From NCBI GenBank assembly GCA_050747005.1, contig JBOGNE010000027.1, positions 7,847 to 47,846 of the forward strand: 40,000 nucleotides of DNA. The letters are read 5' to 3'. Of this stretch, positions 1 through 40,000 are shown piece after piece. Numbering within the stretch: the first letter of the stretch is position 1; every line of letters starts with the position of its first letter. The translations under genes and the position numbers were made by a program. Origin of the DNA: Candidatus Acidiferrales bacterium (GTDB lineage Bacteria; Acidobacteriota; Terriglobia; Acidiferrales; UBA7541). The notes beneath the pieces were generated by a model. It was not told where the DNA came from, did not search any database, and saw only the letters and a program-made list of their open reading frames with translations.

Positions 1-311
1 GAGCAGATTCGAATCACTGGTCCGTTTTGCGCTGCGGAAGTTCCAGTGAGGAACGCCACGATAGTAGCACGACCTGCAGGCCAGAAGCCGCGAGCGGCGG
101 AACGCGTATGTCTCCAATCGAGCAATACAGAATAAACTGTATGCGACTGGCGGATCGTTCGATGATTGCTACGAGCACTTCGACCGCCCGGAGGGAAATC
201 GTACTTGGACGAAGCACTTGCCTTAGCCGATTGCGAGGCTGGCAGACGCATGTTAGGCTCGATTTTCTTTTCACTAGCCTTCTTTCGTCACTTTACGGAC
301 TTCTCAGTTTG

Positions 312-2636
312 ATGCCGAACCCGACGCTTTCAGGATGCCTCCGCGCTTTTGCCATTTTAGCGGGTCTGTTTGCGATTGGTATCTCGTTGCCATCCCCGCT
401 TTTCGCGCAGGATCGTGGAAGACCGGCCGCGAATTCTCAGCAGAAATCAACCGCGAGCGATCGCGTTGCGACGCTCGAAGCGGATCGGCAGAGCCAGATT
501 GGCCGAGTTTATTACGCCGATGGGCGCGTTGACGTGCGTTATCAGAACGTTCGGTTGCGAGCCGATCACGTCGAATATAACGAAGCGACTCAGATAATCA
601 TTGCACGCGGCCACGTGCAGCTCGATTACATGACGCAGCATGTGGAGGCGGACGACGCCCGGTACGAGGTGCGCACGGGGCGCGGCAAGTTCCATCACGT
701 TCGCGCGACGTTTGCCGTGCAGCGCCGGCCTACGCCTGCGCTTCTCATAACCCAAAATCCACTCTATTTCGAAGCCGAAGAAGCCGACCGCCTCGACGAA
801 AACACCTATACCGTTCACAATGCGTGGATGACCGTCTGTAATCCGGGCCGGCCCGTATGGAAATTCTACGCGCCGTCAGCCAAGGTGAAGTTACGGACAT
901 CGGTGCATATCGAAAACGGCAACTTTCGGCTGTTCAAGGTGCCGATTCTCTATCTGCCCTATGCGACGTTTCCCGCCGAAAAGCAGCGCACTTCCGGGTT
1001 TCTGATTCCTGAACCCGGGGAAACCTCGAAGAAGGGCTACGTCCTGGGCGATGCCGTTTATTGGGCGCCCACGGATTGGATGGATGCCACGCTGGGCGCC
1101 TCATATTTCAGCAAGCGCGGCTGGAGTCAAAAAGCGGAAATTCGCATGAAGCCCTGGGAAAACGCAACACTCGTCGCCTCCTACTTCGGCGTGATCGATC
1201 GCGGGCTGGAGCAGGAAGATGGCCCGCCGATTAAACAAGGAGGTCACGAAGACCGCTTGCTTTTCACGTCCCTGTTGCCGCACGGCTGGCGTGCGGTAGC
1301 TGACTTGGACCAACTCACGTCGCTCACCTTTCGCCTGGCGTGGTCCGAGACGTTCACGCAAGCGGTAAACTCCGAAGTCCGAAACAATGCATTTCTGAGC
1401 AACAACTTCAGAGGTTTCAGCCTGAACTTCGCCGCGCTGAGCTACGAAAACTTTCTGAGCGCCACGCCGCAGAGTTCGATTACCTTGCGAACGGCGCCGG
1501 AAGCGCATTTCAGTTCCGTGGATCAGAAGCCGTTCCGAAATCTCCCGGTTTATTTCTCTTTCGACTCTTTCATTGGCGCCGAGCATCGAAGCGAGTCGGT
1601 GACTCCATTTAATTCGCCGGCCTACATTGAACGCAACGAATTCGCGCCGAGCGTGACGGCGCCGTTTCATTTGGGACCGTGGCTCAGCGTGACGCCGAGC
1701 TTCACGTTCCGAACAACTCACTACGGCGGCCAATTGATCAATGGCGGCTTCACGACCCAGGGGTTTTTTCGCAATACCGAGGAGTTTACAGTCGACTTGC
1801 GCCCGCCTACGTTGGACCGCGTGTGGGGTTCGGACGATTCGAAGTGGAAACACGTAATCGAGCCGGCCATTGCCTACAACTATGTATCGGGCGTGACCGA
1901 TTTCGGGCGTTTCGTTCGCTTCGACGAGGACGAAACGCTGACGGACACGAATGAAATCGAGTACGGAATCACGCAGCGTCTGTATCATCGCACGCGTTCA
2001 GGCGGCACGAAAGAATTGATAACCTGGCGCCTGGCGCAGAAATACTATTTCGATCCCACGTTTGGCAGCGCGCTGGTCCCTGGGCAGCGGAATGTCTTTC
2101 AGGCGCTCGATTCGTTGACGCCGTTTGCGTTTGCCGAAGAGCCGCATCACTTTTCGCCGATTGTCAGCGACCTGACGATCGAGCCGGGAAAGCACTACGA
2201 CACCGAGTTCATCGTCAACTTCGATCCGAATCGCGGGCGTATGACGGCAATCGGTACGCTGCTGAAGCTGAAGCCGTATAGGGAGTCGTTCGTCACACTC
2301 GCTCACTTCTCGACGCTGAATTTGCCCGAAAATCCGTCGCCACCTCCGCTCAATTTTGAGCCACGGTCGGACCAGGTGCGCACGCTGTTCGGGTATGGAG
2401 ACATGAATCGTCCCGGGTGGAGCACTACGTTCGGTGCGAGCTACGACTTTGCGCAGAACGCGTTTCAGAATCAGATTGCGGAGATCAGCTACAACGGCTC
2501 GTGCTGCGGCGTCGGCTTCGAATACCGCAAATTCTCATTCGGCCAGATTCGAAACGAAAATCAGTTCGAGGGCGTCTTTCGGATTGCGAATCTTGGGTCG
2601 CTCGGCAACTTGCGCCGGCAAGAAAAGATTTTTTAG
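312..2636 (+). CDS. lptD: LPS-assembly outer-membrane protein LptD (OstA family)
   Basis: Long ORF (track 27..2636). The internal ATG at 312 precedes a signal-peptide-like stretch (MPNPTLSGCLRAFAILAGLFAIGISLPSPLFAQ). There is an OstA-like N-terminal segment (VYYADGRVDVRYQNVRLRADHVEYNEATQIIIARGHVQL) and a long beta-barrel-type C-terminal region ending in F. The start choice is inference. Confidence 0.8.
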   Translation: MPNPTLSGCLRAFAILAGLFAIGISLPSPLFAQDRGRPAANSQQKSTASDRVATLEADRQSQIGRVYYADGRVDVRYQNVRLRADHVEYNEATQIIIARGHVQLDYMTQHVEADDARYEVRTGRGKFHHVRATFAVQRRPTPALLITQNPLYFEAEEADRLDENTYTVHNAWMTVCNPGRPVWKFYAPSAKVKLRTSVHIENGNFRLFKVPILYLPYATFPAEKQRTSGFLIPEPGETSKKGYVLGDAVYWAPTDWMDATLGASYFSKRGWSQKAEIRMKPWENATLVASYFGVIDRGLEQEDGPPIKQGGHEDRLLFTSLLPHGWRAVADLDQLTSLTFRLAWSETFTQAVNSEVRNNAFLSNNFRGFSLNFAALSYENFLSATPQSSITLRTAPEAHFSSVDQKPFRNLPVYFSFDSFIGAEHRSESVTPFNSPAYIERNEFAPSVTAPFHLGPWLSVTPSFTFRTTHYGGQLINGGFTTQGFFRNTEEFTVDLRPPTLDRVWGSDDSKWKHVIEPAIAYNYVSGVTDFGRFVRFDEDETLTDTNEIEYGITQRLYHRTRSGGTKELITWRLAQKYYFDPTFGSALVPGQRNVFQALDSLTPFAFAEEPHHFSPIVSDLTIEPGKHYDTEFIVNFDPNRGRMTAIGTLLKLKPYRESFVTLAHFSTLNLPENPSPPPLNFEPRSDQVRTLFGYGDMNRPGWSTTFGASYDFAQNAFQNQIAEISYNGSCCGVGFEYRKFSFGQIRNENQFEGVFRIANLGSLGNLRRQEKIF

Positions 2637-2646
2637 GAAATAACGC

Positions 2647-4062
2647 GTGATTTCCAGACTTGAGTCCGAGTTAGCTTTTCTCTCGATCGCAGAAGCCTCG
2701 CGGCTGCTGCGGCGAAAAGAAATATCGTCCGTCGAGCTTGTGAGCGCCGTTCTTTCGCGCATCACACGGCTCAATCCGTCGCTGAATGCATTTATCACGG
2801 TTGTGGATGACGCAGCGCGCCGCGAAGCCAAGAAGGCCGGCCGGGAAATCCGGAGAGGCGAGTCGCGTGGCCCGCTTCACGGGATTCCAATATCTCTCAA
2901 GGATAATATCGAGACGCATGGAATCCTCACGACGGCTGGGTCCAGGATACTCGGCGATTTCATTCCGGCGAAAAACAGCGTTATTGCCGAGCGCCTTGCG
3001 CGCGCCGGAGCGATTCTTGTCGGAAAGACAAACCTTCACGAATTCGCATACGGCGTGACCACGGAGAATCCGTTTTTTGGCACGACTCGCAATCCATGGC
3101 TGCGGGACCGCATTCCCGGCGGATCGAGCGGCGGATCGGGTGCAGCAGTTGCAGCCGGGCTGGGTTTCGCATCGGTGGGCACGGACACGGGCGGCTCGAT
3201 CCGTATTCCGTCGGCGCTCTGCGGAATCGTCGGCTTGAAACCGACGTTCGGACTAGTCAGCCTAGAAGGCGTCGTGCCGCTTGCCGAGAGCCTCGACCAC
3301 GCCGGACCAATGGCGCGCACGGTAGCCGACGCCTCGATCATGTTGGAGGCTATTGCGGGACGATATCCAAAGGGCGCGCGCCTGCCCGATTTCCGCAAAC
3401 TGCGGAAGAAACGGCCGTTTAGATTTCGGATCGGATGGCCGAAACAGTATTTCTTTGATCGAATTGACGACGAAGTTTTGCGCGCTGTAAAAAGTGCAGT
3501 GAAAACACTGGAATCTCTTGGCGGTCGCGTTGCGGAGGTTTCACTGCCGCACCTGGATGATTCCGTCGCGCCAAGCACGAGCATTGCTCTTGCGGAGGCG
3601 ACGCAATATCACGAGTCGCGCGGATATTTTCCGGAACGTGCGGATGAATACAGCTCCGATCTGCGGCACCGGCTCGAACAGGGCCGTGACGTGCGTGCCG
3701 TGGACTATTTGCGAGCGCGCGAGCAGCAGAGTGAAGTCATGCGCGATTTTGATGCTGCTTTCGATCGAGTGGATGTCATCACTGCCCCGACAACCCCCAT
3801 TGCTGCGCCGCCCCTTGGAACGAAGGAAGTCTCAATCGCGGGAGAAAAGGAAACCGTCCGCGCCGCCCTGTTGCGATTGAACCGCCCGGCGAATTACACC
3901 GGGCACCCAGCGATTTCGCTTCCGTGCGGTTTTACGCGCGCGGGATTGCCGATCGGCCTGCAAATCATCGGACCGCTTTGGGGAGAGGCGGGACTCCTCG
4001 AGATCGCGTTCGCCTATGAACAAGCGACTGAGTGGCACAAAAAGCACCCAGATTTGGGTTGA
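2647..4062 (+). CDS. Amidase-signature family amidase (GatA-like fold, not called gatA)
   Basis: GTG start. Amidase-signature motifs are present: KDNIETHGILTTAGS and GGSSGGSGAAVAAG. It has HEFAYGVT rather than the GatA-type DEFAMGSS, and no gatB or gatC is adjacent. Confidence 0.8.
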   Translation: MISRLESELAFLSIAEASRLLRRKEISSVELVSAVLSRITRLNPSLNAFITVVDDAARREAKKAGREIRRGESRGPLHGIPISLKDNIETHGILTTAGSRILGDFIPAKNSVIAERLARAGAILVGKTNLHEFAYGVTTENPFFGTTRNPWLRDRIPGGSSGGSGAAVAAGLGFASVGTDTGGSIRIPSALCGIVGLKPTFGLVSLEGVVPLAESLDHAGPMARTVADASIMLEAIAGRYPKGARLPDFRKLRKKRPFRFRIGWPKQYFFDRIDDEVLRAVKSAVKTLESLGGRVAEVSLPHLDDSVAPSTSIALAEATQYHESRGYFPERADEYSSDLRHRLEQGRDVRAVDYLRAREQQSEVMRDFDAAFDRVDVITAPTTPIAAPPLGTKEVSIAGEKETVRAALLRLNRPANYTGHPAISLPCGFTRAGLPIGLQIIGPLWGEAGLLEIAFAYEQATEWHKKHPDLG

Positions 4063-4277
4063 GGCTGGCATGGGCCTCGGGCGTCGCTTCTCGGATATTC
4101 CCGCATCTAAGATCACGTCCCCAGTCGAGCGAGAAGACCGATCCGCTGTCCGGGGGGATCATTGCATGAGTCAAAATCTCCGGGATTGCGTCTAATGGTT
4201 GTGCGAAGATCAGGAGTGAATCGCAAGCGATAATCCGTGCTAGATGAATGGGTTGGGAGAAAGAGTCAGAGACATAA

Positions 4278-5141
4278 ATGGACGTTTCGATATTTGCCGC
4301 ATTTATCGCTGGTTTGGTGTCATTTCTTTCCCCATGCGTTCTTCCGCTCGTCCCCGGATACATCTCGATGCTATCGGGAATCGGCGTCGAACAACTGAAG
4401 GAGGGGGAAGGAACTCGCGGTGGATTGTTTAGCTCCGCACTGGCGTTTGTAATTGGATTTTCGATTGTCTTTATCAGCTTCGGAGCTTCCGCGAGCGCGG
4501 TCGGGTCGTTTCTTCTGCGCAACCGCAACTTGCTTGCGCCAATTGCCGGAGCGCTGATCGTTCTCTTCGGTCTGCACCTGATCGGCTGGCTCGCGAAGAT
4601 TTCGCCGAAGGCGGGGTTCGCGATCGGGATCTTGCTGGTTGCGGCGGGAGTTGCAATCAATGTCCGATCGGGTCTGGCGGAAGGTGAAATCAAGGCCATC
4701 TATTTCTATTCGATCGCGATTATTTTTTTGATTGGTCCCGCAATGACCCGGTGGCTCAACCGCGACGTTCACTTTCGGAACCTCGGCGGTCAGCCGGGAA
4801 TCGCCAGCGGTTTCCTGATGGGATTCGCATTCGCATTCGGCTGGACGCCGTGCATCGGACCGATCCTGGCGGCGGTGTTGGCGATGGCCGCGACGCGGGA
4901 AACGATCGCTCAAGGAATTTTTCTGCTGGCGTGCTACTCGGCCGGGCTGGCGATACCGTTTCTCCTGACGGCGCTTGGCATCGGTCGGTTTCTCCGCTTT
5001 TACCAGCGCTTTCGCCGGCATTTGCACGCGGTGGAAGTGTTCAGTGGCATTTTGCTGCTACTTATCGGCGGGTTGGTGTTCTTCAACCGGCTGACGCTTC
5101 TTTCGGGTAAACTGGGATTTCTGAATAGGTTTTCACGTTGA
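4278..5141 (+). CDS. ccdA: Cytochrome c biogenesis / thiol-disulfide transporter CcdA (DsbD transmembrane core family)
   Basis: Polytopic membrane ORF with the two conserved Cys-containing segments FLSPCVLPLVPGY and WTPCIGPIL, typical of the CcdA/DsbD-beta core. Confidence 0.8.
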   Translation: MDVSIFAAFIAGLVSFLSPCVLPLVPGYISMLSGIGVEQLKEGEGTRGGLFSSALAFVIGFSIVFISFGASASAVGSFLLRNRNLLAPIAGALIVLFGLHLIGWLAKISPKAGFAIGILLVAAGVAINVRSGLAEGEIKAIYFYSIAIIFLIGPAMTRWLNRDVHFRNLGGQPGIASGFLMGFAFAFGWTPCIGPILAAVLAMAATRETIAQGIFLLACYSAGLAIPFLLTALGIGRFLRFYQRFRRHLHAVEVFSGILLLLIGGLVFFNRLTLLSGKLGFLNRFSR

Positions 5142-5155
5142 CGGGAGTTTAGCGA

Positions 5156-5725
5156 ATGAGAAAGCGTTTGACTGGCGTTATGTGCGTGCTTCTTGTGTCG
5201 GGATTTGCCGTGGCTGTTGTCGGTTGTAAGGGACATTCGTCCAGTGCGCAGGGGCCGGAGAAATCTCTTGCGAGCGCCGGCAAAGTCGGGCTGGAGGAAC
5301 CGAACGTCACGTTCAAGGATCTGGACGGCAAGGACGTCGCGCTCTCGAGCCTCAAAGGTAAAGTGGTGGTTGTGAACTTCTGGGCAACATGGTGCGAGCC
5401 GTGCCAGATCGAAATCCCATGGATGATCGAGTTTCAGGATAAATATGCCAACAAGGGATTCACGATGCTTGGCGTTGCCATGGACGAGGAAGGCAAGAGC
5501 GTCGTGGCACCGTTCGTCCAAAAAAGTCAATTCGATGTGGACGGAAAGAAAGAGGCGATGAATTATCCGATCGTCCTGGGAAACGACGATCTCGCGTCGA
5601 AATTTGGAGGGCTGATCGGGCTGCCGACCACTGTCGTGATATCGCGCGACGGAAAGATCGTGAAGCGTTTCATCGGGCTTGCCGACCACGATACCCTTGA
5701 GAAGCAAATTCAAGGCCTGCTGTAA
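5156..5725 (+). CDS. TlpA/ResA-family thiol:disulfide oxidoreductase lipoprotein
   Basis: Lipobox-like signal (LLVSGFAVAVVGC). Thioredoxin fold with a WCEPC active site (VNFWATWCEPCQIEIP). It lies directly downstream of ccdA. Confidence 0.8.
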   Translation: MRKRLTGVMCVLLVSGFAVAVVGCKGHSSSAQGPEKSLASAGKVGLEEPNVTFKDLDGKDVALSSLKGKVVVVNFWATWCEPCQIEIPWMIEFQDKYANKGFTMLGVAMDEEGKSVVAPFVQKSQFDVDGKKEAMNYPIVLGNDDLASKFGGLIGLPTTVVISRDGKIVKRFIGLADHDTLEKQIQGLL

Positions 5726-5800
5726 GCCTGTGGACCGCCACGAATTTGAGGTGACCGTCCCTTGCCCCCGTTCGCAATTCTGCGATAACCTGCCACTACG

Positions 5801-6133
5801 ATGATGGACGAACGCGATTTTCAGAAGAAATGTGATTCAGCGCTCGAGGTTCTGCGCAATCGCTTGATGGTTGTTGGCGATCGGCACGAGTTCGAGGTGG
5901 AAGGCGGCAGCGGGAAACTCGAAATCGAGTTTGAAGATGATGAAGGCACGCGATTCGTCATTAGCCCCAATGCTCCGGTGCGGCAGATTTGGATTTCGGC
6001 CCTGACCACCAGTTTCAAGCTCGGCTGGTCGGACGTGGCTCAGGCGTTTGTACTTGAAAAGAGCGGTGAGACGCTGAATCGAGTGATGAGCCGGATCCTC
6101 TCGGAAAAACTGGGCGAAGCGGTGGATGTTTAG
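5801..6133 (+). CDS. cyaY: Frataxin-like iron donor protein CyaY
   Basis: 110-aa acidic protein with a frataxin/CyaY-like pattern (GKLEIEFEDDEGTRFVISPNAPVRQIWISALTTSFKL). Confidence 0.65.
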   Translation: MMDERDFQKKCDSALEVLRNRLMVVGDRHEFEVEGGSGKLEIEFEDDEGTRFVISPNAPVRQIWISALTTSFKLGWSDVAQAFVLEKSGETLNRVMSRILSEKLGEAVDV

Positions 6134-6142
6134 AGGAACGGC

Positions 6143-6736
6143 ATGACACTACGCGCGCCTTCTGCCGTTTGTGCTCTCCTCGTAGCGGCTAGCGCTCTTT
6201 GTGTTGCGATCGTCGCCCACGCCCGAACGGCTCAGCAATCTGTGTCGGCTATCGCTGGCGCTTCATCGGTCGTAAGGACGCGCACATTCGTATCACTCGA
6301 ACCGATCCCGGCCGGGAAGGAATTTCAAGTCGCGGTGGTGGTGGATATCGCGCCGGGGTATCACGTGAACTCGAATAAACCCTCCGACCCGTATCTGATC
6401 CCTACCACTATCACGCCGCGGATTCCTTCCGGCTTCAAACTTCTCGGCACGATTTATCCTCAGGGGCGCGACCGGAAATTTGCATTCTCTCCCGATAAGC
6501 CACTCAATGTTTACACAGGAAGCGTAACCATCCGGTTGCGGATCGCGGCGCGATCCGACGTGCAACCTGGTATCGCCAGGATTCCGATGATTCTTCGCTA
6601 TCAAGCGTGCAATGACACCACCTGCCTGCCCCCTGTAAAATTGCCTGTTAGCGTGCAATTGAAAGTTGCCGCGGCCGGAACGAAAACGCGCCCGGACCAT
6701 CCCGAGATTTTCCCCGCGACTTCTCTCAATAACTGA
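6143..6736 (+). CDS. Secreted DsbD-alpha (N-terminal domain)-like thiol-disulfide interchange protein
   Basis: Signal peptide (MTLRAPSAVCALLVAASALCVAIVAHA). The segment RYQACNDTTCLPP resembles the redox-active Cys pair segment of E. coli DsbD-alpha (YQGCADAGFCYPP, recalled from memory). Confidence 0.55.
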   Translation: MTLRAPSAVCALLVAASALCVAIVAHARTAQQSVSAIAGASSVVRTRTFVSLEPIPAGKEFQVAVVVDIAPGYHVNSNKPSDPYLIPTTITPRIPSGFKLLGTIYPQGRDRKFAFSPDKPLNVYTGSVTIRLRIAARSDVQPGIARIPMILRYQACNDTTCLPPVKLPVSVQLKVAAAGTKTRPDHPEIFPATSLNN

Positions 6737-6803
6737 ACCTGGCAGTTCCGCGCCAAGTGGTCAGTTTTCGCGATCGAATGTCCGCAGTTGCTTGCGCTTT
6801 GGC

Positions 6804-8276
6804 TTAGCGAGCGGAAAGAAGGGGCAGCGCACGGCGAAGGCGGGAAACGACGCGATCTTTGCCGAGGATGACCATCGTTTCGAAAAGCGGCGGTGCGACC
6901 GCGCGGCCTACAATCGCCACACGCGTTGCATTTATCAGCAAGCCGGCTTTGACCCCCTCGGCCGCTGCCAGATTTCGCAAGGCCGCATCGCAGGCGTCAT
7001 GATTCCAATCATCGAGCGCGACGAGAGAATCGGCCAGCTTTCCCAGTAATCCTGGAAGGCGCTCATCTTTCCAGAACTTTTCGCGTGCATCGGCATCGTA
7101 GTCGAAGTCGTCGGAGAAGAATGCCCGCGCCCAGCCGGAGAAATCGCCGAGGAGGCGAGTGCGAGGCCGAATCAAATCCACCGCGTGTCCGAACCAGGCG
7201 TGGTCGCGGCTCGCCCGCGATCCATCCCAGAGCCCGGTGCGTTTCAGCTCGGCCTCAACGTATGGCAGCAGTTCCTCGATGGCAGGTTTCTGCAGATATT
7301 GAGTATTGAACCATTCGAGCTTGGCGTGGTCGAAGATGGCATTTGTCCGGCTGACGCCCGATAACGCGAAGCGTTCGATCAGTTCAGCGGTGCGCATATA
7401 TTCGGAATCGTCGCCGGGCGACCAGCCGAGCAGCGCCAGGAAATTGCGGAAGGCCTCGGGCAGAAACCCTTCATCGGCGTACGATCCGACGCTCGTGGCG
7501 CCATGGCGTTTCGACAGGCGCGTGCGATCGGGGCCAAGGATGAGCGGAACGTGCGCGAAAATTGGCGGCGTCGCGCCGAGAGCCTGGTAGATCAGCACTT
7601 GCTTCGGCGTATTGGAGAGGTGGTCCGCGCCGCGGATGATGTGTGTGATGCGCATGTCGATATCGTCCACGACCACGCTGAGCTGATAGGTCGGCAAGCC
7701 GTTCGATCGCAGGAGGACGAAGTCCTCGATATCGGAATTTTGCACTTCACGTGAACCGAACACGGCGTCTTCGAATTTTGTGGCGCCGGTTCGGGGCGTT
7801 CGAAAACGAATCGCTCGAGGGACGCCCTCTTTCTCTTTTTCGGTTCGCTCGAGATCGCTCAGATCGCGGCATGGGCAGGCGAGAGCTTTCGCAACTTTGC
7901 TCTCGTCATCACCTTCGCCTTCCGGCTTTTCGCTGGTATCGGGACCGGCATAAGAAGCGCCCTTGCAGTAACACGCAAATCCAGCGCCGCTTGCGAGCAA
8001 GCGCTCGGCTGTCTCGCGATACATATCGAGGCGTTTTGATTGAAAGTAAGGACCCTCATCCCATTCGACTCCAAGCCATTTCAAACCTTCGAGGATTCCG
8101 TCGACGAGTTCGGGTTTGTTGCGCTCGATGTCCGTGTCCTCGATCCGCAATAGCAGTCTGCCGCCTTCGTGACGTGCAAACAGCCAGTTAAACAGAGCTG
8201 TGCGCGCGCCACCAACGTGGAGATATCCGGTTGGTGATGGCGCGAAACGCACGCGAGGCTTTTGTGCTGAGTCCAT
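6804..8276 (-). CDS. gltX: Glutamate--tRNA ligase
   Basis: Class I aaRS motifs are present: PSPTGYLHVGGARTALFNW (HIGH-type) and LSKRHG (KMSKS-type), plus a Cys cluster CYC...CPC. The ATG at 8276 (MDSAQKPRVRFAPSPTG) is preferred over the track start at 8483, whose extra 69 aa look non-coding. Confidence 0.9.
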   Translation of the reverse strand: MDSAQKPRVRFAPSPTGYLHVGGARTALFNWLFARHEGGRLLLRIEDTDIERNKPELVDGILEGLKWLGVEWDEGPYFQSKRLDMYRETAERLLASGAGFACYCKGASYAGPDTSEKPEGEGDDESKVAKALACPCRDLSDLERTEKEKEGVPRAIRFRTPRTGATKFEDAVFGSREVQNSDIEDFVLLRSNGLPTYQLSVVVDDIDMRITHIIRGADHLSNTPKQVLIYQALGATPPIFAHVPLILGPDRTRLSKRHGATSVGSYADEGFLPEAFRNFLALLGWSPGDDSEYMRTAELIERFALSGVSRTNAIFDHAKLEWFNTQYLQKPAIEELLPYVEAELKRTGLWDGSRASRDHAWFGHAVDLIRPRTRLLGDFSGWARAFFSDDFDYDADAREKFWKDERLPGLLGKLADSLVALDDWNHDACDAALRNLAAAEGVKAGLLINATRVAIVGRAVAPPLFETMVILGKDRVVSRLRRALPLLSAR

Positions 8277-8471
8277 ACGGTTAGGTTCCTTCCTGTGTTG
8301 GAAGCATTTCATCTTATCGGAACAGGGAACCAAAATCGAGCCAAGCTGAACTGCAAGTGCCGCTAGGGGAAGCACTTGGTACAGGGGTACTGTTGACCCA
8401 GAGGTTCCGGGCACGACATAAGTATGGGAGGCGCCGGGCTGCATTCGAAGACCAAGGGTTACTCTTTCTGG

Positions 8472-8486
8472 CCAAACCGCCAAACG
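8472..8486. repeat. Left copy of the 15-bp direct repeat ccaaaccgccaaacg (putative target-site duplication)
   Basis: An identical 15-mer recurs at 22294..22308 in the same orientation. It overlaps the TIR tips by 1-2 nt, so the real duplication is 12-15 bp. The bases just outside the 15-mer differ between the two copies. Confidence 0.75.
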
Positions 8487-8556
8487 GGGTTAGGGGATAG
8501 GCGACCTTGAAACTGCCCTCTTTGCTGCAAAATGGTGCATTTCTAGGAGATAGTGC
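8486..8556. repeat. Left terminal inverted repeat (71 bp) of the casposon
   Basis: ggggttaggggataggcgaccttgaaactgccctctttgctgcaaaatggtgcatttctaggagatagtgc is the exact reverse complement of 22225..22295 (hand alignment, 71/71). Confidence 0.9.
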
Positions 8557-8598
8557 GCGGCGCAACTTCCCACTGGTGCGGCAATGATGCGAGCCGCA

Positions 8599-8902
8599 CT
8601 ACGCAATCCAGGAATCGAAGTTGATGTGAATCCCGAGCACATGATTACCCCGTTTAATGCTTTTGAAGATTTCATAGTGAACCCATCGCCGTGCCCACGT
8701 ATCGGAACCGATCAGGACTACCGTTACAGTCGTATTTTCTAATTCCGCTTTAATCAGTCGCTTTAATGCTGACGGACTTGTATTCTTCTCCTCCTCCCTG
8801 GGGGCGGAGTCGTGTATTACTTTTGTGGTGGATTCTACGACGGACTTGGTAATTTGCCCCAAGACTTCGGACGCGAGAGATGAAGGACTCGGTTCCGTTC
8901 AC
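8599..8902 (-). pseudogene. TIR-like (DUF1863 / MTH538-type, ThsB-like) domain gene, apparently frameshifted
   Basis: The track ORF 8599..8862 (TTG start) encodes only the C-terminal half of a DUF1863-type TIR-like domain (TTVTVVLIGSDTWARRWVHYEIFKSIKRGNHVLGIHI). The expected N-terminal strand (MNGTESFISRVRSL) lies in another frame, starting at a GTG (8900-8902) that overlaps the upstream stop codon as GTGA. The two frames meet at a GGGG run (8857-8860). Confidence 0.4.
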
Positions 8903-9318
8903 TTCGCAACTGGACAACTCCAAACTTGTAGCAGGCTCCTCGTGATAATCCAGCCCGCTTTGTCTGCTCGCTGCTCTGGATGGTCCTTCATATACTTGAT
9001 AACGACGTCGACGATCTGCCCGATAGTTGCCGCGTTCGGAACACAAATTGCGTTGAGTTTCCAAAACGATTTGTCGTCCGTCGCGGCTACAGCGCCTTGC
9101 AGACTTCCAATCATGTCGACAGCGCCCTCTATGTAAGCGATGCAGAAGCTATACTGAACGGAGTTAGTGTCTGCGGTACAATGATCGAATAAATCGTTCC
9201 CCGTTTCCCAGGCCCACCCGTCCGTCGTGTTCGGCGAAATGACGTGAGGGTTTTGTGCCCAAAGACAAGTTCCCGCTAAGCAGAAGCTCAAAATGCTGAC
9301 GGCCAATCTAAGTTTCAT
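8899..9318 (-). CDS. Secreted Rap1a/Tai4-like (T6SS amidase-effector immunity family) protein
   Basis: Signal peptide (MKLRLAVSILSFCLAGTCLWAQ) from the ATG at 9318. The pattern GNDLFDHC...FCIAYIEGAVDM...ICVPNAATIGQIVDVVIKYMKDHPEQRADKAGWIITRSLLQVWSCP matches my recollection of the Rap1a immunity-protein consensus. Confidence 0.55.
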   Translation of the reverse strand: MKLRLAVSILSFCLAGTCLWAQNPHVISPNTTDGWAWETGNDLFDHCTADTNSVQYSFCIAYIEGAVDMIGSLQGAVAATDDKSFWKLNAICVPNAATIGQIVDVVIKYMKDHPEQRADKAGWIITRSLLQVWSCPVAK

Positions 9319-9541
9319 TTTCCTCTCGCTCCTCTCAGAAGGACCGATATTGAATCGGATCATGGTGAATCAAATTTCTGGTGTAAGTAAGCGCGAAGTA
9401 AACACTCGGTTCCCGTGTTCTGTCAAGGCGAGTGCGCGCGGGATCGGGCAGTTGGAGAGAAAGTACGGTAAGCGGGATGCACCCCTAGGCGAATGTTCGG
9501 ATCGTACAAATGGGCAGAGCGTTTGAGCGGTGGCATGGAGT

Positions 9542-10090
9542 TCAGCGACCACGACGGCCAATCATCTTCACCGTGACGGCTTCAGTAGTTCGCGGGCCGA
9601 CGTATTTTTCCTTATAGTCCTCAATGATAATACTGCCTTCAAATATTGCCTTCAATTGCCCGGCCCTCGGCAATTCTCGGAAATTGCCCCCTCTGCCTGA
9701 CACCGTCTCCAAAAGCATACAACCGCTCGGAATAAGGGATTCCACTATGCGCGGGAAAAGCTTCCACGGAAGGAAATCAACGATGATGATTCCCCCAAGC
9801 GTGGACGCTGCAAAGGGCCACGGTTCTTTCAACACATCTAGCAGCAGAACTTTCAGTCGATCCTGGCTTCGCAAATCAAGTTCCGGTTTCCGCCGGAAAT
9901 GCGTCAACTCCTTGTCGATGCATATGACCTTACATCCCATCTGCAAGATGAATAGGGAATTGCGTCCGGAACCACACCCAATATCGGCAATCGGAAAGCC
10001 GCGCGCCGACTCGTTAAGGAATTGGGCAAAACGCCTTACGTACGCGGATGGTTTCGAGCGTGGCTGAATCGGATTGGAAGTAACGCACAC
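9542..10090 (-). CDS. Class I SAM-dependent methyltransferase
   Basis: Motif I is IADIGCGSGRNSLFILQMGCKVICIDK. GTG start. It lies 42 nt downstream of hxsC on the same strand. Confidence 0.75.
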   Translation of the reverse strand: MCVTSNPIQPRSKPSAYVRRFAQFLNESARGFPIADIGCGSGRNSLFILQMGCKVICIDKELTHFRRKPELDLRSQDRLKVLLLDVLKEPWPFAASTLGGIIIVDFLPWKLFPRIVESLIPSGCMLLETVSGRGGNFRELPRAGQLKAIFEGSIIIEDYKEKYVGPRTTEAVTVKMIGRRGR

Positions 10091-10132
10091 CTTGGCATCT
10101 CGTCTTTCTTATTGAGTATAAATTGGCTCGAA

Positions 10133-11290
10133 TTAAAATGGTTTGATGTGGTCGCTATATCGATACATCTTCGACGATGAGAAGAATCCACCGCATTCAC
10201 TCCGCCGACCACAGGAACCACAGCATTCTAGATACTCGTTCTTCCAGTCGCTTATTGATTTGCGATAGTTGCCTTCCACGTCCGCGTTCACAACGCATAA
10301 TTGATGGTTATAGACGGACGCCCGTATACCGTAAGCATTGAGCACAGCGATGGCTTGGCTCAAAGTCTCTTTATATTCATAGGGGTCGATCCAAAGAAGT
10401 TCGAGGTTGGCACGGGTGAACCCGGTAATTTCGAGACCCATGAGCGCGACATGATCGACAAACAACAAGTTCCGACAAAGGAACTCACACGTCTGCACGA
10501 GGCGTCCGATCGTTTGTTTGTGCAAGACGATCCTGACTTCGACTCGTTGACCGAATCGCTTTAGATTCAGAATCCCCTGAATGGTTTCGTCGAATGCACC
10601 ATCAGCCTGCACGACATAATCGTGACGGACGGGATCATCGGAGTACACGGGTATTGCCACAGTGCAACTAGGATGATCAACTTTCGCAAATCGTCGTGCA
10701 TAGTCCTTGTCTTTGAATTTCCTGCCATTGCTTAGAAGATCGACCGATGTGTGCGGCAGCTGTAATTTTGCGTGTCTGACGAGATCAATCAAACGGTCGC
10801 CGTACAGCGTAGGCTCGCCGCCGGTAAACGCGATCCGGCGTGCGTCCTTTGGCATAAGACTTATCAAATTGAATGCTCTTCGCAACAAATGTGAATCCTC
10901 AATCTGTTTTGGGGGTTGAGAGCACATCAGACAGTAGTGGTTACACTGTTCGGTCAAAAGGATCGAATTGTTGAAGGAGTTCTTACGGAACAGAGTTTGT
11001 AGATAATTTCTGGCACCGTCTAGATGAACGATGTCGCCATTTGCAAGATAGCTGAAATGCGTAGGAAGAATATAGATATTGCCAGTGCGAAGCGGCTTGG
11101 AGCTTTCATTTAGATGACCAGATATTAGCTGGACTCCGTAACCCGTAACGTCTTGGGGCCTGTCGGTTAGGAGCGCAAAGCGCCCCCGAATCGGCAGCGG
11201 GAGCCCGGCATCACTGGTAATTACATATAGCGAGCTGGGGACGCCTGTCGCCTGTTGAATTGGATCAATGCGCCCGCCAAGCTTTAACAT
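10133..11290 (-). CDS. hxsC: His-Xaa-Ser system radical SAM maturase HxsC-like
   Basis: Radical SAM CxxxCxxC motif (CNHYCLMC, nt 10922-10945) and a Cys-rich C-terminus (CCGSCGRRSECGG). Its start overlaps the hxsB stop (ATGTTAA at 11284-11290). It sits in an HxsA/D/B/C context. Confidence 0.75.
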   Translation of the reverse strand: MLKLGGRIDPIQQATGVPSSLYVITSDAGLPLPIRGRFALLTDRPQDVTGYGVQLISGHLNESSKPLRTGNIYILPTHFSYLANGDIVHLDGARNYLQTLFRKNSFNNSILLTEQCNHYCLMCSQPPKQIEDSHLLRRAFNLISLMPKDARRIAFTGGEPTLYGDRLIDLVRHAKLQLPHTSVDLLSNGRKFKDKDYARRFAKVDHPSCTVAIPVYSDDPVRHDYVVQADGAFDETIQGILNLKRFGQRVEVRIVLHKQTIGRLVQTCEFLCRNLLFVDHVALMGLEITGFTRANLELLWIDPYEYKETLSQAIAVLNAYGIRASVYNHQLCVVNADVEGNYRKSISDWKNEYLECCGSCGRRSECGGFFSSSKMYRYSDHIKPF

Positions 11291-12768
11291 CTGTTAGCCC
11301 AATTCACAAAAAGCCGTCTCACAAATGGATCACTTCTCATTGATTCGATGAGGTGCCGACAGATTGCCATGTTTCGGCGGCAAAATTCAGATTCCGGCTT
11401 TAACCCTACGTGATCGCCATGGGTCGCCCAATGAAACACAGGGTCGGCGCCACAATAGGGCTCAAAGGCGCAATCGTGGCACATGGGATTGCTGTACGCG
11501 AACGAATCCTCCAAAGGATTAATTAAGCTTGGCGATAGAAAAATGTCCTCATATGAATGCTGTCGGACGTGTCCAAGTCGAAAATGATGATCTCCCATTT
11601 CGGCGAGCATTCGACTTTCATCGGATGCATAAACGTATCCATCGTAATTGTAGACTACGGCAGCGATGCCAATGCCAGCAGGACTCATCAAATCGACGTA
11701 ACCTGGATCGCGACTCGTGAACATTTTGGCCAGAATTGTACTCGCATAGAACTCGGTAAAAGCTATTCCTTGTTTGTTGAGGCTGATTACGTACTCTAGG
11801 CCCTGCTTATAAAAATCGAGCCATCGGTCCGTGTTATAGCGCATGTAAGACTTCGTCTTGATTGCGAAGCCGTACGGCGAAAGAGGCCGGAGGAATATTC
11901 TGTCGAAGCGCTGTAAGAGGTATTCGTCAATAATGTCCTTCACTCGACCAAGACTTCGTTCAGTGGTGGTCATCAGCGCTCCAACCCTATCGCTCCCGAT
12001 AAACTCTCGCGCCGTCCGAATTCCGTCTATTGTTCTTTCGTAGCTATCTCCTCCGGGCCGCGGTCGATTCGAATTGTGCAAATCCTGAGGGCCGTCTAGG
12101 GAGGTCGAGATATTGATCTCGTGCTCAGCACAAAAGGTAAGGATATCGCGATCAACCAGAGCCAGATTCGTCGCAATGACAAATTCGATCCGTTTGTCGA
12201 CGTTGCGGCGCTCTGCTTCCCGAACGATATGCGCAATCAAAGGAAAATTCAGTAGCGGCTCGCCGCCTTGGAACTCAATCTTGATAGTGGAAGCGGGAGA
12301 GCGTAACGCGAGGCCTAATGCTGCGTCGGCATCAGTGACCGACATGTCAAATTGGATCTTGTTGTCAGATTGTCGGGACACCTGACAGTACTGACAACTG
12401 TGTTCACACCGAAGTGTGACAACAAAAAGATGTAATCCCGTAAAATCTGCGAGTCGTTCATACCTGCTACGCAGCTTAATTGCCAATAAGTCAGGCGCTA
12501 AACGCGTACTGTCGTCCGTGAGGAAATGCCGGGCGCGCAAATCGATATAGACAGCACTCTCGTCTGCCAATTGGTGGTTGATTAGTTGGCGGAGTTCGTT
12601 CTTAGGGAGGACCAGAAAGTCGCCAGCAATGTTCGAAAGTACGTACTCGGTATCGTTTAGCTCGGTAAAACGGAACGGTAGGAGGCGATAGTCATGGGAC
12701 CTAGGTTTGTAGGATTCGATTTGATGAAATTCACTCATCAGCGATGAGGCCCGTTTTCGAAAAAACAT
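11284..12768 (-). CDS. hxsB: His-Xaa-Ser system radical SAM maturase HxsB-like (rSAM with SPASM-like C-terminal Cys cluster)
   Basis: CxxxCxxC motif (CEHSCQYC, nt 12385-12408), GGEPLL, and C-terminal CHDCAFEPYCGADP. The alternative ATG at 12738 (MSEFHQ) is equally possible. It overlaps the end of hxsD. Confidence 0.75.
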   Translation of the reverse strand: MFFRKRASSLMSEFHQIESYKPRSHDYRLLPFRFTELNDTEYVLSNIAGDFLVLPKNELRQLINHQLADESAVYIDLRARHFLTDDSTRLAPDLLAIKLRSRYERLADFTGLHLFVVTLRCEHSCQYCQVSRQSDNKIQFDMSVTDADAALGLALRSPASTIKIEFQGGEPLLNFPLIAHIVREAERRNVDKRIEFVIATNLALVDRDILTFCAEHEINISTSLDGPQDLHNSNRPRPGGDSYERTIDGIRTAREFIGSDRVGALMTTTERSLGRVKDIIDEYLLQRFDRIFLRPLSPYGFAIKTKSYMRYNTDRWLDFYKQGLEYVISLNKQGIAFTEFYASTILAKMFTSRDPGYVDLMSPAGIGIAAVVYNYDGYVYASDESRMLAEMGDHHFRLGHVRQHSYEDIFLSPSLINPLEDSFAYSNPMCHDCAFEPYCGADPVFHWATHGDHVGLKPESEFCRRNMAICRHLIESMRSDPFVRRLFVNWANRC

Positions 12769-13030
12769 GAGCGAGAATGAGATTTCGAATCGGCTCGGTC
12801 TCCGCCTTCAATTTGAGGCGTAGGTCCTGGTCGAGTACCTCTTTCTTAAGACGGTCTACTTGGGCCTGTGCCGTTACCTCTGAAACGTTGTCGCTAAAGG
12901 TGAGATGGCAGATGATGCTGCGGTCGGATATTTCGATATCCGGCGTGAAACGGTCAAGAAATACGTAGCATGCCGCCTTAACTGCATCTACTGAGAAAAC
13001 TGTCAAGTCGAAGCTGACATCTATCGTCAT
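12731..13030 (-). CDS. hxsD: His-Xaa-Ser system protein HxsD-like (small accessory protein)
   Basis: 99-aa ORF between hxsA and hxsB, in the position HxsD occupies in the described cassette. The segment EVLDQDLRLK loosely resembles the family signature I recall (LLNDYxLRE). The assignment is mainly by context. Confidence 0.55.
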   Translation of the reverse strand: MTIDVSFDLTVFSVDAVKAACYVFLDRFTPDIEISDRSIICHLTFSDNVSEVTAQAQVDRLKKEVLDQDLRLKLKAETEPIRNLILAHVFSKTGLIADE

Positions 13031-13126
13031 AGTGATGCCGTCGAAGTGTGATGAGAGATTTCTCGCGACTGATTCCCATCACGGCTGCTCTCGCCCCTCC
13101 GTACAAAACTGGAGATGACGCCGCGT

Positions 13127-13465
13127 TTAGAAACCGGAGGAGTGGGACGAATGCGAACTGTGAGACGAATGAGAATCATGGGACGACGAACCGTGGGACG
13201 AGTGCGAGACATGAGATGAGTGCGATCCATGTGAAACATGCGATGAGTGCTGCGCCGAAAGCACCCCATCCGACAGCTTCAACAGAAGAGCATGCTCTTC
13301 GCCGTTACTCAGATAATGGTGCGCGAAAGTCTTAGCCGCCGATAATTGGGAGACATCGGGGGCACTCTCGATTATGGCCTCAGGCTTAGCAGTCACTTTG
13401 GAAGCGTTCACGGCAACAACGCTCGCAGCCACGCTAACTGGAATAAGAAATTTGTAGCGCTTCAT
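13127..13465 (-). CDS. hxsA: His-Xaa-Ser repeat protein HxsA (putative secreted precursor)
   Basis: The ATG at 13465 is preceded by GGAGG. Signal peptide MKRYKFLIPVSVAASVVAVNA. The C-terminal tract is HSSHVSHGSHSSHVSHSSHGSSSHDSHSSHSSHSSHSSGF. Confidence 0.8.
   Translation of the reverse strand: MKRYKFLIPVSVAASVVAVNASKVTAKPEAIIESAPDVSQLSAAKTFAHHYLSNGEEHALLLKLSDGVLSAQHSSHVSHGSHSSHVSHSSHGSSSHDSHSSHSSHSSHSSGF
13136..13249 (-). repeat. Tandem short-period (6-9 nt) coding repeat specifying the His-Xaa-Ser tract of HxsA
   Basis: On the plus strand the tract reads as reiterated (g/c)gag(t/a)g / cga(a/t)tg units. It translates as about 12 H-x-S / H-S-S units. Confidence 0.7.
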
Positions 13466-13487
13466 TTGAACCTCCACGATCCCTAGC

Positions 13488-13516
13488 GTTATAGACCTAG
13501 GGCAGGTACTTGTCCA
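13488..13516 (-). promoter_or_regulatory. Putative sigma70-type promoter of the hxs operon
   Basis: The minus strand reads TGGACA, then a 17-nt spacer, then TATAAC (-35 at 13511-13516, -10 at 13488-13493). This lies about 20 nt upstream of the hxsA GGAGG/ATG. The spacer and -10 overlap a ccctag...ctaggg palindrome (13481-13502). Confidence 0.3.
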
Positions 13517-13689
13517 GTAATATCAGCGCCCGGCCCAGCTCGTCCGTCGGATTACGCGCGCCGAATTGGCTCCATTGGCTGTCATGTTGCGTAATCGAAA
13601 CACAGACTGATTCAGTGATAGAAAAATTTAACTCTTTAAGAGTAATGCACCATTAGCTGATACATCATTTTTTGCGGTAAAGGTCACTT

Positions 13690-15231
13690 TCACTCATCCC
13701 GTGAGACACCAACGAGTTGTGCAAGGACTTGCCAATGCCTTGAATGAGGAATCCGGCGACCTTTGCGAATATCTACGGCGTATGAAATTGAAATGCCGAG
13801 CTTCGATGCCAACACGGAGAGCGTGAGACTCGGCAATCGGGATTGAATTTCGTTCTCGTAAGTTTCCTTGGTGAGCCATTCCGGGTTCATCGATTCCTTC
13901 CATGCATACCGGGCAGTGGCGTGTCCTTGTTGTGTTTTTCCCCGGTGAGCTTGTGCCTGATCACTTTGAGCGGCTACACGTCCCTTTACTGCGGCTTTGA
14001 TAAGCCCGGCAGTAGTCAGAGTCATTGAACAGCTTGCGCAGTACGTGCGACCTCGTGGTATCGCTATTGTGCAGACGCGACAGAAACTTTCCGGACGGGG
14101 AGCCTTTGAAGGAGATGCCGGTAACACCCCTTTGACTTCGCAACGGTGAAGCTGCGTTAACCGCGTTGCCAGACGGGGCTTGCTGCTCGCTTTTCGTATG
14201 GTCAACCATAGCGCCTGTGCAACCCATTCTGCTATGGGCGCGACCGCACCGGACCAAGTGGCGGCAGTTTCAGAAAGCCGACCGGCGAACGATCCCATAA
14301 GACGGCAGTTGCCATCACGCTGCTCAAAGAACCATTCACGCCTAAGAGTTTCCCGGCTGATCCATTCCAACACATAGCGATCTACTTGCGGGCGAATTGG
14401 TTCCATGACATCGCATGCGAGGCTGTCATGGGCCGGTGAGTCGGTGTGCAACACTCCGAGACCGGGATCGAGTCCAAGCGCGGATATGGCCAACCGCGTT
14501 TCCGATTCCAGTAGTGCATAGAGATAATTGAGCATTGCGTTTGCAGGGTTTGCCGCGAGCCGAGGTGATCCCGTTAACGGCGAAAAACGAGTGCCGAAAA
14601 CTCGCCAATGTTCGGGAACTCGGTGAAGATCGCTCTTCGAAAAATTAATCGCACGATCTCTCCATGCGCCCCAATAGAAGCGTGCCGCCCGCGATTCGAG
14701 CAACCGAATAGCTCCAATGCTCTGCGCCGTCGCAATTCCCGGGCGAATCTGGGAGATGAGTTGCGCTACCGTTTCGTCCTGCAAGCTGACGCGAGCGACT
14801 TTTTCCTGTGCGTCCAATTTTCGGATGATCAATTCTCGGGCGATCTCTAACGCAGCCCCCGAATGACTAGCAAGCGCTTGAGCACGTCGCAATCGAGCAT
14901 CGGACGGTCGCACCGGGCCGGTCGTGGCAAGCACTGACCCGTCCCGCTCAAGCATAATGAAAGAAGCATCTTGATCAGCCAACCAACGGAGTGCAGCAAG
15001 CGATACCATTCCGTCGGCTCCAATTACCACGAGGCGGCGGATTCCATGGCCCACGCGAGCGAAACGGCCTTGACGGCGCACAACACCGATCCCGTCCCGC
15101 ATGCATAAGTGACCACGATCAACATGCACGTTGATACCGTAACCAAAGAGGGTAATGACACCGTACTCGGGTTTGATTGGCGTGAAATTGCAGTGGTGAG
15201 GCGGATGCGGTAGGGTCTGCGTAGCTGCCAT
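13690..15231 (-). CDS. cas1: Cas1-family integrase (casposase) with C-terminal Zn-ribbon and HTH
   Basis: The Cas1 core is NAMLNYLYALLESETRLAISALGLDPGLGVLHTDSPAHDSLACDVMEPIRPQVD, so catalytic E, H and D/E are present. The C-terminal part carries CRVCTIAIPRGRTYCASC plus the HTH-like LSVLASKLGISISYAVDIRKGRR. The ATG at 15231 is preceded by AAGGAGG. The track GTG start at 15315 is an alternative. Confidence 0.85.
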   Translation of the reverse strand: MAATQTLPHPPHHCNFTPIKPEYGVITLFGYGINVHVDRGHLCMRDGIGVVRRQGRFARVGHGIRRLVVIGADGMVSLAALRWLADQDASFIMLERDGSVLATTGPVRPSDARLRRAQALASHSGAALEIARELIIRKLDAQEKVARVSLQDETVAQLISQIRPGIATAQSIGAIRLLESRAARFYWGAWRDRAINFSKSDLHRVPEHWRVFGTRFSPLTGSPRLAANPANAMLNYLYALLESETRLAISALGLDPGLGVLHTDSPAHDSLACDVMEPIRPQVDRYVLEWISRETLRREWFFEQRDGNCRLMGSFAGRLSETAATWSGAVAPIAEWVAQALWLTIRKASSKPRLATRLTQLHRCEVKGVLPASPSKAPRPESFCRVCTIAIPRGRTYCASCSMTLTTAGLIKAAVKGRVAAQSDQAQAHRGKTQQGHATARYAWKESMNPEWLTKETYENEIQSRLPSLTLSVLASKLGISISYAVDIRKGRRIPHSRHWQVLAQLVGVSRDE

Positions 15232-15331
15232 TGGAGCTAGACCTCCTTTGGTGGTTAGGGCTTGTCGTCTGCTCGCAACAGGCGGCAGGCCCGCTTTTCG
15301 AGTGAATTTTACCACGGGCAGGGTTCACAAT

Positions 15332-16129
15332 TCAGCCTCCGCGAAACCAGTCTCCACAAGACAGAAAAACCGCAAGGCTCGTCGGATAACGCGGGGCTAT
15401 TCTGAACCTACATCTCCAGCACGAGCACGCGGCGCTATGCTTCAATTTTCGTATGATCTCCACGGCCGTTGAGGGCGCAAGACGAAGAGTTAAACCCGCC
15501 ATAACACGAGCGAGATATTCGATCCGCCGATAATCTCCCGATTTTCGCTGATCGCGCGAAGGATATCTAGCATCAAGCTTCGCTCGACAGAATTCTTCAG
15601 CCCGCTCGTACAACACTCGTCTCCAATACCAGTAGTCGGCGAAGCCGCCCCCAGGGAAGTCCCGGCGTGTTTTGAGCCAAATCTTTGATCGTTTGCAAAT
15701 TCGCCGCACCTGCGCACCCGTTTCTGCTCGCTTCAATGCTTCCCATAGGCCGCGCTCCGCTGGAATTGCGGGAGCCGTGAACGGGAGAGAGGTCAGACTC
15801 ATCATGTCTGCTTCAAATTGATCTTCTTCTTCCTGCACGCGCATTTTCCAGGTCCGCAACTCGTCGGGTGTCGTGCTGAACTTCGGCTGAGTAATGACAC
15901 GCGGCATATCTCCGAATTTCTGAATGAACACCTGTTGTTGACCGGTTCCGCTCTTTTTTATGAACGCGCCTCCGCTTCGCACCCACGTTTCGATCTCTGG
16001 ATTGCCATCTCGCAGACCGCGAAAGGTGTCGACCCAAAGATACTCATATTTCACCAACTGCTCGAAATCGACTTTCGTCGGTCTGCCAACTCTCCGTTTA
16101 TCAGTGCCTTGAAAGGGTTTCGTCCCCAA
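15332..16129 (-). CDS. Hypothetical protein (casposon core-adjacent, unknown function)
   Basis: 265-aa ORF immediately upstream of cas1 on the same strand. TTG start (uncertain). It has an N-terminal basic segment (KRRVGRPTK) and a C-terminal CSCWRC. I recognise no family. Confidence 0.45.
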   Translation of the reverse strand: MGTKPFQGTDKRRVGRPTKVDFEQLVKYEYLWVDTFRGLRDGNPEIETWVRSGGAFIKKSGTGQQQVFIQKFGDMPRVITQPKFSTTPDELRTWKMRVQEEEDQFEADMMSLTSLPFTAPAIPAERGLWEALKRAETGAQVRRICKRSKIWLKTRRDFPGGGFADYWYWRRVLYERAEEFCRAKLDARYPSRDQRKSGDYRRIEYLARVMAGLTLRLAPSTAVEIIRKLKHSAACSCWRCRFRIAPRYPTSLAVFLSCGDWFRGG

Positions 16130-16184
16130 ATCCCCAGAATTCGAATTGAGTCTACGTCAATTTCTATGAAACCTTGCACGCATT

Positions 16185-16733
16185 ATGGCTAAGAGAGAAC
16201 AAAAGAAGCAAAGGCACGGAGCTAGAAAGTCTCGTGAAACCGCAGCGAAAACGCTGAATGATTTTTCATCAAGATCAACGACATTTCAGGACACGTGGAA
16301 TCGGGTCACTCACGCAGTCTCGAAAATGCGGTCACACGGAATGTCGCTCAAAGAGGCTTCGCGCGAGTTTGGCCTGAACCCGCGCACAACTCTGCGACTG
16401 GGAAAGCCAGCACTGCGGAAAAACAAGAGTGGACGATATGTGGCTAAAGCCAGTGACAAACTCCTGCGAGTTCTGGTTTTGCCAACTGAGAAGGGTGTGC
16501 GCGAGATAGCAGTGCGCAGTTCAAAGGAAGCAAGTCTTATCGGGGAATATTGGGCAGCCGTCCAAAAGTACTTGGCAACGGGCGATGTATCACGCCTGAA
16601 GAAAATTCGCCGCAAGACCATAAGGGATGCCAATCGCAAACGGCTTCCACTACTAACCAACCTGGAGAAATTAGACCAGCAGGCATCGGCGGGAATTCTC
16701 GGGTTCGAATCGATCTATGGGGGAATTGCCTGA
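16185..16733 (+). CDS. Hypothetical HTH-containing protein
   Basis: 182-aa basic ORF with an HTH-like segment (MSLKEASREFGLNPRTTLRL). It is the first gene of the plus-strand polB operon and is divergent from 15332..16129. Confidence 0.5.
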   Translation: MAKREQKKQRHGARKSRETAAKTLNDFSSRSTTFQDTWNRVTHAVSKMRSHGMSLKEASREFGLNPRTTLRLGKPALRKNKSGRYVAKASDKLLRVLVLPTEKGVREIAVRSSKEASLIGEYWAAVQKYLATGDVSRLKKIRRKTIRDANRKRLPLLTNLEKLDQQASAGILGFESIYGGIA

Positions 16734-17231
16734 ATGCCGAAGAAGGTTCCGCCTCGCGATCCGGTTCTCGCACTTCAGCGCAAAGCGATTGCGTCACGGA
16801 GGGTTGGAAATCAGAAATGTGCGAAATGCGGGGAGTCTAGAGCCGAGGCGTTAGTCGCTGGCACCAAACCGATGCTCTGCGCGGCATGCCAGCGGCGGAA
16901 ACAGCGCAAGAGCAGACTAGACGCTCATCACCCAGCGGGAAGAGCCAATGGTCGCGCCACGATTACGATGCCTGTTAACGACCATCGCGCTGCATTGAGT
17001 GTTGCTCAATACGACTGGCCCGAAGAGACATTGGAAAATTCGGATGGTAGTCCGCTTCTCGCGGCTGCAGCACACATTCGCGGATTCATCGACATGCTGT
17101 ATTACATGATCGACAAATTCCTCGCCTGGATTCCCGATCTTCTCGAATACCTTAACTCACTGCTGACCAAGTCGCGCGGTCGCAAATGGTGGCGAAGTAC
17201 AAAGTTGGACCGATTTGCGCCAAAGCGATGA
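16734..17231 (+). CDS. Zn-ribbon / HNH-like nuclease-motif protein
   Basis: CAKCGE...CAACQRR is followed by DAHHPAGRANGRATITMPVNDHR (an H-N-H-like spacing). Its ATG abuts the upstream TGA (16731-16736), and its stop overlaps the polB ATG (ATGA at 17228-17231). Confidence 0.45.
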   Translation: MPKKVPPRDPVLALQRKAIASRRVGNQKCAKCGESRAEALVAGTKPMLCAACQRRKQRKSRLDAHHPAGRANGRATITMPVNDHRAALSVAQYDWPEETLENSDGSPLLAAAAHIRGFIDMLYYMIDKFLAWIPDLLEYLNSLLTKSRGRKWWRSTKLDRFAPKR

Positions 17232-20200
17232 AAATCTCAGCTCCGCACGCTCCGTTACCCATTGCGATCCGTGTTTTTTCCAAATTGGTAAAGAAACAAA
17301 CCGAGACAGGTCGAAGCACACATTGGAGACTGCCAGATGCGATGCTCGTCTTTGACACCGAAACGCGAATAGACGCGACACAACGCCTCACGTTTGGAAG
17401 CTATAGGTTCTTCGAGAGCGGTCAATGTATCGAGGAAGCGTTGTTCTGCGCTGACGATCTACCTGCGAAAGACTGGAGAGCACTCTCACGTTATGCCAGG
17501 TCACACCGAGCCGCAGTCGTGGGAGCACGGCATATCCGGTTGCTGACGCTGACTGAGTTTCTGGACCGATTTTATCGACTGACGTACAAAAGCCGGTGCC
17601 TTGTCGTCGGATTCAATCTACCATTCGATATGTCCAGGATCGCTCGGGATTCTGCCGCTGCACGAGGTCGTTTCGCAGGAGGATTCTCTCTAGGGTTGTG
17701 GACGTACCGTGACAACCAGGATTGCGAGCACCCGAGCACCTATCGGCCCAGATTTGCTACAAAGCAAATCGATAGCAAACGAGCCCTAAAGGGCTTCACT
17801 GCATGCTTCAAGCCCGATAAGACCGACCTTATCCCAGAGGGTTCTTCGAGCGGGAAGCCCGAAGAGGGATACAAGTTTCGGGGTCACTTCTTAGACTTGC
17901 GTACGCTGGCCTTTGCACTTACTGATGAAAGCTATTCTCTCGAGTCCGCGTGCGAGGTGTTCGGTGTCGAGCACCGCAAGGCAAAAGCTTCTCGTCATGG
18001 CGAGATCACTGAGGAATACATCGATTACAACCGGCGCGACGTTTTGGCGACTGCGGAACTCGCAGTCAAACTCCTTGAAGAATACGAGCGTCACCCTATC
18101 AAGCTACAAGCGACCAAAGCCTATTCACCAGCTTCAATCGGCAAAGCCTATTTGCGCGCAATGGGAGTTGCGCCAATCCTTGAGCGACAGCCACACTTTC
18201 CGAGGAAATTTCTCGGGTACGCGCAGTCTGCATTTTTCGGCGGACGTACCAGCGCTCACATTCGCAAAGCGCCTGTCCCTGTTGTATACGTCGATTTCCT
18301 ATCAATGTATCCGACAGTGAACAGCCTTATGAACCTCTGGCGATTTGTCATGGCAGAGCAAATCAAAATTGTCTGTCATTGCCAACGAGAAATTCGGTCG
18401 TTTCTGAAGCGTTTGACTCGTGCAGAGCTATTCAAGCCCGAAACGTGGACCCGACTGCCAGCATTTGTGAAGATCATTCCAAACGACGACATCCTTCCAA
18501 GTCGGAGCCAATACAGTCTGCAGACGAATGATTGGCAAGTTGCTGTCAATTACTTATATGCGAAAGGCAGCAAGCGAAACGATGGTTTGTGGTACTCGCT
18601 GCCGGATGTAGCGGCAAGTGTTCTTCTCACCGGGAAGGTGCCGAGGATCGTTGACGGGTTTCGCCTTGAAGCACGCGGAGTTCGCGAACGCCTCAAAGCA
18701 GTAAAGCTGCGGGGCGCTGTGAGAGTTGATCCGAGAAAACAAGATTTCTTTAGGGTTGTCATCGAAGAGCGTAAACGCGCATCCTCACGAGCCGACCTGT
18801 CAGAGACGGAAGAGAGACGTCTCGATAAGGCACTGAAAGTTCTCGCGAACGCAGCGAGTTATGGCATCTACGCGGAGATGAACCGGCAGGAATCGGACAA
18901 GAAAGTCAGAGTAAATTGCTACGGAATAGATGCGAAATCATTTTCGTGTTCTGTCTCACATCCAGACGTTCCGGGGGAATATTGTTTTCCACCGCTTGCG
19001 TCGCTCATTACCGGAGCGGCTCGCCTGATGCTCGCGCTACTCGAATCTTGTGTCACGGAGATAGGCGGAACTTACGCGATGGAAGACACTGATTCTATGG
19101 CAATCGTCGCAACCAAGCACGGCGGACTTGTTGCGTGTCCTGGCGGACCGCTTCGAAGTCGCAACGATAAGGAGGCGATCACAGCGCTATCTTGGTTACA
19201 GGTTCGAAAGATTTCAGAACAATTCGCTGCGCTTAACCCATACAAGAAAACAGCGATACCCGGATCGATTCTCAAGATTGAGGAAGATAATTTTGATCCG
19301 AAGACACATAGGCAGCGACAGCTTTACTGTCTAGCGATCTCCGCTAAGCGGTATGCACTATTTTTGCTGAATCGCAAACGTGAGCCTGTTCTGTTGGAGC
19401 GTGGCGTCAACAATCGCAAAGACAGATGGTCTGAGCATGGCTTAGGCCATCTCTTAAATCCAAGCAATCCCGACAGCGAGGATCGCGATTGGATTGGACA
19501 ATCATGGCTCATGTTAATTCGACGCAGCCTCGCACTCACAACGAAGAGACACAGATTCGAGACTCTACCGGCAATTGGACGGATTACACTGAGTAGCCCG
19601 CTAGTCATGCGCCCCTTCATCGCTTTCAACACGGGGAAGCCGTACGCGGACCAAATCAAACCGTTCAACTTTCTCTTAACCTGTCACGTTGCCCCACTCG
19701 GCCATCCCGTTGATTGTCAGCCGGCGGATTTCCACCTCGTCTCGCCTTTCGAACTCAATTCCAAGAAGTGGCTGGGAATGGAGTGGTTGAACCTCTACAC
19801 AGGAAAGCGATATCGGATCACAACGGTTGGACATCATGGTACGCGCCACGCAGCGCGCGTGAAGACCTATGGCGACGTGCTAAGTGAGTACGAATTTCAC
19901 CCAGAATCGAAGTGCGCAGATGCAAACGGGCAAATATGCAGGAGAGAAACACTTGGCTTACTGCAACGACGGCGCGTTCAGATCGACGCGATCAAATACA
20001 TCGGGAAAGAATCGAATCAGCTAGAGAACGTTCACGCGGGTTTAATCCACTCGGAGAAAAGTGTCTACACCGAATACACAGATGCGAGACGCGATGAATG
20101 GGCAACGAAATTATTGCCGGTGTTGAGAAAACCCCCGTTGAGGGTTCTCGTAAGGAAGTGTCGCGGTCGTATCTCTCGCAGAGCACTGATTGAAATGAGA

Positions 20201-20269
20201 GCCGGACGAAGCAGTCCGCATCGAAAGAATCAAGAAATCCTTAGGACGGTTGCTCTCACTTTCGATTAA
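17228..20269 (+). CDS. polB: Family B DNA polymerase (casposon PolB)
   Basis: Motifs: Exo I LVFDTETRID, Exo II YNRRDVLAT, Pol A VYVDFLSMYPT, Pol B KVLANAASYGIYAE, and Pol C YAMEDTDSMAI (DTDS at nt 19085-19096). The start at 17228 is chosen for the ATGA coupling. The track start is 17186. Confidence 0.85.
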   Translation: MKISAPHAPLPIAIRVFSKLVKKQTETGRSTHWRLPDAMLVFDTETRIDATQRLTFGSYRFFESGQCIEEALFCADDLPAKDWRALSRYARSHRAAVVGARHIRLLTLTEFLDRFYRLTYKSRCLVVGFNLPFDMSRIARDSAAARGRFAGGFSLGLWTYRDNQDCEHPSTYRPRFATKQIDSKRALKGFTACFKPDKTDLIPEGSSSGKPEEGYKFRGHFLDLRTLAFALTDESYSLESACEVFGVEHRKAKASRHGEITEEYIDYNRRDVLATAELAVKLLEEYERHPIKLQATKAYSPASIGKAYLRAMGVAPILERQPHFPRKFLGYAQSAFFGGRTSAHIRKAPVPVVYVDFLSMYPTVNSLMNLWRFVMAEQIKIVCHCQREIRSFLKRLTRAELFKPETWTRLPAFVKIIPNDDILPSRSQYSLQTNDWQVAVNYLYAKGSKRNDGLWYSLPDVAASVLLTGKVPRIVDGFRLEARGVRERLKAVKLRGAVRVDPRKQDFFRVVIEERKRASSRADLSETEERRLDKALKVLANAASYGIYAEMNRQESDKKVRVNCYGIDAKSFSCSVSHPDVPGEYCFPPLASLITGAARLMLALLESCVTEIGGTYAMEDTDSMAIVATKHGGLVACPGGPLRSRNDKEAITALSWLQVRKISEQFAALNPYKKTAIPGSILKIEEDNFDPKTHRQRQLYCLAISAKRYALFLLNRKREPVLLERGVNNRKDRWSEHGLGHLLNPSNPDSEDRDWIGQSWLMLIRRSLALTTKRHRFETLPAIGRITLSSPLVMRPFIAFNTGKPYADQIKPFNFLLTCHVAPLGHPVDCQPADFHLVSPFELNSKKWLGMEWLNLYTGKRYRITTVGHHGTRHAARVKTYGDVLSEYEFHPESKCADANGQICRRETLGLLQRRRVQIDAIKYIGKESNQLENVHAGLIHSEKSVYTEYTDARRDEWATKLLPVLRKPPLRVLVRKCRGRISRRALIEMRAGRSSPHRKNQEILRTVALTFD

Positions 20270-20316
20270 ACAGTGGAACTGTTCAGCGAACATGCGCCAA
20301 GGCCACGAATTGGTTC

Positions 20317-21819
20317 TCAGGCGGCCTTCGAGCCAGACGGCTTGTTATCGTCGCGAGCGTCGATAACCACGACATTTTCCTTGTTGTCGAGCTTCAGTCT
20401 TTTCAGAATATCTTCCAAACGGTTTTGTTCAGCTTCAGAGAAAAACAGAACCACCTTTATGGACTTCCGCGCATCGCTTGCTTTCTGGTATATCTGAGTT
20501 TGGTGTTGAAGATTCTTTTCGAGTTGAGAATTGCTTGCAAGCTTAAATTCGACTATTGATTTGTCTGTACTGCCGCGTGATATTTTGTAGTCGGCTGGTC
20601 CCCGCCCATCGTTCACTTCGCGACTTACGTCTGATGGCGTGGCGTACCACGTAAACCTATAAAGAATGTGGGCATCGCTTTCGCGTTGCAATAGTTGGCC
20701 CTTAACGTAGAAGATTTTGTGGCCGCCCTTGTTTTCAATTACGTCCTTAAGGAAGCGGACCCGACAGAGCGCTTCGTCATAAGTTCGTCCGCTGTTGCGG
20801 TAGAACTCTGACTGTCGGGCGAGCAAGTCAACTAGTCGTCCAAATTGCTCATGGTAAAGAGTTTCGGATGATTTAACTCTTCTGGAACTTATGCTTTCGG
20901 CTTCCCGTCCTAGTTGTTCCTTTCGCCGAATGAAATAGTCGATTATTTTCGGGAAGTGGTAGATGGTCTCGCTAGCGGCGTTACGTCGTTGCTTAGGCGT
21001 TGCCTTCTCTGGAAGAACTCTAATGAAGTAATTGTTAATTTTTGCTCGCAACTCCGTATTGGAAACGGAATCGCACAATCTTTCAAAATCGGTGACAAGG
21101 TCCGCTCGGTTGATCCAGGTGTTCTCTTTCGCCAGCATATCCTTGGGAGTGAGCAAGACATAGTCGTCCTTGAAACATGGCAATACAAACTCTTGTGAAT
21201 GCCAAGTCTCAGTACCGTAAATGAAGCGCACCCGAGGAACTGAGAATCTTCTCTTCAACCGAGGATGAATAAAGCGCTTGGCAAAGGCTTCCGTGTACTT
21301 CAGCAAGAAGCGCTTTATTAGATTTGTTGTGAAGTCGCTGATGTTGTCCTTCCCAACTCCATCGTCTATTAGGCAGAGTTTTTCAAGATGACTGCCGCGC
21401 GAAACATTCTCGTTCCCAAATTCCGAAAAAATGCGGTGAAGGTTTCTGTGAAGTGTGTTCGCGAACTTGCTGCCCAACCCACGTCCTTTGTTGCCCTCCG
21501 CAGTGAAACCGAGCCAGTTCTGATCAACTTCTGGAAAGCGATAGAGCGACTGTATCAATCCAGGATCCAAATGCGAGGCGGCAGATTTTCGCTTAAGAAA
21601 TCTCAGATATTTGATTATATCTTTGTGCAGTTTACGATACTGCGACTTTCGACTGTTGAACAGAAGAAAAGGGTCGATAAACAACGGAAGGTCAGAGACG
21701 AGGGAAATATCAAACGCGCCGTACGATCTTAGTTGTGAGGCGGACACTTCAAAGAAGTCTGAAAAGTACAGCCTCATTTGAGAGCCGCCATCTTCCTCAG
21801 GGATTTCTTTCCCAGGCAT
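20317..21819 (-). CDS. Hypothetical protein with C-terminal PD-(D/E)xK-like nuclease motif
   Basis: 500-aa ORF (alternative ATG at 21777, MRLYFSDFF). The C-terminal segment GRGPADYKISRGSTDKSIVEFKLASNSQLEKNLQHQTQIYQKA fits a D...ExK...Q..Y restriction-endonuclease-like core. The N-terminal 400 aa are unrecognised. Confidence 0.5.
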   Translation of the reverse strand: MPGKEIPEEDGGSQMRLYFSDFFEVSASQLRSYGAFDISLVSDLPLFIDPFLLFNSRKSQYRKLHKDIIKYLRFLKRKSAASHLDPGLIQSLYRFPEVDQNWLGFTAEGNKGRGLGSKFANTLHRNLHRIFSEFGNENVSRGSHLEKLCLIDDGVGKDNISDFTTNLIKRFLLKYTEAFAKRFIHPRLKRRFSVPRVRFIYGTETWHSQEFVLPCFKDDYVLLTPKDMLAKENTWINRADLVTDFERLCDSVSNTELRAKINNYFIRVLPEKATPKQRRNAASETIYHFPKIIDYFIRRKEQLGREAESISSRRVKSSETLYHEQFGRLVDLLARQSEFYRNSGRTYDEALCRVRFLKDVIENKGGHKIFYVKGQLLQRESDAHILYRFTWYATPSDVSREVNDGRGPADYKISRGSTDKSIVEFKLASNSQLEKNLQHQTQIYQKASDARKSIKVVLFFSEAEQNRLEDILKRLKLDNKENVVVIDARDDNKPSGSKAA

Positions 21820-22189
21820 GGTGGCACAGAATATAGCATCGATTCGCAGTTTGGAGGATTCGACAACAGCCGCGCGGCAAGATCGAGCCCAGGATCGTTC
21901 CCAGACTGCGTTAAGCCGCTTACAGAAACTCGCACGCAGCGTTCGTTTACATCAGTTAAGCCAGACGAAAAGTCATCGATAGCAAACGATGGTCAAGACA
22001 TTGTATTCAAAGGGAGTTATCGAAAAGCTAGATTACGAAATTTTAGAACAAGCAGCTCGTCTAAAAAATCTCGCTGTACACGGGCTCAAAATCCCGCCAA
22101 TCGATGGCGGGCTGATGCAGCAGTGGCGACTTATCGTTGTGAACCTGCTCTATAGAGTTGAACGATATCCTACCAGCAACAGGACGTAA
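21818..22189 (+). pseudogene. Small HEPN-like ORF interrupted by an in-frame TAG (or two separate mini-ORFs)
   Basis: The track ORF 21989..22189 (MVKTLYSKGVIEKLDYEILEQAARLKNLAVHG...) contains an R-x6-H segment (RLKNLAVH) reminiscent of the HEPN Rx4-6H motif. A 54-codon ORF starting at ATG 21818 is in the same frame and ends at TAG 21980-21982, only 2 codons before the ATG at 21989. Confidence 0.25.
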
Positions 22190-22224
22190 CCAATTGTGGG
22201 TCGCTAAGAGCGCGCGTTCGCGAA

Positions 22225-22295
22225 GCACTATCTCCTAGAAATGCACCATTTTGCAGCAAAGAGGGCAGTTTCAAGGTCGCCTATCCCCTAACCCC
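22225..22295. repeat. Right terminal inverted repeat (71 bp) of the casposon
   Basis: Exact reverse complement of 8486..8556. Confidence 0.9.
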
Positions 22296-22308
22296 AAACC
22301 GCCAAACG
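22294..22308. repeat. Right copy of the 15-bp direct repeat ccaaaccgccaaacg (putative target-site duplication)
   Basis: Identical to 8472..8486 and in the same orientation, immediately outside the right TIR. Confidence 0.75.
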
Positions 22309-22415
22309 TTGACCTCCACGAAACGCGGCTGGATAGAGGTTCTGGAGCGCCGGATGTTTTCTGATATTCTCAGAGCAGGTTCCTTGGCGCAGAGTTACGA
22401 GACATCAAACTGTCT

Positions 22416-25400
22416 ATGCAAGTTCAAACGAGCGGAGTTGTTCTTATCGCGGCGGCGTTGCTGCTGGCAATATTCTTCGCTTTCGTGTATCGCCAGAAAC
22501 GGCAGACCTACTTGCTGGTCTGGGCGCTCAGCTGGGGGCTGATTGCCCTCCACTTCATCGGACCCGCCTATGCCGAAACCGGACACGCGCCCGCTTGGAC
22601 GGGGACGCTAACCGAATGGATTTTGGCTATTGCGGCGCTGAGTTTTTATTGTTCGGCGCGGCTGTATTCGCAGCTCAGCCTGCAACTGCGCGGAGTGGTT
22701 GCGGGAGCCACGGTGGCTGCGGTGTGGGCGCTCGCCTATTCCCGAGGTTGGGTGGCAGCGCCGCTCGGCCTGGGCGTTGCGCTGTTGTTCCTCCTGATCG
22801 CGAGAACATTCTGGGAAGAAGGACGTAAACAGCAAACGCGCGGAGACATCCTGCTCGCCTTGACCTTCGCCGCGTGGGGAGTGCTGCGCGCTACCACCGT
22901 TTTTCAGTCCCGTATCGGATGGTTGGCGGGCAAAAATCTCATTCCTCTGGCTATGTTGCCCCTGTTGTTCGCGGGCGTGCTCATGGTGACGGCCGTCTAT
23001 GAAGAGGAGCGGCGGCGCGTCGAGAGAAACATGCTGGCGCTTTCGAATTTGAACCTCGCTACGTCGAGTTTCGTCGGCGGCGAAATCCAGAAAATGCTGG
23101 CCCAGGCGCTGGACCGCGTTCTCAACGTCGTCCGTATTCCCGCCGGCGCATTAATCTTGCATTACGGCGAGGCCACGGGTCCGACGTCGGTCGTCGTGAC
23201 CGGACTCAACGAAGGCATATGCCCGGCGATTCAGGAAAATGATCTCGACAACTACATCGTGAATCTCGTGGCGCGCCTCGGAGGCTTGGTCGTGCTCCGA
23301 GATCTTGAATCCGATTCGAATTACGAGGCGCTTGAAAAGGAAGCCGAATTTGGCCGGGCGCGCAAGTTGTTTCTTGAGCAAGGATTGCGCACGGTCGTGG
23401 GAATTAGCCTTCAGGCGAAAGACCGGGTGCTTGGCGCGCTGCTGCTGGGAAGTCCAGACAACCGCAATTTCACCCCGGCGGAATTGCGCCTTCTGCTCGC
23501 GCTGGGGCACCAAATTGGCATGGCCGTCGAGAACAGCTACCTGGTCCAGCAGACCGCGCGCCGCAGCGAGGAACTCCATATTCTGAATGAAATTGGCCGC
23601 GCTCTGAGCTCGACGCTGGAGACCGATTCGCTCTTCGACCGGATCTATTCCGAAATGCGGCGGTTGCTCGACGTAAGCAGTTTTTTCATCGCCTTTTACG
23701 ACCGAAAAACGGAAGAAGTGCGTTTCGACATGGAGATCATCGAAGGCGAGCGCCAGCCGAAGCACACGCGCCCTTCAGGAAACCGCGTGATCGAATACAT
23801 CATGCGAACCCGGCAGCCGATCCTGGTCCGCGATCATTTCGCCGAAGAAATGCAACGGTTGGGAATACAGCCGGGGAGGCATGCGGGTTCATTCTGCGGT
23901 GTGCCACTCGTCCTGTACGACCGGGCGATCGGAGTGATGGCGGTCCATAGCCAGCACGAGCGCGCGTTCGACGAAGGGCATGTGGAGCTGCTCCGCGTGC
24001 TGGCGAGCGAGGCCGGCATCGCCATCGAGAATGCGCGGCTCTTTGCGGAAGAACAGAAGAAATCGCGGCAACTGATGCTGCTCAACAACATTTCTGGCCA
24101 TGCCATCACGACGCTCAATCCCGACGAGATGCTGACGAAGATCGCCGGCGAAATTGAGAATGCCCTTAGCTACGACCATATCGGTATCGCCATTCTCGAC
24201 TATTCCGCTAAAGAACTGATGATTCAGGCGGAAGCTGGATCGCGGCGCGATGCCGTGGGACGCCGGATCGTGCTCGGCGAAGGATTGGTGGGACATGTCG
24301 CGCGCAGCGGCCAGATGGAGATCGTACGCGATGTAACGCCATTGTCGCCGCAACCTGTCCTCGCCGGCTCGGTGTGCGCCATTGCTCTGCCGGTGACCTA
24401 TGCGGAACAATTGATGGGCGTGCTTTACGTGGAATCATCCGAGCCGTGCGAATTCGGCGAACAGGAAGTGCTGCTGCTGCGGACACTCGCCGACCTGTTC
24501 GCCGGAGCGCTGCACAATGCACTGACGTTCCAGAAGGCGCAGGAACAGGCGATTACGGACGGCTTGACAGGAGTGAAAACGCATCGCTTTCTGATGGAGG
24601 CGCTGTCGTCCGAGTGGAAGCGGTCGACGCGTGCGAACCGCTCCTTTGCGCTGGTACTGATGGATCTCGACCGGTTCAAATTCGTCAACGACTATTATGG
24701 CCATCTCGAAGGCGACGTGGTTCTGCAGCGCGTCGGACATATACTGGAGCAGAATTGCCGGCGCTCCGACGTTGTGGCGCGCTACGGCGGAGACGAGTTC
24801 GTGATCTTGATGCCGGAAACTACCGTCGAGCAGGCGTACCAGCTTGCGTGCAAGCTTCGCGGCTGGGTTGCCTCCGATCCGCTGCTGCGCGATAAGAACA
24901 TCACCGCCAGTTTTGGCATCGCGGGATTCCCGGTGCATGGCTCGACGCCACAAGAACTCATCCAGGTGGCCGATTCCTCGATGTACCTGTCCAAGCACCA
25001 AGGCGGAAATGCCGTATCGAGCGCCGAGCATTACGACCCGAGCGAAACGAAAGAATGGAAGAAAGACGTGCTCGAAGCTTACCTGGGTGTCACGCTTAAG
25101 CGCCTCTTCGCCACGGGCCCGGAAGCGTTCGAGGAAGTGTATCGCCGTCTTGAACAATTTACGCGGTCGCTCTCCGAGGGAGGCCAGGGCGATTCGCCCG
25201 ATATGCTTCCGCCTGCGGTCGTCGAGACGGTGACTTCGCTCGCGCTCGCCATTGACGCGAAAGATCACTACACGCAAGGACATTCGCAGAAAGTCTCCGC
25301 CTACGCGGCGTTGATCGCTCAGTCGCTAGGCTTGAAGACGGCGGAAGTAGAAGAAATCCGGCTCGCGGCGCTGCTGCATGATGTTGGCAAAGTTGGAATT

Positions 25401-25826
25401 CCGGAACAGATTTTGAATAAATCAGGCCCCCTCGACGCCACGGAATGGGAAACGATGAAGACGCATACGGATCTGGGCGCTAAGCTCCTCGAGCCGCTCG
25501 AGGCCATGAAAAAAATCCGGCTCATGGTGCGCCACCACCACGAATTTTATGACGGCACGGGATATCCCGAGCGGCTGGAAGGAGATAAAATTCCCTATGG
25601 CGCTCGGGTGATCGCCATTGCTGACGCGTACGATACGATCACTTCCGAGCGGACCTACAAGAAAGCGCGCACCCCGGAAGATGCGTTTGCCGAACTCGAG
25701 CGCTGTGCATCCAGCCAATTCGATCCGGAAATCGTCCGCGCATTCATCGATACGATGCGGCGCACGCCGAGGCCGCTTCCGAAAGAACCGGTGGCGGCTG
25801 CGGATCGCCTCAATACCCACCTCTAG
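22416..25826 (+). CDS. Membrane-anchored multi-GAF / GGDEF / HD-GYP c-di-GMP signalling protein
   Basis: The N-terminal ~200 aa are hydrophobic and multi-pass, followed by repeated GAF-like regions. The GGDEF domain has an intact RYGGDEF (nt 24786-24800) and an RRSD I-site five residues upstream (24759-24770). The C-terminal HD-GYP domain carries HDVGKVGIP and HHHEFYDGTGYP. Confidence 0.85.
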   Translation: MQVQTSGVVLIAAALLLAIFFAFVYRQKRQTYLLVWALSWGLIALHFIGPAYAETGHAPAWTGTLTEWILAIAALSFYCSARLYSQLSLQLRGVVAGATVAAVWALAYSRGWVAAPLGLGVALLFLLIARTFWEEGRKQQTRGDILLALTFAAWGVLRATTVFQSRIGWLAGKNLIPLAMLPLLFAGVLMVTAVYEEERRRVERNMLALSNLNLATSSFVGGEIQKMLAQALDRVLNVVRIPAGALILHYGEATGPTSVVVTGLNEGICPAIQENDLDNYIVNLVARLGGLVVLRDLESDSNYEALEKEAEFGRARKLFLEQGLRTVVGISLQAKDRVLGALLLGSPDNRNFTPAELRLLLALGHQIGMAVENSYLVQQTARRSEELHILNEIGRALSSTLETDSLFDRIYSEMRRLLDVSSFFIAFYDRKTEEVRFDMEIIEGERQPKHTRPSGNRVIEYIMRTRQPILVRDHFAEEMQRLGIQPGRHAGSFCGVPLVLYDRAIGVMAVHSQHERAFDEGHVELLRVLASEAGIAIENARLFAEEQKKSRQLMLLNNISGHAITTLNPDEMLTKIAGEIENALSYDHIGIAILDYSAKELMIQAEAGSRRDAVGRRIVLGEGLVGHVARSGQMEIVRDVTPLSPQPVLAGSVCAIALPVTYAEQLMGVLYVESSEPCEFGEQEVLLLRTLADLFAGALHNALTFQKAQEQAITDGLTGVKTHRFLMEALSSEWKRSTRANRSFALVLMDLDRFKFVNDYYGHLEGDVVLQRVGHILEQNCRRSDVVARYGGDEFVILMPETTVEQAYQLACKLRGWVASDPLLRDKNITASFGIAGFPVHGSTPQELIQVADSSMYLSKHQGGNAVSSAEHYDPSETKEWKKDVLEAYLGVTLKRLFATGPEAFEEVYRRLEQFTRSLSEGGQGDSPDMLPPAVVETVTSLALAIDAKDHYTQGHSQKVSAYAALIAQSLGLKTAEVEEIRLAALLHDVGKVGIPEQILNKSGPLDATEWETMKTHTDLGAKLLEPLEAMKKIRLMVRHHHEFYDGTGYPERLEGDKIPYGARVIAIADAYDTITSERTYKKARTPEDAFAELERCASSQFDPEIVRAFIDTMRRTPRPLPKEPVAAADRLNTHL

Positions 25827-25886
25827 ACGGTTCGCTCGAAAGCCAGGAGCGTACCGTAGTTCTCGTTATTCAAAGGAATAGCCGTC

Positions 25887-26300
25887 ATGCAAACAGCAAC
25901 GATACGCTGGAAGGGTGGCGAGGAATTCATGGCCACGATGCCATCTGGACACGCGGTTCCGTTTGATGCCGATCGCAAACACAATTCCGCGCCTGGGCCA
26001 ATGGAGATGCTGCTTGCAGCCCTGGGCGCATGCACGTCGGTAGACGTCGTTCTGATTCTTGCCAAGAAACGCCAGAAGCTCGATTCGCTCGAAGTGTCGG
26101 TTTCCGGCGAGCGCGCCGAAGCGCCGCCGGCGGTGTGGACGAAAATCGAAATTAACTACCGCCTGGGCGGAGAACTCGAAGACAAGGCGGTCCGGGACGC
26201 GATCGAGCTGAGCCAGACCAAGTACTGCTCGGTCGCTGCGATGCTCGGAAAGACCGCCGCCATTAGTTACCGGTACGAAATCCTCCCGGGTAATTCTTAG
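25887..26300 (+). CDS. OsmC-family peroxiredoxin-like protein
   Basis: 137 aa with an OsmC pattern: PMEMLLAALGACTSVDVVLIL and the C-terminal SQTKYCSVAAML (two conserved Cys). Confidence 0.8.
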   Translation: MQTATIRWKGGEEFMATMPSGHAVPFDADRKHNSAPGPMEMLLAALGACTSVDVVLILAKKRQKLDSLEVSVSGERAEAPPAVWTKIEINYRLGGELEDKAVRDAIELSQTKYCSVAAMLGKTAAISYRYEILPGNS

Positions 26301-26405
26301 CGTTCCGTTCGCGCTGCCACCCTCAGACGGCGGCCCACGTGCGCCGTGTGTTTCGCTTGTCACCTGCCGACGCGATTGCATACAATCTCAAACTATTCCC
26401 GAACA

Positions 26406-27413
26406 ATGGAGAAATTCATGGGGCATCGCATCGCTGCGAAGATTACGGGAGTCGCTGGATACGTTCCGCCGCGCACGGTCACGAATCTCGACATCGAGAA
26501 ACTCGTGGATACCAACGACGAATGGATCCGCACGCGCACCGGCATCCGCGAACGCCATTATGCGGAGCGCGGTGTTGCCGCATCGCATCTGGGAACGGAG
26601 GCCGCCAGAAAACTGCTCGAAAGCAAAGGCGTGAGTCCCGAAGAAATTGACATGATCGTGGTGGCAACGGTCACGCCGGACATGTTTTTTCCTGCGACTG
26701 CCTGTCTGATACAGGACCGTCTGGGCGCGAAGAAAGCTTGGGGATTTGACTTGTCCGCGGCATGTTCGGGATTTGCTTACGCGTTGACTGTGGGCGCGCA
26801 GTTCGTCGGCGCCGGAACCCACAAAAGGGTACTCGCGATTGGCACGGACGTGATGACTTCGATCCTCGATTTCAAGGACCGCGCCACGTGCGTGCTGTTC
26901 GGCGACGGTGCGGGCGCGGTGTTGCTCGAGCCGGCGTCGGATGCGGAGGGCATCATCGATTTCGCGCATGACGTGGACGGCTCCGGCGGATGCAATTTGT
27001 ACATGCCGGCCGGCGGTTCTCTAAATCCGGCATCGCAGGAAACGGTCGAGAAGCGCATGCATTACGTCCATCAGGAAGGCGCCCAGGTGTTCAAATACGC
27101 GGTGCGCAGGATGAGCGAGCTTGCCGTGGAATTGCTCGAACGCAACGGATTCACGAGCCGCGATTTGGCGCTCGTGGTGCCGCATCAGGCCAATCTTCGC
27201 ATTATCCGGGCAATGCAGGAACGGTTGGGCGTGGACGATTCGAAAGTGATGGTCAACATCGACCGCTTTGGAAACACCACTGCTGCGACGATCCCCTTGG
27301 GGCTAATGGATGCGGTCAACGAGAAGCGCCTGCGCAAGGGCGATTTGGTGCTGCTGATCGCCGTCGGCGCGGGATACACCACTGGAGCGGTCTTGATGCG
27401 CTGGGCCTACTGA
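26406..27413 (+). CDS. fabH: Beta-ketoacyl-ACP synthase III
   Basis: Motifs: active-site [18 protein letters not shown] and [10 protein letters not shown]. The ATG at 26406 ([15 protein letters not shown]) is preferred over the track start at 26346. Confidence 0.85.
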
Positions 27414-27589
27414 ATGTAAGAGGCGGTGGGGAATGAGCTAACTGACCGAGAGATGGAAGACACCTCGCTCGGCGACGCGCCGACTCAGATGTTCGTAGGG
27501 ACGTTGCTCGCTCCGCGCTGGTGAGGGTTCTCGCGCGAAACAAAGGGCCAGCTAATCGAAGGCGGCCCTGGTGTTCCAAGCTCGACCAG

Positions 27590-29953
27590 CTAGTTTCCGA
27601 AGACGATCACCACTGGATTGGGATCTCCCGGCGTCGTCGTGACCATGACGAACTTTGTAGGCGACACCGTGTAGAAGAAACCATTGAGATTTGTTGGAGC
27701 CGACTGCGTGTAATCCCCGCTGCCAATCGAGGTGTCCAGATTCGATAGTGTCCCAGTAATCGCTTGTCCCGAGGTGTTCCCGGCAGACGTGCTCGTGTCC
27801 TGTGTTCCAGTTACAGCTGTTCCCGTCACCGTAAAAAAGCCGGAGTAATCGGGCGTCGTCAAAGTTCCGGAAGGCAGGGTCCCTTCCACAAAAGTTGCTG
27901 AAGCTGGCAGCGTTGTGGAGCTTTGCGGATCGAACTCCCCCAGAAGCGCGCTTGCATTTCCCGAACTATTTGTACTGGTTGTCACAAAAAACGCTTGGTT
28001 CGCGTTGATGATGTACATTACGAAATTGAAAATGCCGGTCCCTCCAGAGAACTGCACCCGGCCAACCTGATCAATCGCGAACGTCCCGGTATTGTTGGCG
28101 TTGGTCAAGACGGTGCCATTTTCATTTTCCGTATCGGTCAGACTGAAGTTGTTATTCCCTGGAAAAGAAATTTGCGCCACCAAAACATCGGGGACAAAAC
28201 TTCCATTGCTTGAAGTGAATACCTGACCGGTGAGCGCGGCGACGCTATTGGCATTGAGCGCGCTTGCCCCGGCAAAGGGCGCTCCGAATTGCTGAAGCAG
28301 CTTGCCGGACAGAAGCGTCGGAGTCGCGGCGTTGATGGCATCAGTCTCGACTAGAAAGAATTCCGACGCGGACACAGGATAGACGCTTAGGTTCATGGAT
28401 CCCGTTGTTAGAGCCATTGTAGATAAAGTACAGGACGCTGGACTAGAGCCCGGCGCAATCGAGCCGGAAAAGCCGAATCCCAGCACCGAGCTTGGCGTCC
28501 CCGCCAAATTTGCGTCGACTTCGCCAGTCGAGAAGTGCCCTCCTCCATCCGCGAGGAAACTTCCGGCGAGTGCCACCGGGCCGGGAGATAGGCCGCTTAC
28601 GGCGCTTATAAAACCGGACATGCCCAGCGCGTACGTTGTGTTCAACGTAGTCGTAGAACATGTCGTCAGGCTTTGCTTTTCGATTTCACCGGAGCCTCGC
28701 GTGCTTGTGCTATCGAATTCGATCAGACGGCCATGGGAAACGGTTGAGTCCATCGAAAATGCGTAGACGGTCGCGCCCTGCGTCAAGCCGTTGAAGGTGA
28801 GACTGCCGCGATTGTCCGCGCCCAATATGTAGCTGCCAGTAAAGCTCTGGGCGAGAAAGCGGCTGCCGCCGACCGTATTGAAGTCCTCCACTCCATTCGT
28901 GATGTGACCCTGGCCGTCGGCGGTGAAGCTACCGGCAGCCACGACAAGGCCGTTGGAATCGTTCCCGCTGAACTCAAATGCGAAATTGCCTTGCAGCGGC
29001 GTAGACGCGGAAACCGTAATGCTCAGGCTTGCCGTCTTGGTGTTGTGCGTCGGACTTGCGGAGTCGGTGACTTGAACCGTGAAGTTCGACGTGCCGGCCG
29101 TTGTGGGCGTTCCGCTGATCGTGCCATTCGTTGCCAGGCTCAGTCCCGGCGGAAGAGTGCCGGTCGTGATGCTCCATGTGTAAGGCTGAATGCCGCCGGT
29201 TGCCTGCAAAGTAGTTGCCGGGTAGGCGGTGTTGATCGTGCCGTTCGGCAGCGCCGTCGTGGTAATTTGCAGCGGCAATGCCTGGTTGATCGCGATGCTC
29301 AGAGATGGCGAGACACCCGAAAGGCCGCCGCCGTCGGTCACGCGAAGTGTAAACGTCGAAGTTCCCAGCGCCGTGGGGGTTCCGCTGATCGTGACCGAAT
29401 TCCCGCTGCTCGCGGTCAGGTTTAGACCGGCCGGAAGCGAACCAGATGCGACAGAAAAAACGTAGGGAGGGATGCCGCCCTTGGCGCTCACAGTAGCGGT
29501 GTATGCAGACCCCTGATTGCCCGAAGGCAGGCTAGTCGCTGGAATCGCAGGCGGCGGTTCCACGGTGATTGTCAGCGAGGATGAGCGATTCGGGCTGTGC
29601 CCCGACGCAGCCGTGATGGTTACGGTTGTGGCGCTCGTGACGCTAACGGGAGCCGCATACGTCGCTGAAGTCGTGGTTGTATTCATCAGCACACCGGCAC
29701 CCGTTGCAGGCGAAATTGACCAACTAACTCCGGAATTCGTCGTGTCTGCTGGAGCGGTAGCGGCAAGATTCAGCGTTTGGCCTTGGTCGATTGTCTGAGG
29801 AGTGCTGGGTGTCAAGAACACGCGAATCGGGGGTGCGCCGGCGCAGCCCAAGAGGCCGAGCGAGATCGCGGAAAAACACAGCACGACCCAAAAGGGGCCC
29901 TTTCGCGTAACCATCGTTGTGCTCCTCTGTCCGTTGAAGTGGGGCTGTTTCAT
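27590..29953 (-). CDS. Large secreted/lipoprotein with bacterial Ig-like repeats (putative adhesin or surface protein)
   Basis: Lipobox-like N-terminus (FWVVLCFSAISLGLLGCAG). There is one Big2-like segment and two tandem putative Ig-domain repeats (LPSGNQGSAYTATVSAKGGIPPYVFSVASGSLPAGL... and LPNGTINTAYPATTLQATGGIQPYTWSITTGTLPPGL...). The Thr/Ser/Gly-rich C-terminal ~480 aa are unassigned. The start could be 29953 or 29914. Confidence 0.6.
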   Translation of the reverse strand: MKQPHFNGQRSTTMVTRKGPFWVVLCFSAISLGLLGCAGAPPIRVFLTPSTPQTIDQGQTLNLAATAPADTTNSGVSWSISPATGAGVLMNTTTTSATYAAPVSVTSATTVTITAASGHSPNRSSSLTITVEPPPAIPATSLPSGNQGSAYTATVSAKGGIPPYVFSVASGSLPAGLNLTASSGNSVTISGTPTALGTSTFTLRVTDGGGLSGVSPSLSIAINQALPLQITTTALPNGTINTAYPATTLQATGGIQPYTWSITTGTLPPGLSLATNGTISGTPTTAGTSNFTVQVTDSASPTHNTKTASLSITVSASTPLQGNFAFEFSGNDSNGLVVAAGSFTADGQGHITNGVEDFNTVGGSRFLAQSFTGSYILGADNRGSLTFNGLTQGATVYAFSMDSTVSHGRLIEFDSTSTRGSGEIEKQSLTTCSTTTLNTTYALGMSGFISAVSGLSPGPVALAGSFLADGGGHFSTGEVDANLAGTPSSVLGFGFSGSIAPGSSPASCTLSTMALTTGSMNLSVYPVSASEFFLVETDAINAATPTLLSGKLLQQFGAPFAGASALNANSVAALTGQVFTSSNGSFVPDVLVAQISFPGNNNFSLTDTENENGTVLTNANNTGTFAIDQVGRVQFSGGTGIFNFVMYIINANQAFFVTTSTNSSGNASALLGEFDPQSSTTLPASATFVEGTLPSGTLTTPDYSGFFTVTGTAVTGTQDTSTSAGNTSGQAITGTLSNLDTSIGSGDYTQSAPTNLNGFFYTVSPTKFVMVTTTPGDPNPVVIVFGN

Positions 29954-30095
29954 GACAGCGAGCGCTGAAACCGCCTCGGCCCACCCCGATTCGCGCAGCC
30001 TTGGATAATCGAATAATATCAGTAGTTCTAGGACCCAGTTCACAAGGGTTGAATGGAAGGAGTCTGAAGAATCAACAGGGGCAGGGATCGAATCG

Positions 30096-30503
30096 CTAGT
30101 ACGAGCGGGCCTGGGTGGCCAGCGTTTGGTTTCGTTCTAGACGCTGCACCATCACGACGGCCGCATATCGCGTGCACAGGGCCATTTCGCGGCCTGCCCA
30201 TGCCGGCACCGAAGGGAACATCATATCGCCCGCGACGCCCAACATCCTCACTAACCGGTAATAAAGAGAGACAGCTCTCAAACCGGACCCGCCGCCCAGT
30301 TCAGGGCACAATTTCTGATAGCCCATAACTTCCGGGAAGTCTTGTGATTCCAATAATATCTGGGCGACCGGGTTGCTTTGAACATCCAAACTGAAGCTGT
30401 GCTCCAGGGCAGCCCCACGCAATAAGCCAGCGCGCCAACTCCACACGCCGAATTGAAGCAGAGCGGCAACCGCCATCACGAAGATAAAAGCTGCGATTAG
30501 CAT
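30096..30503 (-). CDS. Hypothetical small membrane protein
   Basis: 135-aa ORF with one N-terminal hydrophobic helix (MLIAAFIFVMAVAALLQFGVW). No family recognised. Confidence 0.35.
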   Translation of the reverse strand: MLIAAFIFVMAVAALLQFGVWSWRAGLLRGAALEHSFSLDVQSNPVAQILLESQDFPEVMGYQKLCPELGGGSGLRAVSLYYRLVRMLGVAGDMMFPSVPAWAGREMALCTRYAAVVMVQRLERNQTLATQARSY

Positions 30504-30692
30504 TGTCCTTGACCGACCGTAGTTTGCCGCCGAGGGCTGCGGGAGACAATAGAACTAGCGTACCCCTACCAGCAGGACGAGCAGATGGGTTACGCCGGTG
30601 CCTCGGCGATATGAATATAATTGCAGCCCGAACGAAATCCCCGAAATTCTGGCGCTGGCGTTGTAGAGTCAACCTATGGAGGCGACAAACTG

Positions 30693-31199
30693 ATGAGCTG
30701 CAAACACGCGAGACCAATTCTTTGGGGGTTTGTTGTGATTCTTCTCTCCATCACCACTGGGCCTCTCATCGCAATCTCAGAGCCAACACCCGTTGTGGCT
30801 CAGTCCGCGGAAGCAAGTATCCGCCAAGTGCTTCAGGATCAGACTGCCGCTTGGAATCGCGGGGATATCGATGGATTCATGAGTGGATACTGGGAATCCA
30901 GCCAAACGGAATTTGTCAGCGCCGATGGGGTTTCGCACGGATGGCAAACCCTGCTGGATCGTTACCGGAAACATTACCCCGACCGAAAAGCCATGGGCCG
31001 CCTCACGTTTTCAAACCTGGAGATACACGTCGTCTGCGAGGACGCCGCTTTCGCGACCGGGCAATACCAGCTTGAACGCGAAAACGATAGGCCATCCGGA
31101 GACTTTACTCTGAATTTCCAGAGATTTCCTGAAGGCTGGAAGATTGTCGCGGACCACACGACCGCTTTTCCATCAGACCGGCTCGTAACTATTCACTAA
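30693..31199 (+). CDS. SnoaL-like / DUF4440 (NTF2-fold) protein, secreted
   Basis: The ATG at 30693 gives a signal-like N-terminus ([31 protein letters not shown]). The core is [25 protein letters not shown]...GWKIVADHT, typical of DUF4440/SnoaL-like proteins. Confidence 0.6.
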
Positions 31200-31326
31200 G
31201 CGCATTGGAAAATCCGCCATTTTCCGCGATCGCGATCTTCCAAGCGCGGCCCTTCTCCGCCGTCTTTTTTTCAGACATAATGCTGGCTGCGGCGTTCGTG
31301 CGAATCAGGGCGCAAGGAGCATTCAT

Positions 31327-32277
31327 TTGCGAGCGGTAATTACCGGCGGTGCTGGATTTCTCGGCTCACATCTCTGCGACCTGATGATTGAGAACGGATG
31401 GGACGTTTTGTGCCTCGATAATCTCGCCACAGGTTCGGAGGACAATATCGCTCACCTTCGCGAGAATCCCCGGTTCGAATTCAAGCGTCACGATGTAACA
31501 AAACACATCGATGTTCCTGGCGCGGTGGATGCTGTATTCCATTTTGCCTCGCCCGCAAGTCCGCCGGACTATTTACGGCTGCCCATACAGACGCTCAAGG
31601 TGGGTTCGTTGGGAACTCACAACTGCCTCGGCCTCGCGCTCGCGAAGAAAGCAAAGTTTCTCATGGCGTCGACCTCCGAATGCTATGGCGATCCGGACGT
31701 CAGCCCGCAGCCGGAAAGCTACTGGGGCCACGTAAATCAGGTGGGGCCGCGTGGCGTGTACGACGAAGCCAAGCGTTTCTCCGAAGCCTTGACGATGGCC
31801 TATCACCGCTACCACGGCCTCGATACGCGCATCGTGCGCATATTCAACACCTACGGCCCCCGCATGCGCTTAAACGACGGCCGCGCGCTGCCGAATTTCC
31901 TGTACCAGGCGCTTGCCGGAGAGCCAATCACCGTGTATGGCGATGGCAGCCAGACCAGAAGCTTTTGTTACGTCTCGGATTTGCTCGCGGGCATCTATCG
32001 CTTATTTGAATCGAACGAGCACGATCCGGTGAACGTCGGAAATCCTCATGAAATTACGATTCGTGAATTCGCCGAACGGGTACGCGCTCTGGTCGGCGCG
32101 AATGTTCCAATCGTGCTTCATCCTTTGCCGCAGGACGATCCCAAACAACGCTGCCCCGATATCGGCAAGGCGAAGCGCATCCTGCATTGGGAACCGAAGG
32201 TACAGCTCGAGGAAGGCTTACGCCGTACGTATGATTACTTCCGCAAAAAGCTTGCTGAAACGAACCAGCCGCGATAG
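31327..32277 (+). CDS. UDP-glucuronate decarboxylase (UDP-xylose synthase) family SDR
   Basis: TTG start. Rossmann motif [23 protein letters not shown], catalytic YDEAKR, and high overall resemblance to UXS-type extended SDRs. Confidence 0.8.
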
Positions 32278-32353
32278 TGGATTGGGAAGAACGCTGACAG
32301 CTAAAGTTCACAGCGGCCGTTCCTCGGTTGTCGTGCCCTGCAATTCATCCCGA

Positions 32354-33706
32354 TCAATCTGGACGGCCAACCGAATAATACTCGAACCCATACGCTTTCA
32401 TTTCACGCGGAGAAAGCAGGTTGCGGCCATCGAGAATCAGCGGCCTGGCCATTGATTCCCGGACGCGGTCCCAATCGAGATGCCGGAACTGATCCCATTC
32501 CGTGGCGATCACTAATGCCTCGGCATCGGCTGCCGCGTCGTAGGCGGATTCGGCATACCCAAGATGCGGGAACGACGCGCGCGCACGTTCCATTGCTTCG
32601 GGATCGTAAGCGCGAACGTGAGCTCCTTCCGTCAGCAGGGCGGAAATCAAATCGATTGCCGGCGCGAATCGAATGTCGTCCGTATTCGGCTTAAAGGCCA
32701 GTCCTAACACGCCGATCTGCTTGTCCTTCACCACCCAGAGCGCTCGCTTGATTTTCTCCACAAAGCGATGAATGCGCGCGTGGTTCACTTTTTCTGCTTC
32801 CTTCAACATCGAGAAATCCACGCCGGAGCGCTCTGCGAGATGTACGAACGCCTGCAAGTCTTTCGGCAGGCAGAAGCCTCCAAATCCGATTCCCGCGCGA
32901 AAAAAACTCTTGCCGATCCGAGGGTCCGTTCCCACTGCGTGCAACACCTCGTCCACATTTGCTCCGAGACGCTCCGAGAGGTCCGAGACCATGTTGGCGT
33001 AGGAGATTTTGAGCGCCAGAAATGAGTTCGAAGCGTGCTTGATCAGCTCGGCGCTGTTGATGGTGGTCACCAGCCATTCGGGCCGACGCCCATCCGGGCA
33101 TTTCCCAGCGTGCGCGACGCAATGAAATTTGCGCTCCAGGACCGGCCGGTAAATCTCGTGGAGTTGGCGCTCGGACGCTTCATCCTCAACACCAACCACG
33201 ATCCTGTCGGGGTGAAGGAAATCTTCGACGGCTGTTCCTTCGCGAAGGAATTCAGGGTTCGACGCAACGCGGAAGGATAAATTGCTCTTGCGGCCGTAGA
33301 CGGAAAGCGCGCGTTGCAGCTCCTGTCCCGTTTGCGCCGGCACGGTGCTCTTTTCGATCACGAGCTTGGGTGAGCGAGCTTCGATGGCGATGGTGCGCGC
33401 CACCCGATCAATCGCGCTCAAGTCCGCGTCGCCGTTGGGAAGAGGCGGCGTGCCAACGCAAATAAAAATTGCGTCTCCCGCCGCAACGGCGCCCGCGGGA
33501 TTGGCCGTAAAAGTCAGACGGCCCTCTTTGCGTGCGGTCGCAACCACGGAATCCAGGCCCGGCTCGTAGATGGGCAGCCGCCCTGCTTCAAGAGTCTTGA
33601 TTTTTGCCGCGTCGCTATCCGTGCAAATTACTTCGTGGCCGATTGCAGCCAGACATCCGCCGGTCACCAGGCCGACGTAGCCAGCCCCTATCACGGAAAT
33701 TTTCAA
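32354..33706 (-). CDS. ugd: UDP-glucose 6-dehydrogenase
   Basis: MKISVIGAGYVGLVTGGCLA NAD-binding N-terminus, catalytic GFGGFCLPKD, and C-terminal UDP-binding domain. Confidence 0.9.
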   Translation of the reverse strand: MKISVIGAGYVGLVTGGCLAAIGHEVICTDSDAAKIKTLEAGRLPIYEPGLDSVVATARKEGRLTFTANPAGAVAAGDAIFICVGTPPLPNGDADLSAIDRVARTIAIEARSPKLVIEKSTVPAQTGQELQRALSVYGRKSNLSFRVASNPEFLREGTAVEDFLHPDRIVVGVEDEASERQLHEIYRPVLERKFHCVAHAGKCPDGRRPEWLVTTINSAELIKHASNSFLALKISYANMVSDLSERLGANVDEVLHAVGTDPRIGKSFFRAGIGFGGFCLPKDLQAFVHLAERSGVDFSMLKEAEKVNHARIHRFVEKIKRALWVVKDKQIGVLGLAFKPNTDDIRFAPAIDLISALLTEGAHVRAYDPEAMERARASFPHLGYAESAYDAAADAEALVIATEWDQFRHLDWDRVRESMARPLILDGRNLLSPREMKAYGFEYYSVGRPD

Positions 33707-34049
33707 CGGAAATCTCCCGGATCGCTAACTTATGAAGAACGCTTAACGTACATTCTATTTTCGTATAGCTGGCGAAATCCGCCAAGCCAAATCACAAATC
33801 CCAAATGTTCCGATTGCATGCGCGCTAGGGCGATTTAGTAGTAGAATCCGCTCGACCCCGCGCGACATCCGGATAGCGCACGTATGGAAATTCTCTTGCC
33901 AGCAATGGGAATCTCCGTCATTGTTGTTCTTGTTTTTGCAGTTTTGGCCAGGCATTGGCAGCAGGTATTGCGGAAACAATCCTGGACGATCCGGCGGCTT
34001 GCGGACCGGCCCACATGGCTGAGCAACGCCGAGGGCTAGCTCCGGAGTG

Positions 34050-34730
34050 TCATTCAGACTCCCCGGAATGCGGCCGCACTGGCAGTCCAGCCGAGACGTT
34101 CAGCAGGCCTAAGTATTCTCGCACCACGGCAAGGGCGTCTCGCGTGTTGCGCCACCAATGGAACGCATCGAACGGATCTTCCGACGCTGCCCGAACGATC
34201 GCCATTGAATTTTTCAAGCCGAGCTTTCTCCACAGCGCTCGGACTCGCCGCGTGTGCTCCGGCGAAGTGACGATGATGATTCGTCTCTTGCCTGTGATCC
34301 TCATTTCGTTCGACGCCGCTTCCATTTCCTGTTCGGTGTCGACGATTTCATCCGGCAGAATGCGTATCGCTGATTCGGGAACTCCTTCATGGATCAAAAC
34401 TTCGCGGTTGTACTCTTCTTCGCCGATGTAGCGTATTCCGAGTTGCTGAAAGTTCTCGGCGGGGCCCAGCGGGCGGCTGACCCAGACTTCCGGCGCATAC
34501 CCCCGGCGATAAATTTTGGCCGCCTCCTCAGCGCGATATGGCATGCTTCCGCTCAAGACGAAAATTACATCCGCAGGCGCGAGAGTATCTTCTCTCACCA
34601 GCCACACGCCGGCCTCCCGGAAGGCTGAGACCAAACAGAGAACAGCCAGCGCAAAAAGCAGCATCGCAACGGCGACGCGCCGGCGTCGGAAAGTTTTGCT
34701 TCTCGCGCGCAGATCATCCGATGTTTTCAT
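34050..34730 (-). CDS. DUF218 (YdcF/ElyC-like) membrane-anchored protein
   Basis: N-terminal TM helix and a DUF218-like core (ADVIFVLSG...IIIVTSPEHTRR). Its start overlaps the upstream stop codon (TAATG). Confidence 0.7.
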   Translation of the reverse strand: MKTSDDLRARSKTFRRRRVAVAMLLFALAVLCLVSAFREAGVWLVREDTLAPADVIFVLSGSMPYRAEEAAKIYRRGYAPEVWVSRPLGPAENFQQLGIRYIGEEEYNREVLIHEGVPESAIRILPDEIVDTEQEMEAASNEMRITGKRRIIIVTSPEHTRRVRALWRKLGLKNSMAIVRAASEDPFDAFHWWRNTRDALAVVREYLGLLNVSAGLPVRPHSGESE

Positions 34731-36445
34731 TAATGCTTGGTAAGCAAGAAGCTGCCGGCAATCAGAGCGTCGGTTCCGGAACAGTAGTAGCTCCGAACCG
34801 CATCCCGAGGGCTCACGACCAGCGGTTCGCCGAAAAGATTGAAGGACGTGTTAATGAGTATTGGCGCGGGGGCGTTTTCGCCGGATCGCTTGAGCAGCTT
34901 CCAGAGCAAAGGATTGTCCTCCGCGTCCACCACATGCAGTCGCACCAGGTTCCCAGGCAACAGAAACCCCGCCGGCAAGCCACCGAGCAATTTCCGGCCT
35001 TCTTCATTTGCAGTTGCCATCGTCGTCATGAACCGGCCATTCGCCGAACACTCGAAGTAGCGCGCGCAATGCTCGGCCGGCATTGAGAGCGCAAACGGAC
35101 GAAATGATTCCCGATGTTTCACGTAGTCGTTCAAATTTTCTTTTACATAGGGCGCCCAGGGCGATGCAAGCAGGCTGCGGTTCCCCAATGCACGCGGTCC
35201 AAATTCCGCCGCGCCCTGATACCAGGCAACGATCTTTCCAGCCTCAAGCAGCCGCACTGCTTCTTCGATTTTGCGATCTTCTGAATCGCACCAGCGATAC
35301 ACGTCTTTGCAGTTGTCGAGCACCTGCTTGATGGCTTCGTTGGGATAACTGGGTCCTGCGTACACGTTCGTCATGCGCTCGAATCGCGCCGCCCCGGGCG
35401 TTTTGTGCCATGCAAGCCATGCAGCACCCAGGGAAGTGCCTTCGTTGCCCGTCGCAGGTTGAACGAAAATCCGCTCGAAACCCGTGTTCTTCTCAATGGC
35501 CGAAACCAATAGCGGATTCAAAAAAAGTCCGCCCGCTAAACACAAATTGCGTTCCGCCGTCCGGTTGCGCAGCGATTCCAGCCAGTCCCAGACCACGGTT
35601 GCGCAAGCCCTTTGCACGCTGCTTGCGATATTAGCCCGGAGCGGGTCGCCAAGCATCGCTTCGGAATCGCGAGAGGTTCCCAGACGCGCGTAAAACTTCT
35701 CGGTGAAAGAGATCTGGCCCGCAAACTCATTCTGAAAATATCGTCCGTTGAGACGCGGTGGTCCCGGCGGATGACGCCGCAGAATACTCAGAAAAAAATC
35801 GGCAAAGATCGGCTCTCCTGCGAGGCTTAGCCACTGCGTTTTGTGCTCGTCTGCATGCGGCCGAAAGCCCAGCAGCGTCGTGAACTGTGTGTAAGCCCAG
35901 GCGAGCGAATGTGGAAGATGGACGGAAGCCAGTTCGCGAATCTGAAGGTTTTCACCGATACCAGCAAAGCCAGCGCGCCCGTCGCCTCGTTCGTCGAGCG
36001 TGACGATCAACGCTCGCTCGAATCCGGACGCGAAATAGGCGCTGGCGGCGTGGCACAGATGATGATCGTAGCCTGCAACGCGGCCTTCGGGACCGTCGGC
36101 CAAAGCGCGCACGATGCGGAAATTGTTTAGCTCGCGGCCGAGCTCACCGAACGCTTTGTTCAGGAAATAGCCGCTCGAAAGGGGACTGAGCGGTGCAAGA
36201 CGCGTGCGAAACAGCGTCTGACGACGCCATGCGACTGCGGGACGGCTGGCGATGGCAATCTGATCGACGCTGCGCCAGTCGATGCCTGCGCGGTCCAGGC
36301 AATGCTGAATCGCCAGGCGAGGTATCCCCGCGGCTGACCGCGAACGCGCGAGTTTTCCCTCTTCGATCGCAGCGACCACGCCGCGCTCGTTCAGCAGGGC
36401 GGCCGCCGCATCGTGCACCATCGAAGAGAGACCCAAAATGTACAT
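34730..36445 (-). CDS. Carbamoyltransferase (NodU/CmcH family)
   Basis: The N-terminus MYILGLSSMVHDAAAALL..., the HHLCHAASAYF motif and the C-terminal NTSFNLFGEPLV are typical of NodU-type O-carbamoyltransferases. Confidence 0.8.
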   Translation of the reverse strand: MYILGLSSMVHDAAAALLNERGVVAAIEEGKLARSRSAAGIPRLAIQHCLDRAGIDWRSVDQIAIASRPAVAWRRQTLFRTRLAPLSPLSSGYFLNKAFGELGRELNNFRIVRALADGPEGRVAGYDHHLCHAASAYFASGFERALIVTLDERGDGRAGFAGIGENLQIRELASVHLPHSLAWAYTQFTTLLGFRPHADEHKTQWLSLAGEPIFADFFLSILRRHPPGPPRLNGRYFQNEFAGQISFTEKFYARLGTSRDSEAMLGDPLRANIASSVQRACATVVWDWLESLRNRTAERNLCLAGGLFLNPLLVSAIEKNTGFERIFVQPATGNEGTSLGAAWLAWHKTPGAARFERMTNVYAGPSYPNEAIKQVLDNCKDVYRWCDSEDRKIEEAVRLLEAGKIVAWYQGAAEFGPRALGNRSLLASPWAPYVKENLNDYVKHRESFRPFALSMPAEHCARYFECSANGRFMTTMATANEEGRKLLGGLPAGFLLPGNLVRLHVVDAEDNPLLWKLLKRSGENAPAPILINTSFNLFGEPLVVSPRDAVRSYYCSGTDALIAGSFLLTKH

Positions 36446-36523
36446 GCTAGCTGGTTTGTATCACGGACAGGCGCAGCATCAAGTAATTCCGCATTTCACG
36501 GAACGATCCGCGCCAGCCCCGGC

Positions 36524-37732
36524 TCAGCCGTGCGGTTGCGAGAGCGGGCGCCCGCGGGTTAGCAGCCCGCGTATTCCCAGTAGCACCAGCCGAGGCTGGC
36601 GAAGGCAGACGCGCCACAGAATCTTCCAGGCTTCATCACGCGAATACTCGGCCAGCGATTGCTTTGTAGGGTCGCTCAGCAAATCCACCAGATAACTGTA
36701 ATCGGCCTGTTCGAAATCGTGCATCGACTTGCGGAGCAAAAGATGAACGTCCAGTTCGCGGCGAAGCATCTGCAATTCACGGCTTGCGCCTCCATTGAGA
36801 ATCGCCTGCGCGACGCCCAGAGCTCCGCGCAAGCCGGTGACAATTCCGCCGACGGTGGTGACCTTCACCTGGGCGGCTGCGTCCCCCACTAGATAGACAG
36901 CGCCTCTTCCCACATTTCGCCTGACCGGAACCCAACGCGTGTACACGGGAATGCGCGCACCCTGAAATTCAATCGGTTCCAGTTGTTTTTTCTCGAGAAA
37001 CTGCTCCAGAGCACGTCGCGTTTCAGGACCGGTAAGGCCGATGAGGCCAAGCGCGCCGCGCGTGGGCGATTCCGGGATGAGCCAGTAAAAATAGGGAGTG
37101 TCTTGCGGAACAAACCACACGCGCGCTGTATCCGGCGACATATCCTTTGGCAGCCGTACGATTGCCTGCACCAGAGGCACGGTGCGTAGAGGCGGCCACC
37201 CTGCCGCGCGCGCCACGCAACTTGTCGCTCCGTCGCCGCCGACTACAGTTTCCGCGTGGACTTCCTCGCGCATTCCGTCGCTGCATCGCTCGACTTCAAG
37301 CACCACACCACGGCCATTTGGATGCATCGCGTGGAAGCGGCGTCCGAACTCAATAGATGCGCCGGCGCGTTCAGCTTCTCCGGCGAGGCTCTGGATCAAA
37401 GCGCGGCGTTCGATGATCAAATCGGGATTCGTCAGAGGTACTGTCGCGGAGCGGCCGTCCGTAAAAAGTTCGAACCGGCGAATCTCGTTGGCGATGCAGC
37501 CCTCAGCCGTGCGGCCCAGCAAATGCCGCATCTGGTGAGTGACGATCAGCGTGCGCTCCGCTGGCTCGAGCGATTCGATACGCTCGAACACGCGTACCGG
37601 ACGTCCCTGCCGCGCGAGCAACGAAGCTGTAAAAAGCCCGGCTGCCGATCCGCCTATCACCGCAACGTTTCCGGCTTCGGAGCGGGATGTGGGCAGAGAC
37701 GCGTTCGCGGGGTTGCTTTGCTGGCGCGCCAT
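36524..37732 (-). CDS. FAD-dependent oxidoreductase (geranylgeranyl-reductase-like family)
   Basis: FAD-binding VAVIGGSAAGLFTASLLARQGRPVRVFE and a later GDAAAQVKVTT motif. Confidence 0.7.
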   Translation of the reverse strand: MARQQSNPANASLPTSRSEAGNVAVIGGSAAGLFTASLLARQGRPVRVFERIESLEPAERTLIVTHQMRHLLGRTAEGCIANEIRRFELFTDGRSATVPLTNPDLIIERRALIQSLAGEAERAGASIEFGRRFHAMHPNGRGVVLEVERCSDGMREEVHAETVVGGDGATSCVARAAGWPPLRTVPLVQAIVRLPKDMSPDTARVWFVPQDTPYFYWLIPESPTRGALGLIGLTGPETRRALEQFLEKKQLEPIEFQGARIPVYTRWVPVRRNVGRGAVYLVGDAAAQVKVTTVGGIVTGLRGALGVAQAILNGGASRELQMLRRELDVHLLLRKSMHDFEQADYSYLVDLLSDPTKQSLAEYSRDEAWKILWRVCLRQPRLVLLGIRGLLTRGRPLSQPHG

Positions 37733-37926
37733 AATCGTCCGTAAGGTTCGGCCTCATGGGAAAAGCAGAATTAAAACGCAATGCGGCTCTCAGTAAGCCG
37801 CTGCATTGAAACATCTCTTTGTCCGCGCGGACTGCCCGCTTCGTGCATTCAGCGCGGAAAGACTCTCACGAAAGTATAGCCTAGACGCACCTATCCCCCA
37901 AAGAGAAGCACGGTCTTAGAAAACTC

Positions 37927-38991
37927 TCAGCGCGCCTCTGAAGGTTTATGAAGCTTCCCTTGGCGTTCGTACGGGACGCTCTCGAGGAAAAAAACTGCGA
38001 GGAGCATGCATGCGGCGAGCATTGCTGCCAGCGCATACGCCGTGGCTGCCGACAACCAGGGAGCGAGAAGCGCGAGTCCGCCTGAAACAGCGCCGAAAAG
38101 GTACATCACCAGAACGGCGCCACGCTGGCCCAGCCCCAGATTCGACAGTCGATGGGCCGTGTGATCCTTCCCGGGAGACGTGAAGGGAAGCAAGCCGCGT
38201 CGCGTGCGGGAGATGATGACCAGGCTGGTATCGAAGATCGGAACGGCGAGAATTAACACGGGGACAAGCCAGGTAACCGGAAACGCAATATTTATCGGCC
38301 TAATTTTTAGGCCGAGGGTCGCCATCAGAAACCCGAGGAACATCGCGCCGCCATCGCCCATGAAAATCTTTGCTGGATTGAAATTCCACCGCAGAAATCC
38401 GACCGCTGCGCCAAGCGTGGCGGCTGCCAGCGTGCAAACGAGCGTCTGGCCGTTCATGCTTGCCGAGATCGTGAAGAACAGCGCGGCCATCGCTGCAACG
38501 CCGGCGCAAAGGCCGTCCATGTGGTCCAGAATGCTGAATGACGCCGTGATGCCCACAACCCAAATAATCGTGAAGCAGGCGTCAAGCGCCACGCCCGCGG
38601 CTCCCGGCACGAACGGTGAAAAAAGTTGCGCTCGAATTCCGGATGTCAGCAAGAATATCGCGGCGGCCGGCATGCCGATGAACAGTTTTACCTGGTGATG
38701 CAACAGACCGCCATCGTCGAGGAACCCAACGACGGCAAGAAGGGTCGCGCCCGCGAGAATGCCGATAATCTGCTGCTCCGGCACCGCAGGAAGCGTGAGC
38801 AGAATCGCGAGCACGAAGCCGAGATAGATGGCGATGCCGCCGAGAAGCGGAATCGGCTTGACGTGCACTTTGCGGGAATCCGGCCGATCCACCATCCCGT
38901 AACGAAGCGCCATGCGCCGGACTGGAATCGTCAGCGCCAGCGAGGTCACCAGCGCCACGGCGAACGCGATCAAGTCGGTTGGAATTTTCAT
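37927..38991 (-). CDS. Polyprenyl-phosphate N-acetylhexosamine-1-phosphate transferase (MraY/WecA family, GT4)
   Basis: About 10-11 predicted TM helices. Family motifs include DDGGLLHHQVKL, NPAKIFMGDGGAMFLGF and SILDHMDGL. The ATG at 38991 (MKIPTDLIAF) is preferred over the track start at 39075. Confidence 0.8.
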   Translation of the reverse strand: MKIPTDLIAFAVALVTSLALTIPVRRMALRYGMVDRPDSRKVHVKPIPLLGGIAIYLGFVLAILLTLPAVPEQQIIGILAGATLLAVVGFLDDGGLLHHQVKLFIGMPAAAIFLLTSGIRAQLFSPFVPGAAGVALDACFTIIWVVGITASFSILDHMDGLCAGVAAMAALFFTISASMNGQTLVCTLAAATLGAAVGFLRWNFNPAKIFMGDGGAMFLGFLMATLGLKIRPINIAFPVTWLVPVLILAVPIFDTSLVIISRTRRGLLPFTSPGKDHTAHRLSNLGLGQRGAVLVMYLFGAVSGGLALLAPWLSAATAYALAAMLAACMLLAVFFLESVPYERQGKLHKPSEAR

Positions 38992-38995
38992 CGTG

Positions 38996-40000
38996 TTAAG
39001 ACTGGGAAAGTTCGCTTGCGATGCCAGAGGGAGCCTTGCCGTTCTTTTCCTGCACCGCGCCTTCCATGATTCCAACGAAGCGTTTCAGTTCATCGACTCT
39101 AGCATAGTGGTGCGCGGTCTCCCTCGCGCGCCGGCACATTTCCAAGAGCCGCGCCGGGTCGGCGCGCATGGCGCGGATAGCCGCGGCAACCGCGGCCGGG
39201 TCGTCGGGATCGGCTGCCATCCCGCAGCCTGATTTCAGCACGATACCCGCTGCATCGCTTTCAGCGGCCGCCACAACAAGAACTGGACGGCCCGCGGCAA
39301 GTATCGAATACAGCTTACTTGGCACCACGATCCCTTCGAGACCTCGGCGTACTGTAACGATGTGTATATCCCCCGCCATCATCACGTGCGGCACCTGTTC
39401 AACTGGACGAAACGGCAGAAACCGCACGTTCGGCGAGGCAGAGGCAGATGCTTCGAGTGATGCGCGGTTTGCCCCATCTCCGATGAACACGAGGCCGGTA
39501 TTTTCGTTGCGTAGTATCTCTGCCGCCTCCAACAGAGTACTCCAAGCGCCGTAAAATCCGAGATTACCCGCGTGCAATGCGACGAAGCGGAAGCCTCCGC
39601 GAATTTCCTGCACCACGGGATCGCCAATGTCTGGCATCGAACCTGATATCGTCGCCCCATCCCGTACAACCACAACGCGTTCCGGAGCCACTCCTTTGGA
39701 CAGGATGCGCTCGCGCATATCGTCGCCGAGAACAATCACACGGGCCGCCTGGCCCAAAGCGGCCCGGTGCATTCGCTCCCACCGCCGCACCCACCCACTC
39801 GGCCGGACAATGTCACCCCCTATGGCCATGTCGGGATACATGTCCCGAATATTGTAGACGAATGGACGCCGCGACATCCGCGCAACAAACGCGCCCGCAA
39901 TGCCGGCAACCGGAGGATCCGTCATCGCGAGAATAACATCGGCGCGAATCGAAAGCGCGCGGGGAACTGCAAGCGCCAGGTACGATAAATAGTTTGAAAC
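38996..40000 (-). CDS. Glycosyltransferase family 4/1 (WcaI-like), 5' end outside the window
   Basis: GT-B C-terminal domain (FLPFRPVEQVPHVMMAGDIHIVTVRRGLEGIVVPSKLYSILAAGRPVL). The reading frame stays open upstream of the track Met (39925) to the window edge (VSNYLSYLALAVPRALSIRADVILAMTDPP), so the gene is partial. Confidence 0.7.
   Translation of the reverse strand, partial: VSNYLSYLALAVPRALSIRADVILAMTDPPVAGIAGAFVARMSRRPFVYNIRDMYPDMAIGGDIVRPSGWVRRWERMHRAALGQAARVIVLGDDMRERILSKGVAPERVVVVRDGATISGSMPDIGDPVVQEIRGGFRFVALHAGNLGFYGAWSTLLEAAEILRNENTGLVFIGDGANRASLEASASASPNVRFLPFRPVEQVPHVMMAGDIHIVTVRRGLEGIVVPSKLYSILAAGRPVLVVAAAESDAAGIVLKSGCGMAADPDDPAAVAAAIRAMRADPARLLEMCRRARETAHHYARVDELKRFVGIMEGAVQEKNGKAPSGIASELSQS

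Follow-up and report, generated by a model that had tools for sequence, protein, structure and literature searches.

What kind of DNA separates gltX from a divergently transcribed signaling gene in the chromosome of a soil 'Candidatus Acidiferrales' bacterium (Acidobacteriota), and how recently did it arrive there? The window, the whole stretch of 40,000 nucleotides that we analyzed, contains a 13,810-bp segment at 8486-22295 that an initial annotation had read as a complete casposon, a transposon moved by a Cas1-type integrase and replicated by a DNA polymerase of its own. Our results agree with that reading: the segment carries a standalone Cas1-family integrase, a family B DNA polymerase (PolB), terminal inverted repeats (TIRs) and a 15-bp target site duplication (TSD). 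We put the probability at roughly 0.88 that it is a complete family-3-type casposon inserted in the region of divergent promoters that separates gltX from a GAF-GGDEF gene.

Ends of the element

8472-8486: left TSD copy, 15 bp, CCAAACCGCCAAACG, read directly and identical to 22294-22308
8486-8556, + strand: left TIR, 71 bp, tip GGGGTTAGGGGATAGG, 100% complementary to 22225-22295
22225-22295, - strand: right TIR, 71 bp, 100% complementary to 8486-8556
22294-22308: right TSD copy, 15 bp, matching the left copy at 15/15 positions

Realignment of the two TIRs gave 71 matches in 71 positions, and recomputation of the duplication bore out the report of a directly oriented 15-mer, CCAAACCGCCAAACG, at both edges, where it shares 1-2 nt with the TIR tips. 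The repeat is not a dispersed one: with up to 3 mismatches allowed, the 21-nt TIR tip occurs at two sites in the window, which are the element ends, against a chance expectation of 0. The tip resembles those of sister elements described below (GGGATAGG / GGGGTA) and of the family 3 casposon NitAL212-C1 (GGGGTATG); the latter begins GGGGTA and the tip studied here GGGGT. No notable hairpin was found in the left TIR. The GC content is 0.511 within the element and 0.578 outside it.

Core proteins

13690-15231, - strand: casposase of 513 aa, Cas1 domain with C-terminal zinc ribbon and helix-turn-helix (HTH); PF01867, TIGR00287; ORF readable to 15315
15332-16129, - strand: core ORF p265, conserved in a subset of sister elements, no assigned function
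16185-16733, + strand: core ORF p182, putative HTH protein, first gene of the p182-p165-polB operon
16734-17231, + strand: core ORF p165, zinc ribbon and HNH-like motif, from motif conservation in homologues
17186-20269, + strand: family B DNA polymerase of 1027 aa; PF03175, exonuclease and polymerase motifs intact, motif C EDTDS

The casposase ORF spans 13690-15315 on the minus strand, and its likely true start yields the 513-aa product at 13690-15231. The Cas1 and PolB assignments both hold in HMM searches. For Cas1, PF01867 (E=1.4e-42) and TIGR00287 (117.7 bits, cutoff 71.7) match, and the catalytic constellation reported earlier (E207, H290, D302 and E305) is invariant in 24 family members, as are the zinc-ribbon cysteines C412, C415, C426 and C429; the match to the HTH of the C-terminal tail is weak (HTH_3, E=0.0027). 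The closest solved relative is 6OPM (6e-23), the Cas1-solo protein of Methanosarcina mazei, which has been studied as a casposase (PMC6977970).

The polymerase matches PF03175 as its sole Pfam model (E=5e-7, passing the curated cutoff), and 23 relatives show no variation in its Exo I, II and III, Pol A, B and C, and KxY motifs. Searches with sequence profiles only just detect solved structures. In a Foldseek search with an AlphaFold model (pLDDT 62.5), 133 family B polymerases of solved structure were recovered at E<=0.001, with RNA/DNA-primed and protein-primed enzymes matched about equally, at low TM-scores and from a model of moderate confidence. The Pfam, motif and fold results thus agree with the original call of a family B polymerase with Exo and Pol A/B/C motifs. 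Copying of the element would putatively be carried out by this polymerase, which shares its operon with the small HTH and zinc-ribbon/HNH-like proteins.

In p165 the motif C..C...CxxC...DxHH...N...NDH is invariant in 15 homologues, no library model matches the protein, and it occurs only together with PolB subtype 1; the HNH-like label given to it at first therefore stays plausible but unproven. The product of p182, which adjoins PolB in most sister elements, gives weak HTH matches (HTH_28, E=0.019, sub-threshold). No match to p265 was found in the family-model libraries searched; tblastn matched it at 58-64% identity in four sister elements (L007, L009, L060 and L064).

Placement among casposons

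The Cas1 has 361 relatives in genomes, and the best 80 of these 361 are all from Acidobacteriota. In about 75 of 79 relatives Cas1 and PolB keep their synteny, with a conserved core order of PolB-[p165]-p182-[p265]-Cas1, and about 30 sister elements bear TIRs of their own with 14-20-bp TSDs, the repeats being 89 to 100% perfect. The nearest described casposase is that of AceAut-C1 (46% identity), which likewise has a C-terminal zinc-binding domain and HTH; other family 3 members are 35-40% identical, and identities fall to 24-30% for family 2, 22-25% for family 1 and 18-27% for CRISPR Cas1. In a neighbor-joining tree of 285 columns and a small reference set, the acidobacterial clade received 100% bootstrap support, the clade together with family 3 received 89%, family 3 without the clade received 2%, and the sister grouping with AceAut-C1 received 58%. 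By its Cas1 sequence, then, the element is placed inside the known bacterial casposon family 3, as a new member and not a new class. For published family 3 elements, lengths of 14.4-20 kb, TSDs of 14-15 bp and intergenic positions have been reported, and the element agrees in size, TSD length and position.

A separate family, apart from families 1-4 and the proposed family 5 and marked by acidobacterial hosts, a near-protein-primed polymerase and promoter-adjacent targeting, strikes us as improbable. The clade is monophyletic and shares just 35-46% identity with the described casposases of family 3, the protein-primed model is the only one in Pfam that its polymerase matches, the position of Exo I at residues 38-65 leaves no space for an N-terminal domain, and the literature that we searched holds no promoter-like target motif for casposons. 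However, the nesting within family 3, the casposase architecture shared with AceAut-C1 and the GGGGTA tip shared with NitAL212-C1 all argue against separation. So does motif C of the polymerase: the consensus of the clade, CDTDS, is that of the 'PolB_CDTDS' cluster, which holds the family 2 polymerase of A. boonei and is reported to be related to the main as well as the protein-primed PolBs (PMC7544198). With membership in family 3 preferred, the earlier remark that such an element is unusual for bacteria was overstated, since bacterial casposons of 14-20 kb have been described in this family since 2014 (PMC4046053) and the acidobacterial clade is very abundant. In the casposon literature we found no description of an acidobacterial clade with anti-phage cargo.

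The single Pfam match of the polymerase also bears on whether this is a casposon at all, because PF03175 matches the primer-independent PolBs of pipolins too. Pipolins, like this element, have been reported to carry defense genes (PMC11551731). A pipolin-like or integrase-driven island, or a degenerate CRISPR-Cas locus, in which a solo cas1 and a polB met by chance is nevertheless very hard to sustain. Among the ORFs no recombinase other than the casposase was found, and neither a tyrosine or serine recombinase nor a DDE transposase lies between the repeats; the element is bounded by inverted repeats and a TSD instead of direct att repeats; the window contains no tRNA gene and, as first reported, lacks cas2, any other cas gene and any CRISPR-like array; Cas1-PolB synteny recurs in the relatives, each with its own TIRs and TSD; and the Cas1 groups with casposases and not with CRISPR Cas1. 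A non-casposon island or CRISPR-Cas remnant is contradicted by all of these tests.

Host locus and choice of target

6804-8444, - strand: gltX (glutamyl-tRNA synthetase), host flank; PF00749, PF19269; divergent from the right-flank gene
22309-22314, + strand: TTGACC, -35-like hexamer in the host flank; abuts the TSD
22416-25826, + strand: GAF-GGDEF-HD(-GYP) signaling protein, host flank, from domain matches

Orthologues of the GAF-GGDEF protein with 95% and 81% identity (P0242 and P0243) led us to empty sites in relatives, where the same gene block at a syntenic position is absent. In L088, whose flank protein is 95% identical, the homologues of the window up to 8464 and from 22298 onward are joined with a single target copy, and the TTGACC hexamer is kept. 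In L089 and L090, gltX lies directly beside the GAF-GGDEF gene and the element is absent, the synteny DsbD-redoxin-frataxin-DsbD_N-gltX, 284 bp, GGDEF-OsmC-FabH being retained. Because the flanks are directly joined with one target copy in close relatives, these are empty sites and the insertion is real.

The sister elements show where the clade inserts. Their TSDs end at TTG[AT]C in 32 of 34 cases (5% by chance), and TAnnnT follows 16-18 nt past this motif in 29 of 32, compared with 3.1% of control sites (p=5e-41). Across the approximately 30 sister elements, the TSD thus ends at what resembles the -35 box of a σ70-like promoter, TTGAC-N17/18-TAnACT; long co-oriented ORFs begin 24-273 nt downstream at 23 of 25 sites, and the elements often sit upstream of aminoacyl-tRNA synthetase genes. 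The motif probably acts as a promoter, and, as the duplication stops at the -35 box, the downstream promoter would stay intact. Targeting of this kind is not described in the casposon literature that we searched. Whereas in most sister elements the TTGAC motif is the end of the TSD, the copy in the window is off-register: the motif falls immediately beyond the TSD and is followed, at a spacer of 19, by a poor -10-like box (TAGAGG). A generic sigma-70 scan called no promoter at either element junction.

By analogy with archaeal casposases and CRISPR Cas1, the casposase would bind the TIR tips and attach the TIR 3' ends to the two strands of the target at points separated by about 15 bp; repair of the gaps would then yield the 15-bp duplication. 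In the clade, insertion is positioned so that the duplicated segment ends at the TTGAC -35 box, with the window copy out of register.

Cargo

8599-8862, - strand: ThsB-type TIR-like domain ORF, 87 aa, possibly truncated; PF08937 ThsB_TIR E=3.8e-17, model positions 20-96 of 100
8899-9363, - strand: Rap1a-like immunity-protein homologue with an N-terminal signal-like segment; PF18602 Rap1a E=1e-17
9542-10090, - strand: small SAM-methyltransferase-like protein, weak assignment; Methyltransf_25 E=2e-4 (below cutoff), PADLOC mad2 E=4.7e-7
10133-11290, - strand: HxsC, radical SAM maturase of HXS; TIGR03977 E=1.5e-112, 375 bits, cutoff 268
11284-12768, - strand: HxsB, radical SAM/SPASM maturase of HXS; TIGR03978 E=6e-181, 602 bits, cutoff 370
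12731-13030, - strand: HxsD; TIGR03976 E=2.8e-15, 56.5 bits, cutoff 50
13127-13477, - strand: HxsA2 effector precursor; NF038296 E=4.9e-14, 53.1 bits, cutoff 48
20317-21819, - strand: DUF8370/DUF8371 protein, candidate defense family PDC-M36A; PADLOC PDC-M36A E=3.8e-22, precomputed Pfam DUF8370/8371

The cargo lies on two arms of 5.1 and 2.0 kb, about 7.1 kb in total, which corrects the approximately 9 kb estimated at first and is a normal amount for the acidobacterial clade. The His-Xaa-Ser (HXS) system, an anti-phage defense (PMC13128918), is complete here with its four genes (HxsA2, HxsB, HxsC and HxsD). PDC-M36A is also present in four sister elements. Judged from these family matches, the cargo appears to be mostly anti-phage (HXS, the ThsB-TIR fragment and the candidate PDC-M36A), and it probably pays for the upkeep of the element by protecting the host from phages. 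The C terminus of HxsA2 carries 12 His-Xaa-Ser repeats, and their coding repeats are the direct repeat and the tandem repeat picked up in repeat scans of the window.

Past and possible present mobility

The suggestion that the insertion is recent and possibly still mobile stands in part. The element is single-copy in its source sample: its Cas1 was found in no second genomic place, only in the MAG contig and a matching Logan contig. In the source run, SRR27067732, independent Logan contigs end exactly 30 nt inside the right TIR from both sides; the flank contig runs 30 nt into the TIR with no branch at the TSD, and the assembly therefore contains no empty allele. Both the empty site and the TIR tip were absent from the JGI metagenome and IMG/VR collections. 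These observations would suit a fossil, inserted by casposition and now fixed and immobile, from which the host keeps HXS, PDC-M36A and the ThsB-TIR fragment as a defense island. Such cargo is potentially useful to the host, and decay is common in the clade, as PolB ORFs are fragmented in many sister elements. This account is possible, yet we consider it doubtful. Its TIRs match at 71/71 positions and its TSD at 15/15, compared with 89 to 100% in sister elements; Cas1, PolB, p165 and p182 are full-length with every invariant residue present; and the site is empty in the relative with the 95%-identical flank protein. Moreover, casposon excision has been measured at just 1e-5 to 1e-9 per genome (PMC10359463), so the missing empty allele says little. 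Given repeats without a mismatch, intact genes and an empty site in a relative, we reasonably infer that the casposon is recent and may still be mobile. Two findings elsewhere in the clade speak for its mobility: one orthologous site is occupied by two unrelated element lineages, and a 9-kb core that is 98.5% identical occurs in two MAGs whose shared flank is just 90.8% identical, the two copies being oppositely oriented and differing in cargo.

Structure and integrity of the element

The most far-reaching reading of the element at 8486-22295, to which we give a probability of about 0.55, is that it belongs to a very abundant and apparently undescribed clade of soil Acidobacteriota casposons whose casposase would recognize the upstream boundary of sigma-70-type promoters that serve conserved housekeeping genes, in particular those of aminoacyl-tRNA synthetases, and would duplicate the -35 box so that the promoter survives, with the elements acting as exchangeable carriers of anti-phage genes. 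The CRISPR adaptation machinery has been proposed to descend from casposons. To our knowledge, only a handful of casposons have been described in bacteria, and the casposases studied biochemically are archaeal. The interest of the find rests on an intact bacterial copy that lends itself to testing, on the size of the clade, and on a promoter and synthetase gene target rule combined with defense cargo; bacterial casposons of such architecture were already known.

The initial annotation had described a complete casposon between terminal inverted repeats (TIRs) and a target site duplication (TSD), and this description was borne out. The arms at 8486-8556 and 22225-22295 are 100% complementary over 71/71 nt and form by far the longest inverted repeat that a repeat finder reported in the region. 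The TSD, the 15-mer CCAAACCGCCAAACG, lies in direct orientation at 8472-8486 and 22294-22308 (15/15 identical) and overlaps the G/C-rich TIR tips by 1-2 nt, and the empty site as reconstructed reads …TCTTTCTGG CCAAACCGCCAAACG TTGACC…. The terminal sequence of the element end is GGGGTTAGGGGATAGG. A generic dispersed repeat had been raised as an alternative; within the 40-kb window, the 21-nt tip GGGGTTAGGGGATAGGCGACC was found solely at the two element ends with 3 mismatches allowed, where chance predicts no occurrence. No TIR hairpin was detected beyond chance (z = -0.54). The G+C content is 0.511 between the repeats versus 0.578 outside.

Two contigs from an independent Logan assembly of the source run (SRR27067732) match the window perfectly, and each ends exactly 30 nt inside a TIR, one reaching it from the interior (L002) and the other from the flank (L087). 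Since a k=31 assembler is expected to break its de Bruijn graph at an inverted repeat, 30 nt (k-1) inside the TIRs is where such contigs should end; they confirm the TIRs and speak against a misassembly of the metagenome-assembled genome (MAG). We rejected the idea that L002 (13,728 bp, 100% identical to the element interior) is a free or excised copy, because it ends k-1 inside each TIR, as L087 does from outside. The matching MAG is 'Candidatus Acidiferrales' GCA_975253565.1 (Acidobacteriota). At window position 5448, in the redoxin gene, a C stands against an A in the public record CDHSOX010000046.1, the sole difference over the 21,542 bases compared.

The genes between the TIRs comprise a 6.6-kb core flanked by 5.1 and 2.0 kb of cargo.

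Genes between the terminal inverted repeats
8599-8862, minus strand: ThsB-type TIR-like ORF, 87 aa (ThsB TIR-like domain, 3.8e-17, from model position 20 on)
8899-9363, minus strand: Rap1a-like protein
9542-10090, minus strand: methyltransferase-like protein (weak match)
10133-11290, minus strand: HxsC (above the NCBIfam cutoff)
11284-12768, minus strand: HxsB (above the NCBIfam cutoff)
12731-13030, minus strand: HxsD (above the NCBIfam cutoff)
13127-13477, minus strand: HxsA2 (above the NCBIfam cutoff; 12 HxS repeats)
13690-15231, minus strand: Cas1 casposase, 513 aa (PF01867, 1.4e-42; TIGR00287, the cas1 equivalog, above cutoff)
15332-16129, minus strand: p265, unknown function
16185-16733, plus strand: p182, weak helix-turn-helix (HTH; matches below threshold)
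16734-17231, plus strand: p165, zinc-ribbon/HNH-like motif
17186-20269, plus strand: PolB (PF03175, above cutoff)
20317-21819, minus strand: DUF8370/8371 protein (PADLOC candidate PDC-M36A, 3.8e-22)

Profile searches with PF01867, TIGR00287, and PF03175 upheld the proposed stand-alone Cas1 and PolB. An alignment of 24 family members showed the catalytic residues E207, H290, D302, and E305 and the cysteines C412, C415, C426, and C429 of Cas1 to be invariant, and its C terminus carries zinc-ribbon cysteines followed by a weak HTH. The best solved relative is the Methanosarcina mazei casposase (6OPM, 6e-23), which ranks before every CRISPR Cas1. All exonuclease and polymerase motifs of PolB are invariant among 23 relatives, and its AlphaFold model (pLDDT 62.5) matches 133 solved family B polymerases. 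The p165 protein has no library model match; its invariant pattern C..C…CxxC…DxHH…N…NDH would fit a zinc-ribbon/HNH nuclease. Between the TIRs, no other recombinase or transposase was detected when every ORF of 80 aa or more was compared with Pfam, NCBIfam, and PADLOC. The claimed absence of cas2, other cas genes, and a CRISPR-like array from the 40-kb window likewise held, and the window contains no tRNA.

The empty site in relatives

The insertion is intergenic, between gltX (6804-8444, minus strand) and a GAF-GGDEF gene (22416-25826, plus strand), and the host flanks include LptD and DsbD. A search for an empty site in relatives had been proposed, and through orthologues of the right-flank GAF-GGDEF protein and their contigs we found three element-free loci. 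In L088, whose GGDEF protein is 95% identical, no more than 12 nt separate the homologue of window positions 8350-8464 from that of the sequence starting at 22298; the alignment shows a single target copy, CGAGACCGCCATGCG versus CCAAACCGCCAAACG in the window, and then the conserved TTGACCTCCACGAAAC. L089 and L090 (GGDEF protein 81% identical) have the order DsbD_TM-redoxin-frataxin-DsbD_N-gltX (minus strand), 284 bp, GGDEF (plus strand)-OsmC-FabH, which is that of the window with the element missing. The casposon at gltX/GGDEF is a real insertion, and these three loci rule out that relatives simply share the same gene block at a syntenic position.

A look-up of identical GltX and GGDEF proteins gave only the source MAG and its Logan twin. 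Neither the reconstructed empty site nor the TIR tip had an exact match in JGI metagenomes, and the TIR tip had none in IMG/VR, which is uninformative because the lineage is apparently unsampled there. A terminator-like hairpin (TCTGGAGCGCCGGA then TGTTTTCTGA) lies at 22341-22372, in the 5' leader of the GAF-GGDEF gene. Also in this leader, the stretch GTTTTCTGATATTCTC is conserved in L088 and L089, and so the leader may be regulatory.

Relationship to known casposons and related systems

For placement, reference Cas1 sequences were taken from the supplementary alignment of the 2014 casposon paper (PMC4046053), and a bootstrapped neighbor-joining tree with Kimura correction was built from 285 columns.

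Cas1 identity of the element and bootstrap support in the neighbor-joining tree
Identity to AceAut-C1 (family 3): 46%
Identity to other family 3 members: 35-40%
Identity to family 2: 24-30%
Identity to family 1: 22-25%
Identity to CRISPR Cas1: 18-27%
Bootstrap, acidobacterial clade monophyletic: 100%
Bootstrap, clade plus family 3: 89%
Bootstrap, family 3 excluding the clade: 2%
Bootstrap, clade sister to AceAut-C1: 58%

Because the Cas1 tree position and the published anatomy agree, we file the element under family 3, as a new member of a known family rather than a new class. Family 3 casposons, among them AceAut-C1, NitAL212-C1, HenMar-C1, and StrAlb-C1, were described in 2014 and 2016 from Proteobacteria, Actinobacteria, and 'Acetothermum', all at intergenic sites (PMC4046053, PMC4779613). 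The element shares with them a bacterial host, intergenic insertion, the Cas1 grouping at 89% bootstrap, size (14-20 kb versus 13.8 kb here), and TSD length (14-15 bp versus 15 bp here). The small HNH-type gene and the HTH gene expected beside polB may have counterparts here in p165 (by motif) and p182 (by subthreshold matches). NitAL212-C1 (14.4 kb, 14-bp TSD) has a 36-bp TIR beginning GGGGTATG, and the tip GGGGTA is common to both; AceAut-C1 of Ca. 'Acetothermum autotrophicum' has a 15-bp TSD and, like the element, a casposase with a C-terminal zinc-binding domain and HTH (PMC4046053, PMC4779613). The differences are that Acidobacteriota are absent from the described host phyla, that Cas1 identity is just 35-46%, that the acidobacterial clade is very abundant whereas described family 3 is sporadic, and that a promoter-like target motif and the His-Xaa-Ser (HXS) anti-phage cargo are found here.

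The family 2 elements AciBoo-C1 (Aciduliprofundum boonei) and MetMaz-C1 (M. mazei) share the integrase fold, an HTH-bearing casposase C terminus, a TSD of about 14-15 bp, and sequence-specific integration guided by sequence beside the duplicated segment (PMC6977970, PMC5137440, PMC6614799, PMC10359463). They differ in their archaeal hosts, in a Cas1 that is 24-30% identical and forms a separate clade, and in their targets, which are tRNA gene 3' ends or specific intergenic sites, not promoter -35 boxes. Family 1 (Nitrosopumilus; protein-primed PolB) likewise combines Cas1, PolB, TIRs, and a TSD, and PF03175 detects the polymerase here; its casposase is compact and without extra domains, its hosts are thaumarchaeal, and it inserts at the 3' end of the aEF-2 gene. 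The element's Cas1, by contrast, is 22-25% identical to that of family 1, falls in a separate clade, carries a zinc ribbon and HTH, and comes from a bacterium. The catalytic domain of the element's Cas1 is homologous to that of CRISPR Cas1-Cas2 and shares its E/H/D(E) active site; in both systems, integration is staggered and leaves the target duplicated, which in CRISPR is the repeat. An adaptation module has cas1 beside cas2 and an array; in the window there is no cas2, effector gene, or array, and instead the Cas1 protein continues into a zinc ribbon and HTH, and its gene is accompanied by a polymerase gene inside the TIRs. Pipolins, finally, are marked by a primer-independent PolB, a tyrosine recombinase, and direct repeats, often at a tRNA gene, whereas this element has no recombinase, its repeats are inverted, and there is no tRNA.

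The evidence on the polymerase type points in more than one direction. The protein-primed model PF03175 was the sole Pfam match, in 17/23 PolB members, and with Exo I at residues 38-65 the protein lacks an N-terminal domain. A Foldseek search with the moderate-quality model placed it equidistant between protein-primed and RNA-primed PolB types. Against solved structures, the single sequence gave no hit and a profile gave only marginal Pol alpha matches over motif C; tblastn against annotated plasmids and phages gave no match. Motif C reads CDTDS or CDTDA in 10/17 relatives of a second, more distant PolB subtype and EDTDS in the window's own. The family 2/3 casposon polymerase has been described as RNA-primed-like, and Kazlauskas et al. 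put that of the A. boonei casposon in a divergent 'PolB_CDTDS' cluster related to main and protein-primed PolBs (PMC7544198). The polymerase of the clade may belong, judging by these motifs, to the same divergent group as that of family 2.

An abundant and mobile clade

Relatives of the element are numerous. The protein collection holds 2,954 relatives of PolB and >5,000 of Cas1, of which the best 120 of each are at about 60-70% identity and are named at source only 'Cas1', 'DNA polymerase', or 'hypothetical protein'. A search with one genome per species gave 361 stretches that code for a relative, and the best 80 of these are all from Acidobacteriota (Acidiferrales, Terriglobales, Bryobacterales, and Vicinamibacterales). 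The initial annotation had considered an intact bacterial copy unusual; the copy is intact, but rarity did not hold, as family 3 with this architecture is established and relatives are abundant in Acidobacteriota. Bacterial casposons are thus common in soil Acidobacteria, and if the far-reaching reading given above is true they are no rare curiosities in bacteria. In the literature searched, we found no report linking casposons to Acidobacteria or to HXS.

The core PolB (minus strand)-[p165]-p182-[p265]-Cas1 (plus strand) is kept, with Cas1 and PolB syntenic, in about 75/79 loci. Two PolB subtypes can be told apart, at 58-66% and 28-38% identity to the window's PolB, and the p165 gene was found only with the first. 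About 30 loci have TIRs of their own (32-175 bp; tips GGGATAGG or GGGGTA) and 14-20-bp TSDs; the sister elements are mostly 12-19.5 kb long and carry cargo on both arms. In about 15 of the loci with sister elements (L003-L083), PolB is split into ORFs of 300-700 aa, a sign that these copies have decayed. Several genomes have two copies; recent duplication within the genome was rejected, since the copies are divergent, which points to independent acquisitions. The closest full-genome relative (L003/L006; OY970264.1, 985,711-1,007,330; Cas1 68% identical) has no detectable TIR pair; IS110-family and IS30-like (rve) transposase genes are inserted downstream of its Cas1, and its cargo includes GmrSD_N and FRG domain proteins.

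Two pairs of loci bear on mobility. L016 and L031, from MAGs of different species, share a 9-kb casposon core that is 98.5% identical (2546-11584 versus 2548-11584), whereas their orthologous flank is only 90.8% identical (1-2587 versus 17818-20373); the elements are in opposite orientation, and the cargo of the Cas1 arm does not align. This suggests recent horizontal spread or reinsertion (or TIR-mediated inversion) together with cargo exchange. L073 (21091-21587) and L082 (18393-18891) have 97% identical flanks at the same orthologous site, and the elements there come from unrelated casposon lineages, being unalignable and of different PolB subtypes. As far as alignments can tell, these comparisons show mobility and site specificity of the clade.

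By analogy with the casposases studied, Cas1 would attach the 3' ends of the TIRs to the two target strands at a stagger of about 15 bp, repair of the staggered joint would yield the TSD, and the element's own PolB is presumed to copy it. The element is likely to be recent and possibly active, given that its repeats are perfect, its genes are intact, and a close relative has the site empty. The assembly of the source run contains no empty allele; as the M. mazei casposon excises precisely but at a very low frequency (1e-5 to 1e-9 per genome; PMC10359463), this is no argument against activity. What makes in vitro integration experiments straightforward is that this bacterial copy is intact: its casposase has a zinc ribbon and HTH, its ends are perfect, its target is defined, and the site is empty in a relative.

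A promoter-like target

When 32 reconstructed empty sites were aligned by the TTGAC at which the TSD ends, the consensus was CCCC-N8/9-TTGAC, then 17 or 18 nt, then TAnACT. The TSD ends at TTG[AT]C in 32/34 cases (chance, 5%), and TAnnnT follows at a 16-18-nt spacer in 29/32 sites, compared with 3.1% of the 5,726 remaining TTG[AT]C sites of these loci (p=5e-41). Elements lie in both orientations (18 and 14), and a long co-oriented ORF begins 24-273 nt downstream in 23/25 sites. We infer that TTGAC-N17/18-TAnACT is a working sigma-70-like promoter. No tRNA lies within 600 nt of the 32 sites, and no Rfam family was found in the window or five loci examined for tRNA and ncRNA targets.

The downstream genes are mostly housekeeping: valyl-tRNA synthetase (4 sites: L021, L051, L069, and L072), threonyl-tRNA synthetase (2 sites: L047 and L080), a class II Asp/Lys/Asn-type synthetase (L013), a DUF4932 protein (4 sites), and rhomboid, NuoB, thiolase, an outer-membrane efflux protein, RodZ, trigger factor, two TPR proteins, and a GAF protein. 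Synthetase genes are strongly over-represented beside insertion sites, with 7/20 typed sites and 3/13 distinct loci (p=3e-5 for 3/13 if, as we assumed, they make up 0.5% of genes). Archaeal casposons, with their tRNA and EF-2 gene targets, come to mind here.

The window copy is off-register by 5 nt, with TTGAC directly outside the TSD (22309 on) and a poor -10-like box, TAGAGG, at a spacer of 19; a generic σ70 scan called no promoter at the insertion. It sits in a divergent promoter region and adjoins gltX, likewise a synthetase gene. The clade thus has a recognizable target rule beside essential-gene promoters, in parallel with the archaeal gene targets. If the far-reaching reading is true, this bacterial casposase follows a simple, mutable rule, CCCC-N8/9-TTGAC beside a -10 box, which could be used for probing how Cas1-family integrases read a 'leader-like' flank.

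Predicted anti-phage cargo

All four HXS components (HxsA, HxsB, HxsC, and HxsD) are present above the NCBIfam equivalog cutoffs. HXS has been shown to block phage DNA entry, and nearly all known systems occur in Pseudomonadota (99.7%) and have the order D-B-C-A (99.6%; Li et al. 2026, PMC13128918). The copy in the window (10133-13477) differs in lying inside a casposon of an acidobacterium, in its order A-D-B-C, and in its effector, an HxsA2-type protein that has 12 HxS repeats and in which a peptidoglycan-binding domain was not detected. We found no earlier report of HXS on a casposon in the literature searched. The HXS cargo is predicted to provide anti-phage defense for the host, and would here travel on a self-synthesizing transposon in a phylum where the system is almost unknown.

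PADLOC gave matches to defense-related families more widely: the 98 large cargo ORFs of 31 sister elements include TIR/ThsB-like proteins, defense-type reverse transcriptases, PDC-M36A, PDC-S66, dCTP deaminase, SAVED-TIR, and bSEFIR. By these profile matches, the clade appears to behave as a defense-gene carrier that shuttles anti-phage genes. The 87-aa ThsB-like ORF, the first one inward of the left TIR, may represent either a Thoeris-type gene that has been truncated or a mini-TIR protein that acts on its own. The DUF8370/DUF8371 protein with the PDC-M36A match (20317-21819) recurs as cargo in four sister elements.

What the first reader, a model, noticed from the sequence alone, without database searches (positions are those of the whole stretch)
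9542..13516. Full His-Xaa-Ser (HxsA/D/B/C) twin radical-SAM peptide system plus a methyltransferase carried as casposon cargo
Seen directly: a co-directional, tightly packed operon with overlapping stop/start codons at 11284-11290 and 12731-12768. It encodes a secreted precursor-like protein ending in HSSHVSHGSHSSHVSHSSHGSSSHDSHSSHSSHSSHSSGF, a 99-aa accessory protein, and two radical SAM enzymes (CEHSCQYC at 12385-12408 and CNHYCLMC at 10922-10945), both with Cys-rich C-terminal regions. A class I SAM methyltransferase follows 42 nt downstream. Established knowledge: the His-Xaa-Ser system is a bioinformatically defined four-gene cassette (TIGRFAMs HxsA-D). To my knowledge its product and biological role have not been determined experimentally. 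Inference: sitting inside intact casposon ends means the cassette is mobilised horizontally by a Cas1 transposon. The additional methyltransferase suggests extra tailoring. A secreted, modified His/Ser-rich peptide could be a metal binder or a competition factor. This link between an uncharacterised RiPP-like system and a casposon is, as far as I know, undescribed.
Basis: partly seen in the sequence, partly recalled or inferred. Interest (0 to 1): 0.8.

Follow-up and report, generated by a model that had tools for sequence, protein, structure and literature searches.

The report
Casposon carrying an HXS anti-phage cassette
A 13.8-kb self-replicating Cas1 transposon (casposon) in a soil Acidobacteriota genome carries, as cargo, a complete five-gene variant of the His-Xaa-Ser system, which was shown in 2026 to block phage DNA entry; related casposons carry other immune genes at the same position.

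Summary
HxsA2, HxsD, HxsB and HxsC all score above NCBIfam's curated cut-offs. The genes overlap as described. The fifth gene has a class I SAM methyltransferase fold.

The block lies inside an intact casposon. The element has perfect 70-71 nt terminal inverted repeats, a 14-bp target-site duplication, Cas1 with a zinc-binding motif and HTH, an HNH-like ORF and PolB.

The interpretation needs updating in three ways:
- HXS is no longer uncharacterised. Li et al. (Nat Commun 2026) showed that it is an anti-phage system that blocks phage DNA entry.
- The methyltransferase is not a casposon-specific add-on. It is a conserved fifth gene of an Acidobacterial hxsA-D-B-C clade.
- The cassette is mobile cargo. 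None of 79 related casposons carries it. A second casposon (L085) does carry it in the same slot, and a third locus keeps a cas1 3' remnant beside hxsA. Other copies sit on ICE-like or integrase islands.

The slot downstream of cas1 is hypervariable in this family, which has 284 hits in species-representative genomes. It often holds known defence genes (type I RM, Thoeris, Pycsar, defence-associated reverse transcriptases, Lamassu).

I found no published description of this casposon family or of HXS on casposons. Verdict: a new variant of known kinds, of moderate-to-good interest.

The parts
8473..8486 (.). Left copy of the target-site duplication (CAAACCGCCAAACG). The unambiguous core is 8474-8485.
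   Evidence: sequence. The 14-bp reading matches the TSD length in related elements.
8486..8556 (+). Left terminal inverted repeat (GGGGTTAGGGGATAGG...).
   Evidence: arms 8486-8556 / 22225-22295, 71 nt, 100% complementary. The terminal sequence GGGTTAGG/GGGATAGG is shared with relatives.
8599..8862 (-). ThsB/TIR-like gene fragment (87 aa). It is probably a pseudogene.
   Evidence: PF08937 at 63 bits. PADLOC ThsB E=1.3e-23, but covering only profile positions 27-100 of 162.
8899..9363 (-). Rap1a-like immunity protein gene with an N-terminal signal sequence. This is additional cargo.
   Evidence: PF18602 at 64.9 bits. It is absent from all related loci.
9542..10090 (-). Fifth gene of the cassette: a small class I SAM-dependent methyltransferase (TehB-like fold) of unknown substrate.
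   Evidence: Weak Pfam and NCBIfam hits. Profile against PDB finds TehB/Slr1183 at E 2e-6 to 3e-5. The AF2 model has pLDDT 86.7. All top Foldseek hits are class I MTases. The gene is conserved after hxsC in relatives. dN/dS is 0.145.
10133..11290 (-). hxsC, a radical SAM maturase (CNHYCLMC at 10922-10945, Cys-rich C-terminus).
   Evidence: TIGR03977: 375.2 bits vs cut-off 267.9..
11284..12768 (-). hxsB, a radical SAM/SPASM-like maturase (CEHSCQYC at 12385-12408). The likely start is 12738.
   Evidence: TIGR03978: 602.2 bits vs cut-off 370..
12731..13030 (-). hxsD, a small accessory protein.
   Evidence: TIGR03976: 56.5 bits vs cut-off 50.
13127..13477 (-). hxsA (HxsA2 type). It has a Sec-like signal peptide, a conserved NGEEHxLLLK core and 12 C-terminal H-x-S repeats. 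The ATG start is at 13465.
   Evidence: NF038296: 53.1 bits vs cut-off 48..
13478..13689 (-). Intergenic junction between the cas1 stop and hxsA. Similarity to non-casposon cassettes starts at 13522. The presumed cassette promoter is here but was not identified.
   Evidence: The promoter scan was uninformative.
13690..15315 (-). Casposase (Cas1 domain, C-terminal CxxC...CxxC zinc-binding motif, HTH). The annotated start gives 513 aa (13690-15231).
   Evidence: PF01867 at 146 bits and TIGR00287 at 117.7 bits. The best solved-structure hit is 6OPM, the M. mazei casposase, at E=5.6e-23. Catalytic-region residues are invariant in family alignment A1.
15332..16129 (-). ORF of 265 aa upstream of cas1. 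Its function is unknown and it is poorly conserved.
   Evidence: No family hits. Found in 4 of 79 relatives.
16185..16733 (+). Conserved 182-aa casposon backbone ORF of unknown function, basic in composition.
   Evidence: Present in 47 of 79 relatives. Also present in L085 and L120. No Pfam family matched.
16734..17231 (+). HNH-like zinc-finger ORF (CAKCG...CAACQ...HH...N...H).
   Evidence: Sequence read by eye. No Pfam hit. The L085 counterpart has CxxC...HH...CxxCH.
17186..20269 (+). Family B DNA polymerase (1027 aa).
   Evidence: PF03175: 29.4 bits vs cut-off 25.8. Exo I (FDTE) and DTD motifs are visible. Present in 73 of 79 relatives.
20317..21819 (-). Second cargo position: a 500-aa protein matching the candidate defence family PDC-M36A.
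   Evidence: PADLOC PDLC04597 E=3.8e-22. The same family occurs in the cargo of two relatives.
22225..22295 (-). Right terminal inverted repeat.
22295..22308 (.). Right copy of the target-site duplication, followed directly by TTGAC.

Best explanation
Window 8473-22308 is an intact, probably recently inserted casposon in a Candidatus Acidiferrales (Acidobacteriota) chromosome. It is about 13.8 kb and of the bacterial type: Cas1-ZBD-HTH, HNH-like ORF, PolB. It sits in the 5' region of gltX.

The variable cargo slot downstream of cas1 holds a five-gene HxsA2-type His-Xaa-Ser cassette, hxsA-hxsD-hxsB-hxsC-methyltransferase.

By homology with the E. coli HXS system, the most likely mechanism is as follows (inferred):
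1. The two radical SAM enzymes, with HxsD, covalently mature the small secreted HxsA protein in its C-terminal H-x-S array.
2. The methyltransferase possibly adds a further tailoring step.
3. The matured His/Ser-rich effector acts in the periplasm to stop incoming phage DNA.

The casposon gains because it protects the host it rides in. The cassette spreads by moving between casposons, ICE-like elements and integrase islands.

Shown here: gene identities, element boundaries, cargo position, conservation and purifying selection of all five genes, variability and defence content of the slot in relatives, and a second casposon with the same cassette.

Inferred, not shown: anti-phage function of this HxsA2 variant, the methyltransferase substrate, current mobility, and the mechanism of cassette exchange.
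For: Identity of the cassette: all four Hxs models score above curated cut-offs. The rSAM motifs and overlaps are confirmed. The fifth gene has an MTase fold.

Casposon structure: TIR, TSD, Cas1+HTH, best PDB hit is a casposase, PolB. GC is 0.51 inside versus 0.58 outside.

Family: there are 284 relatives in species-representative genomes. The 79 loci fetched are, with one exception labelled Micrarchaeota (L068), from Acidobacteriota MAGs. 73 of 79 have PolB. TIRs are found in 42 of 79, and 14-bp TSDs recur.

Cargo slot:
- 167 ORFs fall into 154 clusters.
- PADLOC hits include type I RM (E=4e-185), PDC-M54A (9e-212), PycC and PycTIR (7e-96, 2e-92), RT-TIR and RT-protease defence-associated reverse transcriptases, ThsA/ThsB, LmuA and RmrA.
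- The largest cargo ORF has a PADLOC hit in 9 of the 20 elements tested.
- The closest casposases (71, 68 and 67% identity) have the same backbone but different cargo.

The cassette as a mobile unit:
- DNA similarity to other loci spans only 13522 to 9591.
- The same five genes occur beside TrwC/T4CP, ArdC, integrases, SMODS/SLATT and AbiV.
- L085 is a second casposon with cas1 followed by hxsA-D-B-C.
- L082 keeps a 56-codon cas1 3' remnant directly upstream of hxsA (HMM E=1e-13).

Selection: dN/dS is 0.05-0.15.

Function: E. coli HXS gives broad anti-phage defence by blocking DNA entry, and it needs all four genes (PMC13128918).
Against: - The characterised E. coli HxsA has a peptidoglycan-binding domain that is essential for defence, basic residues in its repeats, and gene order D-B-C-A. 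This HxsA2 is 116 aa with no detectable domain, has no Lys or Arg in its repeat tail, and has order A-D-B-C. The functional transfer is therefore across subtypes.
- No PADLOC model recognises the Hxs proteins beyond generic radical SAM similarity to viperins.
- About half of the largest cargo ORFs in relatives have no known defence match. No background rate was computed, so enrichment is not statistically shown.
- No empty site or excision product was found.
- No promoter was identified.
Confidence: 0.75

Rival explanations
1. First reader's reading. The cassette makes a secreted, modified His/Ser-rich RiPP-like peptide that acts as a metal chelator or an inter-bacterial competition factor, not as a phage defence.
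For: HxsA2 is small (116 aa), has a signal peptide and 12 His residues in 40 C-terminal positions, and lacks a cell-wall anchor domain. HxsB is related to peptide-modifying rSAM/SPASM maturases. A tailoring methyltransferase is typical of RiPP clusters, with a weak hit to the daptide MTase. A Rap1a-like immunity gene lies next door.
Against: The only experimental study of an Hxs system found anti-phage defence, with HxsA retained in the periplasm (PMC13128918). The cassette has no transporter, protease or immunity gene conserved with it. The cassette's neighbours and the equivalent slot in related casposons are dominated by defence genes.
Confidence: 0.13
2. The hxs block is a secondary, nested insertion of an independent mobile element into the casposon, rather than true casposon cargo.
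For: None of 79 related casposons carries it. The block has slightly lower GC (0.50) than the cas1-polB core (0.53). The same block occurs in other element types.
Against: There is no transposase, integrase or recombinase inside the casposon other than Cas1. No credible repeats flank the block. The only candidates are a 30-nt direct repeat at 70% identity and a 23-nt inverted pair at 74% complementarity. The block sits exactly where every relative carries 1-9 kb of unrelated cargo. A second casposon has it at the same junction.
Confidence: 0.05
3. The cassette mainly serves the casposon in conflicts between mobile elements. By blocking entry of foreign DNA (phages, possibly transducing particles), it excludes competitors from the cell the casposon occupies. 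Host protection is a by-product.
For: HXS acts at DNA entry rather than by abortive infection. The cassette is found almost only on mobile elements. Several MAGs hold two casposons of this family with different cargo (L014/L021, L019/L031, L029/L040).
Against: This cannot be distinguished from host-benefit defence with sequence data. The effect of HXS on plasmids or transduction is untested even in E. coli.
Confidence: 0.07

Closest known systems
E. coli HXS anti-phage system (hxsD-hxsB-hxsC-hxsA; Li et al., Nat Commun 2026, PMC13128918)
   Same: It has twin radical SAM enzymes HxsB and HxsC with CxxxCxxC and C-terminal Cys clusters. It has the small HxsD partner. HxsA carries a signal peptide and tandem H-x-S repeats that end in an S-H-x-S motif, which is where the E. 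coli +8 Da modification maps. The window's proteins pass the same NCBIfam equivalog models.
   Different: HxsA here is the HxsA2 subtype: 116 aa, no peptidoglycan-binding domain, 12 repeats instead of 5, and no Lys or Arg in the repeats. Gene order is A-D-B-C, which the paper reports for under 0.4% of systems. There is a conserved fifth gene encoding a class I methyltransferase. The host phylum is Acidobacteriota, whereas the paper reports 99.7% Pseudomonadota. The cassette is carried on a casposon.
Family 2/3 casposons (Krupovic et al. 2014, PMC4046053; AceAut-C1 and NitAL212-C1 in bacteria; M. mazei casposon)
   Same: It has a Cas1 casposase with a C-terminal zinc-binding motif and HTH (as in AceAut-C1), PolB, an HNH-like ORF, TIRs and a 14-bp TSD (as in M. 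mazei). Size is 12-19 kb. The best solved-structure match is the M. mazei casposase 6OPM.
   Different: Published bacterial casposons number only a handful, and their described genes are almost all for DNA manipulation. Here the family has at least 284 members in Acidobacteriota species representatives. It has a hypervariable slot after cas1 that often carries recognised anti-phage systems. Insertion is not at a tRNA 3' end but at sites sharing a GTCAA motif. Family assignment by Cas1 phylogeny was not done.
Pipolins and other defence-carrying mobile elements (Mateo-Caceres et al., NAR 2024, PMC11551731)
   Same: These are PolB-encoding integrative elements with a small conserved core and a variable module rich in defence systems that are exchanged with other mobile elements.
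   Different: They use a different integrase (tyrosine recombinase versus Cas1) and a different polymerase type. That study found the 48 published casposons to be poorer in defence genes than pipolins.

Membership tests
His-Xaa-Ser (HXS) system | HxsB radical SAM maturase (TIGR03978 equivalog) | tested here: met
   602.2 bits vs cut-off 370. The next best family scores 95 bits. CxxxCxxC lies at residues 121-128, and C-terminal Cys at 430/433/439/463/470.
His-Xaa-Ser (HXS) system | HxsC radical SAM maturase (TIGR03977 equivalog) | tested here: met
   375.2 bits vs cut-off 267.9. CxxxCxxC lies at residues 116-123, and there is a C-terminal CCGSCGRRSEC.
His-Xaa-Ser (HXS) system | HxsD small partner protein (TIGR03976) | tested here: met
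   56.5 bits vs cut-off 50. The motif is degenerate (VLDQDLRL), but the D and R that were mutated in E. coli are kept.
His-Xaa-Ser (HXS) system | HxsA substrate/effector with signal peptide and tandem H-x-S repeats | tested here: met
   HxsA2 NF038296 scores 53.1 bits vs cut-off 48. There are 12 H-x-S units and the N-terminus is MKRYKFLIPVSVAASVVAVNA. The signal peptide was judged by eye; no predictor was available.
His-Xaa-Ser (HXS) system, E. coli type as characterised | Peptidoglycan-binding domain in HxsA (essential for defence in E. coli) | tested here: not met
   No Pfam domain in the 116-aa protein. The requirement is described in PMC13128918.
His-Xaa-Ser (HXS) system, E. coli type as characterised | Gene order hxsD-B-C-A (99.6% of systems in the paper's survey) | tested here: not met
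   The order here is A-D-B-C plus MTase. The same order holds in all 30 related soil loci examined.
His-Xaa-Ser (HXS) system | Anti-phage activity; block of phage DNA entry | not testable with these tools
   This needs phage challenge of cells expressing the cassette.
Casposon | Cas1-family casposase not associated with CRISPR or cas2, with a C-terminal HTH | tested here: met
   PF01867 at 146 bits, with weak HTH_3/HTH_31 matches at residues 497-541. No cas2 or CRISPR array is in the window. The best PDB hit is the casposase 6OPM.
Casposon | Self-encoded family B DNA polymerase | tested here: met
   PF03175 at 29.4 bits vs cut-off 25.8. Conserved in 73 of 79 relatives. No sequence-level PDB hit.
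Casposon | Terminal inverted repeats flanked by a 14-15 bp target-site duplication | tested here: met
   The TIR is 70-71 nt and perfect. The duplication is 12 nt unambiguous and 14 nt with the shared end bases. 14-bp TSDs occur in relatives.
Casposon | HNH endonuclease (present in families 2 and 3) | tested here: inconclusive
   ORF 16734-17231 has CxxC...CxxC...HH...N...H by eye but no Pfam hit.
Casposon family 3 (bacterial) | Placement in the family 3 clade of the Cas1 tree | not tested
Only the domain layout (ZBD+HTH at the C-terminus, as in AceAut-C1) and the bacterial host agree.
Casposon | Mobility (empty sites, several copies at different sites) | tested here: inconclusive
   No empty site was found, because the only other contig with identical gltX ends inside the TIR. 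Relatives occur at many different sites and twice in several MAGs, which suggests activity.
Class I SAM-dependent methyltransferase | Rossmann-like MTase fold with glycine-rich SAM-binding motif I | tested here: met
   The motif DIGCGSGRN is invariant in 16 homologues. The AF2 model has pLDDT 86.7. Foldseek hits TehB, Slr1183, NodS and others at E around 1e-8, TM 0.6-0.76. The single-sequence Pfam score is below the cut-off (22.3 vs 27).

The most novel reading that the evidence does not exclude
Acidobacteriota (Terriglobia) host a large, active and so far undescribed family of casposons that work as shuttles for immune systems. A recombination-prone slot directly after cas1 swaps defence cassettes with ICEs and integrase islands. 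In one locus a cas1 3' remnant remains attached to the hxs cassette. The hxsA2-D-B-C-methyltransferase cassette is a distinct five-gene HXS subtype. Its effector is small, unanchored and His-rich. It may become polycationic in the acidic periplasm of acid-soil bacteria and block phage DNA entry by a route that differs from the peptidoglycan-anchored E. coli protein.
Probability: 0.45. Interest if true: 0.7.

Novelty: new variant of a known kind. Interest (0 to 1): 0.6.

Why it matters
- **Role of casposons.** Casposons are known mainly as the ancestors of the CRISPR adaptation module. They are thought to be rare in bacteria and to carry mostly DNA-handling genes. This locus and its relatives suggest that in soil Acidobacteriota they are common. 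They appear to act as vehicles for innate immune systems, adding Cas1 transposons to the list of defence-island carriers.
- **Experimental entry point.** An element with perfect ends and an identifiable target motif gives a bacterial casposon that could be tested for transposition.
- **Reach of HXS.** The finding extends the newly characterised HXS defence beyond Proteobacteria, to a subtype with a different effector architecture and an extra methyltransferase. This may help to solve the still unknown radical SAM chemistry (+8 Da).
- **Unknown cargo.** The many large, unannotated cargo genes in the same slot are candidates for new defence systems.

Tried and rejected
- **Empty-site search.** I looked up the exact GltX protein. 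The only other contig ends inside the TIR, so this was uninformative.
- **IMG/VR viral contigs.** Scans with the casposase profile and with HxsB found no relatives.
- **Sigma-70 promoter and terminator scan of 8400-16300.** It gave fewer promoter-like sites than shuffled sequence, and none before hxsA.
- **Rfam scan of the whole window.** Nothing found. No tRNA genes were found either, so this is not a tRNA-targeted insertion.
- **Own boundaries for the hxs block.** The only flanking repeats are weak (70-74% identity) and best explained by chance. Rejected.
- **PADLOC on the Hxs proteins.** Only generic radical SAM similarity to viperin models. The 2023 library predates HXS.
- **PolB against PDB sequences.** No hit.
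- **Single ancestral capture of hxs by casposons.** The HxsB+HxsC tree puts the window next to a non-casposon copy (L080). It puts the second casposon copy (L085) in another subclade, together with the cas1-remnant locus (L082) and non-casposon copies. The choice is therefore between repeated capture and repeated loss, and it is not resolved.
- **dS for hxsB.** It was saturated, so dN/dS could be given only for hxsD, hxsC and the methyltransferase.

Full report
**1. The observation**

On the minus strand of the window there is a tight operon:
- hxsA at 13127-13477.
- hxsD at 12731-13030.
- hxsB at 11284-12768.
- hxsC at 10133-11290.
- A 182-aa gene at 9542-10090, after a 42-nt gap.

The gene junctions are the overlaps ATGAGTGA (hxsD/hxsB) and ATGTTAA (hxsB/hxsC).

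All four Hxs proteins exceed NCBIfam's curated cut-offs:
- HxsA2: 53.1 vs 48.
- HxsD: 56.5 vs 50.
- HxsB: 602 vs 370.
- HxsC: 375 vs 268.

The next-best families for HxsB and HxsC score far below their own cut-offs. The 'generic sulfatase-maturase-like' alternative is therefore excluded.

HxsA has an N-terminus that looks like a Sec signal peptide (MKRYKFLIPVSVAASVVAVNA). It has a conserved NGEEHxLLLK core and 12 H-x-S units at its extreme C-terminus.

**2. The fifth gene**

Single-sequence matches to methyltransferase families are below their cut-offs. A profile of its 16 database homologues finds TehB and Slr1183 in the PDB at E 2e-6 to 3e-5. An AlphaFold model (pLDDT 86.7) matches only class I SAM methyltransferases. 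The motif DIGCGSGRN is invariant. It is a real class I methyltransferase of unknown substrate.

**3. The casposon**

- A 71-nt perfect inverted repeat lies at 8486-8556 and 22225-22295.
- It is flanked by a direct duplication. The duplication is best read as the 14 bp CAAACCGCCAAACG, with a 70-nt TIR beginning GGGTTAGG. This is the same TIR end and the same TSD length as in relatives.
- Between the ends lie a Cas1 protein with a C-terminal CxxC...CxxC motif and an HTH. Its best solved-structure relative is the M. mazei casposase 6OPM.
- There are also a conserved 182-aa ORF, an HNH-like zinc-finger ORF and a 1027-aa PolB.
- GC is 0.51 inside the element and 0.58 outside.
- The element sits just upstream of gltX. 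No tRNA gene is nearby.
- The host is a Candidatus Acidiferrales MAG, according to the source names of the identical Cas1 and HxsB proteins.

**4. What is now known about HXS**

A 2026 paper (PMC13128918) reports the following:
- The E. coli hxsD-B-C-A operon protects against 110 of 113 coliphages by blocking DNA entry.
- All four genes are needed.
- HxsB/C/D drive N-terminal processing and a +8 Da modification in the last H-x-S repeat (SHRSS).
- Mature HxsA acts in the periplasm, anchored by a peptidoglycan-binding domain.

The paper reports 99.7% of systems in Pseudomonadota and 99.6% with gene order D-B-C-A. The window's system differs in several ways:
- HxsA2 has no detectable domain.
- It has more repeats, and no Lys or Arg in them.
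- Gene order is A-D-B-C.
- There is a fifth gene.
- The host phylum is Acidobacteriota.

The C-terminal S-H-x-S-G motif is conserved in all HxsA2 proteins I saw. It resembles the E. coli modification site. I infer that it is the site that is modified.

**5. Relatives of the casposon**

A profile of 36 casposases found 284 relatives in the species-representative genome collection. Of the 79 loci fetched, 78 are labelled as Acidobacteriota MAGs and one (L068) as Micrarchaeota. Identity to the window's casposase is 55-68%.

- PolB is present in 73 of 79. None has HxsA, B, C or D, the methyltransferase, Rap1a or the ThsB fragment.
- TIRs were found in 42. Most of these elements are 12-19 kb, with a region of about 1-9 kb between cas1 and the nearer TIR.
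- That region is hypervariable: 167 ORFs from 40 elements fall into 154 clusters.
- PADLOC finds many strong defence matches there: type I RM, RmrA, PDC-M36A, PDC-M54A, Pycsar cyclase plus TIR effector, ThsA/ThsB, LmuA, RT-TIR and RT-protease, and others.
- In 9 of 20 elements tested, the largest cargo ORF has a PADLOC hit.
- The three closest casposases (71, 68 and 67% identity) have the same backbone. Their cargo is respectively a trypsin-like protease plus a 1408-aa protein, a DUF2326/MC8/CTD12 three-gene set, and RepB/ParB plus recombinase plus a Schlafen-like helicase.

No background rate was computed, so enrichment is indicated but not proven.

**6. Relatives of the cassette**

HxsB has close homologues (84-70% identity) in soil metagenomes. 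In these the same block recurs: hxsA, hxsD, hxsB, hxsC and the methyltransferase.

- DNA similarity to the window covers only 13522 to 9591.
- The methyltransferase is present in 10 of 12 informative loci. It is absent from more distant hxs loci.
- dN/dS between the window and L080 is 0.08 (hxsD), 0.045 (hxsC) and 0.145 (methyltransferase).
- Neighbours are typical of mobile and defence islands: tyrosine integrases, resolvases, IS, ArdC, TrwC relaxase with coupling protein, a reverse transcriptase, SMODS/SLATT and HEPN-AbiV.

Two loci tie the cassette to casposons again:
- L085 is a 10.4-kb contig with PolB, an HNH-like ORF and Cas1 (57% identical). It then has hxsA-D-B-C (HxsB 76% identical) in the same slot, running to the contig end.
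- L082 has a 56-codon remnant of the cas1 3' end (family HMM E=1e-13, stop codons upstream) about 120 nt before hxsA.

In a tree of HxsB+HxsC the window pairs with a non-casposon copy (L080, 81.6%). L085 pairs with L082 (89%) among other non-casposon copies. The association has therefore either arisen at least twice or been lost repeatedly.

In MAG GCA_030038275.1 a casposon (L004) and an ICE-borne hxs cassette (L117) coexist on different contigs.

**7. Interpretation**

The block is exchangeable cargo in the family's standard slot. It is not a nested element: it has no recombinase and no credible flanking repeats.

The most likely function is anti-phage defence of the HXS kind. Three lines of evidence support this: homology, the company the cassette keeps, and the content of the equivalent slot in related casposons.

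The main caveat is the different effector architecture. One speculative point, not tested: a His-rich tail would be protonated in the acidic periplasm of acid-soil bacteria. That could replace the basic residues of the E. coli repeats.

**8. Novelty**

Full-text searches found no paper that links casposons with HXS, radical SAM cargo, Acidobacteria or defence cargo. The one exception is a pipolin study, which found the 48 published casposons to be comparatively poor in defence genes. Subscription-only literature was not searchable.

I therefore rate the locus as a new variant of known kinds, an HXS subtype on a casposon, and as a lead to a larger undescribed casposon family. Interest is about 0.6.

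Noticed in passing
L003-L079 element ends (e.g. L008 2857/17041, L021, L031, L073); window 22309-22313: The 14-bp target-site duplications of related casposons nearly always start with GTCAA, or end with TTGAC in the other orientation. This suggests a target-site motif for this family. In the window, TTGAC lies directly after the duplication instead of inside it.
   Followed up: partly
L082:9023-9238: A 56-codon remnant of the casposase C-terminal HTH region (GRRIPHPRHW motif, stop codons upstream) sits about 120 nt upstream of hxsA in a locus with no other casposon genes. It is either a decayed casposon or evidence that the cassette moves together with the cas1 3' end.
   Followed up: partly
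window 8599-9363: Two further cargo genes lie between the methyltransferase and the left TIR. One is a Rap1a-like (type VI immunity family) secreted protein. The other is a ThsB/TIR-like fragment that matches only the middle of the domain. A possible N-terminal piece (ESFISRV) lies in another reading frame around 8867-8893, so it is probably a frameshifted and truncated pseudogene.
   Followed up: partly
window 20317-21819: A 500-aa protein at the other end of the element, between polB and the right TIR, matches the candidate defence family PDC-M36A (E=3.8e-22). The same family turns up in the cargo of two related casposons. The element may therefore have two cargo positions.
   Followed up: no
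L118 versus L120 (and window 17186-20269): Cas1 and PolB similarities disagree. L118 has the closest Cas1 (71%) but a PolB only 35% identical. L120 has Cas1 at 67% and PolB at 61%. This suggests that backbone modules are shuffled between casposons.
   Followed up: no
L014/L021, L019/L031, L029/L040, L027/L037, L050/L064: Several MAGs, in one case a single contig, carry two casposons of this family with different cargo. This hints at ongoing activity.
   Followed up: no
L018:12351-17063, L029:13294-18360, L055:12992-18046, L079:11828-17158: Very large cargo ORFs of about 1570-1780 aa occur in these elements. One blastp cluster of four such ORFs (median 1689 aa, four elements) includes L055's. 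The two that were scanned individually (L018 and L029) have no PADLOC match. They are possible uncharacterised defence or conflict genes.
   Followed up: no
L019 (5527-6804 / 16972-18249) and L074 (4815-6110 / 20134-21429): Inverted repeats of about 1.3 kb overlap polB-like sequence instead of forming short TIRs. These may be two head-to-head elements or a rearranged casposon.
   Followed up: no
window 8276-8486: The casposon is inserted about 200 nt upstream of the likely gltX start codon (M at 8276). The native gltX promoter region may be split or replaced by the TIR.
   Followed up: no
L068: One related casposon lies on a contig labelled as a Candidatus Micrarchaeota archaeon MAG, while the other 78 loci are Acidobacteriota. 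This is probably a binning error, though transfer cannot be excluded.
   Followed up: no
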